The notes under the pieces were generated by a model. That model was not told the DNA's origin and ran no database searches. It was given only the letters and a program-made list of their open reading frames with translations. From NCBI GenBank assembly GCA_020891255.1, contig BQFW01000015.1:496001-560000 (forward strand): a stretch of DNA of 64,000 nucleotides, written 5' to 3'. Positions 1 through 64,000 of this stretch are shown one piece after another. This DNA comes from Entomortierella parvispora E1425. Taxonomy: Eukaryota > Fungi > Mortierellomycota. The position numbers and the translations under genes were made by a program. How positions within the stretch are numbered: the stretch's first letter is position 1; the number at the start of each line of letters is the position of its first letter.

Positions 1-3000
1 AAGTCCAGTCCATCGGGCTTGAGGCTAAATGAAATGTTACTGTGTAACGGACATGCACCTCCATCGATGTGAGGATTGTTCTGGGGGGATTGATTATTCC
101 TCCCCTCCCTCTTCTTCGAGCAGAAGCACGAGCTTGTATGGGCAAAAACGGCCATACCACTATGAAAGGTGGAAAAGGACACCATCCGTGCTAAAAAGGG
201 CGGGAACCCAAGTTTGGCGGTCCCCTGTTCTTTCTCCTCTTCAACTCCATCTCAGATTGTGGAACCCTGAAGGCCCCATCTCGTCGTTGTCAGATCGTGA
301 GAATAAGGCACGATAGCAAAAAGAACAGAAAAGATTATCTCCAAGTCAAAAAGAGAATGACATCGATGTTTGCTACTGCCTCTCCGGCTCGTGGCATGCT
401 TTTCCTTATCCTTCCTTTCTTGTGCAACTGCAGTGTCAAAAAAATCTGTTGCGCCATGCGGCTGACAGATTGGAACAGAGAGCGAGAATGAGAGCTGAGC
501 AAGCGAGTAAAAAGGAAGGGTTCCATGGATGCTGCAAGGACATTCGCCCCTCCCCATTTCTTCGGTAACGAACTCGTGGGCTTTTTTTTTATCCCAATTC
601 GCTTTATCTGCTCTCCTGCGCCTCAAACACAGCCGATCCGGTCCATCATACGCGATTCTCTCGACAAAGGTCTGTCTGTTTCAACGATACCACTCTGAAT
701 TCTCTTTCTGTCTTTCCCTGTCTCCCGGCGCCTTCCCTGAGCGAAAACGGTTCTAGTTTCTGTGATTTTATTTCTCTGGTACATTTGGATGCATCCCGAG
801 GTCTCAAGAACAGCCTTCGAGACGTTCATTCACAGCCAGAGAAGAGAGTACATACACCAGCCAGACTACGTACTGTAAAAATGCCTTTTCTCGGGTACCA
901 TAGGGCGCAAGGACAACTGCAGGACACCACACGATCAATTACGATTTTAGAATCCGCTGCTTGGAGTCCATTGCAATTGAAGCTCAGGAGTCAAAGAACT
1001 AAAAAGTCCGTGAATTGTGTGATTTGTGGATCCTCTTTGGGCCTTTGGGCATTTTTTTTGAACTCTTTTTGACTTCCTCATGTTTCCCCAGTTTTTTTTT
1101 CTTTTATCGATCGACGGGTCTCACCTCCATCTCCATTTTTAAGGTCATATGCTAAAAAAAAAATAAAAAAAAAAATGGAAAAGCTTTTCTATATCTCTGG
1201 GATGAACTGGCTGACCGACCAGTAGAGGGTCACTCCTCCTGCTCGTCTGTATTTGTCTCTTGGGCACGTTTCTTTCCATGTGCATCCCAGGGCCCTCAAC
1301 GTATGAAGCACATGAAGATCTCTGTCACCACTTGGTTTGCAGCTCTGGAGCTACGGATCTGTTGGAGCTACAGGGGATCATCTCCGTATTCACTGTTCAG
1401 TGCTTTGATTTGAAGGACCGCTGTTGAACCCTTTCGGGTTCTCCTTGGGAAAGGAAGAAGAGAGGATCGGTTGGTGCAGTGCCTATATCGATTAATGACC
1501 GACTCTTGCGCCCGACCCCTGCTCGTCCCGACCGCGCACAGGGAATTCGACACCCGCTCTCCGTTTTCGTCCCTGGCAGACCCTGGTGGACAAGGTTGAT
1601 CTCCAATATGGACCAATCACAGCCGCACGTGGACCCCACGGTTGGACACAAATCTCTTTTTGTTTGCTCTGACTGCCTGTGGGTGCTCTTCAACGGCCCT
1701 CTGAACCTTAGTGCGGGTCTGTGCAACCCTCCCAAATGAGGAACGTACTCAAGAAGGCGAGAGCATCGTTTAGACTACCCTTTGTTCTTGGTTCAGAAGG
1801 GGAGGGATGCACGAAATGGAGGGACGGGAACAACATTTGCATGGCTCAGGGATCCTTGCAAGGTTTGCTCGTGTGATACCTTTTTTTTTGTTTTTCTGGG
1901 GTCCAGATGCTGGATGGCGTTGGATCGGCAAACTCTTACCGACAATTTCCCGTTTGAAGGACTCAGGCTGAAATAGGGCTGAGGGCTGGTGCAGTGTGGA
2001 GGCATAACGGATCATCCTCCGTTCTCTCCTTTTTCCTTCCCTGACGTCCAATTACGGGATGAGCTTGTGTTCGATGTGAGGGACCCACTAGATCAGGGAA
2101 CAAGCAGAGAACTGGTTGGCAAACCCATCGTCCTCAAGCTCAAGGAACAATTTTGTAAGATTCTCACACGTGCCAACGAGGGATTGTGGGGGGGGGGGGT
2201 TCAAGGAGATCCTCTGAAGTCAAACCCAGATGAAAGGCGCCAAGCATTCTCCTCTCCCCAAAAAACAAAAAGATGGAAAGCTTTTTGCTCGTTGCTCTTT
2301 GTTCTGACTAATGAACAATTGAGAGATGGATGAAGATCTTTTGAAATTCTGAGCAAGTTAAGGTTGCTACTGGATACACAGCGGAGAAGACCAAAGGGTG
2401 GCTAGCAACGGAGCAACCAGGGGGGTGTTCGATCAAAAAGCAAAACGAGGAGAGGAGATGAGGGCTGATGGCGGCGGATGAAAACAACGGGGAAATACTC
2501 TCCTTCGGGCCCCAAGGAGATCCCAGATAGATCAGCCAAAAAGCAAGAAGCGGCGAAATATCAAAAGAATCGGGGACCCTATGAATAGCAAGAAAGAAGA
2601 ATATCCCCCGACAGTCAGCAAGAGAACGAGATTCCGATTACAGTATAGGGAAGTCGAAAAATCCTAGGGCCTTTTTTTTCAAATCTACAAAAAAAAAGCT
2701 GTTGCGTGACAAAAGCCAAAATAAAAACAAGTCCTTGGTGCCCTTGCTGAACTTCTCTTGGATGTATACGAAGTAAAAGAGATGGAAGGAAGGCGAGGGT
2801 CTAACGCTACCAGAGCACTCGCTACAACTAGACCACCACGGTGAGGACAGTGGTGTTGTCCCAAGAACTGTTTTCCTGCATCGAATTCTGCGACGGATTG
2901 TGCAGGAGGTAAGAGTTGGTGCGGCCGCTGCTAGAGGGGGCGAATCATGGTCACAGCAAGTAGAACTGGCTGCTTGAAATGATACTCTTGGTGACATTAA

Positions 3001-3211
3001 GAGGGCTGTGCTGTTGAGAAGCATCCACGGTTGATCTTGCGAGGAAGACGCGCTTCGCCTTCGGTTAAGGGTGTATCCCAGGGGTTGATCTTGAAAGTTT
3101 GAAAGGCGCAGTCATCAATCAGTTGTGGGGCGAGGGGCGAGGGGCATCTCCCTTGAACGTCTTTCTTGCTTTTCAACGTCCTTTTCTCTCTTTCAACGAC
3201 ACCTCCTTAAC

Positions 3212-4394
3212 ATGTTTTCCTCCATCTTCTCCAGAAACAATGCCCCACCTGCGCCAAGGACCTTTGAGATCATTCACCCGGTAATACCAGAACCAAAACA
3301 GGATATCGGGACCTTTCCTCCGAACGTCTATCTGGCCTCTGATGCACCGTCAAAAAAACCGGCAGCAAACTGGCTGCGAATGATATGCATCAGCGATACC
3401 CACAACACAACGGACATCAACAACTACCCTATACCTGACGCTGATGTTTTGGGTAAGAAACGATCAAGTGGCTTCTTAACATGGACCTTCAAAACTAAAC
3501 ACGGACTGACTCCTATCACAGTGCATGCAGGCGACTTGACAAAGATGGGTACAACAGCTCAGATCGAGCAAGTTGTCCATTGGCTTCAATCCCTGAAACA
3601 CATCCCTCTCAAAGTCGTTATAGCCGGAAACCACGATGTCATTCTTCACAAGGAATTCTACGAAAAGAATTGGAATAGGTTCCACGACACCAAGGAAGAC
3701 CACGACGCAGCCGTCAACAAATTGAGGTCAGCAGGACACGGGATTGTCTATCTCAACAATCAGTCGTATACTGTCAACGGAGCTCAATTTCTGCATCTGA
3801 AACAGCAATGGCAACAGAAAACGCCATCAGCGGAACCCATGGACGTGGATGGAACAGTAGAGTCTATGGATGTGGATGTAGTGGCTGAAGTAGACCCAAG
3901 GCAAGGATGGAGACAAGGATACCATATCTGGGCCAGTCCCTGGCAGCCAGAATTCGGAAACTGGGCATTCAACGGAGTTCGCGGAAAACTCATGGGTATG
4001 AGAGTTTCATTGCTATCAGATCCAGACTCGGACTCACCCTTCACACGATAAAATGACTGACATCACACGGTGCACAATGATGTTAGAAATCTGGAAACAC
4101 ATCCCACTGCCCACAGACCTTTTAATGACCCATGGCCCGCCCATGAACCATAGGGACATTGTGTATGAAGGAAAAGACGCGATACATGTAGGCTGCGAGG
4201 AGCTTCTGGAGAGACTCCAGTCAGTCAGACCCCTGTATCATATATTTGGTCATATCCACGAGGGCTACGGCATTTCAGAGATAAAGTGGGACAGAGGAAA
4301 GAGTCCCTCGACAGTGTGCATCAATGCATCCTCTTGCACAGAGAGATATCGCCCAACAAACCAGCCCATCATCGTTGACTTGCCCCCTAAATGA
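3212..4394 (+). CDS. Calcineurin-like metallophosphoesterase (MPPED1/2-like), 3 exons
   Basis: Motifs CISDTH, HAGDLT, VIAGNHD, WASPWQP, LMTHGPP and HIFGHIHEGYG in order. GT-AG introns at 3453-3521 (69 bp, in frame) and from ~3996 to ~4086. ATG at 3212. Confidence 0.9.
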
Positions 4395-4870
4395 TGAATA
4401 GGATATACGTGAATGCGTTCTCGCCTGCCTGTTCAGGGATCATCCTTTGTTTTTTAGGACAACATTGCAAAAAAAAAGTGAGTAGCGAACAGATCAACGG
4501 GATAGGAGCGTTTTCAACAGAAATAAAGGAGAATACACCGAGGACACACACTGATCTCAACCACGATTCACACTTGAAAGCGAGGGAGCGTCTTGCCCAA
4601 TTCCAGTTCAGCCTGACAAACCAACCCAGCCTGACTAGACTATCAAATCAGAGAAATCAGAGCAGCTTGGCCAGAGTTCAACAGCCCTTTTCAGCAGGTC
4701 AGCATAAGATTGATTAATACTCCGTGTTGAAGTTTTTCCTGCTCTCTGGCCATTGATCTGTTCACGAAACGCGCACTCTTCCGTAACATCCACTGCTCTT
4801 CATTGGCCAAGCGTCCTGAGAGCCTGCCGATCTAAAGACTGAGACGTCTCTTTTTTATAAAGCCCCTTGG

Positions 4871-6297
4871 CTACGAAAACTGGTATCTAACTTGACTCTG
4901 ATCCAGATGCGCGTACCCGTCAAGACGCGCCTTAATAAGATTGTAAAGAGGGTAGCCACCATCCTTATCCTCTGCCGGCTCAAGTATTGACGTCTTGTTC
5001 ACAGATTCTGTCTCTCCAGGAGGACACCAATGTTTATTCGGGCCGCCGATCTTGAACGCCAGGAACACCAGATCTGCACTAGCCCAACTCTGCAGCTTCA
5101 ATAAACCGTCAAGATGCCCTCCTACTCTCGTTTCCTCCTTTGCCGACTCATGGAAAAAATCCTCGGCCTGCACAACCGCGTTCTTGATATTCAAACTACA
5201 AATGCGCCCGAACGTCTCCAAAATCGACACCACCACCTTCCGTCTACCCTCCATGTCCTGTGGGGCCCAGAGGGTAAGGTCCCTCCGACAACCTCTATCT
5301 TCTCCATTGTGTCCTGAAAGATCTCGCGACAGGCCAGGACAGCAGTCAAGATGCTACCCACGGTGACGCACGAGTTTGTGATATGGAGGCTTTTCAGTCG
5401 AAGCCAATGCCTCTCTCGGGCAGTTTACACCATTGGTGAGAGAACGGTGATGGGAGTTTGAGGACTCTGAAGCGAGAGTACATAGTAAACCAGGTTTTGG
5501 CTGACCCAGTGAGAAGACACACGTAGCAGTTGTAGTTTTGGACACAACGTATGCAAGGTCTTTGCGAACGGTCCCAGGTCAGGGATACCAGGATAATGAT
5601 ACGACGAGTCGTTCCATTCCAAGGATTCGAGAAGAGGACATGCTTGCAGAACCTTTGTTAAAGAGCGATGATAGACCCAGGGAAAATCCACCTTCAGAGT
5701 TCGGATGGAGAGTCTTTGTCGCAGTGGATAGCCACTGGTATCCTCTGGTAGTAGGGTCAGAATGGCTTCGCCCCCTTTCCTGGCCGAGACTCCAAAGGAA
5801 TGAAGCATTGGCAATTGGTTGAGCAAAAACTCGACCGAACCTGCCTTGAGTCGCAAATGAGTCGTGAACTGCAGTCAAGTTAGGCCCTGAACTTGGGCCA
5901 CTGCCCAAACCATACCGTGGCTCACCTCGTCCTGATAGTTTTTGGAACATTCAATGGAGAGAGTTCGCAAACTAGGATTGTTTCTGAGAATCCTCTGAAT
6001 GAGGAGAACGTTCTGCCGCGTGATTGTGGGAGGTCGGAGCGTTCTCAAATGGGCCAGTTCGGGCCCTAGGAGAAATCGACTCAACGAGAGTGAAGGTGGG
6101 CAGGACAGATGCCGAATGTAGGGTGAATACTTTGGTATAGCCCAGAGGGGACTCCCCTTAAAGTCATCTTCCTCTAGGGACGACCAAAGCTGCTGCGCAA
6201 AGGGCGCAAACCATGCCCTGCATACGCGACAGGCCGCTGCAAGCTGCGCCTTAGTGAGGTGGGAACCCAGGACGGTAAGCAGCTCTGGGATGTCCAA
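4871..6297 (-). pseudogene. F-box-like/LRR protein pseudogene
   Basis: N-terminus IPELLTVLGSHL..AACRVCRAW is F-box-like, followed by LRR-type segments (LRNNPSLRTLSI, LQACPLLESLEW, LCPKLQLLRV). In-frame TGA at 5875-5877, a frameshift near 5430-5460 and an in-frame TAG at 5354-5356. Confidence 0.7.
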
Positions 6298-7315
6298 TGC
6301 ATGAACGAGCGCATTGTCGAAATTTACTGTGAAGGTGGTTGCCGTGATGCACTTCTATTGCTCTATGAATGGAGGAGAGGGGAGGGAGGGAATGCCAAGG
6401 GTTGCATTCATGCATACATTGAATGCGTCCCTGACAGAGTGGGAGTTTTCGTGATTTGGTGGCGCTGTTATTAATACGGGCTTTTTTTTATTTTTTTTAT
6501 TTTTATTGTCACTCTCTCTTCTCCTCCACTACGATGTCGCTATCTGAGCTTGGGTGCACCTGGTGGGACCAAAGGTCAATCAGGACCATGATCAAAGTCC
6601 TGTCCATAAGGAATGAAGACTACATCTTTGGCGGTGAATATTCTAGGTGGGGCAGAGGCAGTAGTGGGGATGGAGGGGCCAGGTCACTCTCGTGTTCAAA
6701 GTTTCTAAATCACGTATCAGGGCCTTCCAGATGTTGATTGTAAGAACCACATCGCAGAGTCAAAGGCGAAGCTCCATGACGTTCCTTCATCATAGACCAA
6801 GTCCAATGGCCCTCGACCTCGCCCATGTGGCTAGATCATCTTCAAAGTTGATAAAAAATTAGGTCCATCCCGCAATGTAAGGCATCGGTTCGGGCCGGTG
6901 GCAAATGCCGACCACGCAAGATAGTGGTACGTCCGGACAAAATTGACCACTTTGTAATTCACTCCTAACTCTGTCACTCTGTTTCTTTGAGCACTGGTGT
7001 AACTTTGGCGAGCGGTATATTGTCAAGAATTTATGGATTGCGCATGAGCTGCTTGAGATGATTTTCCTTGAAGCTCGTCTCCACAGAAGACGACAAGAGG
7101 TGCTTCGACGCTGCGGGCGATTTTTTTTTGTTTCCTTGCTCATTGGCAAAGCACGCAAAAAGAGCCCAGACTGCATTGCCTCGCTTAAGCAGCTTCCAGG
7201 AGAGAATGCAGATCTCGGGGATGGTTTGTTGCCCATTCTTGGGACTTCATATATTTTACAAGTTGTGTTGTGGTAGGGTCTATCCAGAATTGCAGTAAAA
7301 GAACTCCGGTCATCC

Positions 7316-7930
7316 CTAAAGAGTTTCTTCGACAAAGGCACTGATCTGTGTAAGCAATTCGGCCTTTATCTTGTCCGGAATGGTGGCTGATGCACACGAG
7401 CAAGTTGCACAATCAGGGGTAAATTGGATAGAGGATTAGAAACGATCGTATATGTTATGTTTGTCAATCAGCAATTAGGCAGCTGGCAGAATTACCTCGT
7501 GCGTGTGGACTGACTTCTTTGATCAGCTCATCAACAGATACTGGTGTGTCTCGAGCGTAAATAGTATCTATGACATGAAGGATCGGAGAATCTTTTGTAA
7601 GAAAGGAGAGTTTTGTTTTCCCTTGCCAGCTAATACAAGTAACATCGTCTCTCCTATCAGATCACGCATACCCTTTGTGTGTTTTTTCAGATCGTCTCGC
7701 CATCCAGACTCGAAAAGTCTCGCGCGCAACAACTCCAGGAGTCTGTTCAAAAGCAAAGAAGTATAGTCAGGTTTCTGGTGAACATGCATGAGAACAACCT
7801 GGACTCATGCAGAGCGATGCTCAAACAAGGGACTGTTGTGCTGGTCAATTCCTTACTGGTCCCGCTTTCCTGATTCAACAAGTTCTCTGTGCAGATTAGC
7901 ACGCAGTTGGTCGTTTGTCAGTGAGCTCAT
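7316..7930 (-). CDS. SUS1: SAGA/TREX-2 subunit Sus1/ENY2, 4 exons
   Basis: Manual splicing with canonical GT-AG introns gives MSSLTNDQLRANLHRELVESGKRDQLLELLRARLFESGWRDDLKKHTKDTIYARDTPVSVDELIKEVSPHARATIPDKIKAELLTQISAFVEETL, which matches the ENY2 signature. Confidence 0.9.
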
Positions 7931-8108
7931 GGCGGCGTTCCTGTGTCCGTTGGTGAAGCAAAAAAGAGGCCAGACAATGCATGGACTATGAACGGAGATA
8001 GGCCCCCAGCCGCCACCATTTTTTGGTGGCTTAGATTTTTCTTATTCAGGACCATGCTCGCCTGCATACACCTCCATTCCTTCAATTCCCCTCCCATCTG
8101 TATTCATA

Positions 8109-9779
8109 ATGTCATCCGAAGAAACGCCACCATCAGGATCCATTGGCTCTGCAGCACCATTCAAGGTGTCATTCGGGGCAGTAGGTCTGGGCAAGAAGAA
8201 AGCGCCTTTGGTCACCAAGCCAAAAGTCGCCGCATTTGGACACAGCGAGGACAAGGACCAGCCTGCACACAAGGACGAGCTGATCACTGGATTCGACGGC
8301 AATAAGATCATAAGGTGTGAAGTGGTGTTTGATGGCCAATATTTTCATGGACCCACTTGAATAAACTGGACTAACACACACCCTCTTCTCGCCAAATAGT
8401 CTTAATCCAGTTGAGGAGGCAAAGCCGTTAGTGATCCCGAAGCAAGAGAATGCCAGTTGGAGAGATCAAATCCTCGCAAAGAGGAAAAAACCCACATTGA
8501 CTCCAGGACCCGGCAGTCTAAGCACGCCTATGGAAATTATTGAAGAACCAGTACAGGAGATCAAGCATGGACTTCAGCCTTCGAAACGTATCAAGATCGA
8601 TCACCCAATACAAGACAAGGATATGGAATCTGGAGCCCCGACCGAAGTCGCCATTGAGGAGGATGTCTCGGTTGAACACAAGGAAGAGACACTGGACGAG
8701 CTGGCAGCTCGCAAAATCATTGAAGGTATGTCAATGCTGTGCCTAGCCTTTGATTTTATTAGGAGATCGACCAAGCTAACAAATTAAATTACGTTTTACT
8801 ATGCTATAGCTGCCTCTGGAGAAAAAATGGCACCAGCCAGAAAATTGGTGCTTTCAGGACAGGAGAATATAGAAGCAGGAGATGTCGAAGCCTTTCAAAA
8901 AAACCTGGATGAGCTTCCGGATGAGGCCTCTTTAGAGGACTATGCCAACGTTCCCGTTGAGGAATTTGGGGCGGCATTACTACGAGGCATGGGCTGGAAA
9001 GGCGACGCAAAGGGCAGTGATGCGTAAGTTTTTGTTTTTTTTTTTATTCTTTTCAATGGCTCTCGTTCAGGATTCTAATGACTTCTTTTTTCAAATACTC
9101 TAATCTTAGGATCGAGTACAATCGTCGACCAGCATTATTGGGATTAGGAGCGAAACCAAAGGAGCCAGAAGCCATTACGAAAAAGTATATCAAACCTGGA
9201 GAATCTCGGACACCCCAAGCGATTAAAGTACCGGAGCGGAACAGGACAGGTCGTAGCGACTATCCCAGTCTTCGAGAGGACCCACGGAGGGATGACGGGG
9301 GTCGGGAAAGTCGAGATTTCAGGGACAACAAGGAGAGCAGAAGTTCACGAGACAGCAAGGACAGTAGGGATGACCGAGCTGGTAGAGACGGTCGGGACAG
9401 CAGAGGCAGCAGGGATGGCAGAGACGGCAGAGACAGCAGAGACGGCAGAGACAGCAGAGACAGCAGAGACAGCAGAGACGGCAGAGACAGCAGAGATGCA
9501 ACTATCAGAAGCAGCAGGGACAGCAAAGAGATCCGTGATAGTCGAAGAGGCCAAGAAAACCGAGACGGCGAGCGTAACTCGTCGAAAAACGATAGCAGGG
9601 ATAGACGCGATGGTCGGGATCGACGCGATAGTCGTGACAGAGGAAATAGTGAGAGACGTGACGATAGACATAGCCGCAGCAGCAACGACGACCGCAGCTC
9701 CCGGCGTGGCTATGAGGGTGACGACAGACGGAGGGATCGGTCTCCAGACCGTGGTGACAGTCGCCGCGACAGGCGATGA
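8109..9779 (+). CDS. SPP2: G-patch splicing factor Spp2/GPKOW-like with RD/RS-rich tail, multi-exon
   Basis: Spp2/MOS2-type G-patch VPVEEFGAALLRGMGWK followed by RPALLGLGAKP. N-terminal ELITGFDGN..VIPKQEN. C-terminal Arg/Asp/Ser repeats. Confidence 0.8.
9340..9500 (+). repeat. 9-bp coding tandem repeat (GACAGCAGA/GACGGCAGA) encoding DSR/DGR
   Basis: Directly visible. It explains the many overlapping antisense and alternative-frame ORFs at 9260-9875. Confidence 0.9.
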
Positions 9780-10338
9780 AATCGCCAATAAATCTGCCAC
9801 GTGACTGAGACAGGCGCGTTGCATTGTCCATTCCATCCGCTGCCCCATCCATCCTTGTCCCTCACCTTGTGCCATCAGGTTGAAGCATCCTGATTATTAT
9901 CACGTTCTTGTAGGTTATTCGTCTCACCTCTCGTGTATCTTTCATTTCATCGCTCTTGTTACTTCACTCCGTCTTGATATTATACGCGGGTTGACAACTA
10001 TTATCGTTGTCCGTGTTGTGGCAGTCGTGGTTCCATATCATGCGAATTGGGTGCTGATGTCTTTGCTCTAATTGCACTGACTCTGGACTGGCCCCATGGC
10101 CTTCCAGCCTCACCTGACGCTTCTCTGAGCCTTGCAATTCTATAAGCTCCGTTTGGCAGCTTGCACTGAGATCCTGGTAACCCGTCCATGCTCGGGCAGC
10201 GTTTCAGGGTGTGGAATGTATCTTCATTTCAATAGACATGTCATTTGATGAAAGACACCCTTCCTTCTCTGTGTTGTATTCACCATCTTCCTATATTTGT
10301 CTGCAGCACATAGACCGGTTATACCCTCACCCCTCACG

Positions 10339-11830
10339 ATGAAACTCTCAAACAAATCCACACCATCAAAAAAGAACTGCCAGAAGGAGAATACTGGAAC
10401 CCCCATCTTGGAACGCTTCCAGCACCCCTATACTTCGAAAGTTACAGGACCACTGTCAGCCTCCGCTACTCGATTTTCTGAAATTTTCAGAACCGCAACG
10501 CCTGATAAAATGACAGCGGTTGAGCAGATCTACAACCTCCCAAAAAACACTGGTATGATAAGAGCTTTATGATCTGATTTGCGCATTCCTTCCCATCGTA
10601 CTTATTCTTTCACGACTCATAGGGGCTATACCAGCTCCATTATTGCCATCATTCGAGTCGCATGAAACGGCAGAAGGGACATTCCTGGTTAGTGCATTTT
10701 GCACGTATATCAACGCGTTTGCGAGTTGTACTCCCCGAAATTCTCTCGTGGAACTGCAGATTCTGATGAGCTAGACGACCCCTTTAGTCCTAGTAATGAG
10801 GACAATGCTCAAACGCCAAACATGTCATCTTTATCCTCTTGACACAAAGGCAGCAAACCAGTAACACAAAAGACTGATGATGTCTCTGACTTAGACACGC
10901 TCACTGAATGACCACTTGCGAACAGTGTACTGATGACAGAAAGAAGTCACTTCAATGGCGTTACACCGACCTCGGAAGGAAATGGACATTGAAGTCAGGG
11001 ACAGTGATTGAGGGTGTGCTCTTCGGCAAAGGAGGACAAATGAAAGAATTCCAGTAAGTGTGTTTTTCCATCTTTTATTTGAGGAAAGCAACTTTGACTC
11101 ACGTTGCTCTATACAGCCCAATCCACTCTTTTATACTTTATCTGAGTGATGGAGGAGCGCAACAGCTATCTACAACGGAAGACTGTTCGGAGATTTGCAG
11201 CAATCTTCAGGATGTTAGCCCTTATTCGAAGAAAGCATGGGAATACTTAGATAGCTTCGACCACGTGGAAACGCTTGAGGATCTCCAAGATTTGCTTGAC
11301 AACCGTCCTCGGTACATTGAATCCCAACTGGTTCACGAGTGATTGATGAACTGGTAGGCAATTACACGGTGTTGTGGCTCGTGCTTAGATTTTGTGTCTT
11401 GTGACCATTGCTTATTTTTTTAGCCACCTTTCTAGGCTCTATATGTTCGAAACACACGATCCTTCACCACTCAATATTGCTGGTAGTTTGTCAGAGAATT
11501 GGCGACTGAAATCCTCCTGGTGTGTATGCACCAACCTCGCGAAAGGAGTACCAGGATGTTTCATTTTACCAGGAGATGTCACAGGCCATGATTCTTCAGC
11601 AGAAAGGAACCATGACAGGGAGTCTACATGTGGACTTGAGAGAAAGGGACTGGGACTTAGCGCCGATTTAGTGAGGAGAACGATCACGTCACCAGACTGA
11701 CTGGGCAGTTGCGGAAGCTGCCAAGATTTGGTGCCCACAGAGCAAGGAATAAACCTCAGAAAGCAAGTTAAAAAGTACCGCGTCAACTGTACGATATTAT
11801 AGTTGGCCGAACTGTAGAAGTTGATGGACC
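10339..11830 (+). pseudogene. Decayed member of the PD-(D/E)xK nuclease-like family
   Basis: Segment SENWRLKSSWCVCTNLAKGVPGCFILPGDVTGHDSSAERNHDRESTCGLERKGLGLSADLV aligns by eye with SEHVFVSVWTWILNILFVGTRLRVIPGELISKSS...SGRKVDMS of the 35-38 kb gene. After a frameshift it continues as DWAVAEAAKIW. Many stops; boundaries approximate. Confidence 0.5.
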
Positions 11831-12319
11831 AAGCGAACTACGCGATGTTTTGGTATTAAAGGATTAATCATTTTAGGAAAAGCGGGGGAGGGGGGGTCTT
11901 CCTGTTTCCCTGTTCTTTTTCTTTTTGCTTTTAACCTCCACTGTTGTGCGTGTTTTAGGGCCAATTATCCAACGGAAGGCTCTCTTTTGGGGGGGGGGGG
12001 GCAATATGGCGACAACGTCATACGGTTCATCAAAATGGAGTCGACTGTGCTTGAAGCTAGGATCAGCCACATGTAAGTTTCTTTGCATGCTATCCACGAG
12101 CTGCTTTGCTTCAGGGTACGCGAGACGCAAATAGTGGTTTGTTATTTATGTAATTTATGAACGCTACTCTAATGGTGTTGCGTAAACATAGATTTTGACA
12201 ATTCAACTGATATCTCATTACGTAGAGGCCGCCAAAAGTGATGCTAGGCTAAGTCCAGACACCCGTAAGACAGGCAGTTTACCATACTATTGGAATGATG
12301 CTTATGTATATGGATATAT

Positions 12320-13417
12320 TTAGGCTACGCGAGTGGCCGCTACCAGAGCATCCAGAGCACTCCCGTCAGAAGCACCATTCACACCGATGACAGGGCCGGT
12401 CCAGGCAACCCCCATTCTGTTGTTGCTGTCGCGGTCTTTGATCCACACCGAGTCAGCATTGTTCAGGATGAAGGTTCTAATATCAGGGTCGCCAATGACC
12501 TGGTTGAGATAGCCCAAGTTTCGGATGAAAACGCCCTTGAATTGTTTGGCATCAAATCCACAGGCACTGGCTTGCGTCTCGCATTTGTCTACCTCGACGA
12601 GAATGCCATTTGGATTAGATAGAGCTTTGATGGCCGCCTTTGCCAAAGTCCTAGCGGTGACAAGGACGGATCCACCAAGTAAAGAGGCCTTTGAGAGTTC
12701 CACCAAGGCGCCCAAAATGACGCCTTGGTTCACAGACCAGGTTTGAAGGCCATTGTTACCGCAGGTGCCGTTGAGACCGTCGTTGATGAGATTCTGGCTA
12801 TTGATCAAGCCGCTTGTTTGGAACCACTTCCATCCACTGACTGCGATTTGCCCGTACTGACGGTTGGATGGGATTCGATTCGCTAACGCAGCAGCAACCG
12901 CGATATACAACTCATTTGCGATTGCGTCGACGTTTTTGCGGTCTTTGCTCGAGAATATTCCGCCTTTGCAAGGTGTCCCACCGCCTGTCTGCATGTCCTT
13001 GAAGATACTCTCGGCTGTTTCGAGGTATCCCTCGTCTCCTGTTGCATCATATGAGTGGATCAGTCCCAGGGCCCACCAGCCCTCGTCGTCGTAGAAGTTG
13101 TTAAGAAAGCCAGGAAACTTTTTGGGTGCATTGTTGAATGTATTTTGAATAATGTTGGAGATTCTCAGTGCAGTCGCAGCGGTGGGCTGTAGTTGGGCAA
13201 AGTCGGCGAGGGTTGTCAGGGCGTTGGCACTTTGCCACCATGCGCCATCCCACAAACCCGTTTCTTGGCTGTACCAGTTGCTGTTGAGGGCTATGATACC
13301 TGTAGATGCTTCCTGGGCGTACTGCGCTTTCGTAGCATATGCATCTGTGGGGTTGAGCAAGAGTGTGGAGACCGTAGAGACCACTGAGAGTGCTAGGATA
13401 GTGAAACGTCTGGTCAT
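12320..13417 (-). CDS. Secreted glycoside hydrolase family 76 (alpha-1,6-mannanase-like), intronless
   Basis: Hydrophobic signal peptide from the ATG at 13417. Motifs WWQSANALT, catalytic YDDEGWWAL, ANELY, NLINDGL, WSVNQGVILGAL and QFKGVFIRNL. No Ser/Thr-rich or GPI tail. Confidence 0.9.
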   Translation of the reverse strand: MTRRFTILALSVVSTVSTLLLNPTDAYATKAQYAQEASTGIIALNSNWYSQETGLWDGAWWQSANALTTLADFAQLQPTAATALRISNIIQNTFNNAPKKFPGFLNNFYDDEGWWALGLIHSYDATGDEGYLETAESIFKDMQTGGGTPCKGGIFSSKDRKNVDAIANELYIAVAAALANRIPSNRQYGQIAVSGWKWFQTSGLINSQNLINDGLNGTCGNNGLQTWSVNQGVILGALVELSKASLLGGSVLVTARTLAKAAIKALSNPNGILVEVDKCETQASACGFDAKQFKGVFIRNLGYLNQVIGDPDIRTFILNNADSVWIKDRDSNNRMGVAWTGPVIGVNGASDGSALDALVAATRVA

Positions 13418-15788
13418 TTCTAAAGCTAGATGGGATTGATAACTATGCAAAAAAGTGAACGACTGGGGGTTTATATGAAAGATGTGTCTCTAAAAAGTAT
13501 GAGATCTCCTGTTGCTCTGGATCTTCTCCGTGTTTTTTTTTTTTTTTTTTTTTTTCAACCGCCTCCTGTCCTCTGCCCTGGTGCCCGCTGCTTTTTGACT
13601 CTCCTAGCCCATCGCAAAGGGTATTGTCGTAACGAGAAGTACAAGGAGAATATCGAGAAAAGCGTGAGGGGCCAATTGCATCTCTGCGGTACTGGGCGTG
13701 GGTCTTAAATCCTGGGTGATCGGGAGGCGCATCGAATACAGAAAAGTCAAGGCGAAAGATCGCGGGATCTATTTGCTTTGTTTATGTAATGAAACGGAAG
13801 AAAAAACATATTTACAATCAAGGGACAATAGTGGGCAAGGGACACCATCAAGGGATAAAAAAAAATGTATGGTAGCCAAGCGATCATAACGACAACGTAT
13901 GTTTATTTCTTTAGTGTTCATTCTCGTAATCGCTGCCAAGTGTCGTTGAGGCAAGTATTTCTAGAAGGTCATCGGCGAGGAAAGCGAGGACGGGGAGGCA
14001 AGGACAGCTAAAATCATGAGAACAGGAATAAAAAGACAGGGAGATAACAGTCAAACAAACAGACAACACCGAGAATACCTCTGGAAAAAAAAGGGGGGGG
14101 AGGGATGCAGTGGTAGCCAAGGGCGCCGACTTTGAAAAAAAAAAAAAAAAAAACGGGGAAAGAGAAAAAAGGGAAAAGGGATGCCAAGCAAAAAGTAAAG
14201 CCCGTCTCTACCTTCTCCGTGAATGTAAACACTCGCGAATTCGTCCATCTTTCCATTGTCAACAGCCACTACCCGATCAATTGACCTATTGCAAGCACAA
14301 TCTCAAAAGCCAACGCAAAAACAATCTCACTACCAGAGCCACCACTAGATCAACCGTCAAGACGCCGTGGCAAGATCTTCCACCTCCAATTCTCCATCAA
14401 GATCACTCACTGAGACTTCTACAAGAAATCCTGCATATCCCCGCTCCCTCTCAAAAAAAAAAATACAGGAAATGATTTTCTTTCCTTTGTCGTTTCTTCT
14501 TTAACCACTGTGCAAAGTCTTCAGTTGAGAGTGAATGTTGTTGCCAGTGGAGCAGCTGTTTGCCTAGGCAACTTCAATTTGGCAGATCTGGAACCATCAA
14601 ACTATGTGCTCAAGCAAGGTGGAACTCAAAACCTTTTACCGGACCATGCTATTCGTGCTGACGCCGACTCTGTATGTGCCAAGAAAGTTCCCGGAGCATA
14701 GTCAGCGAACGGTTGCACAGATATCATCAACAAACCACCACCACCCTGCCATTCTCCAGCCGCGGATCGACTCCCACAATTTCCTTATGCCATAAAGCCT
14801 AGTCTCAATTTATAATGAGATCTCGCTCGAGCCGTCGATGACAGGTGCGGGATCAGCCTCCTTGTTCCCGCTATTTGTGCTCAGAACTTTACTTCACACT
14901 GTTCGAAACATCTTTTCATATTTTCATGGATGGGAGTTCTTTTATTTTTTCTGAAAGAATGAGTTCCGGGATATGTACAGATAGACGCATTGTAAGAAAG
15001 GCTCTCCAACCAAGGAACAAGGCTGCCACCTTTTATCAATTTTCCCTTTGTGGATTCGCGCCATTGCCTAGGAATCTCAATCAGAATCTTCCTCCTCATC
15101 ATGATCTTCGACAACGTTGAGATCGTCCTCAGTGTCCTCTACATACTTTGGCTTGTTGCGCTTGTGAGGAGTAAAAGCTGCCAAAGGCTCGTTGTATCGG
15201 GGAGGTGGCGTCGATGGCAGTCGTCGGATCAAAGACAGGGTTTCCTGCACATGAACAGCATATCGCAAGATGTGGTCCTAAACAAAATAATCGACGGTCA
15301 GTGAGAATGCCTGTAGTCATATACTCTCTGTATCAACAGATTTACAGCTCGTTGACTTACCGCAAACCTCAACAGAATCTGGATTGAATCTGACTTCAGA
15401 AATTGCTTCAGTTGCACCATATCGGAAGGTATCCAGACCACACTACGAGTGGATTTCCCAGCGGCGATGATGCTCCCGCTCCGCTTCAAGGTATAGAAGC
15501 TCAGGCAGAATCCCCTTCCTTCCGCGATGATCGGAAAATACTTGCAGGTATCCACTCCTTTGTACTCCAGATCGTGCAAAACTGCGCTATTGACACGAAC
15601 TGACTTCAGGTGCTGCATCAGGCATATCGAATCCGACGCTGTGCACGTTTCGAACTCGAAAAGGCATATCTCATTATCCCAAGTGCCATTGGCAAAGACA
15701 TGAACGCCAGTATCCACCTTTCGGCCTCTCATATTTTTTATCGTTACACCGTACTTCGCCTCCACATGCAACCGGACAACCTTAGAAT

Positions 15789-16225
15789 AGCCTGTCTCCT
15801 TTCTTGTGTGCCCAAGAGAAACATTTTTTGATTAGCCTCGTTCACTTCTTGCGCGCTTTCGTTTTCTCGTTTTCGTTTTCTCTTTTTAAGGGGTGTCTTT
15901 GGGGTTTGTACGACTTTTGTGCAACCTTCGTGATGGATGATGTGTTGGCGAAAGGCGATTTTGAGCAAGGAAAGCGACGTCGAGTCGCTTTTCAGTGAGG
16001 AAATCGTTTTCAATGGTCGCACGAAAGTCGCACAAAGACCTTAAAAAGAGAAAACGAAAACAAGAAAACGAAAGCGCGCAAGAAGTGAACGAGGCTATTC
16101 TCTCTGGAAATCAACTTTTTTCTGCTTTCCAGCGAGAATCAAGTTACACAAAAACGGAAGAAGGGCCAAGCAACTCAAAGAATCAAAAAAGTGATTCTCT
16201 TGGCCTCGAAGAAAGGAGGCAGGCT
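15789..16225. mobile_element. Outer MITE (437 bp including the inner MITE)
   Basis: 17-bp terminal inverted repeats AGCCTGTCTCCTTTCTT / AAGAAAGGAGGCAGGCT with one mismatch. Flanked on both sides by AAT (15786-15788 and 16226-16228). Inserted in a coding exon. Confidence 0.8.
15834..16096. mobile_element. Inner nested MITE (263 bp)
   Basis: ~58-bp near-perfect inverted repeats starting AGCCTCGTTCACTTCTTGCGCG (15834-15891 vs 16039-16096). Flanked by ATT on both sides (15831-15833 and 16097-16099). Confidence 0.85.
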
Positions 16226-18226
16226 AATATCTTGGGAAGCAAGTTCGCCACTAGATCAATCAGTTAGAGTAGATAGTGTCAGTACAAGCAACGTCAATGC
16301 GGTTTCTAGGCTGCATAGTAGGCATGGCGCACTAAAGCTTACGGTATGCCGCCCACCATTTGACATCCTAGCAGCACCCCCAAAATGAAAGACCAGACTG
16401 AAACAACGACATGCTCCGTTGTCGGTGGGGCGAGCTGGTTCGTTGAAATGAGAGTACATATGTGGTCGATGACCTGCAGCACTTGAATTTTTCTTCTCAC
16501 GATCCTGGTCTTGGGTGAGGTGGCCCTGTTTTCCATAGGCAGGCCCCAAATCCTCATTCGCAAAGACTTCATATCCAATGGAGCGAGGGGGTCCTCCTCG
16601 TGGTCAGGGGAATACGTCTCTGCTAATTCATTCATCAGTCCAGCGATATCCTCGTCTTCTTCATGCAGCGCTGTCACTAGCGCGTCAACCTTTATAGCTG
16701 GAGTAGATGTGAAGGACCGTGTGGACGGCGAAATTGTATTTACAACGCCGCTTAAGGCCACCCTTCAACCCAGCGAAGCAAGCAGGGTATGGTTAGGAGA
16801 GACTCTCATGTATGTGATCTTAGAATTCGCAGATTTTTCAACTTACAAGACACCCTTATCCACATGGTATGGTTGCGTATGGGCCTTCTTCACCTGAACT
16901 ATGCCCTTCTTCCCCTTGCCTTTGCTCATCTTCATCTTGACTTTGTCCTTCTCATCCATGGCAAGCAATTTATCGTATGAGTACTGGTAAAGTTCCTGAT
17001 ATTCTTGGCATGTGAAAGCAGAGGGGACTGGGGGTAACTCTGCATCTTCACCTTTCATCCTTCGGTACATGTACTTCAGCAGGGGCTGAAAAGGGGAATC
17101 CGCGGAAGCAATCGCTTCCTCCAGCTCTTGTAATTCCTCTAAAACTGTCGCTGTCCAGTTAAAAAACTGCGACATATGACTTGTATCTGGCATACTCTCC
17201 TTTGATGTGCATACCTTCATCAGCAATGGGCTCATCGTGCACGGCATGGCTCTCGAAGTCCGAGTCATCATTGATGTTCAATCCACACGGGGCCGTACCA
17301 TCACCCTCGACATTATCCACGCCCTGTGAACTCTCGGTAGCTTTAGGACACTGAACATTCTCATGATCGACTTTTGAGTTATGCAGACCCTTCTTAACCC
17401 CGGATGGACCGCCCTGCTCCGCAAATGAGTCAACATCCTCCGTGAATGGATCGTTCTCTGTGGATGAATGACTAAGTGGGTTCTAATAACAACAGGAGAT
17501 ACACGGAGAATACTTAGAAAATCAACGACATCTTCTCCACCTTTCGGCACTACACAACTTGCCTTGTTCTGGAAAGTAAACCATGTCCGCGATGACCTCG
17601 ACGTATCGGCGGATAAAATCTAATCCAAAGACAGAAACAAACGAGATGAGAAAATAGTTGTAGCTGACTGGTAAAGTTTTGAGCAAGAAAAACTAGCTAT
17701 ACCTTGCACCCGACTGGCGACAGCTTGGGTGAGAGAGTGGGAAATGTCTTGAGTTTGTTTTATCGTATCTTGTAGGATGTGGCCGATGTGATCATCCTAG
17801 AAGCAAAAAAGATCCAAGTTAATGCTGAAACAGCTTCTTATACAAATCTTCGTAACATCGGAGGCACTTACGAGCTGCGCGGCCTTTTCTTCTTGCAGTT
17901 TCTTTTCACTCCAATATTTTCTTTGTGTGCGTTTTGACGTCTCCCAATGGTTGACAAGACGCCTGTGCTGGGTTGGGTTTTCTTTCAGGACACGAGGTAG
18001 AACGAGCGATTTCCACTGAAAGGATGCTTCTAACATTTCGTCCGAGGAGAACTTGCAGAAGTCGAAGAATCCAAATAGATCATATTGCTCGAACATATGT
18101 TGCTCCATATACAGCTCTCTCGGAAGACGAGTCATTATTGCGCTATATGCAATTTTTGGAATGCAGACAAATAAAGTCAATAGCACAACAAACCATCAGT
18201 ATAATACGACGTCTCGCCAGACCGTG

Positions 18227-18685
18227 CTGAAACCAGGAATAACGCTCCCTAACCAGCAGCTCTACCAGCTGTATATCATTAGCCAAAGGTCGGGGAAGGC
18301 TCTGAATATACAAAGGTAGTGGCACAACGTAGCCAAGACTGGAAAAGTAACTCAATCAGGGCGTCCTCAACCCCCCCGACCAACCCGGTGGAAGCGCATT
18401 GATCACAATGCTTGACCAAATGCCTGTGTCAACGGCCGCGTCAGCAACACGAATCTGTTCGGGAAACACTGAAGCCAGGAATAACGCCCCCAAACCAGCA
18501 GCTCTACCAGCTGTACATCCTTAGCCAAAGGTCAGGGAAGGCTCTGAATATACAAAGGTAGTGGCACAATGTAACCAAGACTGGAAAGGTGACTTAATCA
18601 GGGGATCCTCAAACCCCCCGACCAAACCGGCGGAAGCGCATTAATCACAATGCTTGACCAAATGCCTGTGTCAATGGCCGCGTCA
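18227..18685. repeat. Tandem duplication, 242-bp period, ~1.9 copies
   Basis: Unit starting CTGAAACCAGGAATAACGC at 18227 recurs at 18469 with scattered substitutions. Confidence 0.95.
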
Positions 18686-19338
18686 CAATGTTCCTCTACG
18701 AGCCGCTGTGGAGTCTTGTCAAATGGTGCGTAGGCGCCTTACCTATTCCTATTCCATGGCTTGATGAAGAGGAACGCGCGTTGATGGACGGACTTGTGCG
18801 ACAAAGTCGTGAGCAGGACAATCCACGCCCTAATTACGTCACCGGAATGGTGCGATCGCTCTTGCACCACTCTGAACAGACCCAGCCTCGCACACTGAGC
18901 GCACTCTTCACTCCTTCTCCTCCGCATCCTTCACTCTCTTTCTCTCATTCTCTCTCATTCTCTCCTCATATATTGTGTGCAGGTGTGTGCCCGTGTGTTT
19001 GCTGCATGACGGCATGACGGCATGAATCACAGACGGATGGGTCCCATGCAGGACACTGGACGTCTGATTGGACTGACCCTGAGGCGCAGCCTTGTCGAAT
19101 GCCAATCGGATTCCCTGGCCATGGACACGGACTGATCAACTGGACTGGATGATCTGAAAGGACCACAAGACCCTGAACTGACCCTCTTCTTTTTCTGACC
19201 ACCGCTCCATGCTCACCCCCCATCCGTAGCTGCAAGAAATAGCTGTCTACAGACCTCCTATACTCCACTCAAACCTCCCTCAGCCTTCCACCGCTCGACC
19301 CTCTTCCGTTCATTTCTGCAAAGTGCGCGTCATGCAAC

Positions 19339-22300
19339 ATGAGCACTGAAGACAAGAGCAGCAGTAACCCCGGTCAACCCACGCCACCCTCGTCTAGGCC
19401 AAGAGTCCCTCCTCCCAAGAAGTCTAGTTTCCGTACCATCGTCAAAGCCCAGGTCGACGTCCTCCTCTCTACCCTCTCTGACAATAACTACTCTCGGAGC
19501 GTCACTGATATCGTTTCGGTATGTTGATCGACCTCAGGTGTCCAGCATTACTATCTACACACAAAGGATAGCACTAGAGAACAACTGATCCAACTCGCTA
19601 ACATTACCGCCTCTCCATTCTTCGGCGTAGTTCATTGACACGAATGGCAAAGCCGTTTATTTACACCTGATTAGACGCATTGTTCAGGCGTGGCAAGCAG
19701 GACAGGCGCAGGCTGGCACTTACACAGGATCACCGATCCACAAACTGTTGATCGACCACATCAAAGTCCTCACAAAGGGCCAATCATCAGCCTTTCTTTT
19801 CTCAGAAGCTGTCAGTTCAACGGAAAAGGGCGAAGCTCTGAAGAACTTTGATTTTGAGGCCTTTCTTCGCAATCTACCAATCCAACCTTTGGCAAAGATT
19901 CGACTTGCCATTGCACTTTTGCAGTCAAACCGGCCCGATCTCGTCTCTCAAGGTAAACGCGCCACTTTCCTTTAACGAACTACCTGTTCTTGAATATGCA
20001 CTAACCTGAACGTATCTGGTTCGTCATGTAGCGGAACGCGCCATCACCTCATACTCACCAGCTCTGAAGGAGCAACTATCCACTCGTGAACAGCTGCTCG
20101 AATTTGTTCGATCTCTGGACCCATCGATTTATAAATATTGGGACGAACCTAGCGACTCTGTTACAGAACTGATGAACACCTTGTACAACAACAATATTCC
20201 TAACAACATCATTTCAGTTATCAAGGAGATTCGGTATATTACTGCTCGATATTATGTGGGATTACGAACGAAAATAGTACATCAACTAACCAAAATTACT
20301 TTTCTCCACCCATAAATAGCGATATGAATGACGACCCCGAGCACTCAGCCCTCGCAAAAGCTATGCGGAATGCAGGACCAGGATGTTGCGCCACCACAGC
20401 ATCTGCAAATGACATTTTGCGTCAGGCTGGATTCGACAATTCTAAGCGGCCGAACGTAGAAGAGATTGCCAAGGCCTTGGGTCTGATGGTGCTCCGGTAC
20501 ACTAGATCAAATGGAAAATATGCACAGGATTTTGCACCACTGGCCAACGTATTGAATCAGAAAGAGGTGGACTGGGTCAGGGTTATCCGTGCTTTGGACT
20601 ACCCAGACTTCAAAATCAGGGATAAATCCGGATTGGAATACATAGTCAAGGCATTTAGGAGTGCAGACAAGGTATACACTTTCCCATACTCTTTTCTTGT
20701 TCTGGAATTCAAGGGTTATTCTCTGACCATATTTTTCATGTTTAATAGAGCGAGAGCCTTTTCCCCCTTGATGCATTCTGGGGACGATGGAACAACGTTG
20801 AGGGCCAGATTTCTCTCATCAAGGGAATCATTGAGGCACCAAGCAAACTTTTGGAAAACGAATGGGCGTCATCTCCTCGAATCTTCACTAGGGCGCAACT
20901 GTCACGAGCAAGCCCAGAGGTGCAAGGACATGCCTCCAAGGAACTCGAATCCAGTGTTTGGAACAGCTTGCCGCTTGTTGAGACCATTATCGCATTGGCA
21001 GACAATGATGTTCGTGACGAAGTCAAGCCTCTCTTGGACTCTGGATTGAATTCAAACACCGGACTTTTATTCCTCGGTTTGGCGCAGCTGAAGACGCCGT
21101 GGGGCCCTCTTCATCAGGATTTGGTGTCTAAACTTCTTCATGTGTACCTGACTGGCACCGGCACGGTTTCTCAATTTGTTCAGACTCGCCTGTGGCAAGT
21201 CAACCAAGGACTCTTTGTGTCAGGCCTTCTTGATCTTTATGACCACGACAGAACTACTTTGCCTAAAATCTTGAGAATCACCGAGGATCTTTCTGTAAGA
21301 TATCGCTTGATGGTAAAGGAAATATATCTTTGGCTAATGCTCACCACTAAACTTTTTGTGATCCTCCCTTAGATTCTTGGACTTGTGGTTGAAGTCAACT
21401 CTTTTGCATTCTCAATCGACCTGGCGGTGCTGGCCGCAAGCAGGAATCTTTTTGCCCTTGATAAATGGCTCCAAAGCCGGATTGCGGCAGCTGGTGAAGC
21501 CTTTATCGCTGCCTGCCTAGACTTTCTCAGCGAGCGCATAACGAATGATCCACGTCAGAATGGGTTACCAAACAAGGAACTTCCTGCCGAAACGATTGCC
21601 GTGTTCTTACAGGTCCTCCAGGGAAGGTATGGCCCGCCGTGTTTAATTTTTAACCAGTCGTTGAATTAGTCATAGCCGAGACTAACGCTTTATTCTTCCA
21701 CTAGTCCATTGTCTCCAGAGGGCTCAGCAACTTTGAAAAGTGTGCATAGTGCAGCTCTTCAGCTCTACCCACAGCTCGCGGGTATTGCTACGACGTCCGA
21801 AAATGGGGTGCCAGGAGGAGAAACATCATTTTCGGCAGAAGTGGAGGAAACTACCAATGACTACTATAAGCGTATCTATCGTGGCGACATCTCCATTCCT
21901 GAGATTGTGGAGCTGCTTCAACGGCTCAAGGTTTCTTCGGACCGTCGAGAACAGGATATCTACGCTTGCATGATCCACAACCTTTTCGACGAGTATCGCT
22001 TCTTCTCGACCTACCGTGAAAAGGAACTGTCGATCACTAGCGACCTCTTTGGAGCGCTGATTCAGCATCAATTGGTTTCCTACATTCCTCTCGGCATCGC
22101 TCTTCGATATGTCCTCGATGCTCTTCGTAGTCCACCTGGATCAAAAATGTTCAATTTTGGAGCTCAAGCGCTGAGCCGATTCCAGTCTCGCCTTCAGGAG
22201 TGGCCAACCTACTGTTCCCATTTGCTGCAGATTCCTCATTTGCAGCAAATACATCCAGAGATTGTTAGGTACATCCAAGCCATCCTTCCCGCGGCCTCTG

Positions 22301-25300
22301 CTGCTGCTCAGGATGGCTCCGGAAATCAAATGCAGGACCCAACAGCCCCGACTACTGCAGTGCAGCCCCCTACGCAAGAGATCCAGCGTCAGCCTCCCCA
22401 AGTACCAACACCTTCCGCGGCGACCCCTCAGCCGTCTGCTGCGCCCGTCTTTACATCACTTAACATGGACACATTGCTTTTGGCTCAGGATGATATCGAC
22501 TACGAGGTACCAAACGAGCAGACCCAAGACAAGATTTTGTTCATTGTGAACAATGTGTCTCAGCAGAACTTTGACACTAAACTGGCAGAGATGAAGGAAA
22601 TCCTTCGCGAGAGTGCCTATCGGTGGTTCAGTCATTATCTCGTTGTGAAGCGTGCGAGTATTGAGCCGAACTACCATGTTTTGTATCTTCAATTCTTGGA
22701 GGGTCTGCAAAGCCCTATGCTCAACCGCCATATCTTGCATGAGACTTACGCCAACATCAAGATTCTACTCAACTCGGAAAAGACTGTCCAGTCGTCCTCC
22801 GACAGGACTCTTCTCAAGAACCTTGGTTCTTGGCTTGGAGGCATGACCTTGGCTCGGAATCGCCCTATCAAACACAAGAATCTGGCATTCAAGGTAAGGT
22901 TTTTTGCTCGCAGTCGTTGACACCTTCGCTTAGGTCCGTTCGATGACTGACTTACATTTTCTTTCATGTTCATGTGTTCACTTTAGGAATTGTTGATTGA
23001 GGGCTACGATAGCAACAGACTCATTGTCGCCATCCCTTTCGTTTGCAAGGTGTTGGAGCAGTGCAGCAAGAGCAAAGTGTTCAAACCTCCAAATCCCTGG
23101 TTGATGGCCATCATGCGTCTCCTCGTTGAGCTTTATCAATATGCGGATTTGAGTCTCCAGCTCAAGTTTGCTATTGATATTTTGTGCAAGAGTCTCGTTC
23201 TCAACCTCAGTGATATCGAGCCCACGACTATCCTTAAGGACCGCCCTCCACAGGAACTTGTCGCGCACCCCGCCACTCTTGCTCAGGACTTTGAACGTAT
23301 TTCTATGGGCGGATATGCTCCATCTGCCAGAATGCCAGTTCAAGCTGCTACGTCTGCGACTGCCGCATCTCAACTGGAGAATGCCTCCGAAATGGTTCCC
23401 AATTTGGCTGCATTCGTGACATTCAACCCACCTGCGTTCTTTAACGAGCGGCCAGCGCTCAAGCGCCTTGTGCATGTGGCTATTGATCGTGCTGTGCGCG
23501 AGATTGTCTCTCCCGTTGTTGATCGCTCTGTCACTATTGCCGGTATCTCGACTCGGGAGATGATTATGAAGGACTTTGCCATGGAGCCCAACGAGGAAAA
23601 GATGCGAAAGGCCGCTCACTTGATGGTTCAGAACCTGGCAGGAAGCTTGGCGCTGGTCACCTGCAAGGAGCCTCTCCGTGTTAGCATGGCCAACATCATT
23701 CGCACTCTCTTCCTCCAGAACGGTTTTACGGATCAAAATATGCCAGAGCAGTCCATCTTGATGACAGTGAACGACAACCTGGACCTCGCGTGCTCTGTTG
23801 TTGAGAAAGCAGCCATGGAGAAAGCAATTCCGGAGATTGAGGAGAGTCTTGCAGCTGCATTTAGCGACAGGAAGAAGCACAGGGAACGCACGGGTCAACC
23901 ATTCTACGACTTTGCCACCTTTCAGTCCTCCCGTTACCCTGCCAGCTTGCCTGAGCCGCTTCGTCTCAAACCTACAGGTCTTTCTCCCCAGCAATTGCGC
24001 GTGTATGAAGACTTTGCACGTATGCCTCGACAAACGCCTATGCCCTCCACCTTTGAAACAGAGCGTGGACTACGCACACCGCTCAGTGTCAAGGCGGACG
24101 TCGGTCAGGGCTATCCTTTCAACAGCGCGGAGCATGGCTATGCTGGCGCTCCAGTTACCCTGTCTGCGCACCAGGCTTTGGAAAAGTTTGCGCAGATTAT
24201 CAGCGAGTTGGATAAGCTTATCAGTCTCTCGCCCTCCGTTCCACTGGCGGCTCTTCCACCAAGCCACGATGTCAAGATGCTGGCTCGTCTTGTGCCCCTT
24301 ATCCCAGCTCAGTCGTTCAACCCCGACGAAATGGCGTTGACCTTTTCGCAAAAGATTGTCCAGCTCTTGTACAAGACTGAGCAGACACTGTCTCGAGATA
24401 TTTACGCGGTCTTGCTGGAGCAACTCTGTGCTTTGTCGAGTAAGGTCGCCAAGGAGGTGACCGAATGGCTCATTTATGCAGATGATGACCGCAAGTTCAA
24501 TGTCCCTGTGACTGTCACACTTATCAGAGCAGGACTCGTGAGCTTGGTGGACCAGGACATGCAGTTGGCTCGTCTTATTGAGATCGGACGACCTGGTGTG
24601 ATCGAATACACAGTGAAGCTCATTCGCGAGTGCGTGCTGAATGAGCAGCCCTGTGCTAGCAGGAACGAGTTTATCAACTCACTTAATGTTCTCAACAGAC
24701 TTGCCCAACGTGGTGGCAAGGCCATGGAACCAATCGCTCTGTTGATTGATGATATTCGGCGTCGAGCGCAGGTGCCTCGAGAGGCAGCCAAGGAGGTTGC
24801 AGAGAATGCGATTTTGAAGGAGCAATTGGCATTTATCTTTGCAGAATGGATCCGTGTCTACCAATTGCCAACGTCGACCGAGAAGGACTATGGAGCGTTC
24901 ATCAACACCATTCAACAGCAAGGAGTTTTGAAGGGCGAGGAAATCTCTTCTCTGTTCTTCAGGGTGTGCACTGAGATGAGCATTGAAAGCTACATCAAGT
25001 ACAAGGTTGCCAACACTCCAGCAGCCTACCAGGGCGTGGATGCATTCGTGAAGTTGATTGTCACTCTTGTGAAGCATTCCTCAGATCCTCAAGGAGTTAA
25101 CCACAGCCTGGCAAAGGTGACCTACCTGACCACCTTGCTCTCGATCATTGTATTGGTGTTGGCTCAGGCTCACGAGCAGCGTCGAGGACAATTCAACCAA
25201 AAGCCGTTCCTTCGCCTTTTCTCTGGATTGTTGACCGAAATGATGACCGCGTACGAGTCGAGCCCAGGAATGTACTTCCAGATTCTGACTGCCTTCAGGT

Positions 25301-26644
25301 AATGACTGTTCTTCCAAGATGTGAACTTGCATGTCTGTTTTTTGAGGTATAAATCTTAACCTCAATACCTTTTTTTTTTCCTTCTATAGCAACACATTCC
25401 AGACATTGCAGCCTCTCGTTTTCCCTGGATTCACTTATGGCTGGTTGTCATTGATCTCGCACAGGGCATTCATGCCCAAGATTCTCCTCGCAGAAAATGG
25501 AAAGGGCTGGCAGTCGTTCCAAAAGCTGCTAGTTTCCCTCTTCCGTTTCTTGATTCCATTCTTGGTTGGAGGAGAGATGCAGGACACGACTAGGACCCTC
25601 TACAAAGGAACACTGCGCGTCTTGCTCGTGCTCTTGCACGATTTCCCCGAGTTCCTGTGCGATTTCCATTTCAGCTTCTGTGACGTTATTCCTCACAGCT
25701 GCATCCAGCTTCGCAATTTGATCCTGAGTGCGTTCCCTCGCCACATGCGCCTTCCTGATCCATTCACGCCTAACCTTCAAGTGGATATGTTGGTCGAAAT
25801 CCGCCAGCCACCCCGTGTGCTTTCAGATTACACCACTAGCCTGAAGATGTCTTTGAAGCGGGATGTGGACAACTATTTGAAGTTGAGGGAACAGCAGACC
25901 AAGGAACAAGTTGGTCAAGCCGCGGCGTTCATGGAGAATCTGAGTGAGATTTTGGCGATTGACCCCAACAACCACGACTTGTACTCTGGTGGAACCAAGT
26001 ACAACGTGCCAATGATCAACTCTTTGGTTCTTTATGTCGGCATTGCTGGAATTGCCCAGCTGCAAGCTTCTGATACCACCTTGAACGAGGGTGATGACAA
26101 CAGGGACACCAAGGGAAAGATTGGTGACAACCAGCAGGACTCTACCGTGTCATCCAGTGTTGGACCCCCGCGCATCGCTCGGACAGGATCAATGGACGTT
26201 TTCCAGCGACTCTTGACTGATTTGGACTCGGAGGGACGATACCTCTTCCTGAGCGCAATTGCGAACCAACTACGATACCCTAATTCGCACACACACTACT
26301 TCAGTCAAGTCCTCCTCTTCTTGTTCCATGAGTCGGAGCAAGAGGTCATGAAGGAACAGATTACCAGGTACGACCCCTTGTTCGCTCCCAACAGTTGATC
26401 TTTGGATATTTTTATTTTTTGCATTCCATTTGCTAATCCTTGATTTATTTACATTTGTCCTTTTAGGGTGCTTTTGGAGCGTCTCATCGTGAACCGACCT
26501 CACCCTTGGGGCTTGTTGATCACGTTTATTGAGCTGATCAAGAACCCTCGCTATGCCTTCTGGGAGCATGCGTTTACTCGAATCGACCCCGATATCGAGA
26601 AGCTGTTTGACTCTGTGTCGCGATCTGTCAAGAGATCCTCTTAG
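19339..26644 (+). CDS. NOT1: CCR4-NOT complex scaffold subunit Not1, multi-exon
   Basis: Motifs [72 protein letters not shown] and [26 protein letters not shown]. Confidence 0.97.
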
Positions 26645-27299
26645 AATTTGTAATTTGTTTTAGCGCTTTTTGCTACTGAGCCGCGAGCTCCATCCCTTCT
26701 TTTTTTTTTTGTAGTTTATCATCATAATTCAGAGCCCATAATATCGTGTGTTGAAATAAAGCGGGTCAGGAACCAGAAACAAAAAAAACACAAAATATAT
26801 CACGCTCCCCACATCCCTCTCCATCTTTTTCTCTGCAATGTCCATGGATAAACGCACCTCAAAAGCCAGAAAAAAAGAGCGACTGGGTATTAAGAGAAAG
26901 AAAGAGAGAAAAAAAAAGACAAAGGAGGTTGAAAATGCGAAAACTTGACTGCAACACTGCCAGTGCTACAGACATATAAAGCCGTTCATTTGAGAGAAGC
27001 AGAAGAAGAAGCAGGAGAAGAAGCAGAACCGCACTCGCACTATGGACTATATCTCTCTATACTTCTGACCTCCATCCGCCCACCCATCCACCCGCTCACC
27101 CCAACTCACCCCACCCACTCCCACCTCATCTCGCTGTAATTCGTGCAAGTTTTTTATGAGTGAACAGATTTGTGTAAGGGACCCCCGTGTGAAGGATCCT
27201 TATTTGTGTGAAATCCATTATTTAAGTTGTTCTCAGCAAAAAAAAAAAAAAAAAAAAATCGCGTCTCTCCTACTCCTCCTACTCCTCCTTGTCAATCGC

Positions 27300-28200
27300 G
27301 TTGCCCAGCACCGCTCATAGCTGCATCCAAATCTTTGGGAGACCTGTCGAAGCTCCTCTTAAGACAATCATCGTCTAGGTGGAAATGGTATGTTGTGGTG
27401 AACTCATTGCCTCATTGTCCATTGTCTTCCAAACTATCCGCTGTCCTCCGCGGTCAATTCTCTTTTTGCATCCTCGACAAGAAGGGGGTAAACCACTGAG
27501 AGCGACTGGACGTAATGAGAACCCGAATAGATAACGAGTGCGTCGCGCCTGCTTCGTGTAGGGACAGCTTCGGCAGTGGCTCTCGAAGATGGACAGAGCA
27601 TTTGATGGTTACAGCAGGCCCTGTCGATGTCCTAACAGGATATGTTATCATGTTAATTGGTGGTTTAATCTTCGGATGCTTCAATGCGGACATAGGGATA
27701 TTCTAATACCTCTTTCTTCGACAGGATCGCCAGTTTTTCTTCAACGCGCTTATCGATAGTCTTCTCCAGATTTTCTTCAAAACGCTCGTCCATAATATTC
27801 TCGATAGACTTCACAGCACTTCACAGCATTGAGGAAAGTAAGGAAACTGCCGCTAAGGATGGCTGATGTGCGTTCCTGTTGGCACAGGGGCACAGGATCC
27901 CTCACACAAATCTGTTTACCCGTTTTTTATTTGAACTAACAGCGCCCTTTAAGGGACTCGCAGATGTTGTTCGTAAGAACAAATCTGTAGAACAATGGGC
28001 TTAATCTCAGCAGCTCGTATCAACAAGTACACTCGTCTGCTTGCAATACCTTGTTCAATGAAAGTCATCCGCAATGGATTTATCTCTTCCAATATTTGAA
28101 ATTAACATTAGCAGGAGTTCCATAAAGCCTTTCCGGTCTGCAAGTCCAACCCAAGTAATATGATTCAGGGACAAAAGTCCTATTCGTATTCAACTAAATA
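27300..28200 (-). pseudogene. Heavily decayed gene, possibly nuclease-fold (REase/Crinkler-like)
   Basis: Stop-riddled fragments KSIENIMDERFEENLEKTIDKRVEEKLAIL and RSRRDALVIYSG...YPLLVEDAKRELTAEDSG*. The D...VE(x)xK spacing is suggestive only. Confidence 0.3.
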
Positions 28201-28629
28201 TCGGGAAAGGCGGTATCGTCGCGCTCTTGCACGGATTCTGACTTTGAGGCGCTGATAGCTTCGGGCCATCGCCTACTCAGGCAGACCCAAATACTGTAAA
28301 GTATTCCTCTCCCATTATAAATACTAACTTTTCATCAGTAAGGTGAAACTAACCTGTCTCTCTTCTGCTTCAGTATGATAGGAAGAGTCGACATCGAAGG
28401 ATCAAAAAGCAACGTCGCTATGAGCGATGGGCTGCTACAAGCCGTAAACCAGTTGTATGTATATAAACAGCACCCAGATTTTTTCGACACTCTTCCCCTT
28501 TTTCTCGCCCTGCAGTCATCCAACCCCGTCTTTTGTTTGTCGTCCCTCCTCCCCCCACTTTTTTTTTTCTGCGTACTCATCTTTTTTTGGAATCCTTCTC
28601 TTTTTTTCTACATCTTTCGTTTAAGTGTT

Positions 28630-28760
28630 ATCGCTCTTCCTTGCCCTTGCTCTTCCTTGCCCTTGCTCTTCCTTGCCCTTGCTTTTCCTTCTCCTTGCTC
28701 TTCCTTGCCCTTGCTCTTCTTGCCCTTGCTCTTCTTGCCCTTGCTCTTCCCTGCCCGTGC
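28630..28760. repeat. Pyrimidine-rich degenerate tandem repeat (CCCTTGCTCTT-type units)
   Basis: Repeated ccttgctctt / cttgcccttg motifs. They generate the KSKGK-repeat antisense ORF. Confidence 0.8.
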
Positions 28761-29515
28761 TGTTTGCTGCCATCGCTCTACTATCTTCTCCTCCCTTACT
28801 TTTCCCTTCCTCTTCGTTTGCCTGCCGTGCCCCTCTTTTTCCTGGCCTTGATTTCCCATATTTTCTTCAGCATAGTGATCATTCCCTCATCCTATTCGCC
28901 TCTTTTGAGTAGTCGTCATTAAATGAATACAATACAGTGTTAGGTGGAAAGAAGCTATTGTTTTCATTATGAGATGAAGGTTAGGCGTAGATAAATCGAT
29001 GACGGGATTTAACGAATAAAAAAAAACAAACTCGACAAGTAGCGGTGGTAGGCAAGTGATGGTGGCGATCCTGATCCATCCATCTCGATCTTTTACTATG
29101 TCTCCTTCCTTTTTTTTCTGCATCTTCATTTTTTTTTTTTTTTTTTTGGCAACCCTTTTTTTTATGCATCCTCCGTGCCCTTGCCTTTCCATTCCTATTC
29201 CTTTTTGCTCTTGCTCTTCCTGGCCTGACTTTTTTTCCCTTGCCCCACGCCTAGCTTCCATGAATCTTTTAATGTCATTGTTACTACACCCATTCACATG
29301 ATGGAACCGGGATCAAAAGCATTTTGTTTCCTATAAAAGAGCGTAAAAACCAAGTTTCTAATCTCAAATTATCACATTCCCTTCCTCAAACCCACACTGT
29401 AAGCATCCATCCCAAGAATTGTCGGCATTTTACACAGCTTCTATTTTGGACAGCAGAACTGCACTCTGTGAACTGTATACTGACACTTGACTTTGCATTG
29501 ATAATATTAGGCACT

Positions 29516-30082
29516 ATGAGAGATTTGCTGTTGTTCACAGTGTTAGTCCTTACCATGGGTCTCAACGTAGTCCTGGCGGCATGTGGACCATTTCCGTACA
29601 TAACCAATAAGATTGCCACTAACTGCGTAGTCCTGGGGAACAGCTGTAAAGACCACAACGATTGCACAAACAATACGTTGTGCGATTTCCTCAACCTTGT
29701 GGGGGGGAAGAAAGCGGAGTCTTCCGAGATTCAGGAAACAGACGTCTTATGTGAAAATAACGTCTGCGTTTATCGATTTTCTCAAAATCGTGGGGAGGAC
29801 TGCAACTGTGCACTGAGATGCGGTAATGGTCGTGAATGCAAGAACAACAAGTGTACTGACGTGGTGCACAAGGAGGAGCCATGTGGCAAATGTGATCAAG
29901 CCCCCATCAATGGAAGATGTTGTGGCCGCGGCATTGTGGACGGCAGAACCAATACCTGTTACTGCGGGACGAAGAAGATAGGGTGTAATGGAGAAAAATG
30001 TGTGTATCCTTTTCTATGCTGCCCACAGAATGGCAAGTGCTATAAGAAAGGAGAAGCCTGGAATGACTGCCCAAATCAGTAG
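29516..30082 (+). CDS. Small secreted cysteine-rich protein (188 aa, 24 Cys), intronless
   Basis: Signal-peptide-like MRDLLLFTVLVLTMGLNVVLAA. 24 Cys in the mature part, including CC and CxC pairs. Confidence 0.75.
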   Translation: MRDLLLFTVLVLTMGLNVVLAACGPFPYITNKIATNCVVLGNSCKDHNDCTNNTLCDFLNLVGGKKAESSEIQETDVLCENNVCVYRFSQNRGEDCNCALRCGNGRECKNNKCTDVVHKEEPCGKCDQAPINGRCCGRGIVDGRTNTCYCGTKKIGCNGEKCVYPFLCCPQNGKCYKKGEAWNDCPNQ

Positions 30083-30394
30083 CACTGTCAAATGCCGCTC
30101 ATACTTCAGTTACAGAAACGAGCTGAATATATATTAGCCAGAGCTTCTTGACGATTTTTTCATACACTCAGCAGTACTACACCAAGTTCTATTCCCACTG
30201 CATACGTGAAAAACTAACAATAAAGGCAAGGCTTTTTTCCCAACAGCCACAGCGCGTATCAATAGATTATTCTTTTCCCTCCGAGGGACTCTATCTTTTT
30301 TTTGTTTGAATCAATTTACTGCGTCGAGTGTGTATAAAAAACCAAGTTTGACCCAACACCTCCAGGGTCCTCGATATACAGCCACAGTCTCATT

Positions 30395-31922
30395 GGCCCT
30401 ACTCAATGCTGAACCATGACAAAAGATGTAAAAATATAAAATAATTTTGGTGTTTGTTTACTTGCTTTGCCGTCGCACAAAGAAAAACAAACATGCCCCT
30501 GAAGCGTCCGTGTGCGTGTCCTTGCAAACAGACATGCACCTCAAGCGTCCGTGTGCGTGTCGGTGTGAAAGTGTGAGACTTTTTTTCAGTCAGGGTGCTT
30601 CTTCGTTCTATTCCTCCCTCCTTTCCTTGCCTGCGCAAACTCATGGCACGAAGCTTTTACTTTCAGGAGTAGAGAGTTCGCTTCTTGGCGCTTCTTGAAG
30701 CCGAACAAACTGCAGGCGAAAATGATCTGGCAAGAGCAAGAGGAGTGAATCCGCTCCTTATCGAGGATCCTTTCGACGAATTGTTTATGGAACTTGCTCT
30801 TGTGAACAGCTCTCGTTACCTTGACCGACCCATCATGTATGCCCGTAACAACCGCGACTATAACGTTCTTGACCGTCTGGAAGGCTTCCAGGATAAGAAG
30901 TGCCGTATCTTCCTACGCATGACTCGAAAAAGCTTTCTCAAACTCACATGGATGCTCTTTGAGCACGAAGTCTTTCAAAGTCCAGGCTACAACAAACAGG
31001 AACAGGCTGCCGTTCAAATCGCAATATTACTTGACCGTCTTGGCCACGATGGGTCTGGCATGTCAACGGCGAGGTTGGCAGAGACCTGGCACAGAAGCGA
31101 GGGGTCTATATATAACTACACGGAGCGAGCCATGGTCGCCATTCTCTCCCTACAGAAACGTTTTCTTTTTTGGCCAAAATCGGAAGAACGAGTGGCCCAC
31201 GCAACCTGTGGCAAAGTCGCTGGGAAAGGATTCGTTGGTTGCGTCGGGTTTGTAGATGGCACCACCATTCCATTTGAACAAAGACCAGAGGTCAAAGGGG
31301 ACTAGAGGAATTGTCAGAGAAATTCTTGCTTACTGTCTTCTCCCGTTATATGAATGATCCGGTTCCCAGAGAGGAGGACGATCATTTCTTCATTCTAAAA
31401 TTTGGAAACTTGACCGAGCAGGAATTCAAGAACACGTTTCAAACAACCAAGACTGCATTTCAAGCTCTTGTGGAGATGCTTGAGAAAAATGACCTCTTCA
31501 GAGAATACTCGGTCCGCAAAACCCTCGATCCAGCTTGGCAAGTTACGATCGCCCTGATCAAGCTTAGCAGACCCTGGGGCGGTTCTTCTCCCTTCACCGA
31601 GCTTGTCATCGATGGCCTTGCTTCGTCAACCCAAGCGAAGTACACAAATCGTGTCATTGATGCTCTCTTATCCGTTAATCTCGCGTGTATCCAATCGCCA
31701 AACGAAAAGCACAGGAAGAGTGAATCGGGATTTTTTGTAAAGTCCCAATGGAGACTACCTCAATCAAAAAGCAGTGTTGAGTTTGCCTTCGAAAGACATA
31801 CCGCCGCGTGCCATGTTCTGTTTGTCAGAGCGTCCAATCAACGCCTAATAAAAAAAGTCATGTGATATTTTTATTATTCTTGACTATTTTAATTTTTTAT
31901 GATCAGAGCTATGAGCTGGGCC
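30395..31922 (+). mobile_element. Defective PIF/Harbinger-superfamily (PHIS) DNA transposon
   Basis: ORF 30685-31305 has the Harbinger HTH region (FLRMTRKSF...QIAILLDRLGH..G....LAETW..SEGSI...TER) and the first catalytic Asp (CVGFVDGT), then stops. ORF 31311-31865 is a second degenerate N-terminal half. Imperfect TIRs GGCCCTACTCAATGCT / AGCTATGAGCTGGGCC (12/16), flanked by ATT on both sides. Confidence 0.8.
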
Positions 31923-32830
31923 ATTATAATCATAAAATAGTTCCCTGTTTAAAATGCGCTGCAACTGTTGGCGTGTCTTTATTTTGCGAGTGAACAGATA
32001 TGACTTCAGACGAACAGTTTTTCCAATGCCGTTTTTAGAGTTCCGCTCCTAAGAGCTGTGCTACTGTAGCGTCCTCACCGCAGATTTCAATTGCCCTCTT
32101 CTTATCTGTAGTAGCGATAGGTGAGATGATAGGTCGCTTCGATCTTGAAAAAAAGAAAAAAAAATGAATCGCCATCGAGTGCAAACACCGTGGCTCACTT
32201 TGATCACAAGAGGGCGATCATCTATTTTCTTCTCTTTGCGTTCCCGGGTAACTTTTTGATACTTGGCAAAGAACATTACTCCAAAGGGGAAGAAGGGATA
32301 CGAAAATACGATCTCTATCCTTCAGCTCTCACACAAATAAAGGAGGCGAAGGAAAGATGGCTAAATATACATCCAAGGAAAAGGATGGCGAACAGTCAGA
32401 CGAGCGTTTAGCGTGCAACGCTCTGTGTGGGGCTGCCACACATCCGCACACTCCATCTGCAAACACTTTAACACGTACATCCGTCGTCCCCAGTCATCAA
32501 GGGTTCTCTCAACCCCGTTTTTAACGACTCAGCGCCTCTCCCTTGTCATACGACCACCTAACGCCTTACTATAAAGGAACTCTTGACTTGTGGTCCCAAG
32601 AAAAAACGGGGCCTCTTGTCGCCTGGTTCCTTTGTCGAGTGATACTCTTCTTCTTTTTTCTTTCTCATTTCCCACATCCACCTTTTGCTCTTCACAGACC
32701 ATCTTCTGCTCATCTTACACTTTGGCACGACCCAACTGTTCCTAGTGCCCTTCCTCTTTTACTCTTCACTACAAAAAAGAAACGCAGACACCCCCCTCGT
32801 CTCCATTCCCCTTCTCCCATCAACACCAAC

Positions 32831-33184
32831 ATGAGTGCACCCAGCTTTGTCTGCCAAGAATCCTTCGCGGCCAACAACGCGACGTCTTGCCTGCGTTACA
32901 CAAAGCTCAAGAAATGTATCAAACATGGGCAAGAGAACCACCTCAACTTTCTCTGTGTCGGCGCCAACACGATTTCGATCGGGGGATCGACCGTGCCCGC
33001 ACCCTCCAATTTGACCATGACCCCGTTCATGTGCACGTTGGAGTCCTGTCCGACCGCGGCCCCTCACTCCAAGAAGAAACACAGCGGGGCAAAGAAGCAG
33101 AGCCTGCAGTCCACCTCCGTGGGCATGACTCTTCCTGGGATCTTTGTCCTGGCTCTCGTCGTCTCCCAGCTGGCGTTTTTCTGA
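32831..33184 (+). CDS. Hypothetical 117-aa protein, 6 Cys, C-terminal hydrophobic tail
   Basis: ATG after a pyrimidine-rich leader (CAACACCAACATG), C-ending codon bias, C-terminal GMTLPGIFVLALVVSQLAFF. Confidence 0.5.
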   Translation: MSAPSFVCQESFAANNATSCLRYTKLKKCIKHGQENHLNFLCVGANTISIGGSTVPAPSNLTMTPFMCTLESCPTAAPHSKKKHSGAKKQSLQSTSVGMTLPGIFVLALVVSQLAFF

Positions 33185-34040
33185 AAGAACAAAAAAAAAA
33201 CCCCCCTAAACAAACAAACATAGTCTACAAACATACAAACAAAAAAAATCAAAACTGCACACGCGAGCGATACAACAAAAAGAAAAAAAAAATCTCCCCC
33301 TGACGACCTCCTTCTTCCGCTTGTACCAATACACACACACCGTAATAAATCATGAAGGTCGGCGTGGGAGATGGATCTCTCGGGTCGATCGCATGGCGTT
33401 AAACCCCATCTTTGGCAATTTCAGGGGAGGAGGGGAGGAGGGGACAAGGGGAGAACTTCAGGAGGTGCAGTGGTGGTGATCAGGAAGTATGGAGGATGTG
33501 GCGATTATTTTTTTCCGCGCTGGCTCTTTTATCCTGCATCGTCATAGGTGGTAAGGTCGAATGGCCTGCAAGAGAAAGGGCGATGACGCGATCTATCTTA
33601 GAAGAGCCTTTGGTGCCAATGTCAAGCAGGAGAGCGTCGAAGAAAGTGTGTTGTCAAGAACGCGTTCCTATATACGCAGAAGCTTCTGCGCGAGCGGAGT
33701 GCTTGGGAAGATCGAAATCTGCTGACATGTTCGACGTGAAAAGGCGAAGTAAACACGTTTTATTCTTTAGTCGCCAATGTAGCGTTTGCTATACACAGTG
33801 GCATGTTGCAATAGACTTCTAAAAAAAGAAAAAGAGTTGCGGCTAGGGGTTCAAAGCCGCAAGCAGTAGCTGGAATGTGATATACCGGGCGAGCGCTTTG
33901 ATGGTTGTATTTTTGTTGTGCGTGTCTTCGTTTGTAAGTAGGTTATTCATCCGTGAAAGCAAAACGATGGTGGTGAGTCCACCATGCTTCAGCTTCATCA
34001 AACTTGGGATCCTTCAAGCGCGGGAGCAAAAAGGTCAATT

Positions 34041-34843
34041 CTAGATTACGAGAGATTTCAGCAGAACCAGGAGGGAAAGGGACCGGCTGGCCACCATCAA
34101 AGAGTTTGTTTCGATTTCGACATGTGATTCCAACCTCAGTCCCTGTCCACAGTTCAACAAATCCATTGACATTCTTGAGAAGTAAATCTCGTGATGTAAA
34201 ATCGCAGAAATAGTGAAGCGTGTGAAGGATGGTCCACCATTGCTGGATCCTTTTCCTTGTCCTCCCTGAGCCCCTAGTTGTCTATCCCCGCCTATCTCTG
34301 CGCTTGACTCGATTCCTTGTCTGTTTACCAGCTTTTGACTTGTCCGCTTTCATGACAAGGCCAAGGGCCAAGGATCCAAATTCCGCGAGAAACTTCGGGG
34401 GGACCCTCTCTGATGATACTGTTTCATTGGTAACAGGGTCACTTTGCCAAATGTCGGGACGCTGACTGGAGACCAGAAGATAAGTGACATTCCCGGGAGA
34501 TACGATATGAACAGCACCATTAGTCAAAACAACGTCCAGGATTACGCCCGGATAGTGCTTGATGCAGTGAGGCGTGATTCAAGAATATGACAAGAACGCT
34601 TTTGAGCTTTCGTGGACTACAACGCCCCTTCTCAGACCTTCAGGCTCACCTTCTAAGTTACCTTTTCCGATGGGCAGCCTTCATCCACATGAGCGTAATA
34701 TTGCCATTCATGACGTGTTTGACACCTGGAAAACAGTGCTCTATATCGTCCCAGTCGATAACAGACTGCCCATCAACTTGGGTGCAAAGGAGTTCTTGGA
34801 CGTTCTTGGAGCCAGCAACACGAAAGGATTGAGTCTCCTGCAT
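34041..34843 (-). pseudogene. Mortierellaceae-type N-terminal header-domain gene, truncated
   Basis: Exon 1 MQETQSFRVAGSKNVQELLCTQVDGQSVIDWDDIEHCFPGVKHVMNG joins RITPHCIKHYPGVILDVVL, a header I recall from many Mortierella proteins. The acceptor at 34580-34581 reads TG instead of AG, and stops follow at 34282 and 34041. Confidence 0.6.
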
Positions 34844-35378
34844 GACTTGTTACAAACACCTGCGGTGGATAATGTGAACAACAGTGATTGCGTGAGAAAA
34901 TGTGTGTGGGATGTGTGAAAAGAAGGAGAAAGAGGCAGTGCTGGCAGCATGGTCCTTTCAAGTCAAAAAATTGGGCTGTGCTCGCTTCGGCTTTCTTTGT
35001 GAGGCCGGCCTTGTTTGACTTGCCTCACAGCTTGGAAGTCAACACAAAGAGAATTTCAAGCAGACTGAGCTGAAGATACATACATGTGTGGGTGGTGTGC
35101 TGTGGGATTCAATTCGCAGGTTTCATAAGCTTAAGGGGTATAGCGCCCGATCGCACCAGGACGAATGAAAAGATGGATGAATGGGATTGGGAACGAGGGA
35201 TGAGAGTATGAGAGTGGGTGATGAATGAGTGAATGAGCGTGGGTGTGGTGGGTGCAGATGAGGGATGATTGAAATGAGTGTGTAACCGTTTGCATGTCTT
35301 CAGAGTAAAATTTTCCGGTATACATATCATCATAACGGTAGCCAGTAGCAAAGCATCCCAATACACTCTTTTTATTTA

Positions 35379-37989
35379 TCAGTACGTTGAATCATAGCCT
35401 TCATGCTCAAGCTCATATTCGTCCTGCTCATCTGTCTCATCTGTCTCCGTCAACGATCGACGAGGCACATTGTTTCGCTTGTCCTTACTTGCAGGTGAGA
35501 ATAGAATAATGGGTTTCGAGCGCTTGCGTGGTGGGGTGGCGGATGACATTGATGTTTGCTCTTCTTCGAAGTAGCTGTAATCGACGTCGTCGTCAAGGGG
35601 TGTGGCCTTGGACTGGGCTAAGGCATCTGTGACGTCGATAGAAAAGCGACGAAGATGCTCCTATTGTGATTTGTCAACCATCCATTCTTGAGATGCAACG
35701 AATAGTCAAGACTCGATAATTCTCGGTGAAGAAACTTACCTTGAAGGCAAACAGAGTGAGAATACTATCGGACAGAAAAAAATTCTTAAGACTTGAGACG
35801 TCAGAGGGCAAGGTGATACCCTGGGCAGTCGCTCGACCTGCCCCGAGTACATCGCCATATCGCCTCAATGTGTAGAAGTTCAAGCTGAGGCCTCTGCCTT
35901 CGGCAATTACTGGATAGTGACGAGTGACGTCCAGACCACGATCCTCAAGATCTACAAGAATGGCAGCATTCAAGCGGACGGATTTCTTCTGCTTGACATT
36001 ACAGGTATGTTGACTGGCACTGGCAGTCTTGAACTCAAACACTGCAATTTCGCTCCGCCATTCATTATCGACTTGGATCCGTAGACTCATATCCACTTTT
36101 CTTCCTGACACCGTCGATTTTGTGGATCCAAACTCAGACTCAGTAGCCTGTCGTGCATCTGCGCTCGACTTGGAAATCAACTCTCCACTAAAGGAAACAA
36201 AAATGGAGGACAGTGGTTACACTCAAGAAGCCTTTGCATGATGAAGTTAGTTCAATAAACCAAGTCCACGGATTTACACTTACGGAATGACACGAAGTCT
36301 AGTTCCTACAAATAAAATATTGAGGATCCATGTCCATACAGAAACAAACACGTGCTCCGAGGTTGGAGGAGCGAGCGATCCTTGCTCAATCGAGGCAACG
36401 ACATGCTGTACAATCAGTAGGGTGGTGTACATGGCCATACCAGACTCAGTCTGCTTCAGATCAACTGCGCGACACAGTTCTTTCCATATGGTCTTCTGCA
36501 ACTGCACAAACTGGGGTTCCGCATACGGGTCTTGTTCGAGTGTTGGGCACAATGCATCTAGTAGCCTTTTCAAGACTTCTTTGACAGATCTGTGTGTGTC
36601 TGATGCAGGGTCGACTGGTGGTAATTGCGATGAGGTCATGATAGACTTGGAGACAGTGAAACTCCGTCCGCTCGGTGCCACAGTGTTGATAATTCCAGAT
36701 AGCATGACCCTAATGAGATAAACAGGTAGCATTAGCAGGAGATATCTCAGTGATATTGCTTGCAACGCGAAAAGATAAACTTACAGTACATCCTTCTTGG
36801 CTTGGACTAGTCCAGGCTTGCGCAACTCGCATAATGCCGCCTTGTATAGTTCTTTGTGGTTCTTCGAGAGACCTTGAGGGATCAATGAGGGAAGGGTCGC
36901 AGGCTTCTTTTTGACCTAATGAGACAAAGATAAGCGTTTCAAATTTAGCTTCTGAATTGCTATTACCAGTAGTGAGCACAGGTGCTCGTTATACCTTCTG
37001 AAACACATAAGCGATCAAGTCATAGAAAGGCGTCGACATGGCACGCGAGTAAACAATCTGCGCCTCTGATATATCAACATCTACATCAACATTGCTGGGT
37101 TAGTAATGGACAGGCAAGCAGGCTCAATACAATACAGGTTGGCTCTTCAGAGTCAGAACATAACATCGCACAAACCTGTATCTGGCTCCGTAGGCGACTG
37201 TTCTGTTGGTGGATTCTTTGTTGTCTCGACAGAAGATAATGGTGAGGTGAAATTGGATGATCTGAAAGGACGGATGTTCGAAGATGTAGGTGCCAGAGGC
37301 GTGGTCGCATACTTGTCATGCACATTCTTGGCCACTCTGAATGTGTGTTCCTCATCCTGCTGGAAGGTAGTGAAAGTTGATGGCGGGAGGCTTGCTGATG
37401 AACTGGACGTAGGAGTAAAGGGTGGCCGGTTTCGGAGACTCGATGCAGCAATGCGATCCTCCTGATCAGTAGGGAATATCGACATTAGCTCAAGATAGAG
37501 GAAGTAACAAAACAAATGTGCTCAACAGAATTGCTGCTTACTTCTTGCGAGAGCAACCCTATACCGGACTCAATGAATCTTGAGCCCTGGACTACACCAG
37601 CAATTTGAAGTCGTTTGCGCTTCTTGTCAACAACCATCTCAACGCTCATCTTCTTCCGACCCTTTCCTTGCGAGAAGTAGTTCGCCGCCCACTCTTTGAA
37701 TTCATCCTCCTATGAAAAGTAAAAAAATGCTACGTGAGTTTTCATTGCGACCTCAGCAAACCAGGATCTTACAATAAACAAAAAAGAGTGGAACCTTCAG
37801 CTGGCTCATTAGCTGGGTGTAGCCTGCTCTATGCAGTGATGTATGAAGAGCGTCCAAGGCCTTGTGCTTTGTGGAAAGGTTGAATTCTTGGAAGAACCCT
37901 TGAGCTATTTGCGTGATATTCTTGCTGGCGTTCCGCAAGATGAACTCGTGCCTCTTTTTGTGTAGATCTGTCGACATGGTCTCTAACAT
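35379..37989 (-). CDS. PD-(D/E)xK nuclease-like protein, copy B, apparently intact, 8 exons (~660 aa)
   Basis: Manual splicing gives one continuous frame ending ...GRKVDMSLRIQVDNEWRSEIAVFEFK...QKKSVRLNAAIL...YPVIAEGRGLSLNFYTL..., with an acidic tail. The D-x18-E-x-K spacing fits the restriction-endonuclease fold. The first donor (GTTCCA) is weak. Confidence 0.7.
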
Positions 37990-38049
37990 GAAAAAGACAA
38001 TGTCATCTTACATGTCTATTTTCCAACATCGAACGTTTGTCATGTGACA

Positions 38050-38757
38050 GCAACCTTGCTAGCCAGCAGCTAAACTCGTTCGAATCGAGCGCAAGGAGGC
38101 AGCACCTTCATTCATTTATGAAGGTGTGCACACCATCAATGTTAGGCAAAGAACCTCTTCATGATAAGAAAAGTCATGAAATGAAGAACAATGGATCCAG
38201 CCAGCAGCTTTGAACGGGATCGCCCCGAACGCCCATCGTCCTTCAGCTCAGTGCCCCTACACCAGTTTTAACAGACAACGCTAAGCAGAAACAAATTTGT
38301 GATGGCAACCTTGCTAGCCAGCAGCTAAACTCGTTCGAATCGAGCGCAAGGAGGCAGCACCTTCATTCATTTATGAAGGTGTGCACACCATCAATGTTAG
38401 GCAAAGAACCTCTTCATGATAAGAAAAGTCATGAAATGAAGAACAATGGATCCAGCCAGCAGCTTTGAACGGGATCGCCCCGAACGCCCATCGTCCTTCA
38501 GCTCAGTGCCCCTACACCAGTTTTAACAGACAACGCTAAGCAGAAACAAATTTGTGATGGCAACCTTGCTAGCCAGCAGCTAAACTCGTTCGAATCGAGC
38601 GCAAGGAGGCAGCACCTTCATTCATTTATGAAGGTGTGCAGACCATCAATATTAGGCAACGGACCCTTTCATGACAAGAAAAGTCGTGAAATGAAGAACA
38701 ATGGATCCAGCCAGCAGCTTTGAACGGGATCGCCCCGAACGTCCATCGTCCTTCAGC
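38050..38757. repeat. Tandem array, 255-bp period, ~2.8 copies
   Basis: GCAACCTTGCTAGCCAGCAGCTAAACTC starts at 38050, 38305 and 38560. Copies 1 and 2 look identical by eye; copy 3 carries substitutions and is truncated. Confidence 0.97.
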
Positions 38758-39128
38758 CTGTAGCCTCATATCGATTACAAATTTGTTTCCGGGAAGTGAA
38801 CATTGTAAGTGCTTACCAGAAGCGACGAGGATGACCTGTCTACGAAAACCACAAGGGACAAAGACGAGAAGAAGGATGCGTTAATGAGCTCACTGTACAT
38901 TATTTGAGGTTTCGCAAGGAGAACACGTGACTCAAAATGTCACTGTATATTCTAGAATCGCATGAATAACCGATGGTGGCTTATTTTTTCCGCCCCAGGG
39001 AGAACAAGAAAAAAAAACAATCGCCGATAAAGGATTTGCCCCTGTGAGGTGCATCTGTTTCTTCCTTCCCAAATCCCAACGTTCACTCTGTAATCGTTTG
39101 ATTCACTCAGTCGACTCATCATTCAATC

Positions 39129-39494
39129 ATGTCTGCCATCCAAAAGTCTGCCAAGCCCGGTGTCGAGGAGAACGTCGAGTCTGCCGTTCACCGCATTCGC
39201 ATCACCTTGACCTCCCGCAACGTCAAGAACCTCGAGAAGGTCTGCTCTGACCTCATCCAGCGTGCCAAGGACAAGAACCTCCGTGTCAAGGGACCCGTCC
39301 GTCTCCCCACCAAGGTTCTCCGCATCACCACCCGCAAGTCCCCTTGCGGTGAGGGTTCCAAGACCTGGGACCGCTACGAGATGAAGATCCACAAGCGTCT
39401 CATCGACTTGCACTCGCCCGCCGAGATTGTCAAGCAGTTGACCTCCATCAACCTCGAGTCTGGTGTCGAGTGCGAGGTCACCCTTGCCCTCTAA
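39129..39494 (+). CDS. RPS20: 40S ribosomal protein S20 (uS10)
   Basis: [19 protein letters not shown]...[41 protein letters not shown], with strong codon bias. Confidence 0.98.
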
Positions 39495-40295
39495 AGTGTT
39501 TTTTCTCCCTTTTTATTAAGAACACTTTGTGGAAACAAAAGCAACAAAAATCTGGATCCAAGGAAAAAGAACATGGCAACATGGCAGGATTATTATCTTT
39601 TTTGAATTAAAAAGAATGATGATGCTATTTGGAAACAAAAAAAACCCCATGTCGAATGTCAATGTGAATGTGTCTTTGGATGATGTGAGTGAGTAGAGTT
39701 TGGCAGTGTTTTTGGGGTTGTAGACTACCTGTGAAGAATGATGGACACAGGCTCTTTGCAGGCATTGTCTGGAAAAGGGGGTGGCGCTTGTTTTTTGGTT
39801 TTTCAGTTAGTTCAGTGTGTCCGTGGAGAACACAAGATGAACAGAGTTGGTGGCGCGGATGATGGATGGATGGCAACAGGACGGGCAAAGGACAGACAGG
39901 CCATGGTCCGCCCCAACCAAAGTCCAAAGGCGGGCTGGCGGTGTCAACTTTCTCACGGTTGCGATCGACCGCAGGCAGAGTGTTCATATGTGTAATAATA
40001 ATATTGAATATATTTTTGGGTACACTCCAAAGGGCTTCTGTGCCTGCGACCATCTCTCCCCCACCGAAATCGTAATTGCTCAGCGAGCCACTCGTTCGAT
40101 AGGTCAAGGTGGAGAAAGAAAAAAAAAAGAAAAAAAAGGCCGCTCCACCCAGCCAGACCAACACCGACCCTTCCTTTCTTTTTCTTCTTCTTCCTCCTCT
40201 CCTCCTCCTCCATTCCTCGTCATCCTCCCCTCCCCACTCCTTTCTCCATCTCGGCATCTCTAACTCCCTCTCGGACAAACTCTCCCTCAATCACA

Positions 40296-42952
40296 ATGAC
40301 TTCCGCAGAGCCAAACAACCAGGGCATGGACCCCCACCCCCGCAAGATGTGGACCCCCTCCAACCTTGAGGAGAAGCAGATGGAGAAGTTCAGACAATTC
40401 GTCAACCAGAAGCACTCTCTTGCCCTTGGTAAAAAAAAAAAAAGACGAACCTCCTTCCACTCTGTGGACTGTAATTGATCCAGGACGACCCTTTGTTCTG
40501 ACTTGGGGCTTTACTTTTTTTTTCTGCTGTAGCCAACTACAACGATCTCTGGCAGTGGTCTGTCGATGAGATCCAAGAGTTCTGGACCGCCGTCTGGGAG
40601 TATACTAACGTTATTGCCTCGACCCCCTGCACCGGATCTGTATGTACCTTGAACTGTAGCCACTTTGCCGATCTGTCCATATTATTATTTTCAGCGTTCA
40701 GGGCCGTGAGATCCTAACCGTTCTGATCTTCTGTCCATTTATAGGTTGTTGACGGATCAGTCCCCATGGATGCCTTCCCTACTTGGTTCGAGTCTGCTCG
40801 TCTTAACTTTGCAGAGAACGCTCTTTGGTGCAAAGACCCTTCCAAGACTGCCATCATCGCCACTGGCGAGTTGCAGTCGACCCCCACCAGAATCTCTTAT
40901 GCCGAACTTTATGCTCGTGTCCGTCAGTGCGCAAAGGCTATGCGCAAGGCTGGCATTGTGAAGGGAGATCGTGTTGCTGGCTACATCGCCAACTGTCCCG
41001 AGGCCATCGTCGCCATGTTGGCTGCCTCAAGCATCGGAGCCATCTGGAGTTCAACCTCGCCCGATTTCGGAACTATTGTACGTTTCCCATTGTTCTCTTA
41101 TCTCTTCGAGTCATATGCCTCACCTGTGCTTTTTTGTTGACACCGCAGCATTGGTATTTCGGCTCTTTGACCTTTGGTCGGACAACTCTCCTATTCGCGC
41201 CTTCTGATCCTCATTCTGAAATCGACATTATGCCCCTCACGTCTTGACATTTTGCTATCGAGATCCGTGGGGTCGGCATATCAATTAGAGTTGTGCAAAA
41301 AAAGTAACAGATCAGCTCATTTCTATTTCTTTCTTCGTTCCTCCCTTTTCTTCGTTATCAGGGTGTTCTGGACCGATTCTCACAGATCAAGCCAAAGCTG
41401 CTCTTCTCTGTCAATGCCGTCGTCTACAATGGCCGTGCTCACGACCACGTACAGAAGTTGCGCCAGGTTTTGGAGGGTAAGTGCTTTGGGAAGTGAGAAA
41501 ATGAGAAATGAGTTGAATGAAATAGCCCACTTCCGAGATACAGGATCTAACAGGTTTATTGGGGTGTCTTTAGGCTTGGACATGGTTGAGAAGGTTATCT
41601 TAATTCCTTTTGTTCCTACTTCGCCTTGCGAACCGACCTCGGTCGAGAAGGGCACAACATGGGCTGAGTTCTTGGCTACTTCAGATGAACCCGCTATTGT
41701 TGCCGAAGAATTGACGGCCGACCAAGAGTTGATCGAATTTGAGCCTTTGCCCTTCAACCACCCTCTGTACATCCTCTTCTCCTCGGGAACCACCGGCAAA
41801 CCAAAGTGCATTGTTCACTCTGCAGGAGGCATGTTGCTCCAGCACAAGAAGGAGCATATCCTTCACGGCGACTTGTCCTCTTCTGATATCCTCTTCCAGT
41901 ACACGACTACTGGTTGGATGATGTGGAACTGGCTCGTCTCGGGATTGACTTTGGGTGCCACAGTCGTTTTGTTTGATGGCTCTCCCTTCAAGCCCGGTCC
42001 AGATGCTCTTTGGGAGTTGGTTGAGAAGGAGAAGGTCACCGCTTTCGGAACGAGTGCCAAGTATATTCAGGCAATTGAGGATGCTGGCTACAAGCCCCAG
42101 GAAAACCACGATCTTTCGTCGTTGCACTCGATCTATTCTACTGGATCACCCTTGAAGCCCGAGAGCTTTGATTTCGTCTATGAGCACATCAAGAAGGATC
42201 TCTTGCTTGGATCCATCACCGGAGGCACCGATATCTGCTCCCTCTTCGCTTCCCACAACGCTGCTCTCCCTGTTTACAGAGGCGAGATCCAGTGCCGATC
42301 CTTGGGCATGAAGATTGAGGCTTGGACGGCACCTCAGAAGGCTGTTTTTGGCGCATCGGGAGATTTGGTCTGCTCACGCCTTTTCCCCTGCATGCCCGTG
42401 TACTTTTGGAACGATCCCGAGCACAAGAAGTACAAGGCCGCTTACTTTGACAACTACGCCGGTGTCTGGTACCACGGAGACTTTGTGTGGATTAACCCCA
42501 ACACTGGAGGAATTGTCATGTTGGGTCGCAGCGATGGCACCTTGAACCCTAACGGTGTTCGCTTCGGAAGTGCAGAGATTTACAACATTGTCGACACGTA
42601 CCCTGAGGTCGAGGATTCGCTGTGCGTCGGTCAAACGTTGACGGACGGCACTGATGAACGCGTGGTCTTGTTCCTCAAAGTCGCTGACAAGCCAGGTGAG
42701 GATGCTACGTCAAAAGCCTTGGACCATGACTTGGTGACGAGGATCAAGACCCACATTCGCAATCAGCTCTCCCCTAGACACGTCCCTGCGTTCGTTTTGC
42801 GCACCCGGGACATCCCCTATACCATCAACGGTAAGAAGGTCGAGATTGCAGTCAAGAAGATCATCTCGGGCCAGACCGTGGTACCCTCGGGTACTTTGGT
42901 GAATCCCGAGTCCCTGGATCTTTACTACAACATTCCCGAGCTCAAGCAATAG
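40296..42952 (+). CDS. AACS: Acetoacetyl-CoA synthetase (AMP-binding), multi-exon
   Basis: Motifs [82 protein letters not shown] and NGKKVE. Confidence 0.93.
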
Positions 42953-43226
42953 ATACAACATATTCCCTCCTCATTTTTTGTCCATAATACAATCGCTTTT
43001 TGTTTCTCACCGTTCTTTTTGAAGTGCTTGGTGTGCAGAATTTGCGAACAGCGCATACCGTGACGTATTTCATTAAAGAGCCCATTGTGCAGTCCACAGG
43101 AAAGTCAGTCCTTTCCTGGCCCATGCACGTTTTGCATGGCTGACCATTCAATTCTGCTCTCCTTTCTTCCCCAACTCATCCACACTCTCCATCACCCGCC
43201 CCCCTCACTCCACTTGCACCCTCACA

Positions 43227-44389
43227 ATGTCTCAACTTGTTGCTACTGAATTCTGCCCTGTCTACGCCCCATTTTTTGGAGTGATGGGCGCGACTAGCGC
43301 CATTGTCTTCTGCTGTAAGTCAAGTTGGACAAGACGCCAGGGGGAATTGACCTGGCTCCAACGGTTGTTTGCTGACATTGACAGGCTGGAACCACGAGGT
43401 CCAACAGTGGGCCTGTAGACATGGCGGTAGAGAGATAGAGCAGCGAGCACACATGGGCTACCTGGCTTTACATGCAACCATTCTGGTGAAAACAGGCACA
43501 TTTGTGACGCGTCTCGACTTGTCGACTTTGAACCTCGAGACCCTTTGCCGTCACTTGCTCTTCCAGGAAACTTTGGACGACATGGTCACGAGCACAAAAG
43601 ACAGAAGTGTATCATCAGGATCGACACCGCCCTCCCCCTTGGACTGAGAACAGTACACAAGACAAGTTTTTAACCACTCCTCCTACGACCATTGTTTCTA
43701 GGCTTTGGAGCTGCTTACGGCACTGCCAAGTCTGGTGTTGGTCTCACCTCGATGGGTGTTCTCCGCCCAGACTTGATCATGAAGGGTGTTGTCCCCATTA
43801 TTATGGCTGGTATTATTGGTATTTACGGACTGGTCGTCTCGGTCCTGATCGGAAACGGATGTAAGTCGACGATTTCTTTTTTTCCTATTTCTGTTTGTAG
43901 TGTCGTGTTAGTCAGTTATTTTGTTGAGAAATCGACACACAAAAAAAAGCAGACCACTGACATGTTCCTGACCAACCGTCACCCCTTTTCTCCTTTTCTG
44001 ACACTTGTTTAGTCCGCCAAGAGATGTCGCTCTATGCAGGATTTATTCAGTTGGGCGCTGGTCTCAGTGTTGGTTTGGCCGGTATGGCTGCAGGATTCGC
44101 TGTTGGTATTGTTGGAGATGCTGGTGTTCGTGCCTCTGCTCAGCAACCCAGACTCTTCACTGGAATGGTAAGGACGAATCATTGTCACCACCCACTACTA
44201 CCCGTGTTGTTTTTTGATATGAAGAATCTTTCTGTCAAGTGAAAACTGTAGCCTCCTTACTTACTCTATCTATTTTTCTTGACTACGGGGCAATAGATTC
44301 TTGTGCTTATTTTCGCCGAAGTGTTGGCTCTTTACGGACTCATTGTGGCCTTGATCTTGAACACAAAGGCCTCGGATGCCACTTGTTAG
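43227..44389 (+). CDS. VMA3: V-ATPase 16-kDa proteolipid subunit c, 4 exons
   Basis: [57 protein letters not shown] and [16 protein letters not shown]. Confidence 0.93.
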
Positions 44390-44461
44390 TTTATTGCTAT
44401 TATTGTCGTTTTTTTTTATTTATCAAAAAAGAAAGATCCTTGTTTTTACCCCATTGCGTAT

Positions 44462-45268
44462 TCACCATCTCAAGAAATGTGATGGACATTCGTACCCATG
44501 TGGATTCTTGTCGAGGTACTTTTGATGATAATCCTCGGCATTGTGCCATTCTCCGGCCTTCAAAATCTGGGTGACGATCTTTTTGCCCTTGTAGTGCTGA
44601 TCTTGGACTGTGGCCGTGACCTTTCGCGCAATGGCTTCTTGTTCAGGCGAATGATAAAAGATGGCAGAGCGATATTGGGTACCTCGATCAGGTCCTTGAG
44701 AATCGAGGGTGGTAGGGTCGTGCATTCGATAAAAGAACTCTACCAATTCTGCATAGTGGATCTTTTCATTGGGTGTGTACTCGATCTGAAGCGCCTCGGC
44801 GTGGTTACTTGGACTACCAGAGGAGCTACAGACCTAACAGGATGGGTTCTCTCGTATAAGTCTCCTCTGTTTCCTGCCCTCGATAAGAAGCTATAAGAAG
44901 GTGAGAGCTTACCTTTTTGTAGGATGGGTTAGGATCGGTGCCTCCAGTGTAACCGACTGCAGTCTTGATTGATTCGTTCTTGAAATGTTTTTGAAAAGCT
45001 TTTTCAACTCCCCTGTTTGTAAGAAACGCGTATTTCATTTGTGAGTGAGCAAGAGAATACCAAGATGGGTAATGTCTGTGAGTTATTAAGATAAGAAAGA
45101 CTTCATTTTCAGTTACCAGAAACATCCTGCAGCAAAGGTAGCCCTTTCGGTCATTATAGCACGAGTGGAGTGGAAGGAGCGGTGAAGTGAACTGGTTGGG
45201 GATACGAGTTGGGCAAAGCGAAAGCAAGTTGAGGATGTAGAGACAATGGCACGAATGGGTGAAGGCAT
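44462..45268 (-). CDS. MXR1: Peptide methionine sulfoxide reductase MsrA, 3 exons, with N-terminal presequence
   Basis: Spliced ATFAAGCFWGVE, VGYTGG, HAEALQIEY, HDPTTLDSQGPDRGTQYRSAIF and AEDYHQKYL. In-frame ATGs at 45268 and 45154. Confidence 0.95.
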
Positions 45269-46870
45269 CGTGTCTCTATTTATATGGAATGGGTGAGAGG
45301 AGAGGGTGAGAAAAGGAATGGCACCTTGTCTGTCAGATGGATGCGCGGGATCAATTGCGATTCGGCTGAGGGAGAAGAGACCAAGAAAAGAAATCCCGCT
45401 TCGCGCTGGAGCGCGCTTTTGGGATGGAGATTATGTGATGTTAGTTGTCGCGACTCGAAAAGGCGCAGACACCCGCCTGGCGGATTTCGGCGGAAGACGA
45501 TGCCTCCTTTCTCTCTTTCCACTCCCCTGCTGTGATCTCCCTCGAAAGAAGCCACGCGCGCTTTCGCAGATGGGTTCAAGTTTTACCAACGTGGCTCATC
45601 ACTGTTGTGTGTTTCTGCTTCTCTGCTCATGTTACTTCTACTTTTTACCTATTTCATTCTGAAAAGCTTCCCACAAAAAACTCTGGCCGTCATGCCCTTC
45701 TTGAATGGAGCGTTGTTGGTTCAAACCGCTATCTTGCAGAGGTCTGTCTGGCGGGATGGCAAAAAAATTAATGGGTCTCTTCCCTTTTTTTTTCTCTTTG
45801 CACCATCTGCTGGATTGTTTCTGGGGTTTCGTTGTTGATTGAACACATTCGTTGTAGGACCAAGATTTTTTTTTTTTTGAGGTTAATGACTTTACCTTTG
45901 ACCAACACTCTTATCGTCGTTCCCACACTTCCGTCTTCATTACCACCACCTGCACCATTTGCCTACACCCATTGTTCATTCATCTATCGCCTTTCGACTT
46001 TTTTGAGCTCGGTCAGCTCTTGTTAGGTGTGAATAATTGGGATGCTTTACTTGTCGGAACAGTAAAGTCCAGTAGCGTTGACTAACACTCACCGTTCATT
46101 ATGACGATCAGTCGCCTCTTTTTTTCCTCTCCGCAAACAAAAGTCCAAGGACCCTTTCGCTTTCATCCATCCAGAAAAAAAAAGAAGAAAAAGGGAGGGT
46201 GTGCAACTTTCTCATAACCTACTGCTGCTTCTGCGCGACGGAAGAAAAGATCCCGCTTGAACCCTGCGAAAGATGGCTGCAGTATACGCTCAATACGAGG
46301 TTCATCTTCATGGGCTGTCTGAAATGTATGATGACCCGATTCAAGAAGGAAAATGTTGTGGAGGAAAGCAAAGAGTAGTTTGACTAGCTTTCATTCCTCT
46401 TTACGCATTGATGGCCTCTCCATAGCTCTATAGCAGCTCCGTGTGAGAAAGTGAAAGAGAGTGAACATCTGTGTCAGTCAGAACAGGCAATGACCCGAAG
46501 CTATCAACTCTTTGGAATGTAATAAACATCTGCCGTCAGCAAAACTAATAAAAAGAAAGAAGCAGGTGGGTTCAAAACATTGTCTTGCGCCACCAAAAAA
46601 AAAAAAAAAAAAAAAAAAAAACACGTTTGCCATAAGCATTCAGTAGTGGATGCATAAGGGATTCCATGAGTCCATCCATCCCGACATCCGGACGCTCTCT
46701 CTCTTTCTTTCCTTCCTTTCCTCCTTCCTCCCTTCCTTCCTTTTCTTTCCTTACGCGTCCTTTGTCTATTTTTTTTTTCTTGGCACTCTCCCTCACCCAA
46801 ACACGCTAATACCCTCCCCCGCCGGGTTTGTTCTATTTTTCCCACAGTTCCTCATTCTGCTTTTCGCATC

Positions 46871-49061
46871 ATGGCACGAAGAGCCAACGCCACGACACCA
46901 TTGCTCGCCAATGACGACCCCTCTGACTCGTTCGATGCGGATGAGCGCGCACTGCTGAGGCAGGAGGAGAATAAGCAAATCAGCAGGGTATTTATCGTGG
47001 ACAGTCGCTCTTCTCCTGAATCCATCTATCAAGCCGCTGTATTCTAATAGCACCCTTATTTTTGTTACCTTTAACGTCTTGCAGGAAAGACGACGCTTGA
47101 CTCTTTGCATGTTACTTGCCATTATCTTGACCTCGTCCGCCGTGACGTTCACTATCTACTTTGCCAAGGTATCGCTTGGTAGGTATCTGTCGACAGGACA
47201 CAACCAAAGGCATCTCAAGTACAACCGCTCGCTTTCTCACGCCCGTTGGGTTCTTGATTCTACTTGTTTTAGGACGCAGCCGCAATGTCATTATGATGGT
47301 CTCAGATGGCTTTGGTCCTGCGTCGCAAACCTATGCTCGATCATACTTGCAATACCATAATCGCCTGCCAGAGGACTACCACGTGTCCATGGACGAAATC
47401 CTGATCGGCTCCTCCAGAACTCGCAGCAGTGACTCCGCCATCACAGACTCGGCTGCTGGTGCCACGGCTTTCTCCTGTGCCCTAAAAACCTACAATGCGG
47501 CCATCGGTGGCAAGTCGATCTCACCTCTCCTTTTTTTGCTTTACTGTTCTCGTGAAAGAGGAGAAAAGGGCACTGATCGTTGGCTAGTGTGTTTCTGACC
47601 GTCCCCTGGGGTCATCTGCTTGCATAATGGGTTGTCCCCTCATGCTATGAAGCAAGAGTCTCCGTGCCTCTTCTTTTTTTCCCTTTCTTTTTCTGTGTAA
47701 CGGCTCAATTGCTTACCAACTCCTTCCCTTTTTTTTGCCTCTTTTCTTTTTTCTTTTCTTTTATAGTGGACCGTAACGGAAACCCCTGTGGTACAATTTT
47801 GGAAGCGGCAAAGGACCGCGGTATGTTGACGGGAATGGTGGTGAAGAGCAGGGTGACCCACGCCACTCCGGCGTCGTTCTCGGCCCACGTTGTTCATCGT
47901 GACATGGAATCCGAGATTGCAGAGCAACAGATTGGATTTTACCCATTGGGACGTCAACTGGACCTGTTGATGGGCGGAGGTCGGTGCTTCTTCTTACCCA
48001 ACTCGACCAACGGCAGCTGTCGAACAGACAATCGCGATTTGAGAGAAGAGAGCAAAACCAAGGGCTGGACAACTTTCTTGAGCACTCGCGAGGACTTTGA
48101 GAAGGCTGTCGATGGCAAAATCCCTTTGCCTGCATTGGGCTTGTTCAACTTGGACCATATGAACTACGCGATTGATAGTGAGGCTTCCAAGGAACTATCT
48201 CTAACTGAGATGGCGGTCGCGGCTCTCGATTCTCTCAAATATCACTCTGCCGTCGACAAGGGCTTCTTCTTGATGATTGAAGGTAGTCGTATCGATATGG
48301 GCGCCCATAACAACGACCCCGTAGCCCATCTCCACGATATCATTGAGTACCAAGAGACCATCGCCGCTGTCAGAAAGTGGGTCGCCGACAACCCAAACAC
48401 CCTCATGATTTCGACTAGTGACCATGAAACGGGTGGCTTCACTCTGGGATCCCAACCGGACCCCAACACGTTCCCAGAATACCTGTGGAAACCCTGGATC
48501 ATTGAAAAGGCCAAGGCCTCGACAGAAATCTTGACTCGCAGGATTTTCGAGTACACGGGATCCGATCACAAGGCATTTATCAAAAATGAGATCTTGGGCA
48601 CTGAACTCGGCATCACGGATGCTACAGACGAGGAACTGACCATCTTGACCAACACGAGTGCGTCGCCTCTAGAGATCTTGCCATTCCTGGGACATATGAT
48701 TAGCAACAGGGCCCATTTGGGATGGACCACCCTGGGCCACACGGGCGTGGACGTGAACCTGTACGCAGATGGCGAAGGCTTTAGCAATCTGCGCGGAAAC
48801 CATGAAAACACAGAGATTGGAGTCACTATGGCATCGTATTTGCGAGTTGACCTTGGAGTCATCACCAAGAGACTGGAGCAGTAAGTCCACACTCTACCTT
48901 GCCCCCTTATTCTAACGCTACGTGGATGATCATGGATATATTCCTAACGAAAGCGTGTGTTCACTTTTTGCCCTGATAGAACTGCTGACTCATGGTTCAA
49001 GAGACGTCCATTCTGGAACAAGAATGTGGGTGGCGACAAGCACCAGGAAACTGGACGTTAA
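46871..49061 (+). CDS. PHO8: Vacuolar-type alkaline phosphatase, multi-exon
   Basis: Cytosolic N-tail plus one TM segment, then NVIMMVSDGFGP, TDSAAGATAF, THATPASF, EGSRID, DHETGG and GWTTLGHTGVDV. Confidence 0.93.
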
Positions 49062-49263
49062 ACCTTTTGCCTCCCAAAGGGATAACCTCGCAGTCCTTAT
49101 TTTTAAATAACTCGTTTGGTATATAGCTCGAACACTCAACAGCAAACATACATTCAAACTATTTTTTCCGGAACCGGGATCACTCTATACCAATTGTGCA
49201 ATTCTTTCTTTGAACAAAGGTTTTTTAATGGTGATAAAAAGGATTCCAAAAGGTATCACGGTC

Positions 49264-51266
49264 CTAAGCAGCTGCTTCCCGTCTTCTAAGCTCGTCAAAG
49301 TAAGGATCTGTTTGTGAACATAAAGCAATTACAGGGTTAGTTATGTATCTCCTATATGACATCGCTTGTATTCTTCACAAGTAGCAGTAGCACATTACGA
49401 GCAAGGGCGGCCTCCGCTGATATCCTCCTGTCAGGGTTATATGTCACAAGACGCTATTGAAAAGAGAAGATTGTGGGTGAGTGGATGAGAAAATCGACTG
49501 TCACTTTGTCCTTAGTTTCGAAATCCCGGGCTCAGTCTCGCATCCCTTCAAACTTACACTCAACAAGTCAATGCCTGCACTATCCAACTTGGGTACCAGA
49601 TTCTCTAATGGGATGGGATTGTAGAGAGGAAAGTCTGGACGATATTCCGGTAACCTTGACACGCCTGACCAAGTCTCCTCTGTGGGCGTTCCCAAGATCT
49701 TGAAGATCTTTAGCAATTGATCCTTGACTGACGATCCAGGGAACAAGGGTCGACCGGAGGCCATCTCGGCAAATATGCATCCAGCGGACCAGATATCGAT
49801 CGAAGTCGAATATTGTTTTGAACCCATCAACACATCAGGTGCTCTGTACCACAGCGTCACGACCTATTCCCACCCCCACAACAAACAAAAGCAAAAATTA
49901 GTTTCCCCATTCTGAACAGCGGCGTTGGGCTGGTCTGGTTTCTCTGGGCTGTGTCGTACCTCATGTGAGTAACTCCTGACTGGGATACCGAACGCGCGAG
50001 CCAGACCAAAGTCGCCCAACTTTAAATCTCCTTTTTTGTTGATCAGCAAGTTCTGAGGCTTTAGATCCTAGAGAAGCCGGAATAGAAAAAAAGCATGCAA
50101 CAGTTAGGATGCGGAAATCTTTCAGGATCTACTTCTGGTGGGTCCTGATCTGAGCGAGACTCATACGCCAAATTTCTTACTCTATGCAACACGCGATGCT
50201 CGTGGCAGTACGCGATACCTCTCATCAATTGATACATCAATTGCTATACACGAACAAGCCCAAAATGATGTAAATGTTAGGTTCATTTTTCTCGATCAAG
50301 AATAAGCATCCAGAGTCGAGAAAGCGTAAGGGCTGTAGAGTCGCGCCTAACCTTTATCGTCAAAACGTCAATATCGCCACTGTAGGTATCCAGAAATTTT
50401 TTCAGGTCCGAGTCCAGGAATTCAAATACTAGCGTCAGCTTCTTTTCCGTATGGAGAACATCGTACAATCTGGCGTAAAGGAAAAGAGACGAAACGGAGG
50501 GAAAAAAGGCAGTCAATTAGCTTGTGGTTCTGTCTTTTTCGCGTTTTTTTTTCAGAGATCTTGTGACAATACCTGACAATGTTGGACTGCTTCAACTCTT
50601 TGAGCAGAGAAATTTCTCTGATGGCTGTGCAAGGGACCTGTGGGGTGTTCGTGCAAGTGCAGAAAGGAAGAGAGACGTAAAAAAAACAAACAAAAACGGT
50701 CAGACCCTGCTTGCTTGCTTGATCTATTCCTTTCACTCTTCTTGTCGGGAGGTGGTTGCTGCATGAAAGAGGACTTCTACACTTACTCCTTCTTCTTCGT
50801 TATCGAGGCGGATACGCTTGAGCGCGACGACATCATTTGTCTCTCTGTTCTGGGCCTTGTACACAATGCCGTATGTGCCTGTGAAAGCAATGGTGGGATC
50901 ATTAACAAAGATGTAAGAGCCAATCTGCACTAGGCATCATCCTTCTGTCCGTCTTCAGGCCGATCCAATCGAAATTCATCCTGCAATGTCCTGTCTCAAC
51001 CATGCACGGTCTATTTGTTCCATTGTCCATGGTCTCCAGTTCGAATGTGTGGGCATTTGTTGCCCAAACAAAAAAGACATTTCCTGGAGACTGTCAACAA
51101 GGATTGATCCTGTTCTGACGTTTTCTTGTTGTACCTTCACCGAGCTTTTCAATTTTCTACAAGGAAGAGAAGGCGGAATGAGTGTACATTCAGATGACAT
51201 GAGGCGAAAAGCCCGAGATCAGGGCAGAAGAGGTGTAGAGATGATGCATACCTGGTATTTATCCAT
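49264..51266 (-). CDS. Cyclin-dependent kinase, CDK5/Pho85-like with PCTAIRE helix, multi-exon
   Basis: Spliced [78 protein letters not shown], ending ...[14 protein letters not shown]. Confidence 0.93.
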
Positions 51267-52402
51267 GGCGAGCAGTTGTGGAGAGAAGTGGGAGAGAGGA
51301 CAGAGAGAAGAGGAAGACGAATGTCAACGGGCGGGAAGGAGAGGGGGGAGGGAAGGGGAGGAGAAACAGGAGACAAGGAAGGGGGAAGGAAGGAGGACAA
51401 GGACGACAAAGAGGATGTGGGGAAACGAGAAGGGGAAAACAGAGGGAAGGAAAGAGACTTTTGCGGTGTTCGGCAGTGTCAAGAACAACCCCGCCACAGT
51501 GCAGTACAGTAGACATCAAATCAATGCTCACTTTCTCCTCACACGATCAGACTGGCTGGACTGGCTGGCTGGCAGGGAATTTTTTTTTTTTTTTTCCTTC
51601 TGTGCTGCTGTTTCTGCCTGCCTGCTTTGTTTGCTTGCTCAGCAACCCCCCCGCCCGTCATCGCACCCTGTCCCATCTCCCTCCCTTGTCCCAATTGCTC
51701 TCTCGGCTCTCGCTCGCTCCTTCCCTTGCTGTTCTGTCCTGCTGGAGAAAAGGTCTCCAAGCTCAGGACATGGCTCCTGCGATGTGTGCCCTCTGGGAGC
51801 AAATCTTTTTCCTTCCTTCCTCCGCATTCCTCTCCAGCCACCAATTTTGCCACGCCCCCGCGCGATACGCCCACAGCGGCCAAGAGCGCGTCTCGCTAGT
51901 GGCACCGCCTGCACTCAAAGCAAAAGTATTGGTCCATCTCTCTTCTTGGGTCGACCGAGCACACGGTTGCTCTACCCTCCCCCTCAAATACACATAGACT
52001 CTGCACATCGTCATTGTCCCGCAAAAAAAAAGTCAAAAATGTCTCCTTGACACCTAGTTTCTCTCCTCGGGAAGAAAGTGGAGCTGTGAGATGATGATGG
52101 CACGGTTATTGTTTGTTCCTTGGCTATGTTGCTTGCATGACACTGCGCAGGAGGACAAGGCCACCTAGCCCTCCATCATGCAAGGATACGAAGAAAAAGA
52201 AAGAAAATGCTTTTCGACTGTTTGTTGCAAAGTGCCGAGCGTTCGTCCTCCAGGACTCAGAATATATCTATCCAGCATAATAAAATTCAGAATAAAAATA
52301 AAATTTGTCGCGCAATCTTCCCGCGCGCTACCATTCTCATCAATGACAACCTTTCTGGATCCATCCTCCATCTGACTTCGGTGCCGAGCCTTTCCATTCA
52401 TC

Positions 52403-53035
52403 ATGTTCGATCAAACTTCACAGCCAGCGCAGGGACAGGATCTCCAGTCTCTCCCACACTTTGTACCAAACTCGCAACCTCCTTCTGCCCCTCGCAAGCT
52501 CCCGCCCTCCATTGCCGCTCATTCCACGCCGAAAGAGGTTAACAACAGCAAACAGGAGTCGTTTAAGCCTACTATGCCAAGAGCGAACTCAGCGACCATG
52601 GTGGTGGCGTCTCTACCAAACAATGGAGTGCCCGCTGTCCGGAAAGAGCCTTTAGGACCTTCACAAGTCGCGCCCAAGAAAAAACCGGCCTCGGCAGCAG
52701 CAGCAGCAGCAGCAGCAGGATCCAGCAAGAGCGATCTTGTCCTGTCCCTCTCGTTTGTGGGGATGAAGTATCGCGGCCGACATGTCTTTTCTAGCTCTGA
52801 CATTATTGTTTTGCAAAACGACGACAAGAACCCGTACGACAAGAACGCCATCAAAGTCATGCTCAAAAAGAACGGAGCCAAGTGGAAACACGTCGCGTAT
52901 GTTGCAGGCGATGACGCCAAAAAACTGAGAGAATGTGCTTCAGAGGTTCGCCCTGAACGAGCCTGTCTAAAGTTTGTCTCCAACAGCTACACCAAAGATA
53001 CCGCGTACTATCGCATGACGATTCCCAGAAAGTGA
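52403..53035 (+). CDS. Stand-alone HIRAN-domain protein, intronless
   Basis: C-terminal LSFVGMKYRG...IVLQNDDKNPYDKNAIKVM...HVAYVA matches the HIRAN consensus (VG..Y...L..E..NPYD.NAI.V....VGYVP). Low-complexity N-terminus with poly-Ala. Confidence 0.8.
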   Translation: MFDQTSQPAQGQDLQSLPHFVPNSQPPSAPRKLPPSIAAHSTPKEVNNSKQESFKPTMPRANSATMVVASLPNNGVPAVRKEPLGPSQVAPKKKPASAAAAAAAAGSSKSDLVLSLSFVGMKYRGRHVFSSSDIIVLQNDDKNPYDKNAIKVMLKKNGAKWKHVAYVAGDDAKKLRECASEVRPERACLKFVSNSYTKDTAYYRMTIPRK

Positions 53036-53235
53036 ATAAATATTTATTGAAAAAAAAGTGAGGATGGCAGACAGCGTCGATACCACAAGCACTTCCAGTT
53101 CAAGTGCAATGTGGAGGATGGAACGTGAGATTGTGAGCACGACTTCAGGACTTTCGACATAGACCATAGAGAAACTTCAGGTTCTCCTCTCTTCTTTCTT
53201 TTCACAAAAACAATTCCAATTTCTTGTTACCAGCC

Positions 53236-54408
53236 ATGGGTCTTCAATCACAAACACAGACACAGTTACATTCCCAATCGCAATTTCAGTCGCAAACCCT
53301 GTCCACCCCACCAGTCGCAGTTCCTCCGAGGTTCTACCAGTTTGCTAACGGCAAGTACTTCGAATCCTTGCACACAGTGGGCCGTAGAGCGTACATACGA
53401 GGAATTCAACATGCAGTACATGGTCACTGTCGGGATCAATCATGGAGCAAGAATGAATCCCCATGGTCTCTACCCGCGGATCAGTTGCCCAAAGCGACCT
53501 TCATTGTGATTATTCGTGTCCAATTGGATAGCTCTGGGGTATATGAATTCGGGTCGACTGATGAACAGTCTTTATCCTTGGAGAAGGAGTACTCCATGAC
53601 ACAGAACGGAGCCGACAACTGGGTTGCCTTAAAAGTCCTCCTTCAGAAATCTGACGGAACAAAAACTCGCGTCGCATATGTTGCGGATGAGGACACGCGA
53701 GTGCTGAAAGCCCTTCCAGACCTCGAAGACATTAGGTTGAAATACCTTCATGTGCAAAACTATCTGGGCCTGCTCTTTCCCATAACCGAGTATGGTGTTC
53801 GCTCTCACTTTCCAACTGATCCCTTGTCGCAACCCCTTTTACCCACTCCGTTGCAACCCCAGTTCAGTGTACCGACCGTGCCCCTTTCCCTCTATCCATT
53901 TTACAATTTCAAATATCTCAATACCTTGCATCCAATTGGGCGGCAGCCGTACATCCAAGGTCTATCCCATATAGTGTCCGTCCTCCACAAACAATCGCAG
54001 TGGCCTCTACCCGCGTCGTGTCTCCCCACGGCTACCCTGAATGTCATAATTCGGGTTCGAGGAATGCGCCATTGTGGCCATCATAGATTTCGGTCGACTG
54101 ACGAGGTGGTCCTAAGGAAGCAATATAACAGGTTCAAGGATGGGGTCCCTAAAGAATGGCCCACCCTAAATGTCCTTGTCAAGGACCGCGATGGAAATCA
54201 AAAAAGGGTCGCGAATGTCGCTCAAGAGGATAACTTCATGGTGAGGGATCTTCCTGATCTGGAAAAGGCTAAGCTAATATTTATGAATGTTCAAAGTTGG
54301 TACCAAGCACACTTTGCTCTTGTATATCCAACATCCCAGTATGACCTAGGTTCACGAGTGCCGATGATGGAAGTTATTGATTTTTCGAGCAGTCAAGTCG
54401 AAGCGTAG
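53236..54408 (+). CDS. Protein with two internally duplicated, divergent HIRAN-like domains, intronless
   Basis: Two ~150-aa units. The second (IRVRGMRHCGHHRFRSTDEVVLRK...LNVLVK...RVANVAQED) aligns with the HIRAN of the upstream gene; the first is more divergent. NPYD is absent in both. Confidence 0.6.
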   Translation: MGLQSQTQTQLHSQSQFQSQTLSTPPVAVPPRFYQFANGKYFESLHTVGRRAYIRGIQHAVHGHCRDQSWSKNESPWSLPADQLPKATFIVIIRVQLDSSGVYEFGSTDEQSLSLEKEYSMTQNGADNWVALKVLLQKSDGTKTRVAYVADEDTRVLKALPDLEDIRLKYLHVQNYLGLLFPITEYGVRSHFPTDPLSQPLLPTPLQPQFSVPTVPLSLYPFYNFKYLNTLHPIGRQPYIQGLSHIVSVLHKQSQWPLPASCLPTATLNVIIRVRGMRHCGHHRFRSTDEVVLRKQYNRFKDGVPKEWPTLNVLVKDRDGNQKRVANVAQEDNFMVRDLPDLEKAKLIFMNVQSWYQAHFALVYPTSQYDLGSRVPMMEVIDFSSSQVEA

Positions 54409-54699
54409 TTTTTGCTTTATATGGTAGAGTAGTCGTTCGAAGTGAAAGAAATAAACGATCTTCCTTATCCACTCCAACATCAATGGGACCAGACTTGTTG
54501 CTCCCAGAAGTACCTTTGCCACCGGTGGGGTTATTAATATGTTTATAGCTTCTTTCGTAACTGGCAATGCTTTCACAACGTGGGGCGGCGTATTAATATA
54601 CGCTTGAACACAGCAATTGCTGTTGAAAGTTGACCAACAGCTGAACGTTTCCAACACATTCTTTGCTTCGCCATTATTTTTGCTCATAAGAGTGCATGT

Positions 54700-55934
54700 G
54701 GGTGTGGACTGTACGAATCTGGCGTAGCAAGTCAATGGATCTTTCGCAGTGTATCGCCGACAAGCATAGTTTACTTGTGGTTCGAATCTAGGCAACAAGA
54801 CCGCAAATCTGGCTCGGTGCACTACTTACAAAGAAACCCGCAACGCAAATCTGGCTAGCAAAACTTCGGATCTGATGCAATGCGAGTACGGATCTCACAC
54901 AGTGCTTCACTGACAAGGGCATTTACGGCAAGAACCTTGTTAAAAAGACCTCAGATCTAACACAGTGCACCTCGAATCTGGCCAACGGTGGTTGGGATCT
55001 GACATAATGCAACAATAATCTGAGCGGCAAGAACTCAGACCTCACGAAGTGCATCGCTGACAAAGGCACACGCAACACAAGCCTGGCGAACAAGACAAAA
55101 GATCTCGCCCAGTACACTACGGATAAAAACAACTGCAATACGCATCTGGCCAGCAGAGCATTGGATGTCGCTCAGTGCAATGTGGACAAAGGCACCTGCA
55201 CCACGAATCTGGCTGGCAAGACGTCGGATCTCGATCAGTGCACCAGAGATAAAGGCACCTGCAGTTCTACCCTTGACCAGTGTATCAGCCACAAAGGTAC
55301 CTGCAGTACCAACCTGGCCGGAAGAATCTCGGATCTTGCCTTTTGCAACACGGACAAGGATGCATATAACTCGTACCTGACCGAGACAAACTCAAATCTC
55401 GTTCAGTGCAATATGTATAAGAATACCTGCAGCTCTGATCTGACCCGATGCCAGACAGATAAAAGCAACTGCGCCTCAAGCTTGGCCAACAATACTTCGG
55501 ATCTTGCCTACTGCAATACGGACAAGGGCGCCTGCAACGCAAACCTGGACGATAAAATATCGGATTTTGCGCAATGCAACACAGACAAAAGTACCTGTAC
55601 GTCCAGTCTCAGCCAATGTACAGCGGGTGCCTGTACCTCCAGTTTATCTACCAAGACATTAGACCTCTCCCGGTGTAACTCGGACAAGACTACCTGCAAT
55701 ACGAACCTATCAGCCAAGACCACAGATCTCACTCAGTGTATTACCGACAGGGGTATTTGTACTTCCAGTCCTTCCAAATGCAACACAGACAATGGGACGT
55801 GTAGCGCTAGTTTGGCTGGCAAGATCTCGGATCTCACCAATTGTGATATGTCTTTGCAAAGCAAAATCTCAGACCTTATTCAATGCATCACCAATCTCCC
55901 TCTATGGAAACCACTGACTTACCCCATCAATTGA
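54700..55934 (+). pseudogene. Cys-heptad (21-aa/14-aa) repeat coiled-coil protein relic
   Basis: Repeat DLxQCxTDKxTCxxNLAxKTS. The frame is open from 55008 to 55934 without an initiating ATG. Upstream repeats at ~54700-55007 carry stops and frameshifts. Confidence 0.65.
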
Positions 55935-56091
55935 CGACCAAAGGGTTCCTAGAATCAAAAGTTAGGTCCTACATAACTGCATCGGAGGAGTATCGAGACC
56001 CTTTGTTCATTTAGCAGTCACATAAATCGCGCCCCTTAACGCTTCTTCTGAGCTGAGTTAAATACGCATGATTTTTCATCTAAATATCGAC

Positions 56092-56164
56092 GGGGATCTA
56101 GCTCAAATGGTAGAGCGCTCGCTTAGCATGCGAGAGGCACTGGGATCGATGCCCAGGTTCTCCA
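56092..56164 (+). tRNA. tRNA-Ala (anticodon AGC)
   Basis: 73-nt cloverleaf. Acceptor GGGGATC/GTTCTCC with the G3:U70 Ala identity pair, anticodon arm CTCGC-TTAGCAT-GCGAG, T-run terminator at 56194-56199. Confidence 0.95.
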
Positions 56165-57230
56165 ATAATCTTCTCAAGATCGTCTTGGGTTGATTTTTTG
56201 TTTGGCCTTCCAACGACTACGTCTTTGGTGAGTCTCCTGCCGACGAGGGGGAAACATTCCTTTTTGGACCTCTTTTCTACCGACTCATCGTCACCGTCTT
56301 CATGCCAGTCCTTCGTTCTTTACATATAGTAGTCACCCTGTATAAGAGTTATCAGTACGGAATTGTTTTTTCCCCCCAAAGTCCAAGTAACCAACTGTAG
56401 CACCATAAGATACTGCTAAGCACTTATCTTCAGAGTTGAATCGAATACTTTTTCTTTGGTCCATCACCACCGCCATCCTGCATGCACAGAGCTTCATTTT
56501 TGCACTAGGTGTGCATATCGCAGACATCACAAAGTGGGAATGTGATGCAGAAGGAGAAAGAAGAACAAGATTGATCCACTCTAACGAGTTTTCTCTTGTT
56601 GCTGGAGTATTCAGAAGAAGGGTATTACATAGACTTGGCATGGAATGGATATGTAGGAGGTTGAAAGTGGGTATAGTGGGCTCGTTATCCATTTTCACCA
56701 GCTTTGATTAAATTACGCTGCATGTGTAATGGACGCGTTTCGACGCGTCAGAGATGTGTGCACAGCTGCGGCTTTGTCTGACATTGACACTTTTTGCTTG
56801 GCAAGCCCTGATTTTCAGTCTATGTGGACGGATGATGGAGAAACGTATATTCTACGCTCGTTGGACGACTGGCAGCAAGTCGGGGATTTATTCATGACGG
56901 TAAGAACAGTGGCAATTTGGCGCACAGTCCTCTATCAAATCAGGCTGTAAACGCGCGCACCTCCACAGTCTTTAATATCACTAGCCCGCCCTCTTTAGAG
57001 GCGCCGTTAGTTTCTTGTCTCAGGAGTCGGCAGTAAAGAACTTGTCCTCATTGCATCACCGTGTCTGTATATCGTAAGCGGCTCCCGCGCCCTCTCATTA
57101 AAGCAGATCTCTTCTTCCTCTCATCATTACTTCTCCCTATACTCGTTAATGTTACTGGGGACCCCCTACCCAGCATAATATGGTGCACAAGGAGTGAGTG
57201 AGCAGATCTTTTAATTTGGGAGCACTAGGA

Positions 57231-59234
57231 TCAGCAATAAAATTCTCCTTGAACTGTCAAGTCTGGGGTGTCAAGTTGTACAGGGTCCAAAAGCTGGCAC
57301 CATCGTAGTCGACACTGCCACGCAGATCTGCCGGATTGCAGAGCCTTAGAAACTGAATACCAGTCATCGCGTCCAACAAATTTAACCATTCTTAATAGAG
57401 TGTTGTCATCATAGCTTGTCCAGACTGGAGCTTTTGATGAACTTGACAATGCACCTGCTTTAAATGAGACCTGATTTTGGAAGGAGCTCTCCCACACACG
57501 TTTGCAGGGCGATTTTGTCCAACCGGCACCAAGGCGCTTTGCGACTTCTGCCCAATCCGCAGACCCCAAGGAAGATGGGGTCGACAAAGACTTGTCATTC
57601 TCGCGAGCTGAGATGTTGTCATTATCCTTCAACTGTTCCATTCCTATCTGACGAACCCCTCTGTTGCGTATTTCCTGGACAACATCGAGCAATTGATAAT
57701 AATCTTCCTCGCTGATCGCTGTAGCTTTATCCGATATCTTGAGCCAGTGACGCATAATATCATCTTTGGTCATTTTTGGCAAAAAGTGGTCCCGAATGGC
57801 AGTCAGTTTCTTTGGTCCAAGCAAGCGAATGCCTTCCTCCAAGCGCCTAACATCTTCATGGTGCCAAACGACTGATGACGACGAAGGACGTTCGTGGAGG
57901 AACTTCCAATGATTCTTGCACATCCGAGAGGTCACTTCAGGATGAATCTTGCGAGCTACCCACAGCCAATTGATCTCATCGATATGAACAGCCTTTTGCT
58001 TGTAAGCCTGTCGGATCAATGTTTGTAAGCGAACCGAGAGTTCCTTGTCCCAAATAAAAGCCTCTGGTTTGGTGACGGTGCGTGAATCCAAAAATTCTAG
58101 TGAAGTTTCCACTGTCGCCATTGAGGTTGTCGAACCAGCAGAGCCAGCGACTGGCATATCCAAATTTTTCCAGCTTGTACGACACTCTGCAGCAGAAAAT
58201 CGACTTTTCAAATGATTCTTGGCCAAGACATCCCATGAGTTCAGACCATTAGCTAATACAAATTGTATCAGAATTGTCTCTTCCTTTGCCGACCAGCCGG
58301 GGTTCATTAGATAGAGCTGCGAGAACGCATCCAGGCGATTCTGCTTCTTCCAAGATCTGTAGTGGGTATATCGCTTTTCGTCCTTCATCAATGAATTCCA
58401 GCTGGACCTATCCAGATTCTTGTCTATCTGTTCGACACTCTTGAGATTAATACTCGGCCCCCGATCCTGATCCTGTTCCAACGGAAGGGGCTGTCGTCGG
58501 ACTTGGGCCAACTGTAGCTGCAATTGCTGCAATTGCCCCTCTTGTGTTTTATCCAGCAATCTAGATTTTTCCTGCGCTCGCTGTTCGTCCGCTTTCGTCC
58601 GTCGCACTTCAGCTTTGGCGGGATCAACTGCAGCCAATTCCCGCAAACCCAAAATTCGCCATCGCTCCATGCACGCCAGTCGATGGACACCCATAGACAA
58701 AGCAATGTCAGGCCAGGCCATAGAAGACGCCACCAACTTGCTCAGCTCTGTTTCTTTTTCTGGTGTCCAGAATGTTTTCAATGCCGGGTTCAGTTGAGCT
58801 TCATATCGAGTCATACATGTCGCTGGCTCTCGTCCCAGCGCTTGCCCAATTTCCGCCCATTTTTTGTTTTCATCCAAGCGTAGTTGTAGCAGATGAGCGT
58901 CAGCTTCCGGCGTCCACTCTACTTTCAGACGTTTCCGAGGCGTAGCTTTTTTTGGTTTTCCGGCGGTAGATAAAGTTGAGGATGTAGGTCGAGATACTCC
59001 TGAAGTCTCTTCCGCCAGCGCCAGAGCCGCCTGAGTGGAATATGGTCTTGCGCTCCTAGAGCAGACATTGTTGATTCTGCTTGGGCTTGCTCGTCCGGCT
59101 TCGTGGCTCAGAGTATGATTCAATTGAGGCCGATGCAAGGTTCTGTGGAAAGGAGATCTTGCAATGAAGAGCGAGACGAATCGCTGCTGCATGAGGGCAT
59201 GCAGGACCGAGGTTGATGAGCGCGGAAGAGCCAT
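57231..59234 (-). CDS. Multi-repeat Myb/SANT protein (about 7 repeats), intronless
   Basis: Repeated W-x19-W-x18-W-type units, e.g. WTPEAD..KWAEIG..CMTRY and WTSYDD..DWYSVS..RSAWQCRLRW. Arg/Ser/Leu-rich N-terminus. Confidence 0.85.
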   Translation of the reverse strand: MALPRSSTSVLHALMQQRFVSLFIARSPFHRTLHRPQLNHTLSHEAGRASPSRINNVCSRSARPYSTQAALALAEETSGVSRPTSSTLSTAGKPKKATPRKRLKVEWTPEADAHLLQLRLDENKKWAEIGQALGREPATCMTRYEAQLNPALKTFWTPEKETELSKLVASSMAWPDIALSMGVHRLACMERWRILGLRELAAVDPAKAEVRRTKADEQRAQEKSRLLDKTQEGQLQQLQLQLAQVRRQPLPLEQDQDRGPSINLKSVEQIDKNLDRSSWNSLMKDEKRYTHYRSWKKQNRLDAFSQLYLMNPGWSAKEETILIQFVLANGLNSWDVLAKNHLKSRFSAAECRTSWKNLDMPVAGSAGSTTSMATVETSLEFLDSRTVTKPEAFIWDKELSVRLQTLIRQAYKQKAVHIDEINWLWVARKIHPEVTSRMCKNHWKFLHERPSSSSVVWHHEDVRRLEEGIRLLGPKKLTAIRDHFLPKMTKDDIMRHWLKISDKATAISEEDYYQLLDVVQEIRNRGVRQIGMEQLKDNDNISARENDKSLSTPSSLGSADWAEVAKRLGAGWTKSPCKRVWESSFQNQVSFKAGALSSSSKAPVWTSYDDNTLLRMVKFVGRDDWYSVSKALQSGRSAWQCRLRWCQLLDPVQLDTPDLTVQGEFYC

Positions 59235-59628
59235 GCGCTATTCACGAGTCGTTTGCTGCAGGGAGGAGTGCGAAGGAGTGAGAGAAAGAGAAAGAGAGAG
59301 AGCAAAGAGAATCCGATGGGCGTTTGATCGGCAGCAGATCAGCGGAAAAAACGTGACAACGTCTTCGTCACGTGGCTCTCGTGGCCTTGCTCGTCGCTTC
59401 CTCACTCACTCGCAGCATGCTTTCGCCCAATGTGCTCAGCTCGTTTCTTCTGTTCATCACTCGACCATCCTTCCTTTTCCTCCCCCCTTCTCGAGCTCAT
59501 CGCCACTCGTCGACTCTCAAAAGCAGGCACACGCGCAGGCGCAGGTCATTACTTCCGGGCTAGTAGACAACAGGGACACGGCCAGCTCCGGCAATTCTCC
59601 ATCATCTCTCTCTCCTTCATTCCGCATC

Positions 59629-62600
59629 ATGAGCATCGCTGCCTATCTCCAGACCGAGCTCGTCGCGCTTTCAAACGAGGCTCGGCGTAAACACCCAGAG
59701 ATCAAAGAGGTTTGTCCAAGAATTGATATGGGTGCTTCTAGATACAGTGTCAAGGGTGCCCTGGCGACTTGTTCCTGACGCGTTCTGCTACTCTTGTATT
59801 TTGTTTATAGGCTGCCGAGCGAGTCATTGCGTTGCTGCGTCATCCAGGACAAGGGCAGGGCGTAAATCTAGCTAGCAGTATGATTTGGATCATGATTTGG
59901 GATTACCTGTTGAGAAGGCATCCATTTTCTAGGAGCAAGGTATTGACGATGTTCGCCGTATCTCCATGTACCTCTAGTTCTCAGTCAGAACCAGGATGTT
60001 CTCAAGCCTTTCCTCCTCGCATGCGACACAAAGAATGTCAAACTCGTGACTATATCCATGGGGTGCCTCCGAGAACTTATTTCCCACCGCGCAATGCCAG
60101 AGGTAGGCGATAGTGTAAACCTGTGTTGTAATATGGTTCTAGATATTCTAAATGTATACCCTCTTGTTATTATAGGGAGCAATCGAGGTGGTATTGAAGA
60201 CTCTCAACGACATCATGTCCCATGGAGTTGAGATCCAACTGAAGATATTGCAGACAATTTTGCCTCTGCTTACCAACTACGACGTTCACGGAGAGTCATT
60301 GGCAGAGGTGAGTTATTGGAATAAGCAAGATCATTGGCTTTGCAGGATGGTTATCGCTCGAGTAGATGCTTATACCCTCCAATTACCTCTCTATCTAGGC
60401 GCTTCTCCTTTGCTTCCGCCTGCAGGATTCCAGAGTTGTCTTTGTGAACAACACCGCGGCTGCAACGCTACGGCAGTTAGTGATCTACATTTTTGAAAAA
60501 GTTGGCGATGAGGATCAAAAGTTGCAAGTGCCAGGTTAGTTTGAGGCATTTTGGAACCATTTATAACTTCGAAAAAATCTCTGTAGTAATCTGACGCCAA
60601 CTGTACGCGACCTTTTTTTTTTAGAGAATACAGTGCAGGACACAAAGGAGGAGGAGGAAGACGATGGTTTGTCCTCAGAGATGGATCGTGGGAACCATTT
60701 AGCGCCATGTGCAAAGGACGCTTACTTGCTATTCCAGGATCTTTGTCTCCTCACCAATTCAGAGCATGCACGCTTCTTAAGGCTCAACAACATCAGCAGA
60801 ACCTTTGGTCTGGAACTTATCGAAAGTGTGCTCACGAACCACTTTCACCTATTCAAACAGGTTAGTCGGGGAAGAGGCATCCTTCTTTATCTCAATTTTT
60901 CAAAATTGACATTAGATTATTGCTGTCTACGCTCTGCTAATGCTCATATGTATAATATATATAATAGCACAAGGAATTTGCAGCCCTCCTCCGTGAGAGA
61001 GTCTGCCCCTTGATCATCAAAAACTTCTCCGATAAGCATGACTTTCCTCAGACCATGCGCCTCATGCGTGTAGTCTACATCCTGATCAAGCAATTCCACG
61101 AGATCTTGGTACGAGCGAACATCTGTACTGAACGGCCAAGTGATCTTCGTGTAGAACGAGTATGCTAACGGCCGAGAGCTTAATTTTTTTAGGCGATCGA
61201 GTGCGAGATTTTCCTTTCAATGCTCATCAAATTGCTGGAGCCGGAAGGCAATATCTTATGGCAGCGTGTCTTGGCAATGGAGATATTCAGAGGGATCTGC
61301 GGCGACAATTCTTTGATGAGACGCATCTATCGAGCTTATGACCAGCAGGGAACGAGCACAGACATCTTCGCTGATATGATTATCGCTATCGGAAGACTTT
61401 CGACCGAGAGGCCTGCGCTTATTGGGGCAGGAGGATTTGCTCAGGAGAGCACCGATATCGCTAGGCCAACACATACGAAGGAGCGGGAAGCAGGGGACAG
61501 CGGTATAGGTGGACTAAGTGTTTCAACTTCCACAATGAGAATCCAGTGGTACGTTCATTTTGTACCGATCAGTTTGGCATCGAGAGGCAGACAATTAACG
61601 ACTTTTCGTTTGTGGCTAGCGTGGATCAATTGGATAAGGCCGATCCCCCCCAAATCCCTGAAACATACCTTTACTACCTATCCCTAATCTGTATCAATTC
61701 GATTGCAGATGGATTGGCATCATATATTTTCCCTATCGTTTCACAAGCCTTGCATGATCAACATCGACTCTTGCAAGAAGAAAAGGAAGCAAACAACCCA
61801 GATCCCTCCGCTTCCCGCGTCAACACTTCGGTTTTTCCAAACACCAACACTCTGGAGTTAACCAAGACGAAGGAGGCGGAAGACATTGCACTTGTAACGA
61901 CTATGGCTGAGTCTGCATGGCCTGGATTGTTGGCGGCCTTCTCTTTCTTTTTGGGGTCAAATTTGGACGAAGAACTATTTCATAACGTGATGCGGTCGTA
62001 CCAGAACTTCACGAGCGTCTGCGGAGTTTTGCAGCTGACCATTCCTCGGGATGCCTTCCTGACTTCGCTATGCAAGAGCTGCTTGCCTGTTTTGCCGGCA
62101 CTGGATCAGAGGGCTGGATCATCTGCAGGACCCAGCTCAACATCAGAAGTCGTTGTGCCCAACATCACAGACAAAAACATGTACTGCTTACGTATTCTTC
62201 TTAATGTTGCCCAGTACCTCGGAGGAACTTTGTTCGACAGCTGGTACCTTCTCCTTGAGACAATGCAGCAGGCTGAGCATCTCTTGACGGCGAAGTTGCA
62301 CAGGGCTAGCTCTTCTAAGAAACAAAACGTCGGCAATTTCGGAACAAACGTACCAGGGTCGAAGACACTGTCGCCATCTCAGTCGAACCTTCAGCGAGCA
62401 ACAAACAACACCATCGACTATGCCGGGTTAGCTGCAGGGTCTTCCCATCACGAAGCCGACGTGCTGGCATTGCTGGCTTCATTCAAGCAGCTTTTCGATT
62501 TGTCTGTTCATTTGGATTTGCTCTCATTCCAGAGCTTTACCCGGGCGCTTTGCAAGCTCGGGGCTGCTGGCAGCGGTCTCCCTATACAGGACGGCAAAGG

Positions 62601-64000
62601 AACAACGGCGACTCCTTTTCTTAAAGGACTGCGGCATGTCAATGTAAGTTGTGATGCGATACTTATAGGGGTCCACAATCATCAAGGTTCTCATATGTCA
62701 CATTCAATTTTTTTTATAGAAATCAGAGGAAAAGTCATTTGCTATCGAGAAGCTGCGATACGTCTGCCTTCTTAATGTTGGCCGCATTGCAACACCTGAG
62801 AATGGCACCACCGTCTGGGGAAGTAGCATTGGATATCTGATCGAAACAGCCAACCACCCGACCCCGTCCATTAGGATTCGAATGCAAGCATGCGACGCTA
62901 TTTCTGATATTATTATCGCAGCAATGGCGTATGCCGAGCAAAATTCGATGGCCAAACAGGAGGAGACTCAAATGCGGGTGATGAGAAATTTGCGGGAGCT
63001 CATCCAAGGTCACCCTCATGCGCTGGTTGAAATTCAGCGTATGGGTCTTGAAACCCTGAACAAGCTTCTTCAGACATCGGGTCAGTCCCTGTCGTTTGGA
63101 TGGGGCATCATCTTCGAGATGATTCAGGGCTCTATTGCGTCCAAGACAGTCCCTGAGACCTCTCCTGAGCAACCAGAAGAGTCTTCAACTGCCGTGGCTA
63201 CAAAGTCTGCTGGACTTGTTCGTATCGCATTCCCTTGCCTTCAGCTGATCTGCACCGACTTTCTATCCCTCCTGAACGCCAAGAATATGCAGCTGTGCAT
63301 CGACACTTTGGCTGCTTTTGGTCATCAAACCGAGGATCTTAATATCGCGTTGACCTCTGTTGGACTGCTTTGGAATATCTCTGATTTTATCCAGCAAAGC
63401 TTGCGTGACCTGAATCAGGAACATACCCCAGAGGCAACAACAAATGGAGACACTGCTGCGGGCGCCGTGGACGAAATTATACTGCTGTTCCCCGACCCCG
63501 AGCTCTCATATGGCAATCTTAGTGGACTCTGGATGCTTCTCCTTTTCAAAATCTCGACCTTGTGCTCGGACATTCGGCCTGAGGTACGCAATGGAGCCAT
63601 CCAAACGTTGCTTAGGACAATCCAGATCAATGCCACTGGATTGAGCATGCGTGCCTGGCGCCAATGTGTTTGGAAGATCTTGCTGCCACTGCTAGACAGC
63701 ATTCAGACTGCCTCCTGCAGAAAAGTGGAGGAAGTTCCAGAGCCAGTGAGCACAGGAGCCTTTGTAATGCGCAACGACTCGCCTACAAAGCAGTGGGATG
63801 AGACACATGTGTTGCTGTACAGTGGACTCTCGGACGTTTTCCAAAACTTTTTCCTGCAATTAATCAGACTGGATGACTACCTGGAGGCCTGGGTTTTTTT
63901 GATGGAACATTTGGAAACGGCATCATTGTTTTCTTCTCCTGATGTGGCTATTGCTGCTCTGAAGGGAATTCAAATGATGATGAAGGTCCCTGTAGTTGAT
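59629..64000 (+). CDS. MON2: Mon2 (Arf-GEF-like endosomal/Golgi scaffold), 5' part, continues beyond the window
   Basis: [89 protein letters not shown] and [14 protein letters not shown]. Confidence 0.95.

Follow-up and report, generated by a model that had tools for sequence, protein, structure and literature searches.

Predicted restriction-fold nuclease genes preceded by tandem arrays: a candidate selfish or accessory unit in the genomes of Mortierellaceae

In a 64-kb stretch of the Entomortierella parvispora E1425 genome (hereafter the window), two genes of an unannotated family of predicted restriction-fold nucleases, catalytically intact-looking as a family, lie in presence/absence blocks beside core genes. 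We consider it somewhat probable that the nuclease gene and the tandem array upstream of it together form a selfish or accessory unit of a Mortierellaceae family, with the fold, blocks, arrays and transfer described below. Such a unit would duplicate into plastic intergenic DNA, decay there and occasionally pass between genera, and its nuclease may drive its own spread in a homing-like manner or may have a killing or defence function. Abundant in soil and associated with plants, the Mortierellaceae are fungi used for lipid production, and to our knowledge their accessory genome has hardly been explored. The repeated pairing of these genes with long-period arrays, combined with one copy that is over-similar between genera, makes the family a concrete candidate, open to testing, for a new DNA element of the selfish or defence type in early-diverging fungi.

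Homologues of the family were found by word search (21 matches) and as 293 representatives at E <= 1e-3, and every member with a name comes from Mortierellaceae, where it is annotated as a 'hypothetical protein' and carries no Pfam domain. Ten window exons and fifteen homologues scanned against Pfam gave nothing relevant, and literature searches returned no description of the family, in line with the earlier note on this DNA, which knew of no described function. The proteins comprise about 600-680 residues, are predicted to be intracellular and share one layout: the N-terminal part is helical and includes a long helix, a disordered linker comes next, and towards the C-terminus a helical subdomain is fused to the PD-(D/E)xK nuclease, followed by a short basic tail. 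The predicted model is structured up to about residue 585 of 668, and some 80 residues follow the nuclease.

The E. parvispora genome contains at least nine family loci, each with collinear multi-exon profile matches; D...ExK is kept in six of these and three of the nine are broken. Judged from sequence comparison, the family is old and diversified and not the product of a burst, because there are only these few loci (at least nine) and the paralogues are mostly 25-47% identical. Diverged paralogues nevertheless retain the catalytic residues and intron positions. The high copy density and decay proposed earlier thus hold for the decay, which is seen in several copies, but not for the density, copy number being modest (at least nine genome-wide, two in the window). 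In a tree, from which the C11-copy row was disregarded as it had been cut in the wrong frame, copy C groups with P0041 of Linnemannia hyalina and P0001 in a clade with 99% support. The features of the window are listed in Table 1.

Table 1. Positions of the nuclease genes, arrays, blocks and related features in the window
Feature	Position	Strand	Description
Copy C gene	35391..37989	minus	8 exons, ~677 codons, apparently intact
Exons of C (approximate)	37989-37773 (alternative end 37795), 37693-37542, 37461-37172, 37094-36995, 36915-36785, 36709-36284, 36187-35740, 35660-35391	minus	
Catalytic exon of C	35740..36187	minus	GRKVD, EFK and QKKS helix; PD-(D/E)xK fold core (predicted)
C array	38043..38807	n/a	255 nt x 3; begins 54 nt upstream of the C ATG; makes up the outer 5' portion of the unit below
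Conserved unit: array, gene, ~45 nt 3' flank	35344..38807	minus	Common to L. hyalina; similarity ends at both edges
Copy B, broken paralogue	~15080..18186	minus	EFE for EFK; catalytic exon interrupted; frame differs on either side of the insertion
Nested insertion in catalytic exon of B	15786..16229	n/a	Stowaway-like MITE of ~180 bp carrying a 276-bp hairpin element; inverted repeat with 90-nt arms
Hairpin element inside the MITE of B	15828-16103		276 bp
B array	18227..18685	n/a	242 nt x 1.9 (TRF); ~100 nt upstream of the likely B start
'Locus A'	10339..11800	plus	No detectable membership in the nuclease family
Block 1	9296..19321	n/a	10 kb, G-patch gene to CNOT1; ~1 kb in Gryganskiella
Block 2	26647..39026	n/a	12.4 kb, CNOT1 to RPS20; ~0.3 kb in Gryganskiella

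Copy C is the apparently intact member. All seven of its introns are GT-AG, frame-compatible and 75-96 nt long, its ATG lies at 37989 and its stop near 35391, and by tblastn the 668-aa P0041 is collinear with it from 37986 to 35391. The earlier expectation that one locus could be spliced into an intact protein of ~660 aa was therefore borne out. Compared with the L. hyalina copy, dN/dS is 0.26 for the gene as a whole and drops to 0.12 for the catalytic exon, and the overall value for C shows, at the level of coding sequence, that intact copies evolve under purifying selection.

Copy B is homologous to C, with 45% protein identity between the catalytic exons (E 1e-45) and 31% between the preceding exons (E 1e-19); the SEH helix, IPGE, GRKVD and EF(K/E) motifs are common to both. 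Its closest relative is P0029 of Lobosporangium (46-68% protein identity). The MITE that interrupts it has TA flanks and a terminal inverted repeat beginning GCCTGCCTCC, and belongs to a family of at least 40 copies in the E. parvispora genome, while the hairpin element carried within it has a 99% identical copy on contig C10. The change from EFK to EFE that the earlier note reported is real, but it belongs to this locus at 15.1-18.1 kb and not to the copy to which it had been assigned.

A third family copy had been placed at 10.3-11.8 kb. This 'locus A' has no tblastx match to B or C and no profile match, and its best ORF was outscored against four family HMMs by 33-55% of 2000 shuffles; we therefore rejected it as a family member, its score being no better than that of shuffled sequence. 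Of the three related loci described earlier, B and C thus stand, and of the decayed ones only B does (EFE, insertion, frame change). The mixed orientation that had been read from these loci depended on locus A and falls with it, both real copies being on the minus strand.

That the family carries a PD-(D/E)xK (restriction-endonuclease-fold) nuclease domain with an E...D...ExK...Q signature is well supported by modelling. As the full-length 668-residue model was uninformative in Foldseek and VIA, where the N-terminal helices dominated, a 293-residue natural fragment was modelled instead. The resulting domain model of the homologue P0014 (pLDDT 95.4, pTM 0.91) comprises the elements H89-103, E109-117, E143-152, E155-166, H172-195 and E206-231, which form an alpha-beta-beta-beta-alpha-beta core. 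Its fold matches are almost exclusively PD-(D/E)xK nucleases, with moderate scores: in VIA the top match is BpuSI (Z 9.6, 155 residues aligned, rmsd 3.6), followed by DrdV (Z 9.1), HsdR (Z 8.2) and then TT1808, BsaWI, NgoMIV, Hjc, Can2 and Cas4, and the best Foldseek rows are DrdV, SgrAI and EcoRI, likewise with moderate scores (E >= 0.009). A profile search of PDB sequences gave no match, and a viral structure library yielded weak PD-(D/E)xK-type rows only. Near-invariant residues are the E of the SEH helix, E450, R477, K478, D480, E499, K501, Q513, K516, R519 and N521; across 60 sequences, conservation is 90% or higher at the SEH glutamate, D480, E499 and K501. The catalytic residues map to helix H89-103 (the helix acid) and to strands E143-152 and E155-166 (D and ExK) of the model. 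The restriction-endonuclease-like fold that had been supposed from motif spacing was thus recovered by this model and its near-invariant catalytic residues, and we infer that the family protein is a predicted metal-dependent DNA endonuclease.

The structural matches also delimit what the family is not. BpuSI (3s1s), DrdV (7lo5; Foldseek probability 1.00) and HsdR (3h1t) align over 130-155 residues, and clusters of Pfam HSDR_N also appear among the structure matches. The N-terminal nuclease domains of these Type IIG/IIL and Type I enzymes share the core, in which the first helix carries the acid, strand 2 the D and strand 3 the ExK. Unlike these enzymes, the fungal family has no sequence-level match to them and no methyltransferase, helicase or specificity modules, and it consists of eukaryotic, intron-bearing genes with a helical N-terminal subdomain of their own and a disordered linker. 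PF20516 (PDDEXK_12, mostly Ascomycota) is also fungal with a predicted PD-(D/E)xK-like fold and, of the clusters that bear a Pfam domain, comes nearest in language-model features (0.77) and in structure (TM 0.54 over 222 residues), both at the level of leads only. Its model found no match in the window exons or 15 homologues (E <= 0.1 to 10), nor in the whole genome (E <= 1), in a search where it matched none of 14 control genomes either. The human mitoribosomal large-subunit chains 7a5f_s3 and 3j7y_5 align over the greatest length (193-194 residues, Z 9.0 and 7.8); this alignment spans the helical subdomain and the nuclease-like core and is the only C-terminal match of the full-length model. 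These chains are, however, ribosomal structural proteins with 9% identity and an rmsd of 4.3-4.6, giving no hint of a common function.

B and C each lie in a block next to CNOT1. Block 1 contains 'locus A', a GH76 gene (12320-13450, Pfam match) and copy B, whereas in block 2 the C unit is accompanied by dispersed repeats, a Cys-rich ORF and Harbinger-like fragments. Both blocks are missing at the collinear locus (L012) of Gryganskiella, the nearest available relative. Since each block is a mosaic of 10-12 kb, insertion of the gene unit as such cannot be read from this comparison, and the blocks may instead have been deleted in Gryganskiella, a single collinear relative having been compared.

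In another reading the nuclease genes are only passengers, cargo without a part in its own movement. The blocks would then be mobile elements, composite or large, or hot spots into which other transposons such as Harbinger-like elements and Stowaway-like MITEs have gone. The transposase fragments in block 2, which have copies on contig C2 at 100% and 95% identity, the dispersed repeats around them, the MITE that struck B and the expanded or multicopy genes that also flank the L. hyalina copy are in keeping with this. Yet the similarity to L. hyalina covers just the 3.4 kb of array and gene and breaks off sharply on either side, no neighbour gene is common to the six family loci examined in other species, and a non-exhaustive search saw no terminal repeats at block level, which makes the passenger explanation distinctly improbable. 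The earlier statement that no transposase or reverse transcriptase is present holds inside the conserved unit but not for the blocks, which hold Harbinger-like transposase remnants and MITEs.

The C unit and its L. hyalina counterpart are 77% identical over 3310 nt, introns included, with unrelated flanks (blastn); exons are 76-85% and introns 75-81% identical. For the gene, dS is 0.55, whereas acetoacetyl-CoA synthetase gives 1.0 (Gryganskiella) to 1.8 (L. zychae) and CNOT1 gives 1.5-2.3, and housekeeping introns are 65-72% identical even against the nearest relative. The Linnemannia baseline was taken from L. zychae and not from L. hyalina, the flanking genes of which were rejected for this purpose as they belong to expanded or multicopy families; acetoacetyl-CoA synthetase of L. 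zychae and others took their place. Among the family members found in Gryganskiella, the one closest to C shares only 45% identity with it. Because the dS of C is this low relative to the housekeeping genes (0.55 vs 1.0-2.3), and array and introns are also similar, these comparisons suggest that the C unit was transferred between genera. Its non-syntenic place in L. hyalina adds little, since gene order differs between genera anyway. At the ends of the unit no terminal inverted repeats or target duplications were found, it encodes a single ORF and no transposase, and no terminal repeats were found between arrays and 3' ends.

The same data can be read as those of an ordinary lineage-specific host family of DNA-repair, recombination or defence nucleases, inherited vertically and often lost in fast-changing intergenic DNA, in which constraint, together with the sorting of old paralogues by birth and death, would account for the L. 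hyalina similarity. The dN/dS of 0.26, a sign of purifying selection, the retention of catalytic residues and intron positions in old diverged paralogues, the lack of transposon termini and the generally rearranged gene order between genera all fit this explanation. It accounts less well for introns and array that are 75-86% identical to L. hyalina against 65-72% in housekeeping introns, for the dS of 0.55, for the absence of both B and C at the collinear Gryganskiella sites and for the three broken loci among nine, and we regard it as possible but doubtful. The selfish or mobile gene that the earlier note inferred is substantively supported by block absence in Gryganskiella, low divergence of C from Linnemannia and decayed copies; set against this are two loci in the window instead of three, the modest copy number and the purifying selection on intact copies.

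Within the window just two arrays with a period of at least 60 occur, those of C and B, and in the E. parvispora genome arrays with a 138-276 bp period lie just upstream of six of the nine family loci; no upstream array was found at the other three or at two of the three foreign loci checked last. As background, 61 kb from the E. parvispora genome contained no array with a period of at least 100, and 79 kb of relatives' housekeeping loci none with a period of at least 60. Ahead of the L. hyalina gene lies a 258-nt x 2 array with 82-86% identity to the C array, but the B and C arrays have no sequence similarity and no common sequence was detectable between arrays of different paralogues. An Rfam scan of 34.0-39.2 kb (C array included) gave no match, RNA folding of the 255-nt unit was unremarkable (z-scores -1.6 and -1.9), and weak relatives of the 255-nt repeat occur on contig C13 with no family gene within 1.5 kb. 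The array is probably a promoter/regulatory module or a recognition module of the nuclease gene. A bolder version, which we hold to be unlikely, is that array and nuclease would constitute a self-contained, transposase-free mobile unit of a kind new to fungal nuclear genomes, in which the nuclease would recognise or cleave its own array, or initiate copying there, the array would co-evolve with each paralogue, and the unit would spread by homing-like break-and-repair copying within genomes and horizontally among Mortierellaceae genera. Should the array indeed turn out to be what the nuclease targets, the two together would make a new nuclease-site system.

A role as a killer was also weighed by analogy with the SPOK proteins of Podospora, in which an N-terminal coiled coil and domain precede unstructured regions and a PD-(D/E)xK nuclease, and in which killing requires the catalytic Lys of that nuclease (PMC6660238). 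The Mortierellaceae family resembles them in its helical or coiled-coil N-terminus, unstructured regions and nuclease, and in forming multicopy, patchy gene families at varying chromosomal sites. In a Spok-like system the nuclease would be the toxic moiety of a meiotic or vegetative drive, with the antidote encoded elsewhere or provided via regulation. The likeness to the killing half of SPOK proteins (PMC6660238), the multicopy, patchy and decaying nature of the family and ESM Atlas structure matches that include fungal-kinase (PF17667) proteins (TM 0.43-0.51) would agree with such a role. SPOK proteins, however, belong to another phylum and carry a cysteine cluster and a kinase (antidote) domain, both of which are missing here: no kinase Pfam domain was found in ten full-length homologues and the protein ends ~80 residues past the nuclease. 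The sexual biology of Mortierellaceae is moreover poorly accessible, and we consider a Spok-like killer very unlikely. Nor did the Crinkler header PF20147 match the family proteins scanned, and their N-terminus is predicted as helical with low to moderate confidence; as far as these comparisons go, the likeness to Crinkler or Spok proteins lies in architecture alone. As a separate observation, one gene next to a family locus of L. elongata carries PF20147.

The two minus-strand loci at 15.1-18.1 kb (copy B) and 35.4-38.0 kb (copy C) are clearly homologous on comparison, with 45% identity between the proteins of their catalytic exons (E 1e-45), 31% between those of the preceding exons (E 1e-19) and five collinear segments in tblastx. 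A protein of Linnemannia hyalina (P0041, 668 aa) aligns collinearly to C from 37986 to 35391, and each junction shows a GT-AG intron (75-96 nt) that keeps the frame, giving eight exons and ~677 codons. As far as sequence can show C is thus intact, which bears out the earlier note's claim that one locus can be spliced into a complete protein, there put at ~660 aa. B is, as read, a broken copy, in which the ExK motif is EFE, the catalytic exon is split by a Stowaway-like MITE (at least 40 genome copies at 78-99% identity) and the reading frame differs between the two sides of the insertion. The third related locus claimed, locus A on the plus strand, has to be dropped, and the decayed copy with an EFK to EFE change that had been reported is B. 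Locus A matched neither B nor C in tblastx, and none of the family profiles with the E cut-off set as high as 10; with four family HMMs its best ORF reached -3 to -4 bits, a result equalled or bettered by 33-55% of 2000 shuffles, and chance is the best account of the motif noticed there by eye.

Features of the window and of related loci (window positions unless a contig or record is named; contigs C1, C10 and so on are those of E. parvispora)
Feature	Position	Size	Remarks
Locus A	10297-11700 (+)		several 90-100 aa ORFs; no Pfam match, no family relationship
Copy B	~15080-18186 (-)
Copy C	35391-37989 (-)
Stowaway-like MITE	within 15786-16229; also record L022, ~1502-1676	~180 bp	TA flanks; TIR starting GCCTGCCTCC
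Palindromic/hairpin element	15828-16103	276 bp	nested in B's MITE; 99% identical twin at C10:596542-596817
Block without Gryganskiella counterpart	9296-19321	10 kb vs ~1 kb	locus A, GH76 gene, B
Block without Gryganskiella counterpart	26647-39026	12.4 kb vs ~0.3 kb	dispersed repeats, Cys-rich ORF, Harbinger-like fragments, C unit
Dispersed repeats	27005-28857		76-94% shared with many sites, including very start of C11; regularly spaced sites on small contigs C16, C18; 59-nt piece also in L. hyalina (L010 23947-24005)
Core of dispersed repeat	28363-28443	81 nt	94% conserved
Cysteine-rich ORF	29324-30082 (+)	252 aa	hydrophobic segment; no Pfam match; inside block absent from Gryganskiella
Harbinger-like DNA	30394-31923 (ORFs 30685-31305, 31311-31865)		100% identical to C2:2237810-2238719, 95% to C2:2232669-2233301
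C array	upstream of C	255 nt x 2.8	ends 54 nt before C's ATG
B array	upstream of B	242 nt x 1.9	~100 nt before B's likely start
Other E. parvispora arrays	before copies on C11; C10; C1; C13	276 x 9.2; 168 x 1.9; 173 x 4.9; 138 x 1.9
L. hyalina unit array		258 x 2	two copies 100% alike over 204 nt
Mortierella alpina member array		243 x 2.8
Lobosporangium partial copy array		167 x 2.9

The PD-(D/E)xK superfamily, to which these genes had been assigned, is well known. Window exons were searched singly, and the structure work used the natural homologues P0041 and P0014 in place of the whole protein or its domain. Pfam gave no family matches for the window exons or fifteen homologues, nor did a profile search against PDB sequences give any match. 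A word search returned 21 relatives and an exhaustive profile search 293 cluster representatives at E <= 1e-3, the named hits all being Mortierellaceae entries annotated 'hypothetical protein' (Linnemannia, Mortierella, Podila, Dissophora, Gamsiella, Haplosporangium, Lunasporangiospora, Lobosporangium, Benniella, Actinomortierella and Gryganskiella). Full-length proteins run to 450-680 residues and carry the conserved domain C-terminally; conservation of at least 90% in 60 sequences was seen for the SEH-helix E, E450, R477, K478, D480, E499, K501, Q513, K516, R519 and N521 (P0041 numbering). In the full-length model a helical N-terminal region that includes one long helix (127-174) is followed by disorder (174-291) and a confident C-terminal domain (290-585). 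For the domain model, made from a 293-residue natural fragment and 123 aligned sequences (pLDDT 95.4, pTM 0.91), the best structural neighbours were nearly all restriction-endonuclease-fold nucleases, headed by BpuSI (Z 9.6, 155 aligned residues, rmsd 3.6), DrdV (Z 9.1) and HsdR (Z 8.2), with a putative REase domain, TT1808, BsaWI, NgoMIV, Hjc, Can2, Cas4, EcoRI and SgrAI ranked lower; Foldseek placed DrdV, SgrAI and EcoRI on top with weak E-values (0.009-0.09). The conserved residues fall on the expected elements of this model, D on strand 143-152, ExK on strand 155-166, E on helix 89-103 and Q...K on helix 172-195, and together with the structural neighbours this placement supports the fold first proposed, so that the protein is very probably a predicted PD-(D/E)xK-fold nuclease of a lineage-specific family. 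At lead level, the ESM Atlas matched the family to PDDEXK_12 clusters (features 0.77, structure TM 0.54), HSDR_N clusters and fungal-kinase (PF17667) proteins (TM 0.43-0.51); the PDDEXK_12 model matched nothing in the E. parvispora sequence. Of the likeness to Spok drivers that had been drawn, only a resemblance to the part of SPOK proteins that kills (PMC6660238) suggests a Spok-like killer. The SPOK kinase and cysteine cluster are absent from the family proteins, and such a killer would be a very improbable identity for them.

Across the whole genome (38.9 Mb, 20 contigs), profile searches matched several exons in collinear order at nine loci: the two in the window plus a single locus on each of contigs C11, C6, C10, C12, C1, C3 and C13. 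The paralogues are ~25-47% identical. C and the C11, C12, C1, C3 and C13 copies retain D...ExK...Q; broken loci are B, a fragment with a stop on C6, and the C10 copy, with a stop within the ExK strand. The family is modest, old and diversified, with decay ongoing and no recent burst.

Protein matches assign the window to Mortierellaceae, and none of its sequence looked human. Judged on acetoacetyl-CoA synthetase, Gryganskiella cystojenkinii is its nearest available relative, at 90% protein identity compared to 83-87% for Linnemannia, Podila, Dissophora and Mortierella, and the ribosomal protein S20 (RPS20) encoded next to C is identical to Gryganskiella's. A Gryganskiella contig is collinear with 8.4-47.9 kb of the window, sharing the order G-patch gene, CNOT1, RPS20, acetoacetyl-CoA synthetase, V-ATPase c, PMSR and alkaline phosphatase. 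Two stretches lack a counterpart there, and therefore B and C both lie in lineage-specific, repeat-rich blocks flanking CNOT1; with one collinear relative, insertion here and deletion in Gryganskiella are indistinguishable. Both blocks are also much larger than the family gene itself. That the genes are an ordinary host family sited in plastic DNA is, we consider, unlikely. Genes around the synthetase stand in a different order in Linnemannia, Podila and Lobosporangium, so the non-syntenic position of the closest homologues says little alone. Neither terminal repeats nor target duplications nor a transposase turned up for the C unit, that is gene C with its upstream tandem array; the absence of a recognisable transposase or reverse transcriptase, as claimed before, holds for the unit and not for its block. 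Two ORFs in that block, neither with a Pfam match, resemble by eye the N-termini of Harbinger/PIF-type transposases. Passive carriage of the genes by other elements would be a distinctly improbable account. The Harbinger-like fragments are recent copies, given their identity to DNA on C2.

The L. hyalina locus of P0041 is 77% identical to window 38502-35344 over 3310 nt, its array alignment reaching ~38789-38807, and the flanks are unrelated on both sides. Identity is 76-85% in exons, 75-81% in introns and 82% in the upstream array, with dS 0.55; dN/dS is 0.26 for the gene as a whole and 0.12 for its catalytic exon. Because of dN/dS and motif conservation, the intact copies are probably functional. 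Divergence of housekeeping genes is much greater: synthetase exon dS is 1.0 vs Gryganskiella, 1.3 vs Podila, 1.8 vs Linnemannia zychae (the Linnemannia baseline, a congener of L. hyalina) and 1.95 vs Lobosporangium; CNOT1 exons reach 1.5-2.3 vs Gryganskiella, and among the housekeeping genes only codon-biased RPS20 has a low value (0.13). Introns and intergenic DNA are 63-72% identical even to Gryganskiella, whose nearest family member among those found shares 45% identity with C, and the domain tree groups C, P0041 and the homologue P0001 with 99% support. The simplest reading of these comparisons would be that the C unit moved between lineages after their split. Cross-sample contamination is possible in some low-coverage assemblies; the comparison for C, made between two long-contig genomes, is not affected. 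The introns of C are more conserved towards L. hyalina (distance ~0.23) than its synonymous sites. Other clades of the tree join different genera by very short branches, such as Gamsiella P0003 and Haplosporangium P0006, with 92% protein identity. This exceeds the 83-87% found between genera for the synthetase, a baseline from other species pairs, against E. parvispora; such closeness reflects either further movement across genera or low-coverage assemblies contaminating one another.

Only two tandem arrays of period >=60 occur in the window, each directly upstream of a family copy, and several family genes elsewhere are likewise preceded by arrays (see table); the loci on C6, C12 and C3, and three foreign ones (L006, L061, L062), had none. 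Unrelated E. parvispora loci (61 kb) had zero arrays of period >=100 and relatives' housekeeping loci (79 kb) zero of period >=60. Arrays of different paralogues had no detected sequence in common. Since units within an array are 91-100% alike and the C arrays of E. parvispora and L. hyalina ~82-86% alike, the pattern looks like concerted evolution. The C array holds several short palindromes; it matched no Rfam entry, and its folding energy was unremarkable. Judging by its position, directly at the gene start and at the conserved unit's outer edge, it may be a promoter, regulatory or recognition module. Relatives of the 255-nt unit (75-76% identity) lie 60 kb apart at C13:2308882-2309333 and C13:2369563-2370015 (L016-L019), with no family gene within ~1.5 kb of either.

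We lean, by a modest degree, towards a gene-plus-array unit that would behave as a selfish or accessory element, duplicating, decaying and sometimes crossing between genera. The selfish or mobile nuclease gene of the earlier note agrees with the Gryganskiella-absent blocks, the cross-genus similarity and the decay (three of nine loci broken), but its high copy density gives way to at least nine loci genome-wide in an old family without a burst. From a literature search, the family, its Mortierellaceae restriction among named hits, the recurrent pairing with long-period arrays and the cross-genus similarity appear undescribed.

Neighbours of family genes elsewhere were also noted. A 323-aa gene flanking the L. 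hyalina unit has five equal-score matches (42% identity) in E. parvispora, at C1:388342, C5:1180413, C9:345364, C13:1654303 and C13:2318704, each in a 333-aa open frame and together probably a recently active mobile element. The ARM-plus-kinase gene adjoining that unit has ~40 related loci (e.g. C13:2055622, C2:511374; 28-40% identity), a very large family with open frames mostly of ~1,300-1,900 aa. In a single case, a divergently oriented gene adjoining a family member in Linnemannia elongata AG-77 (L061 3981-4757) carries the Crinkler domain PF20147.
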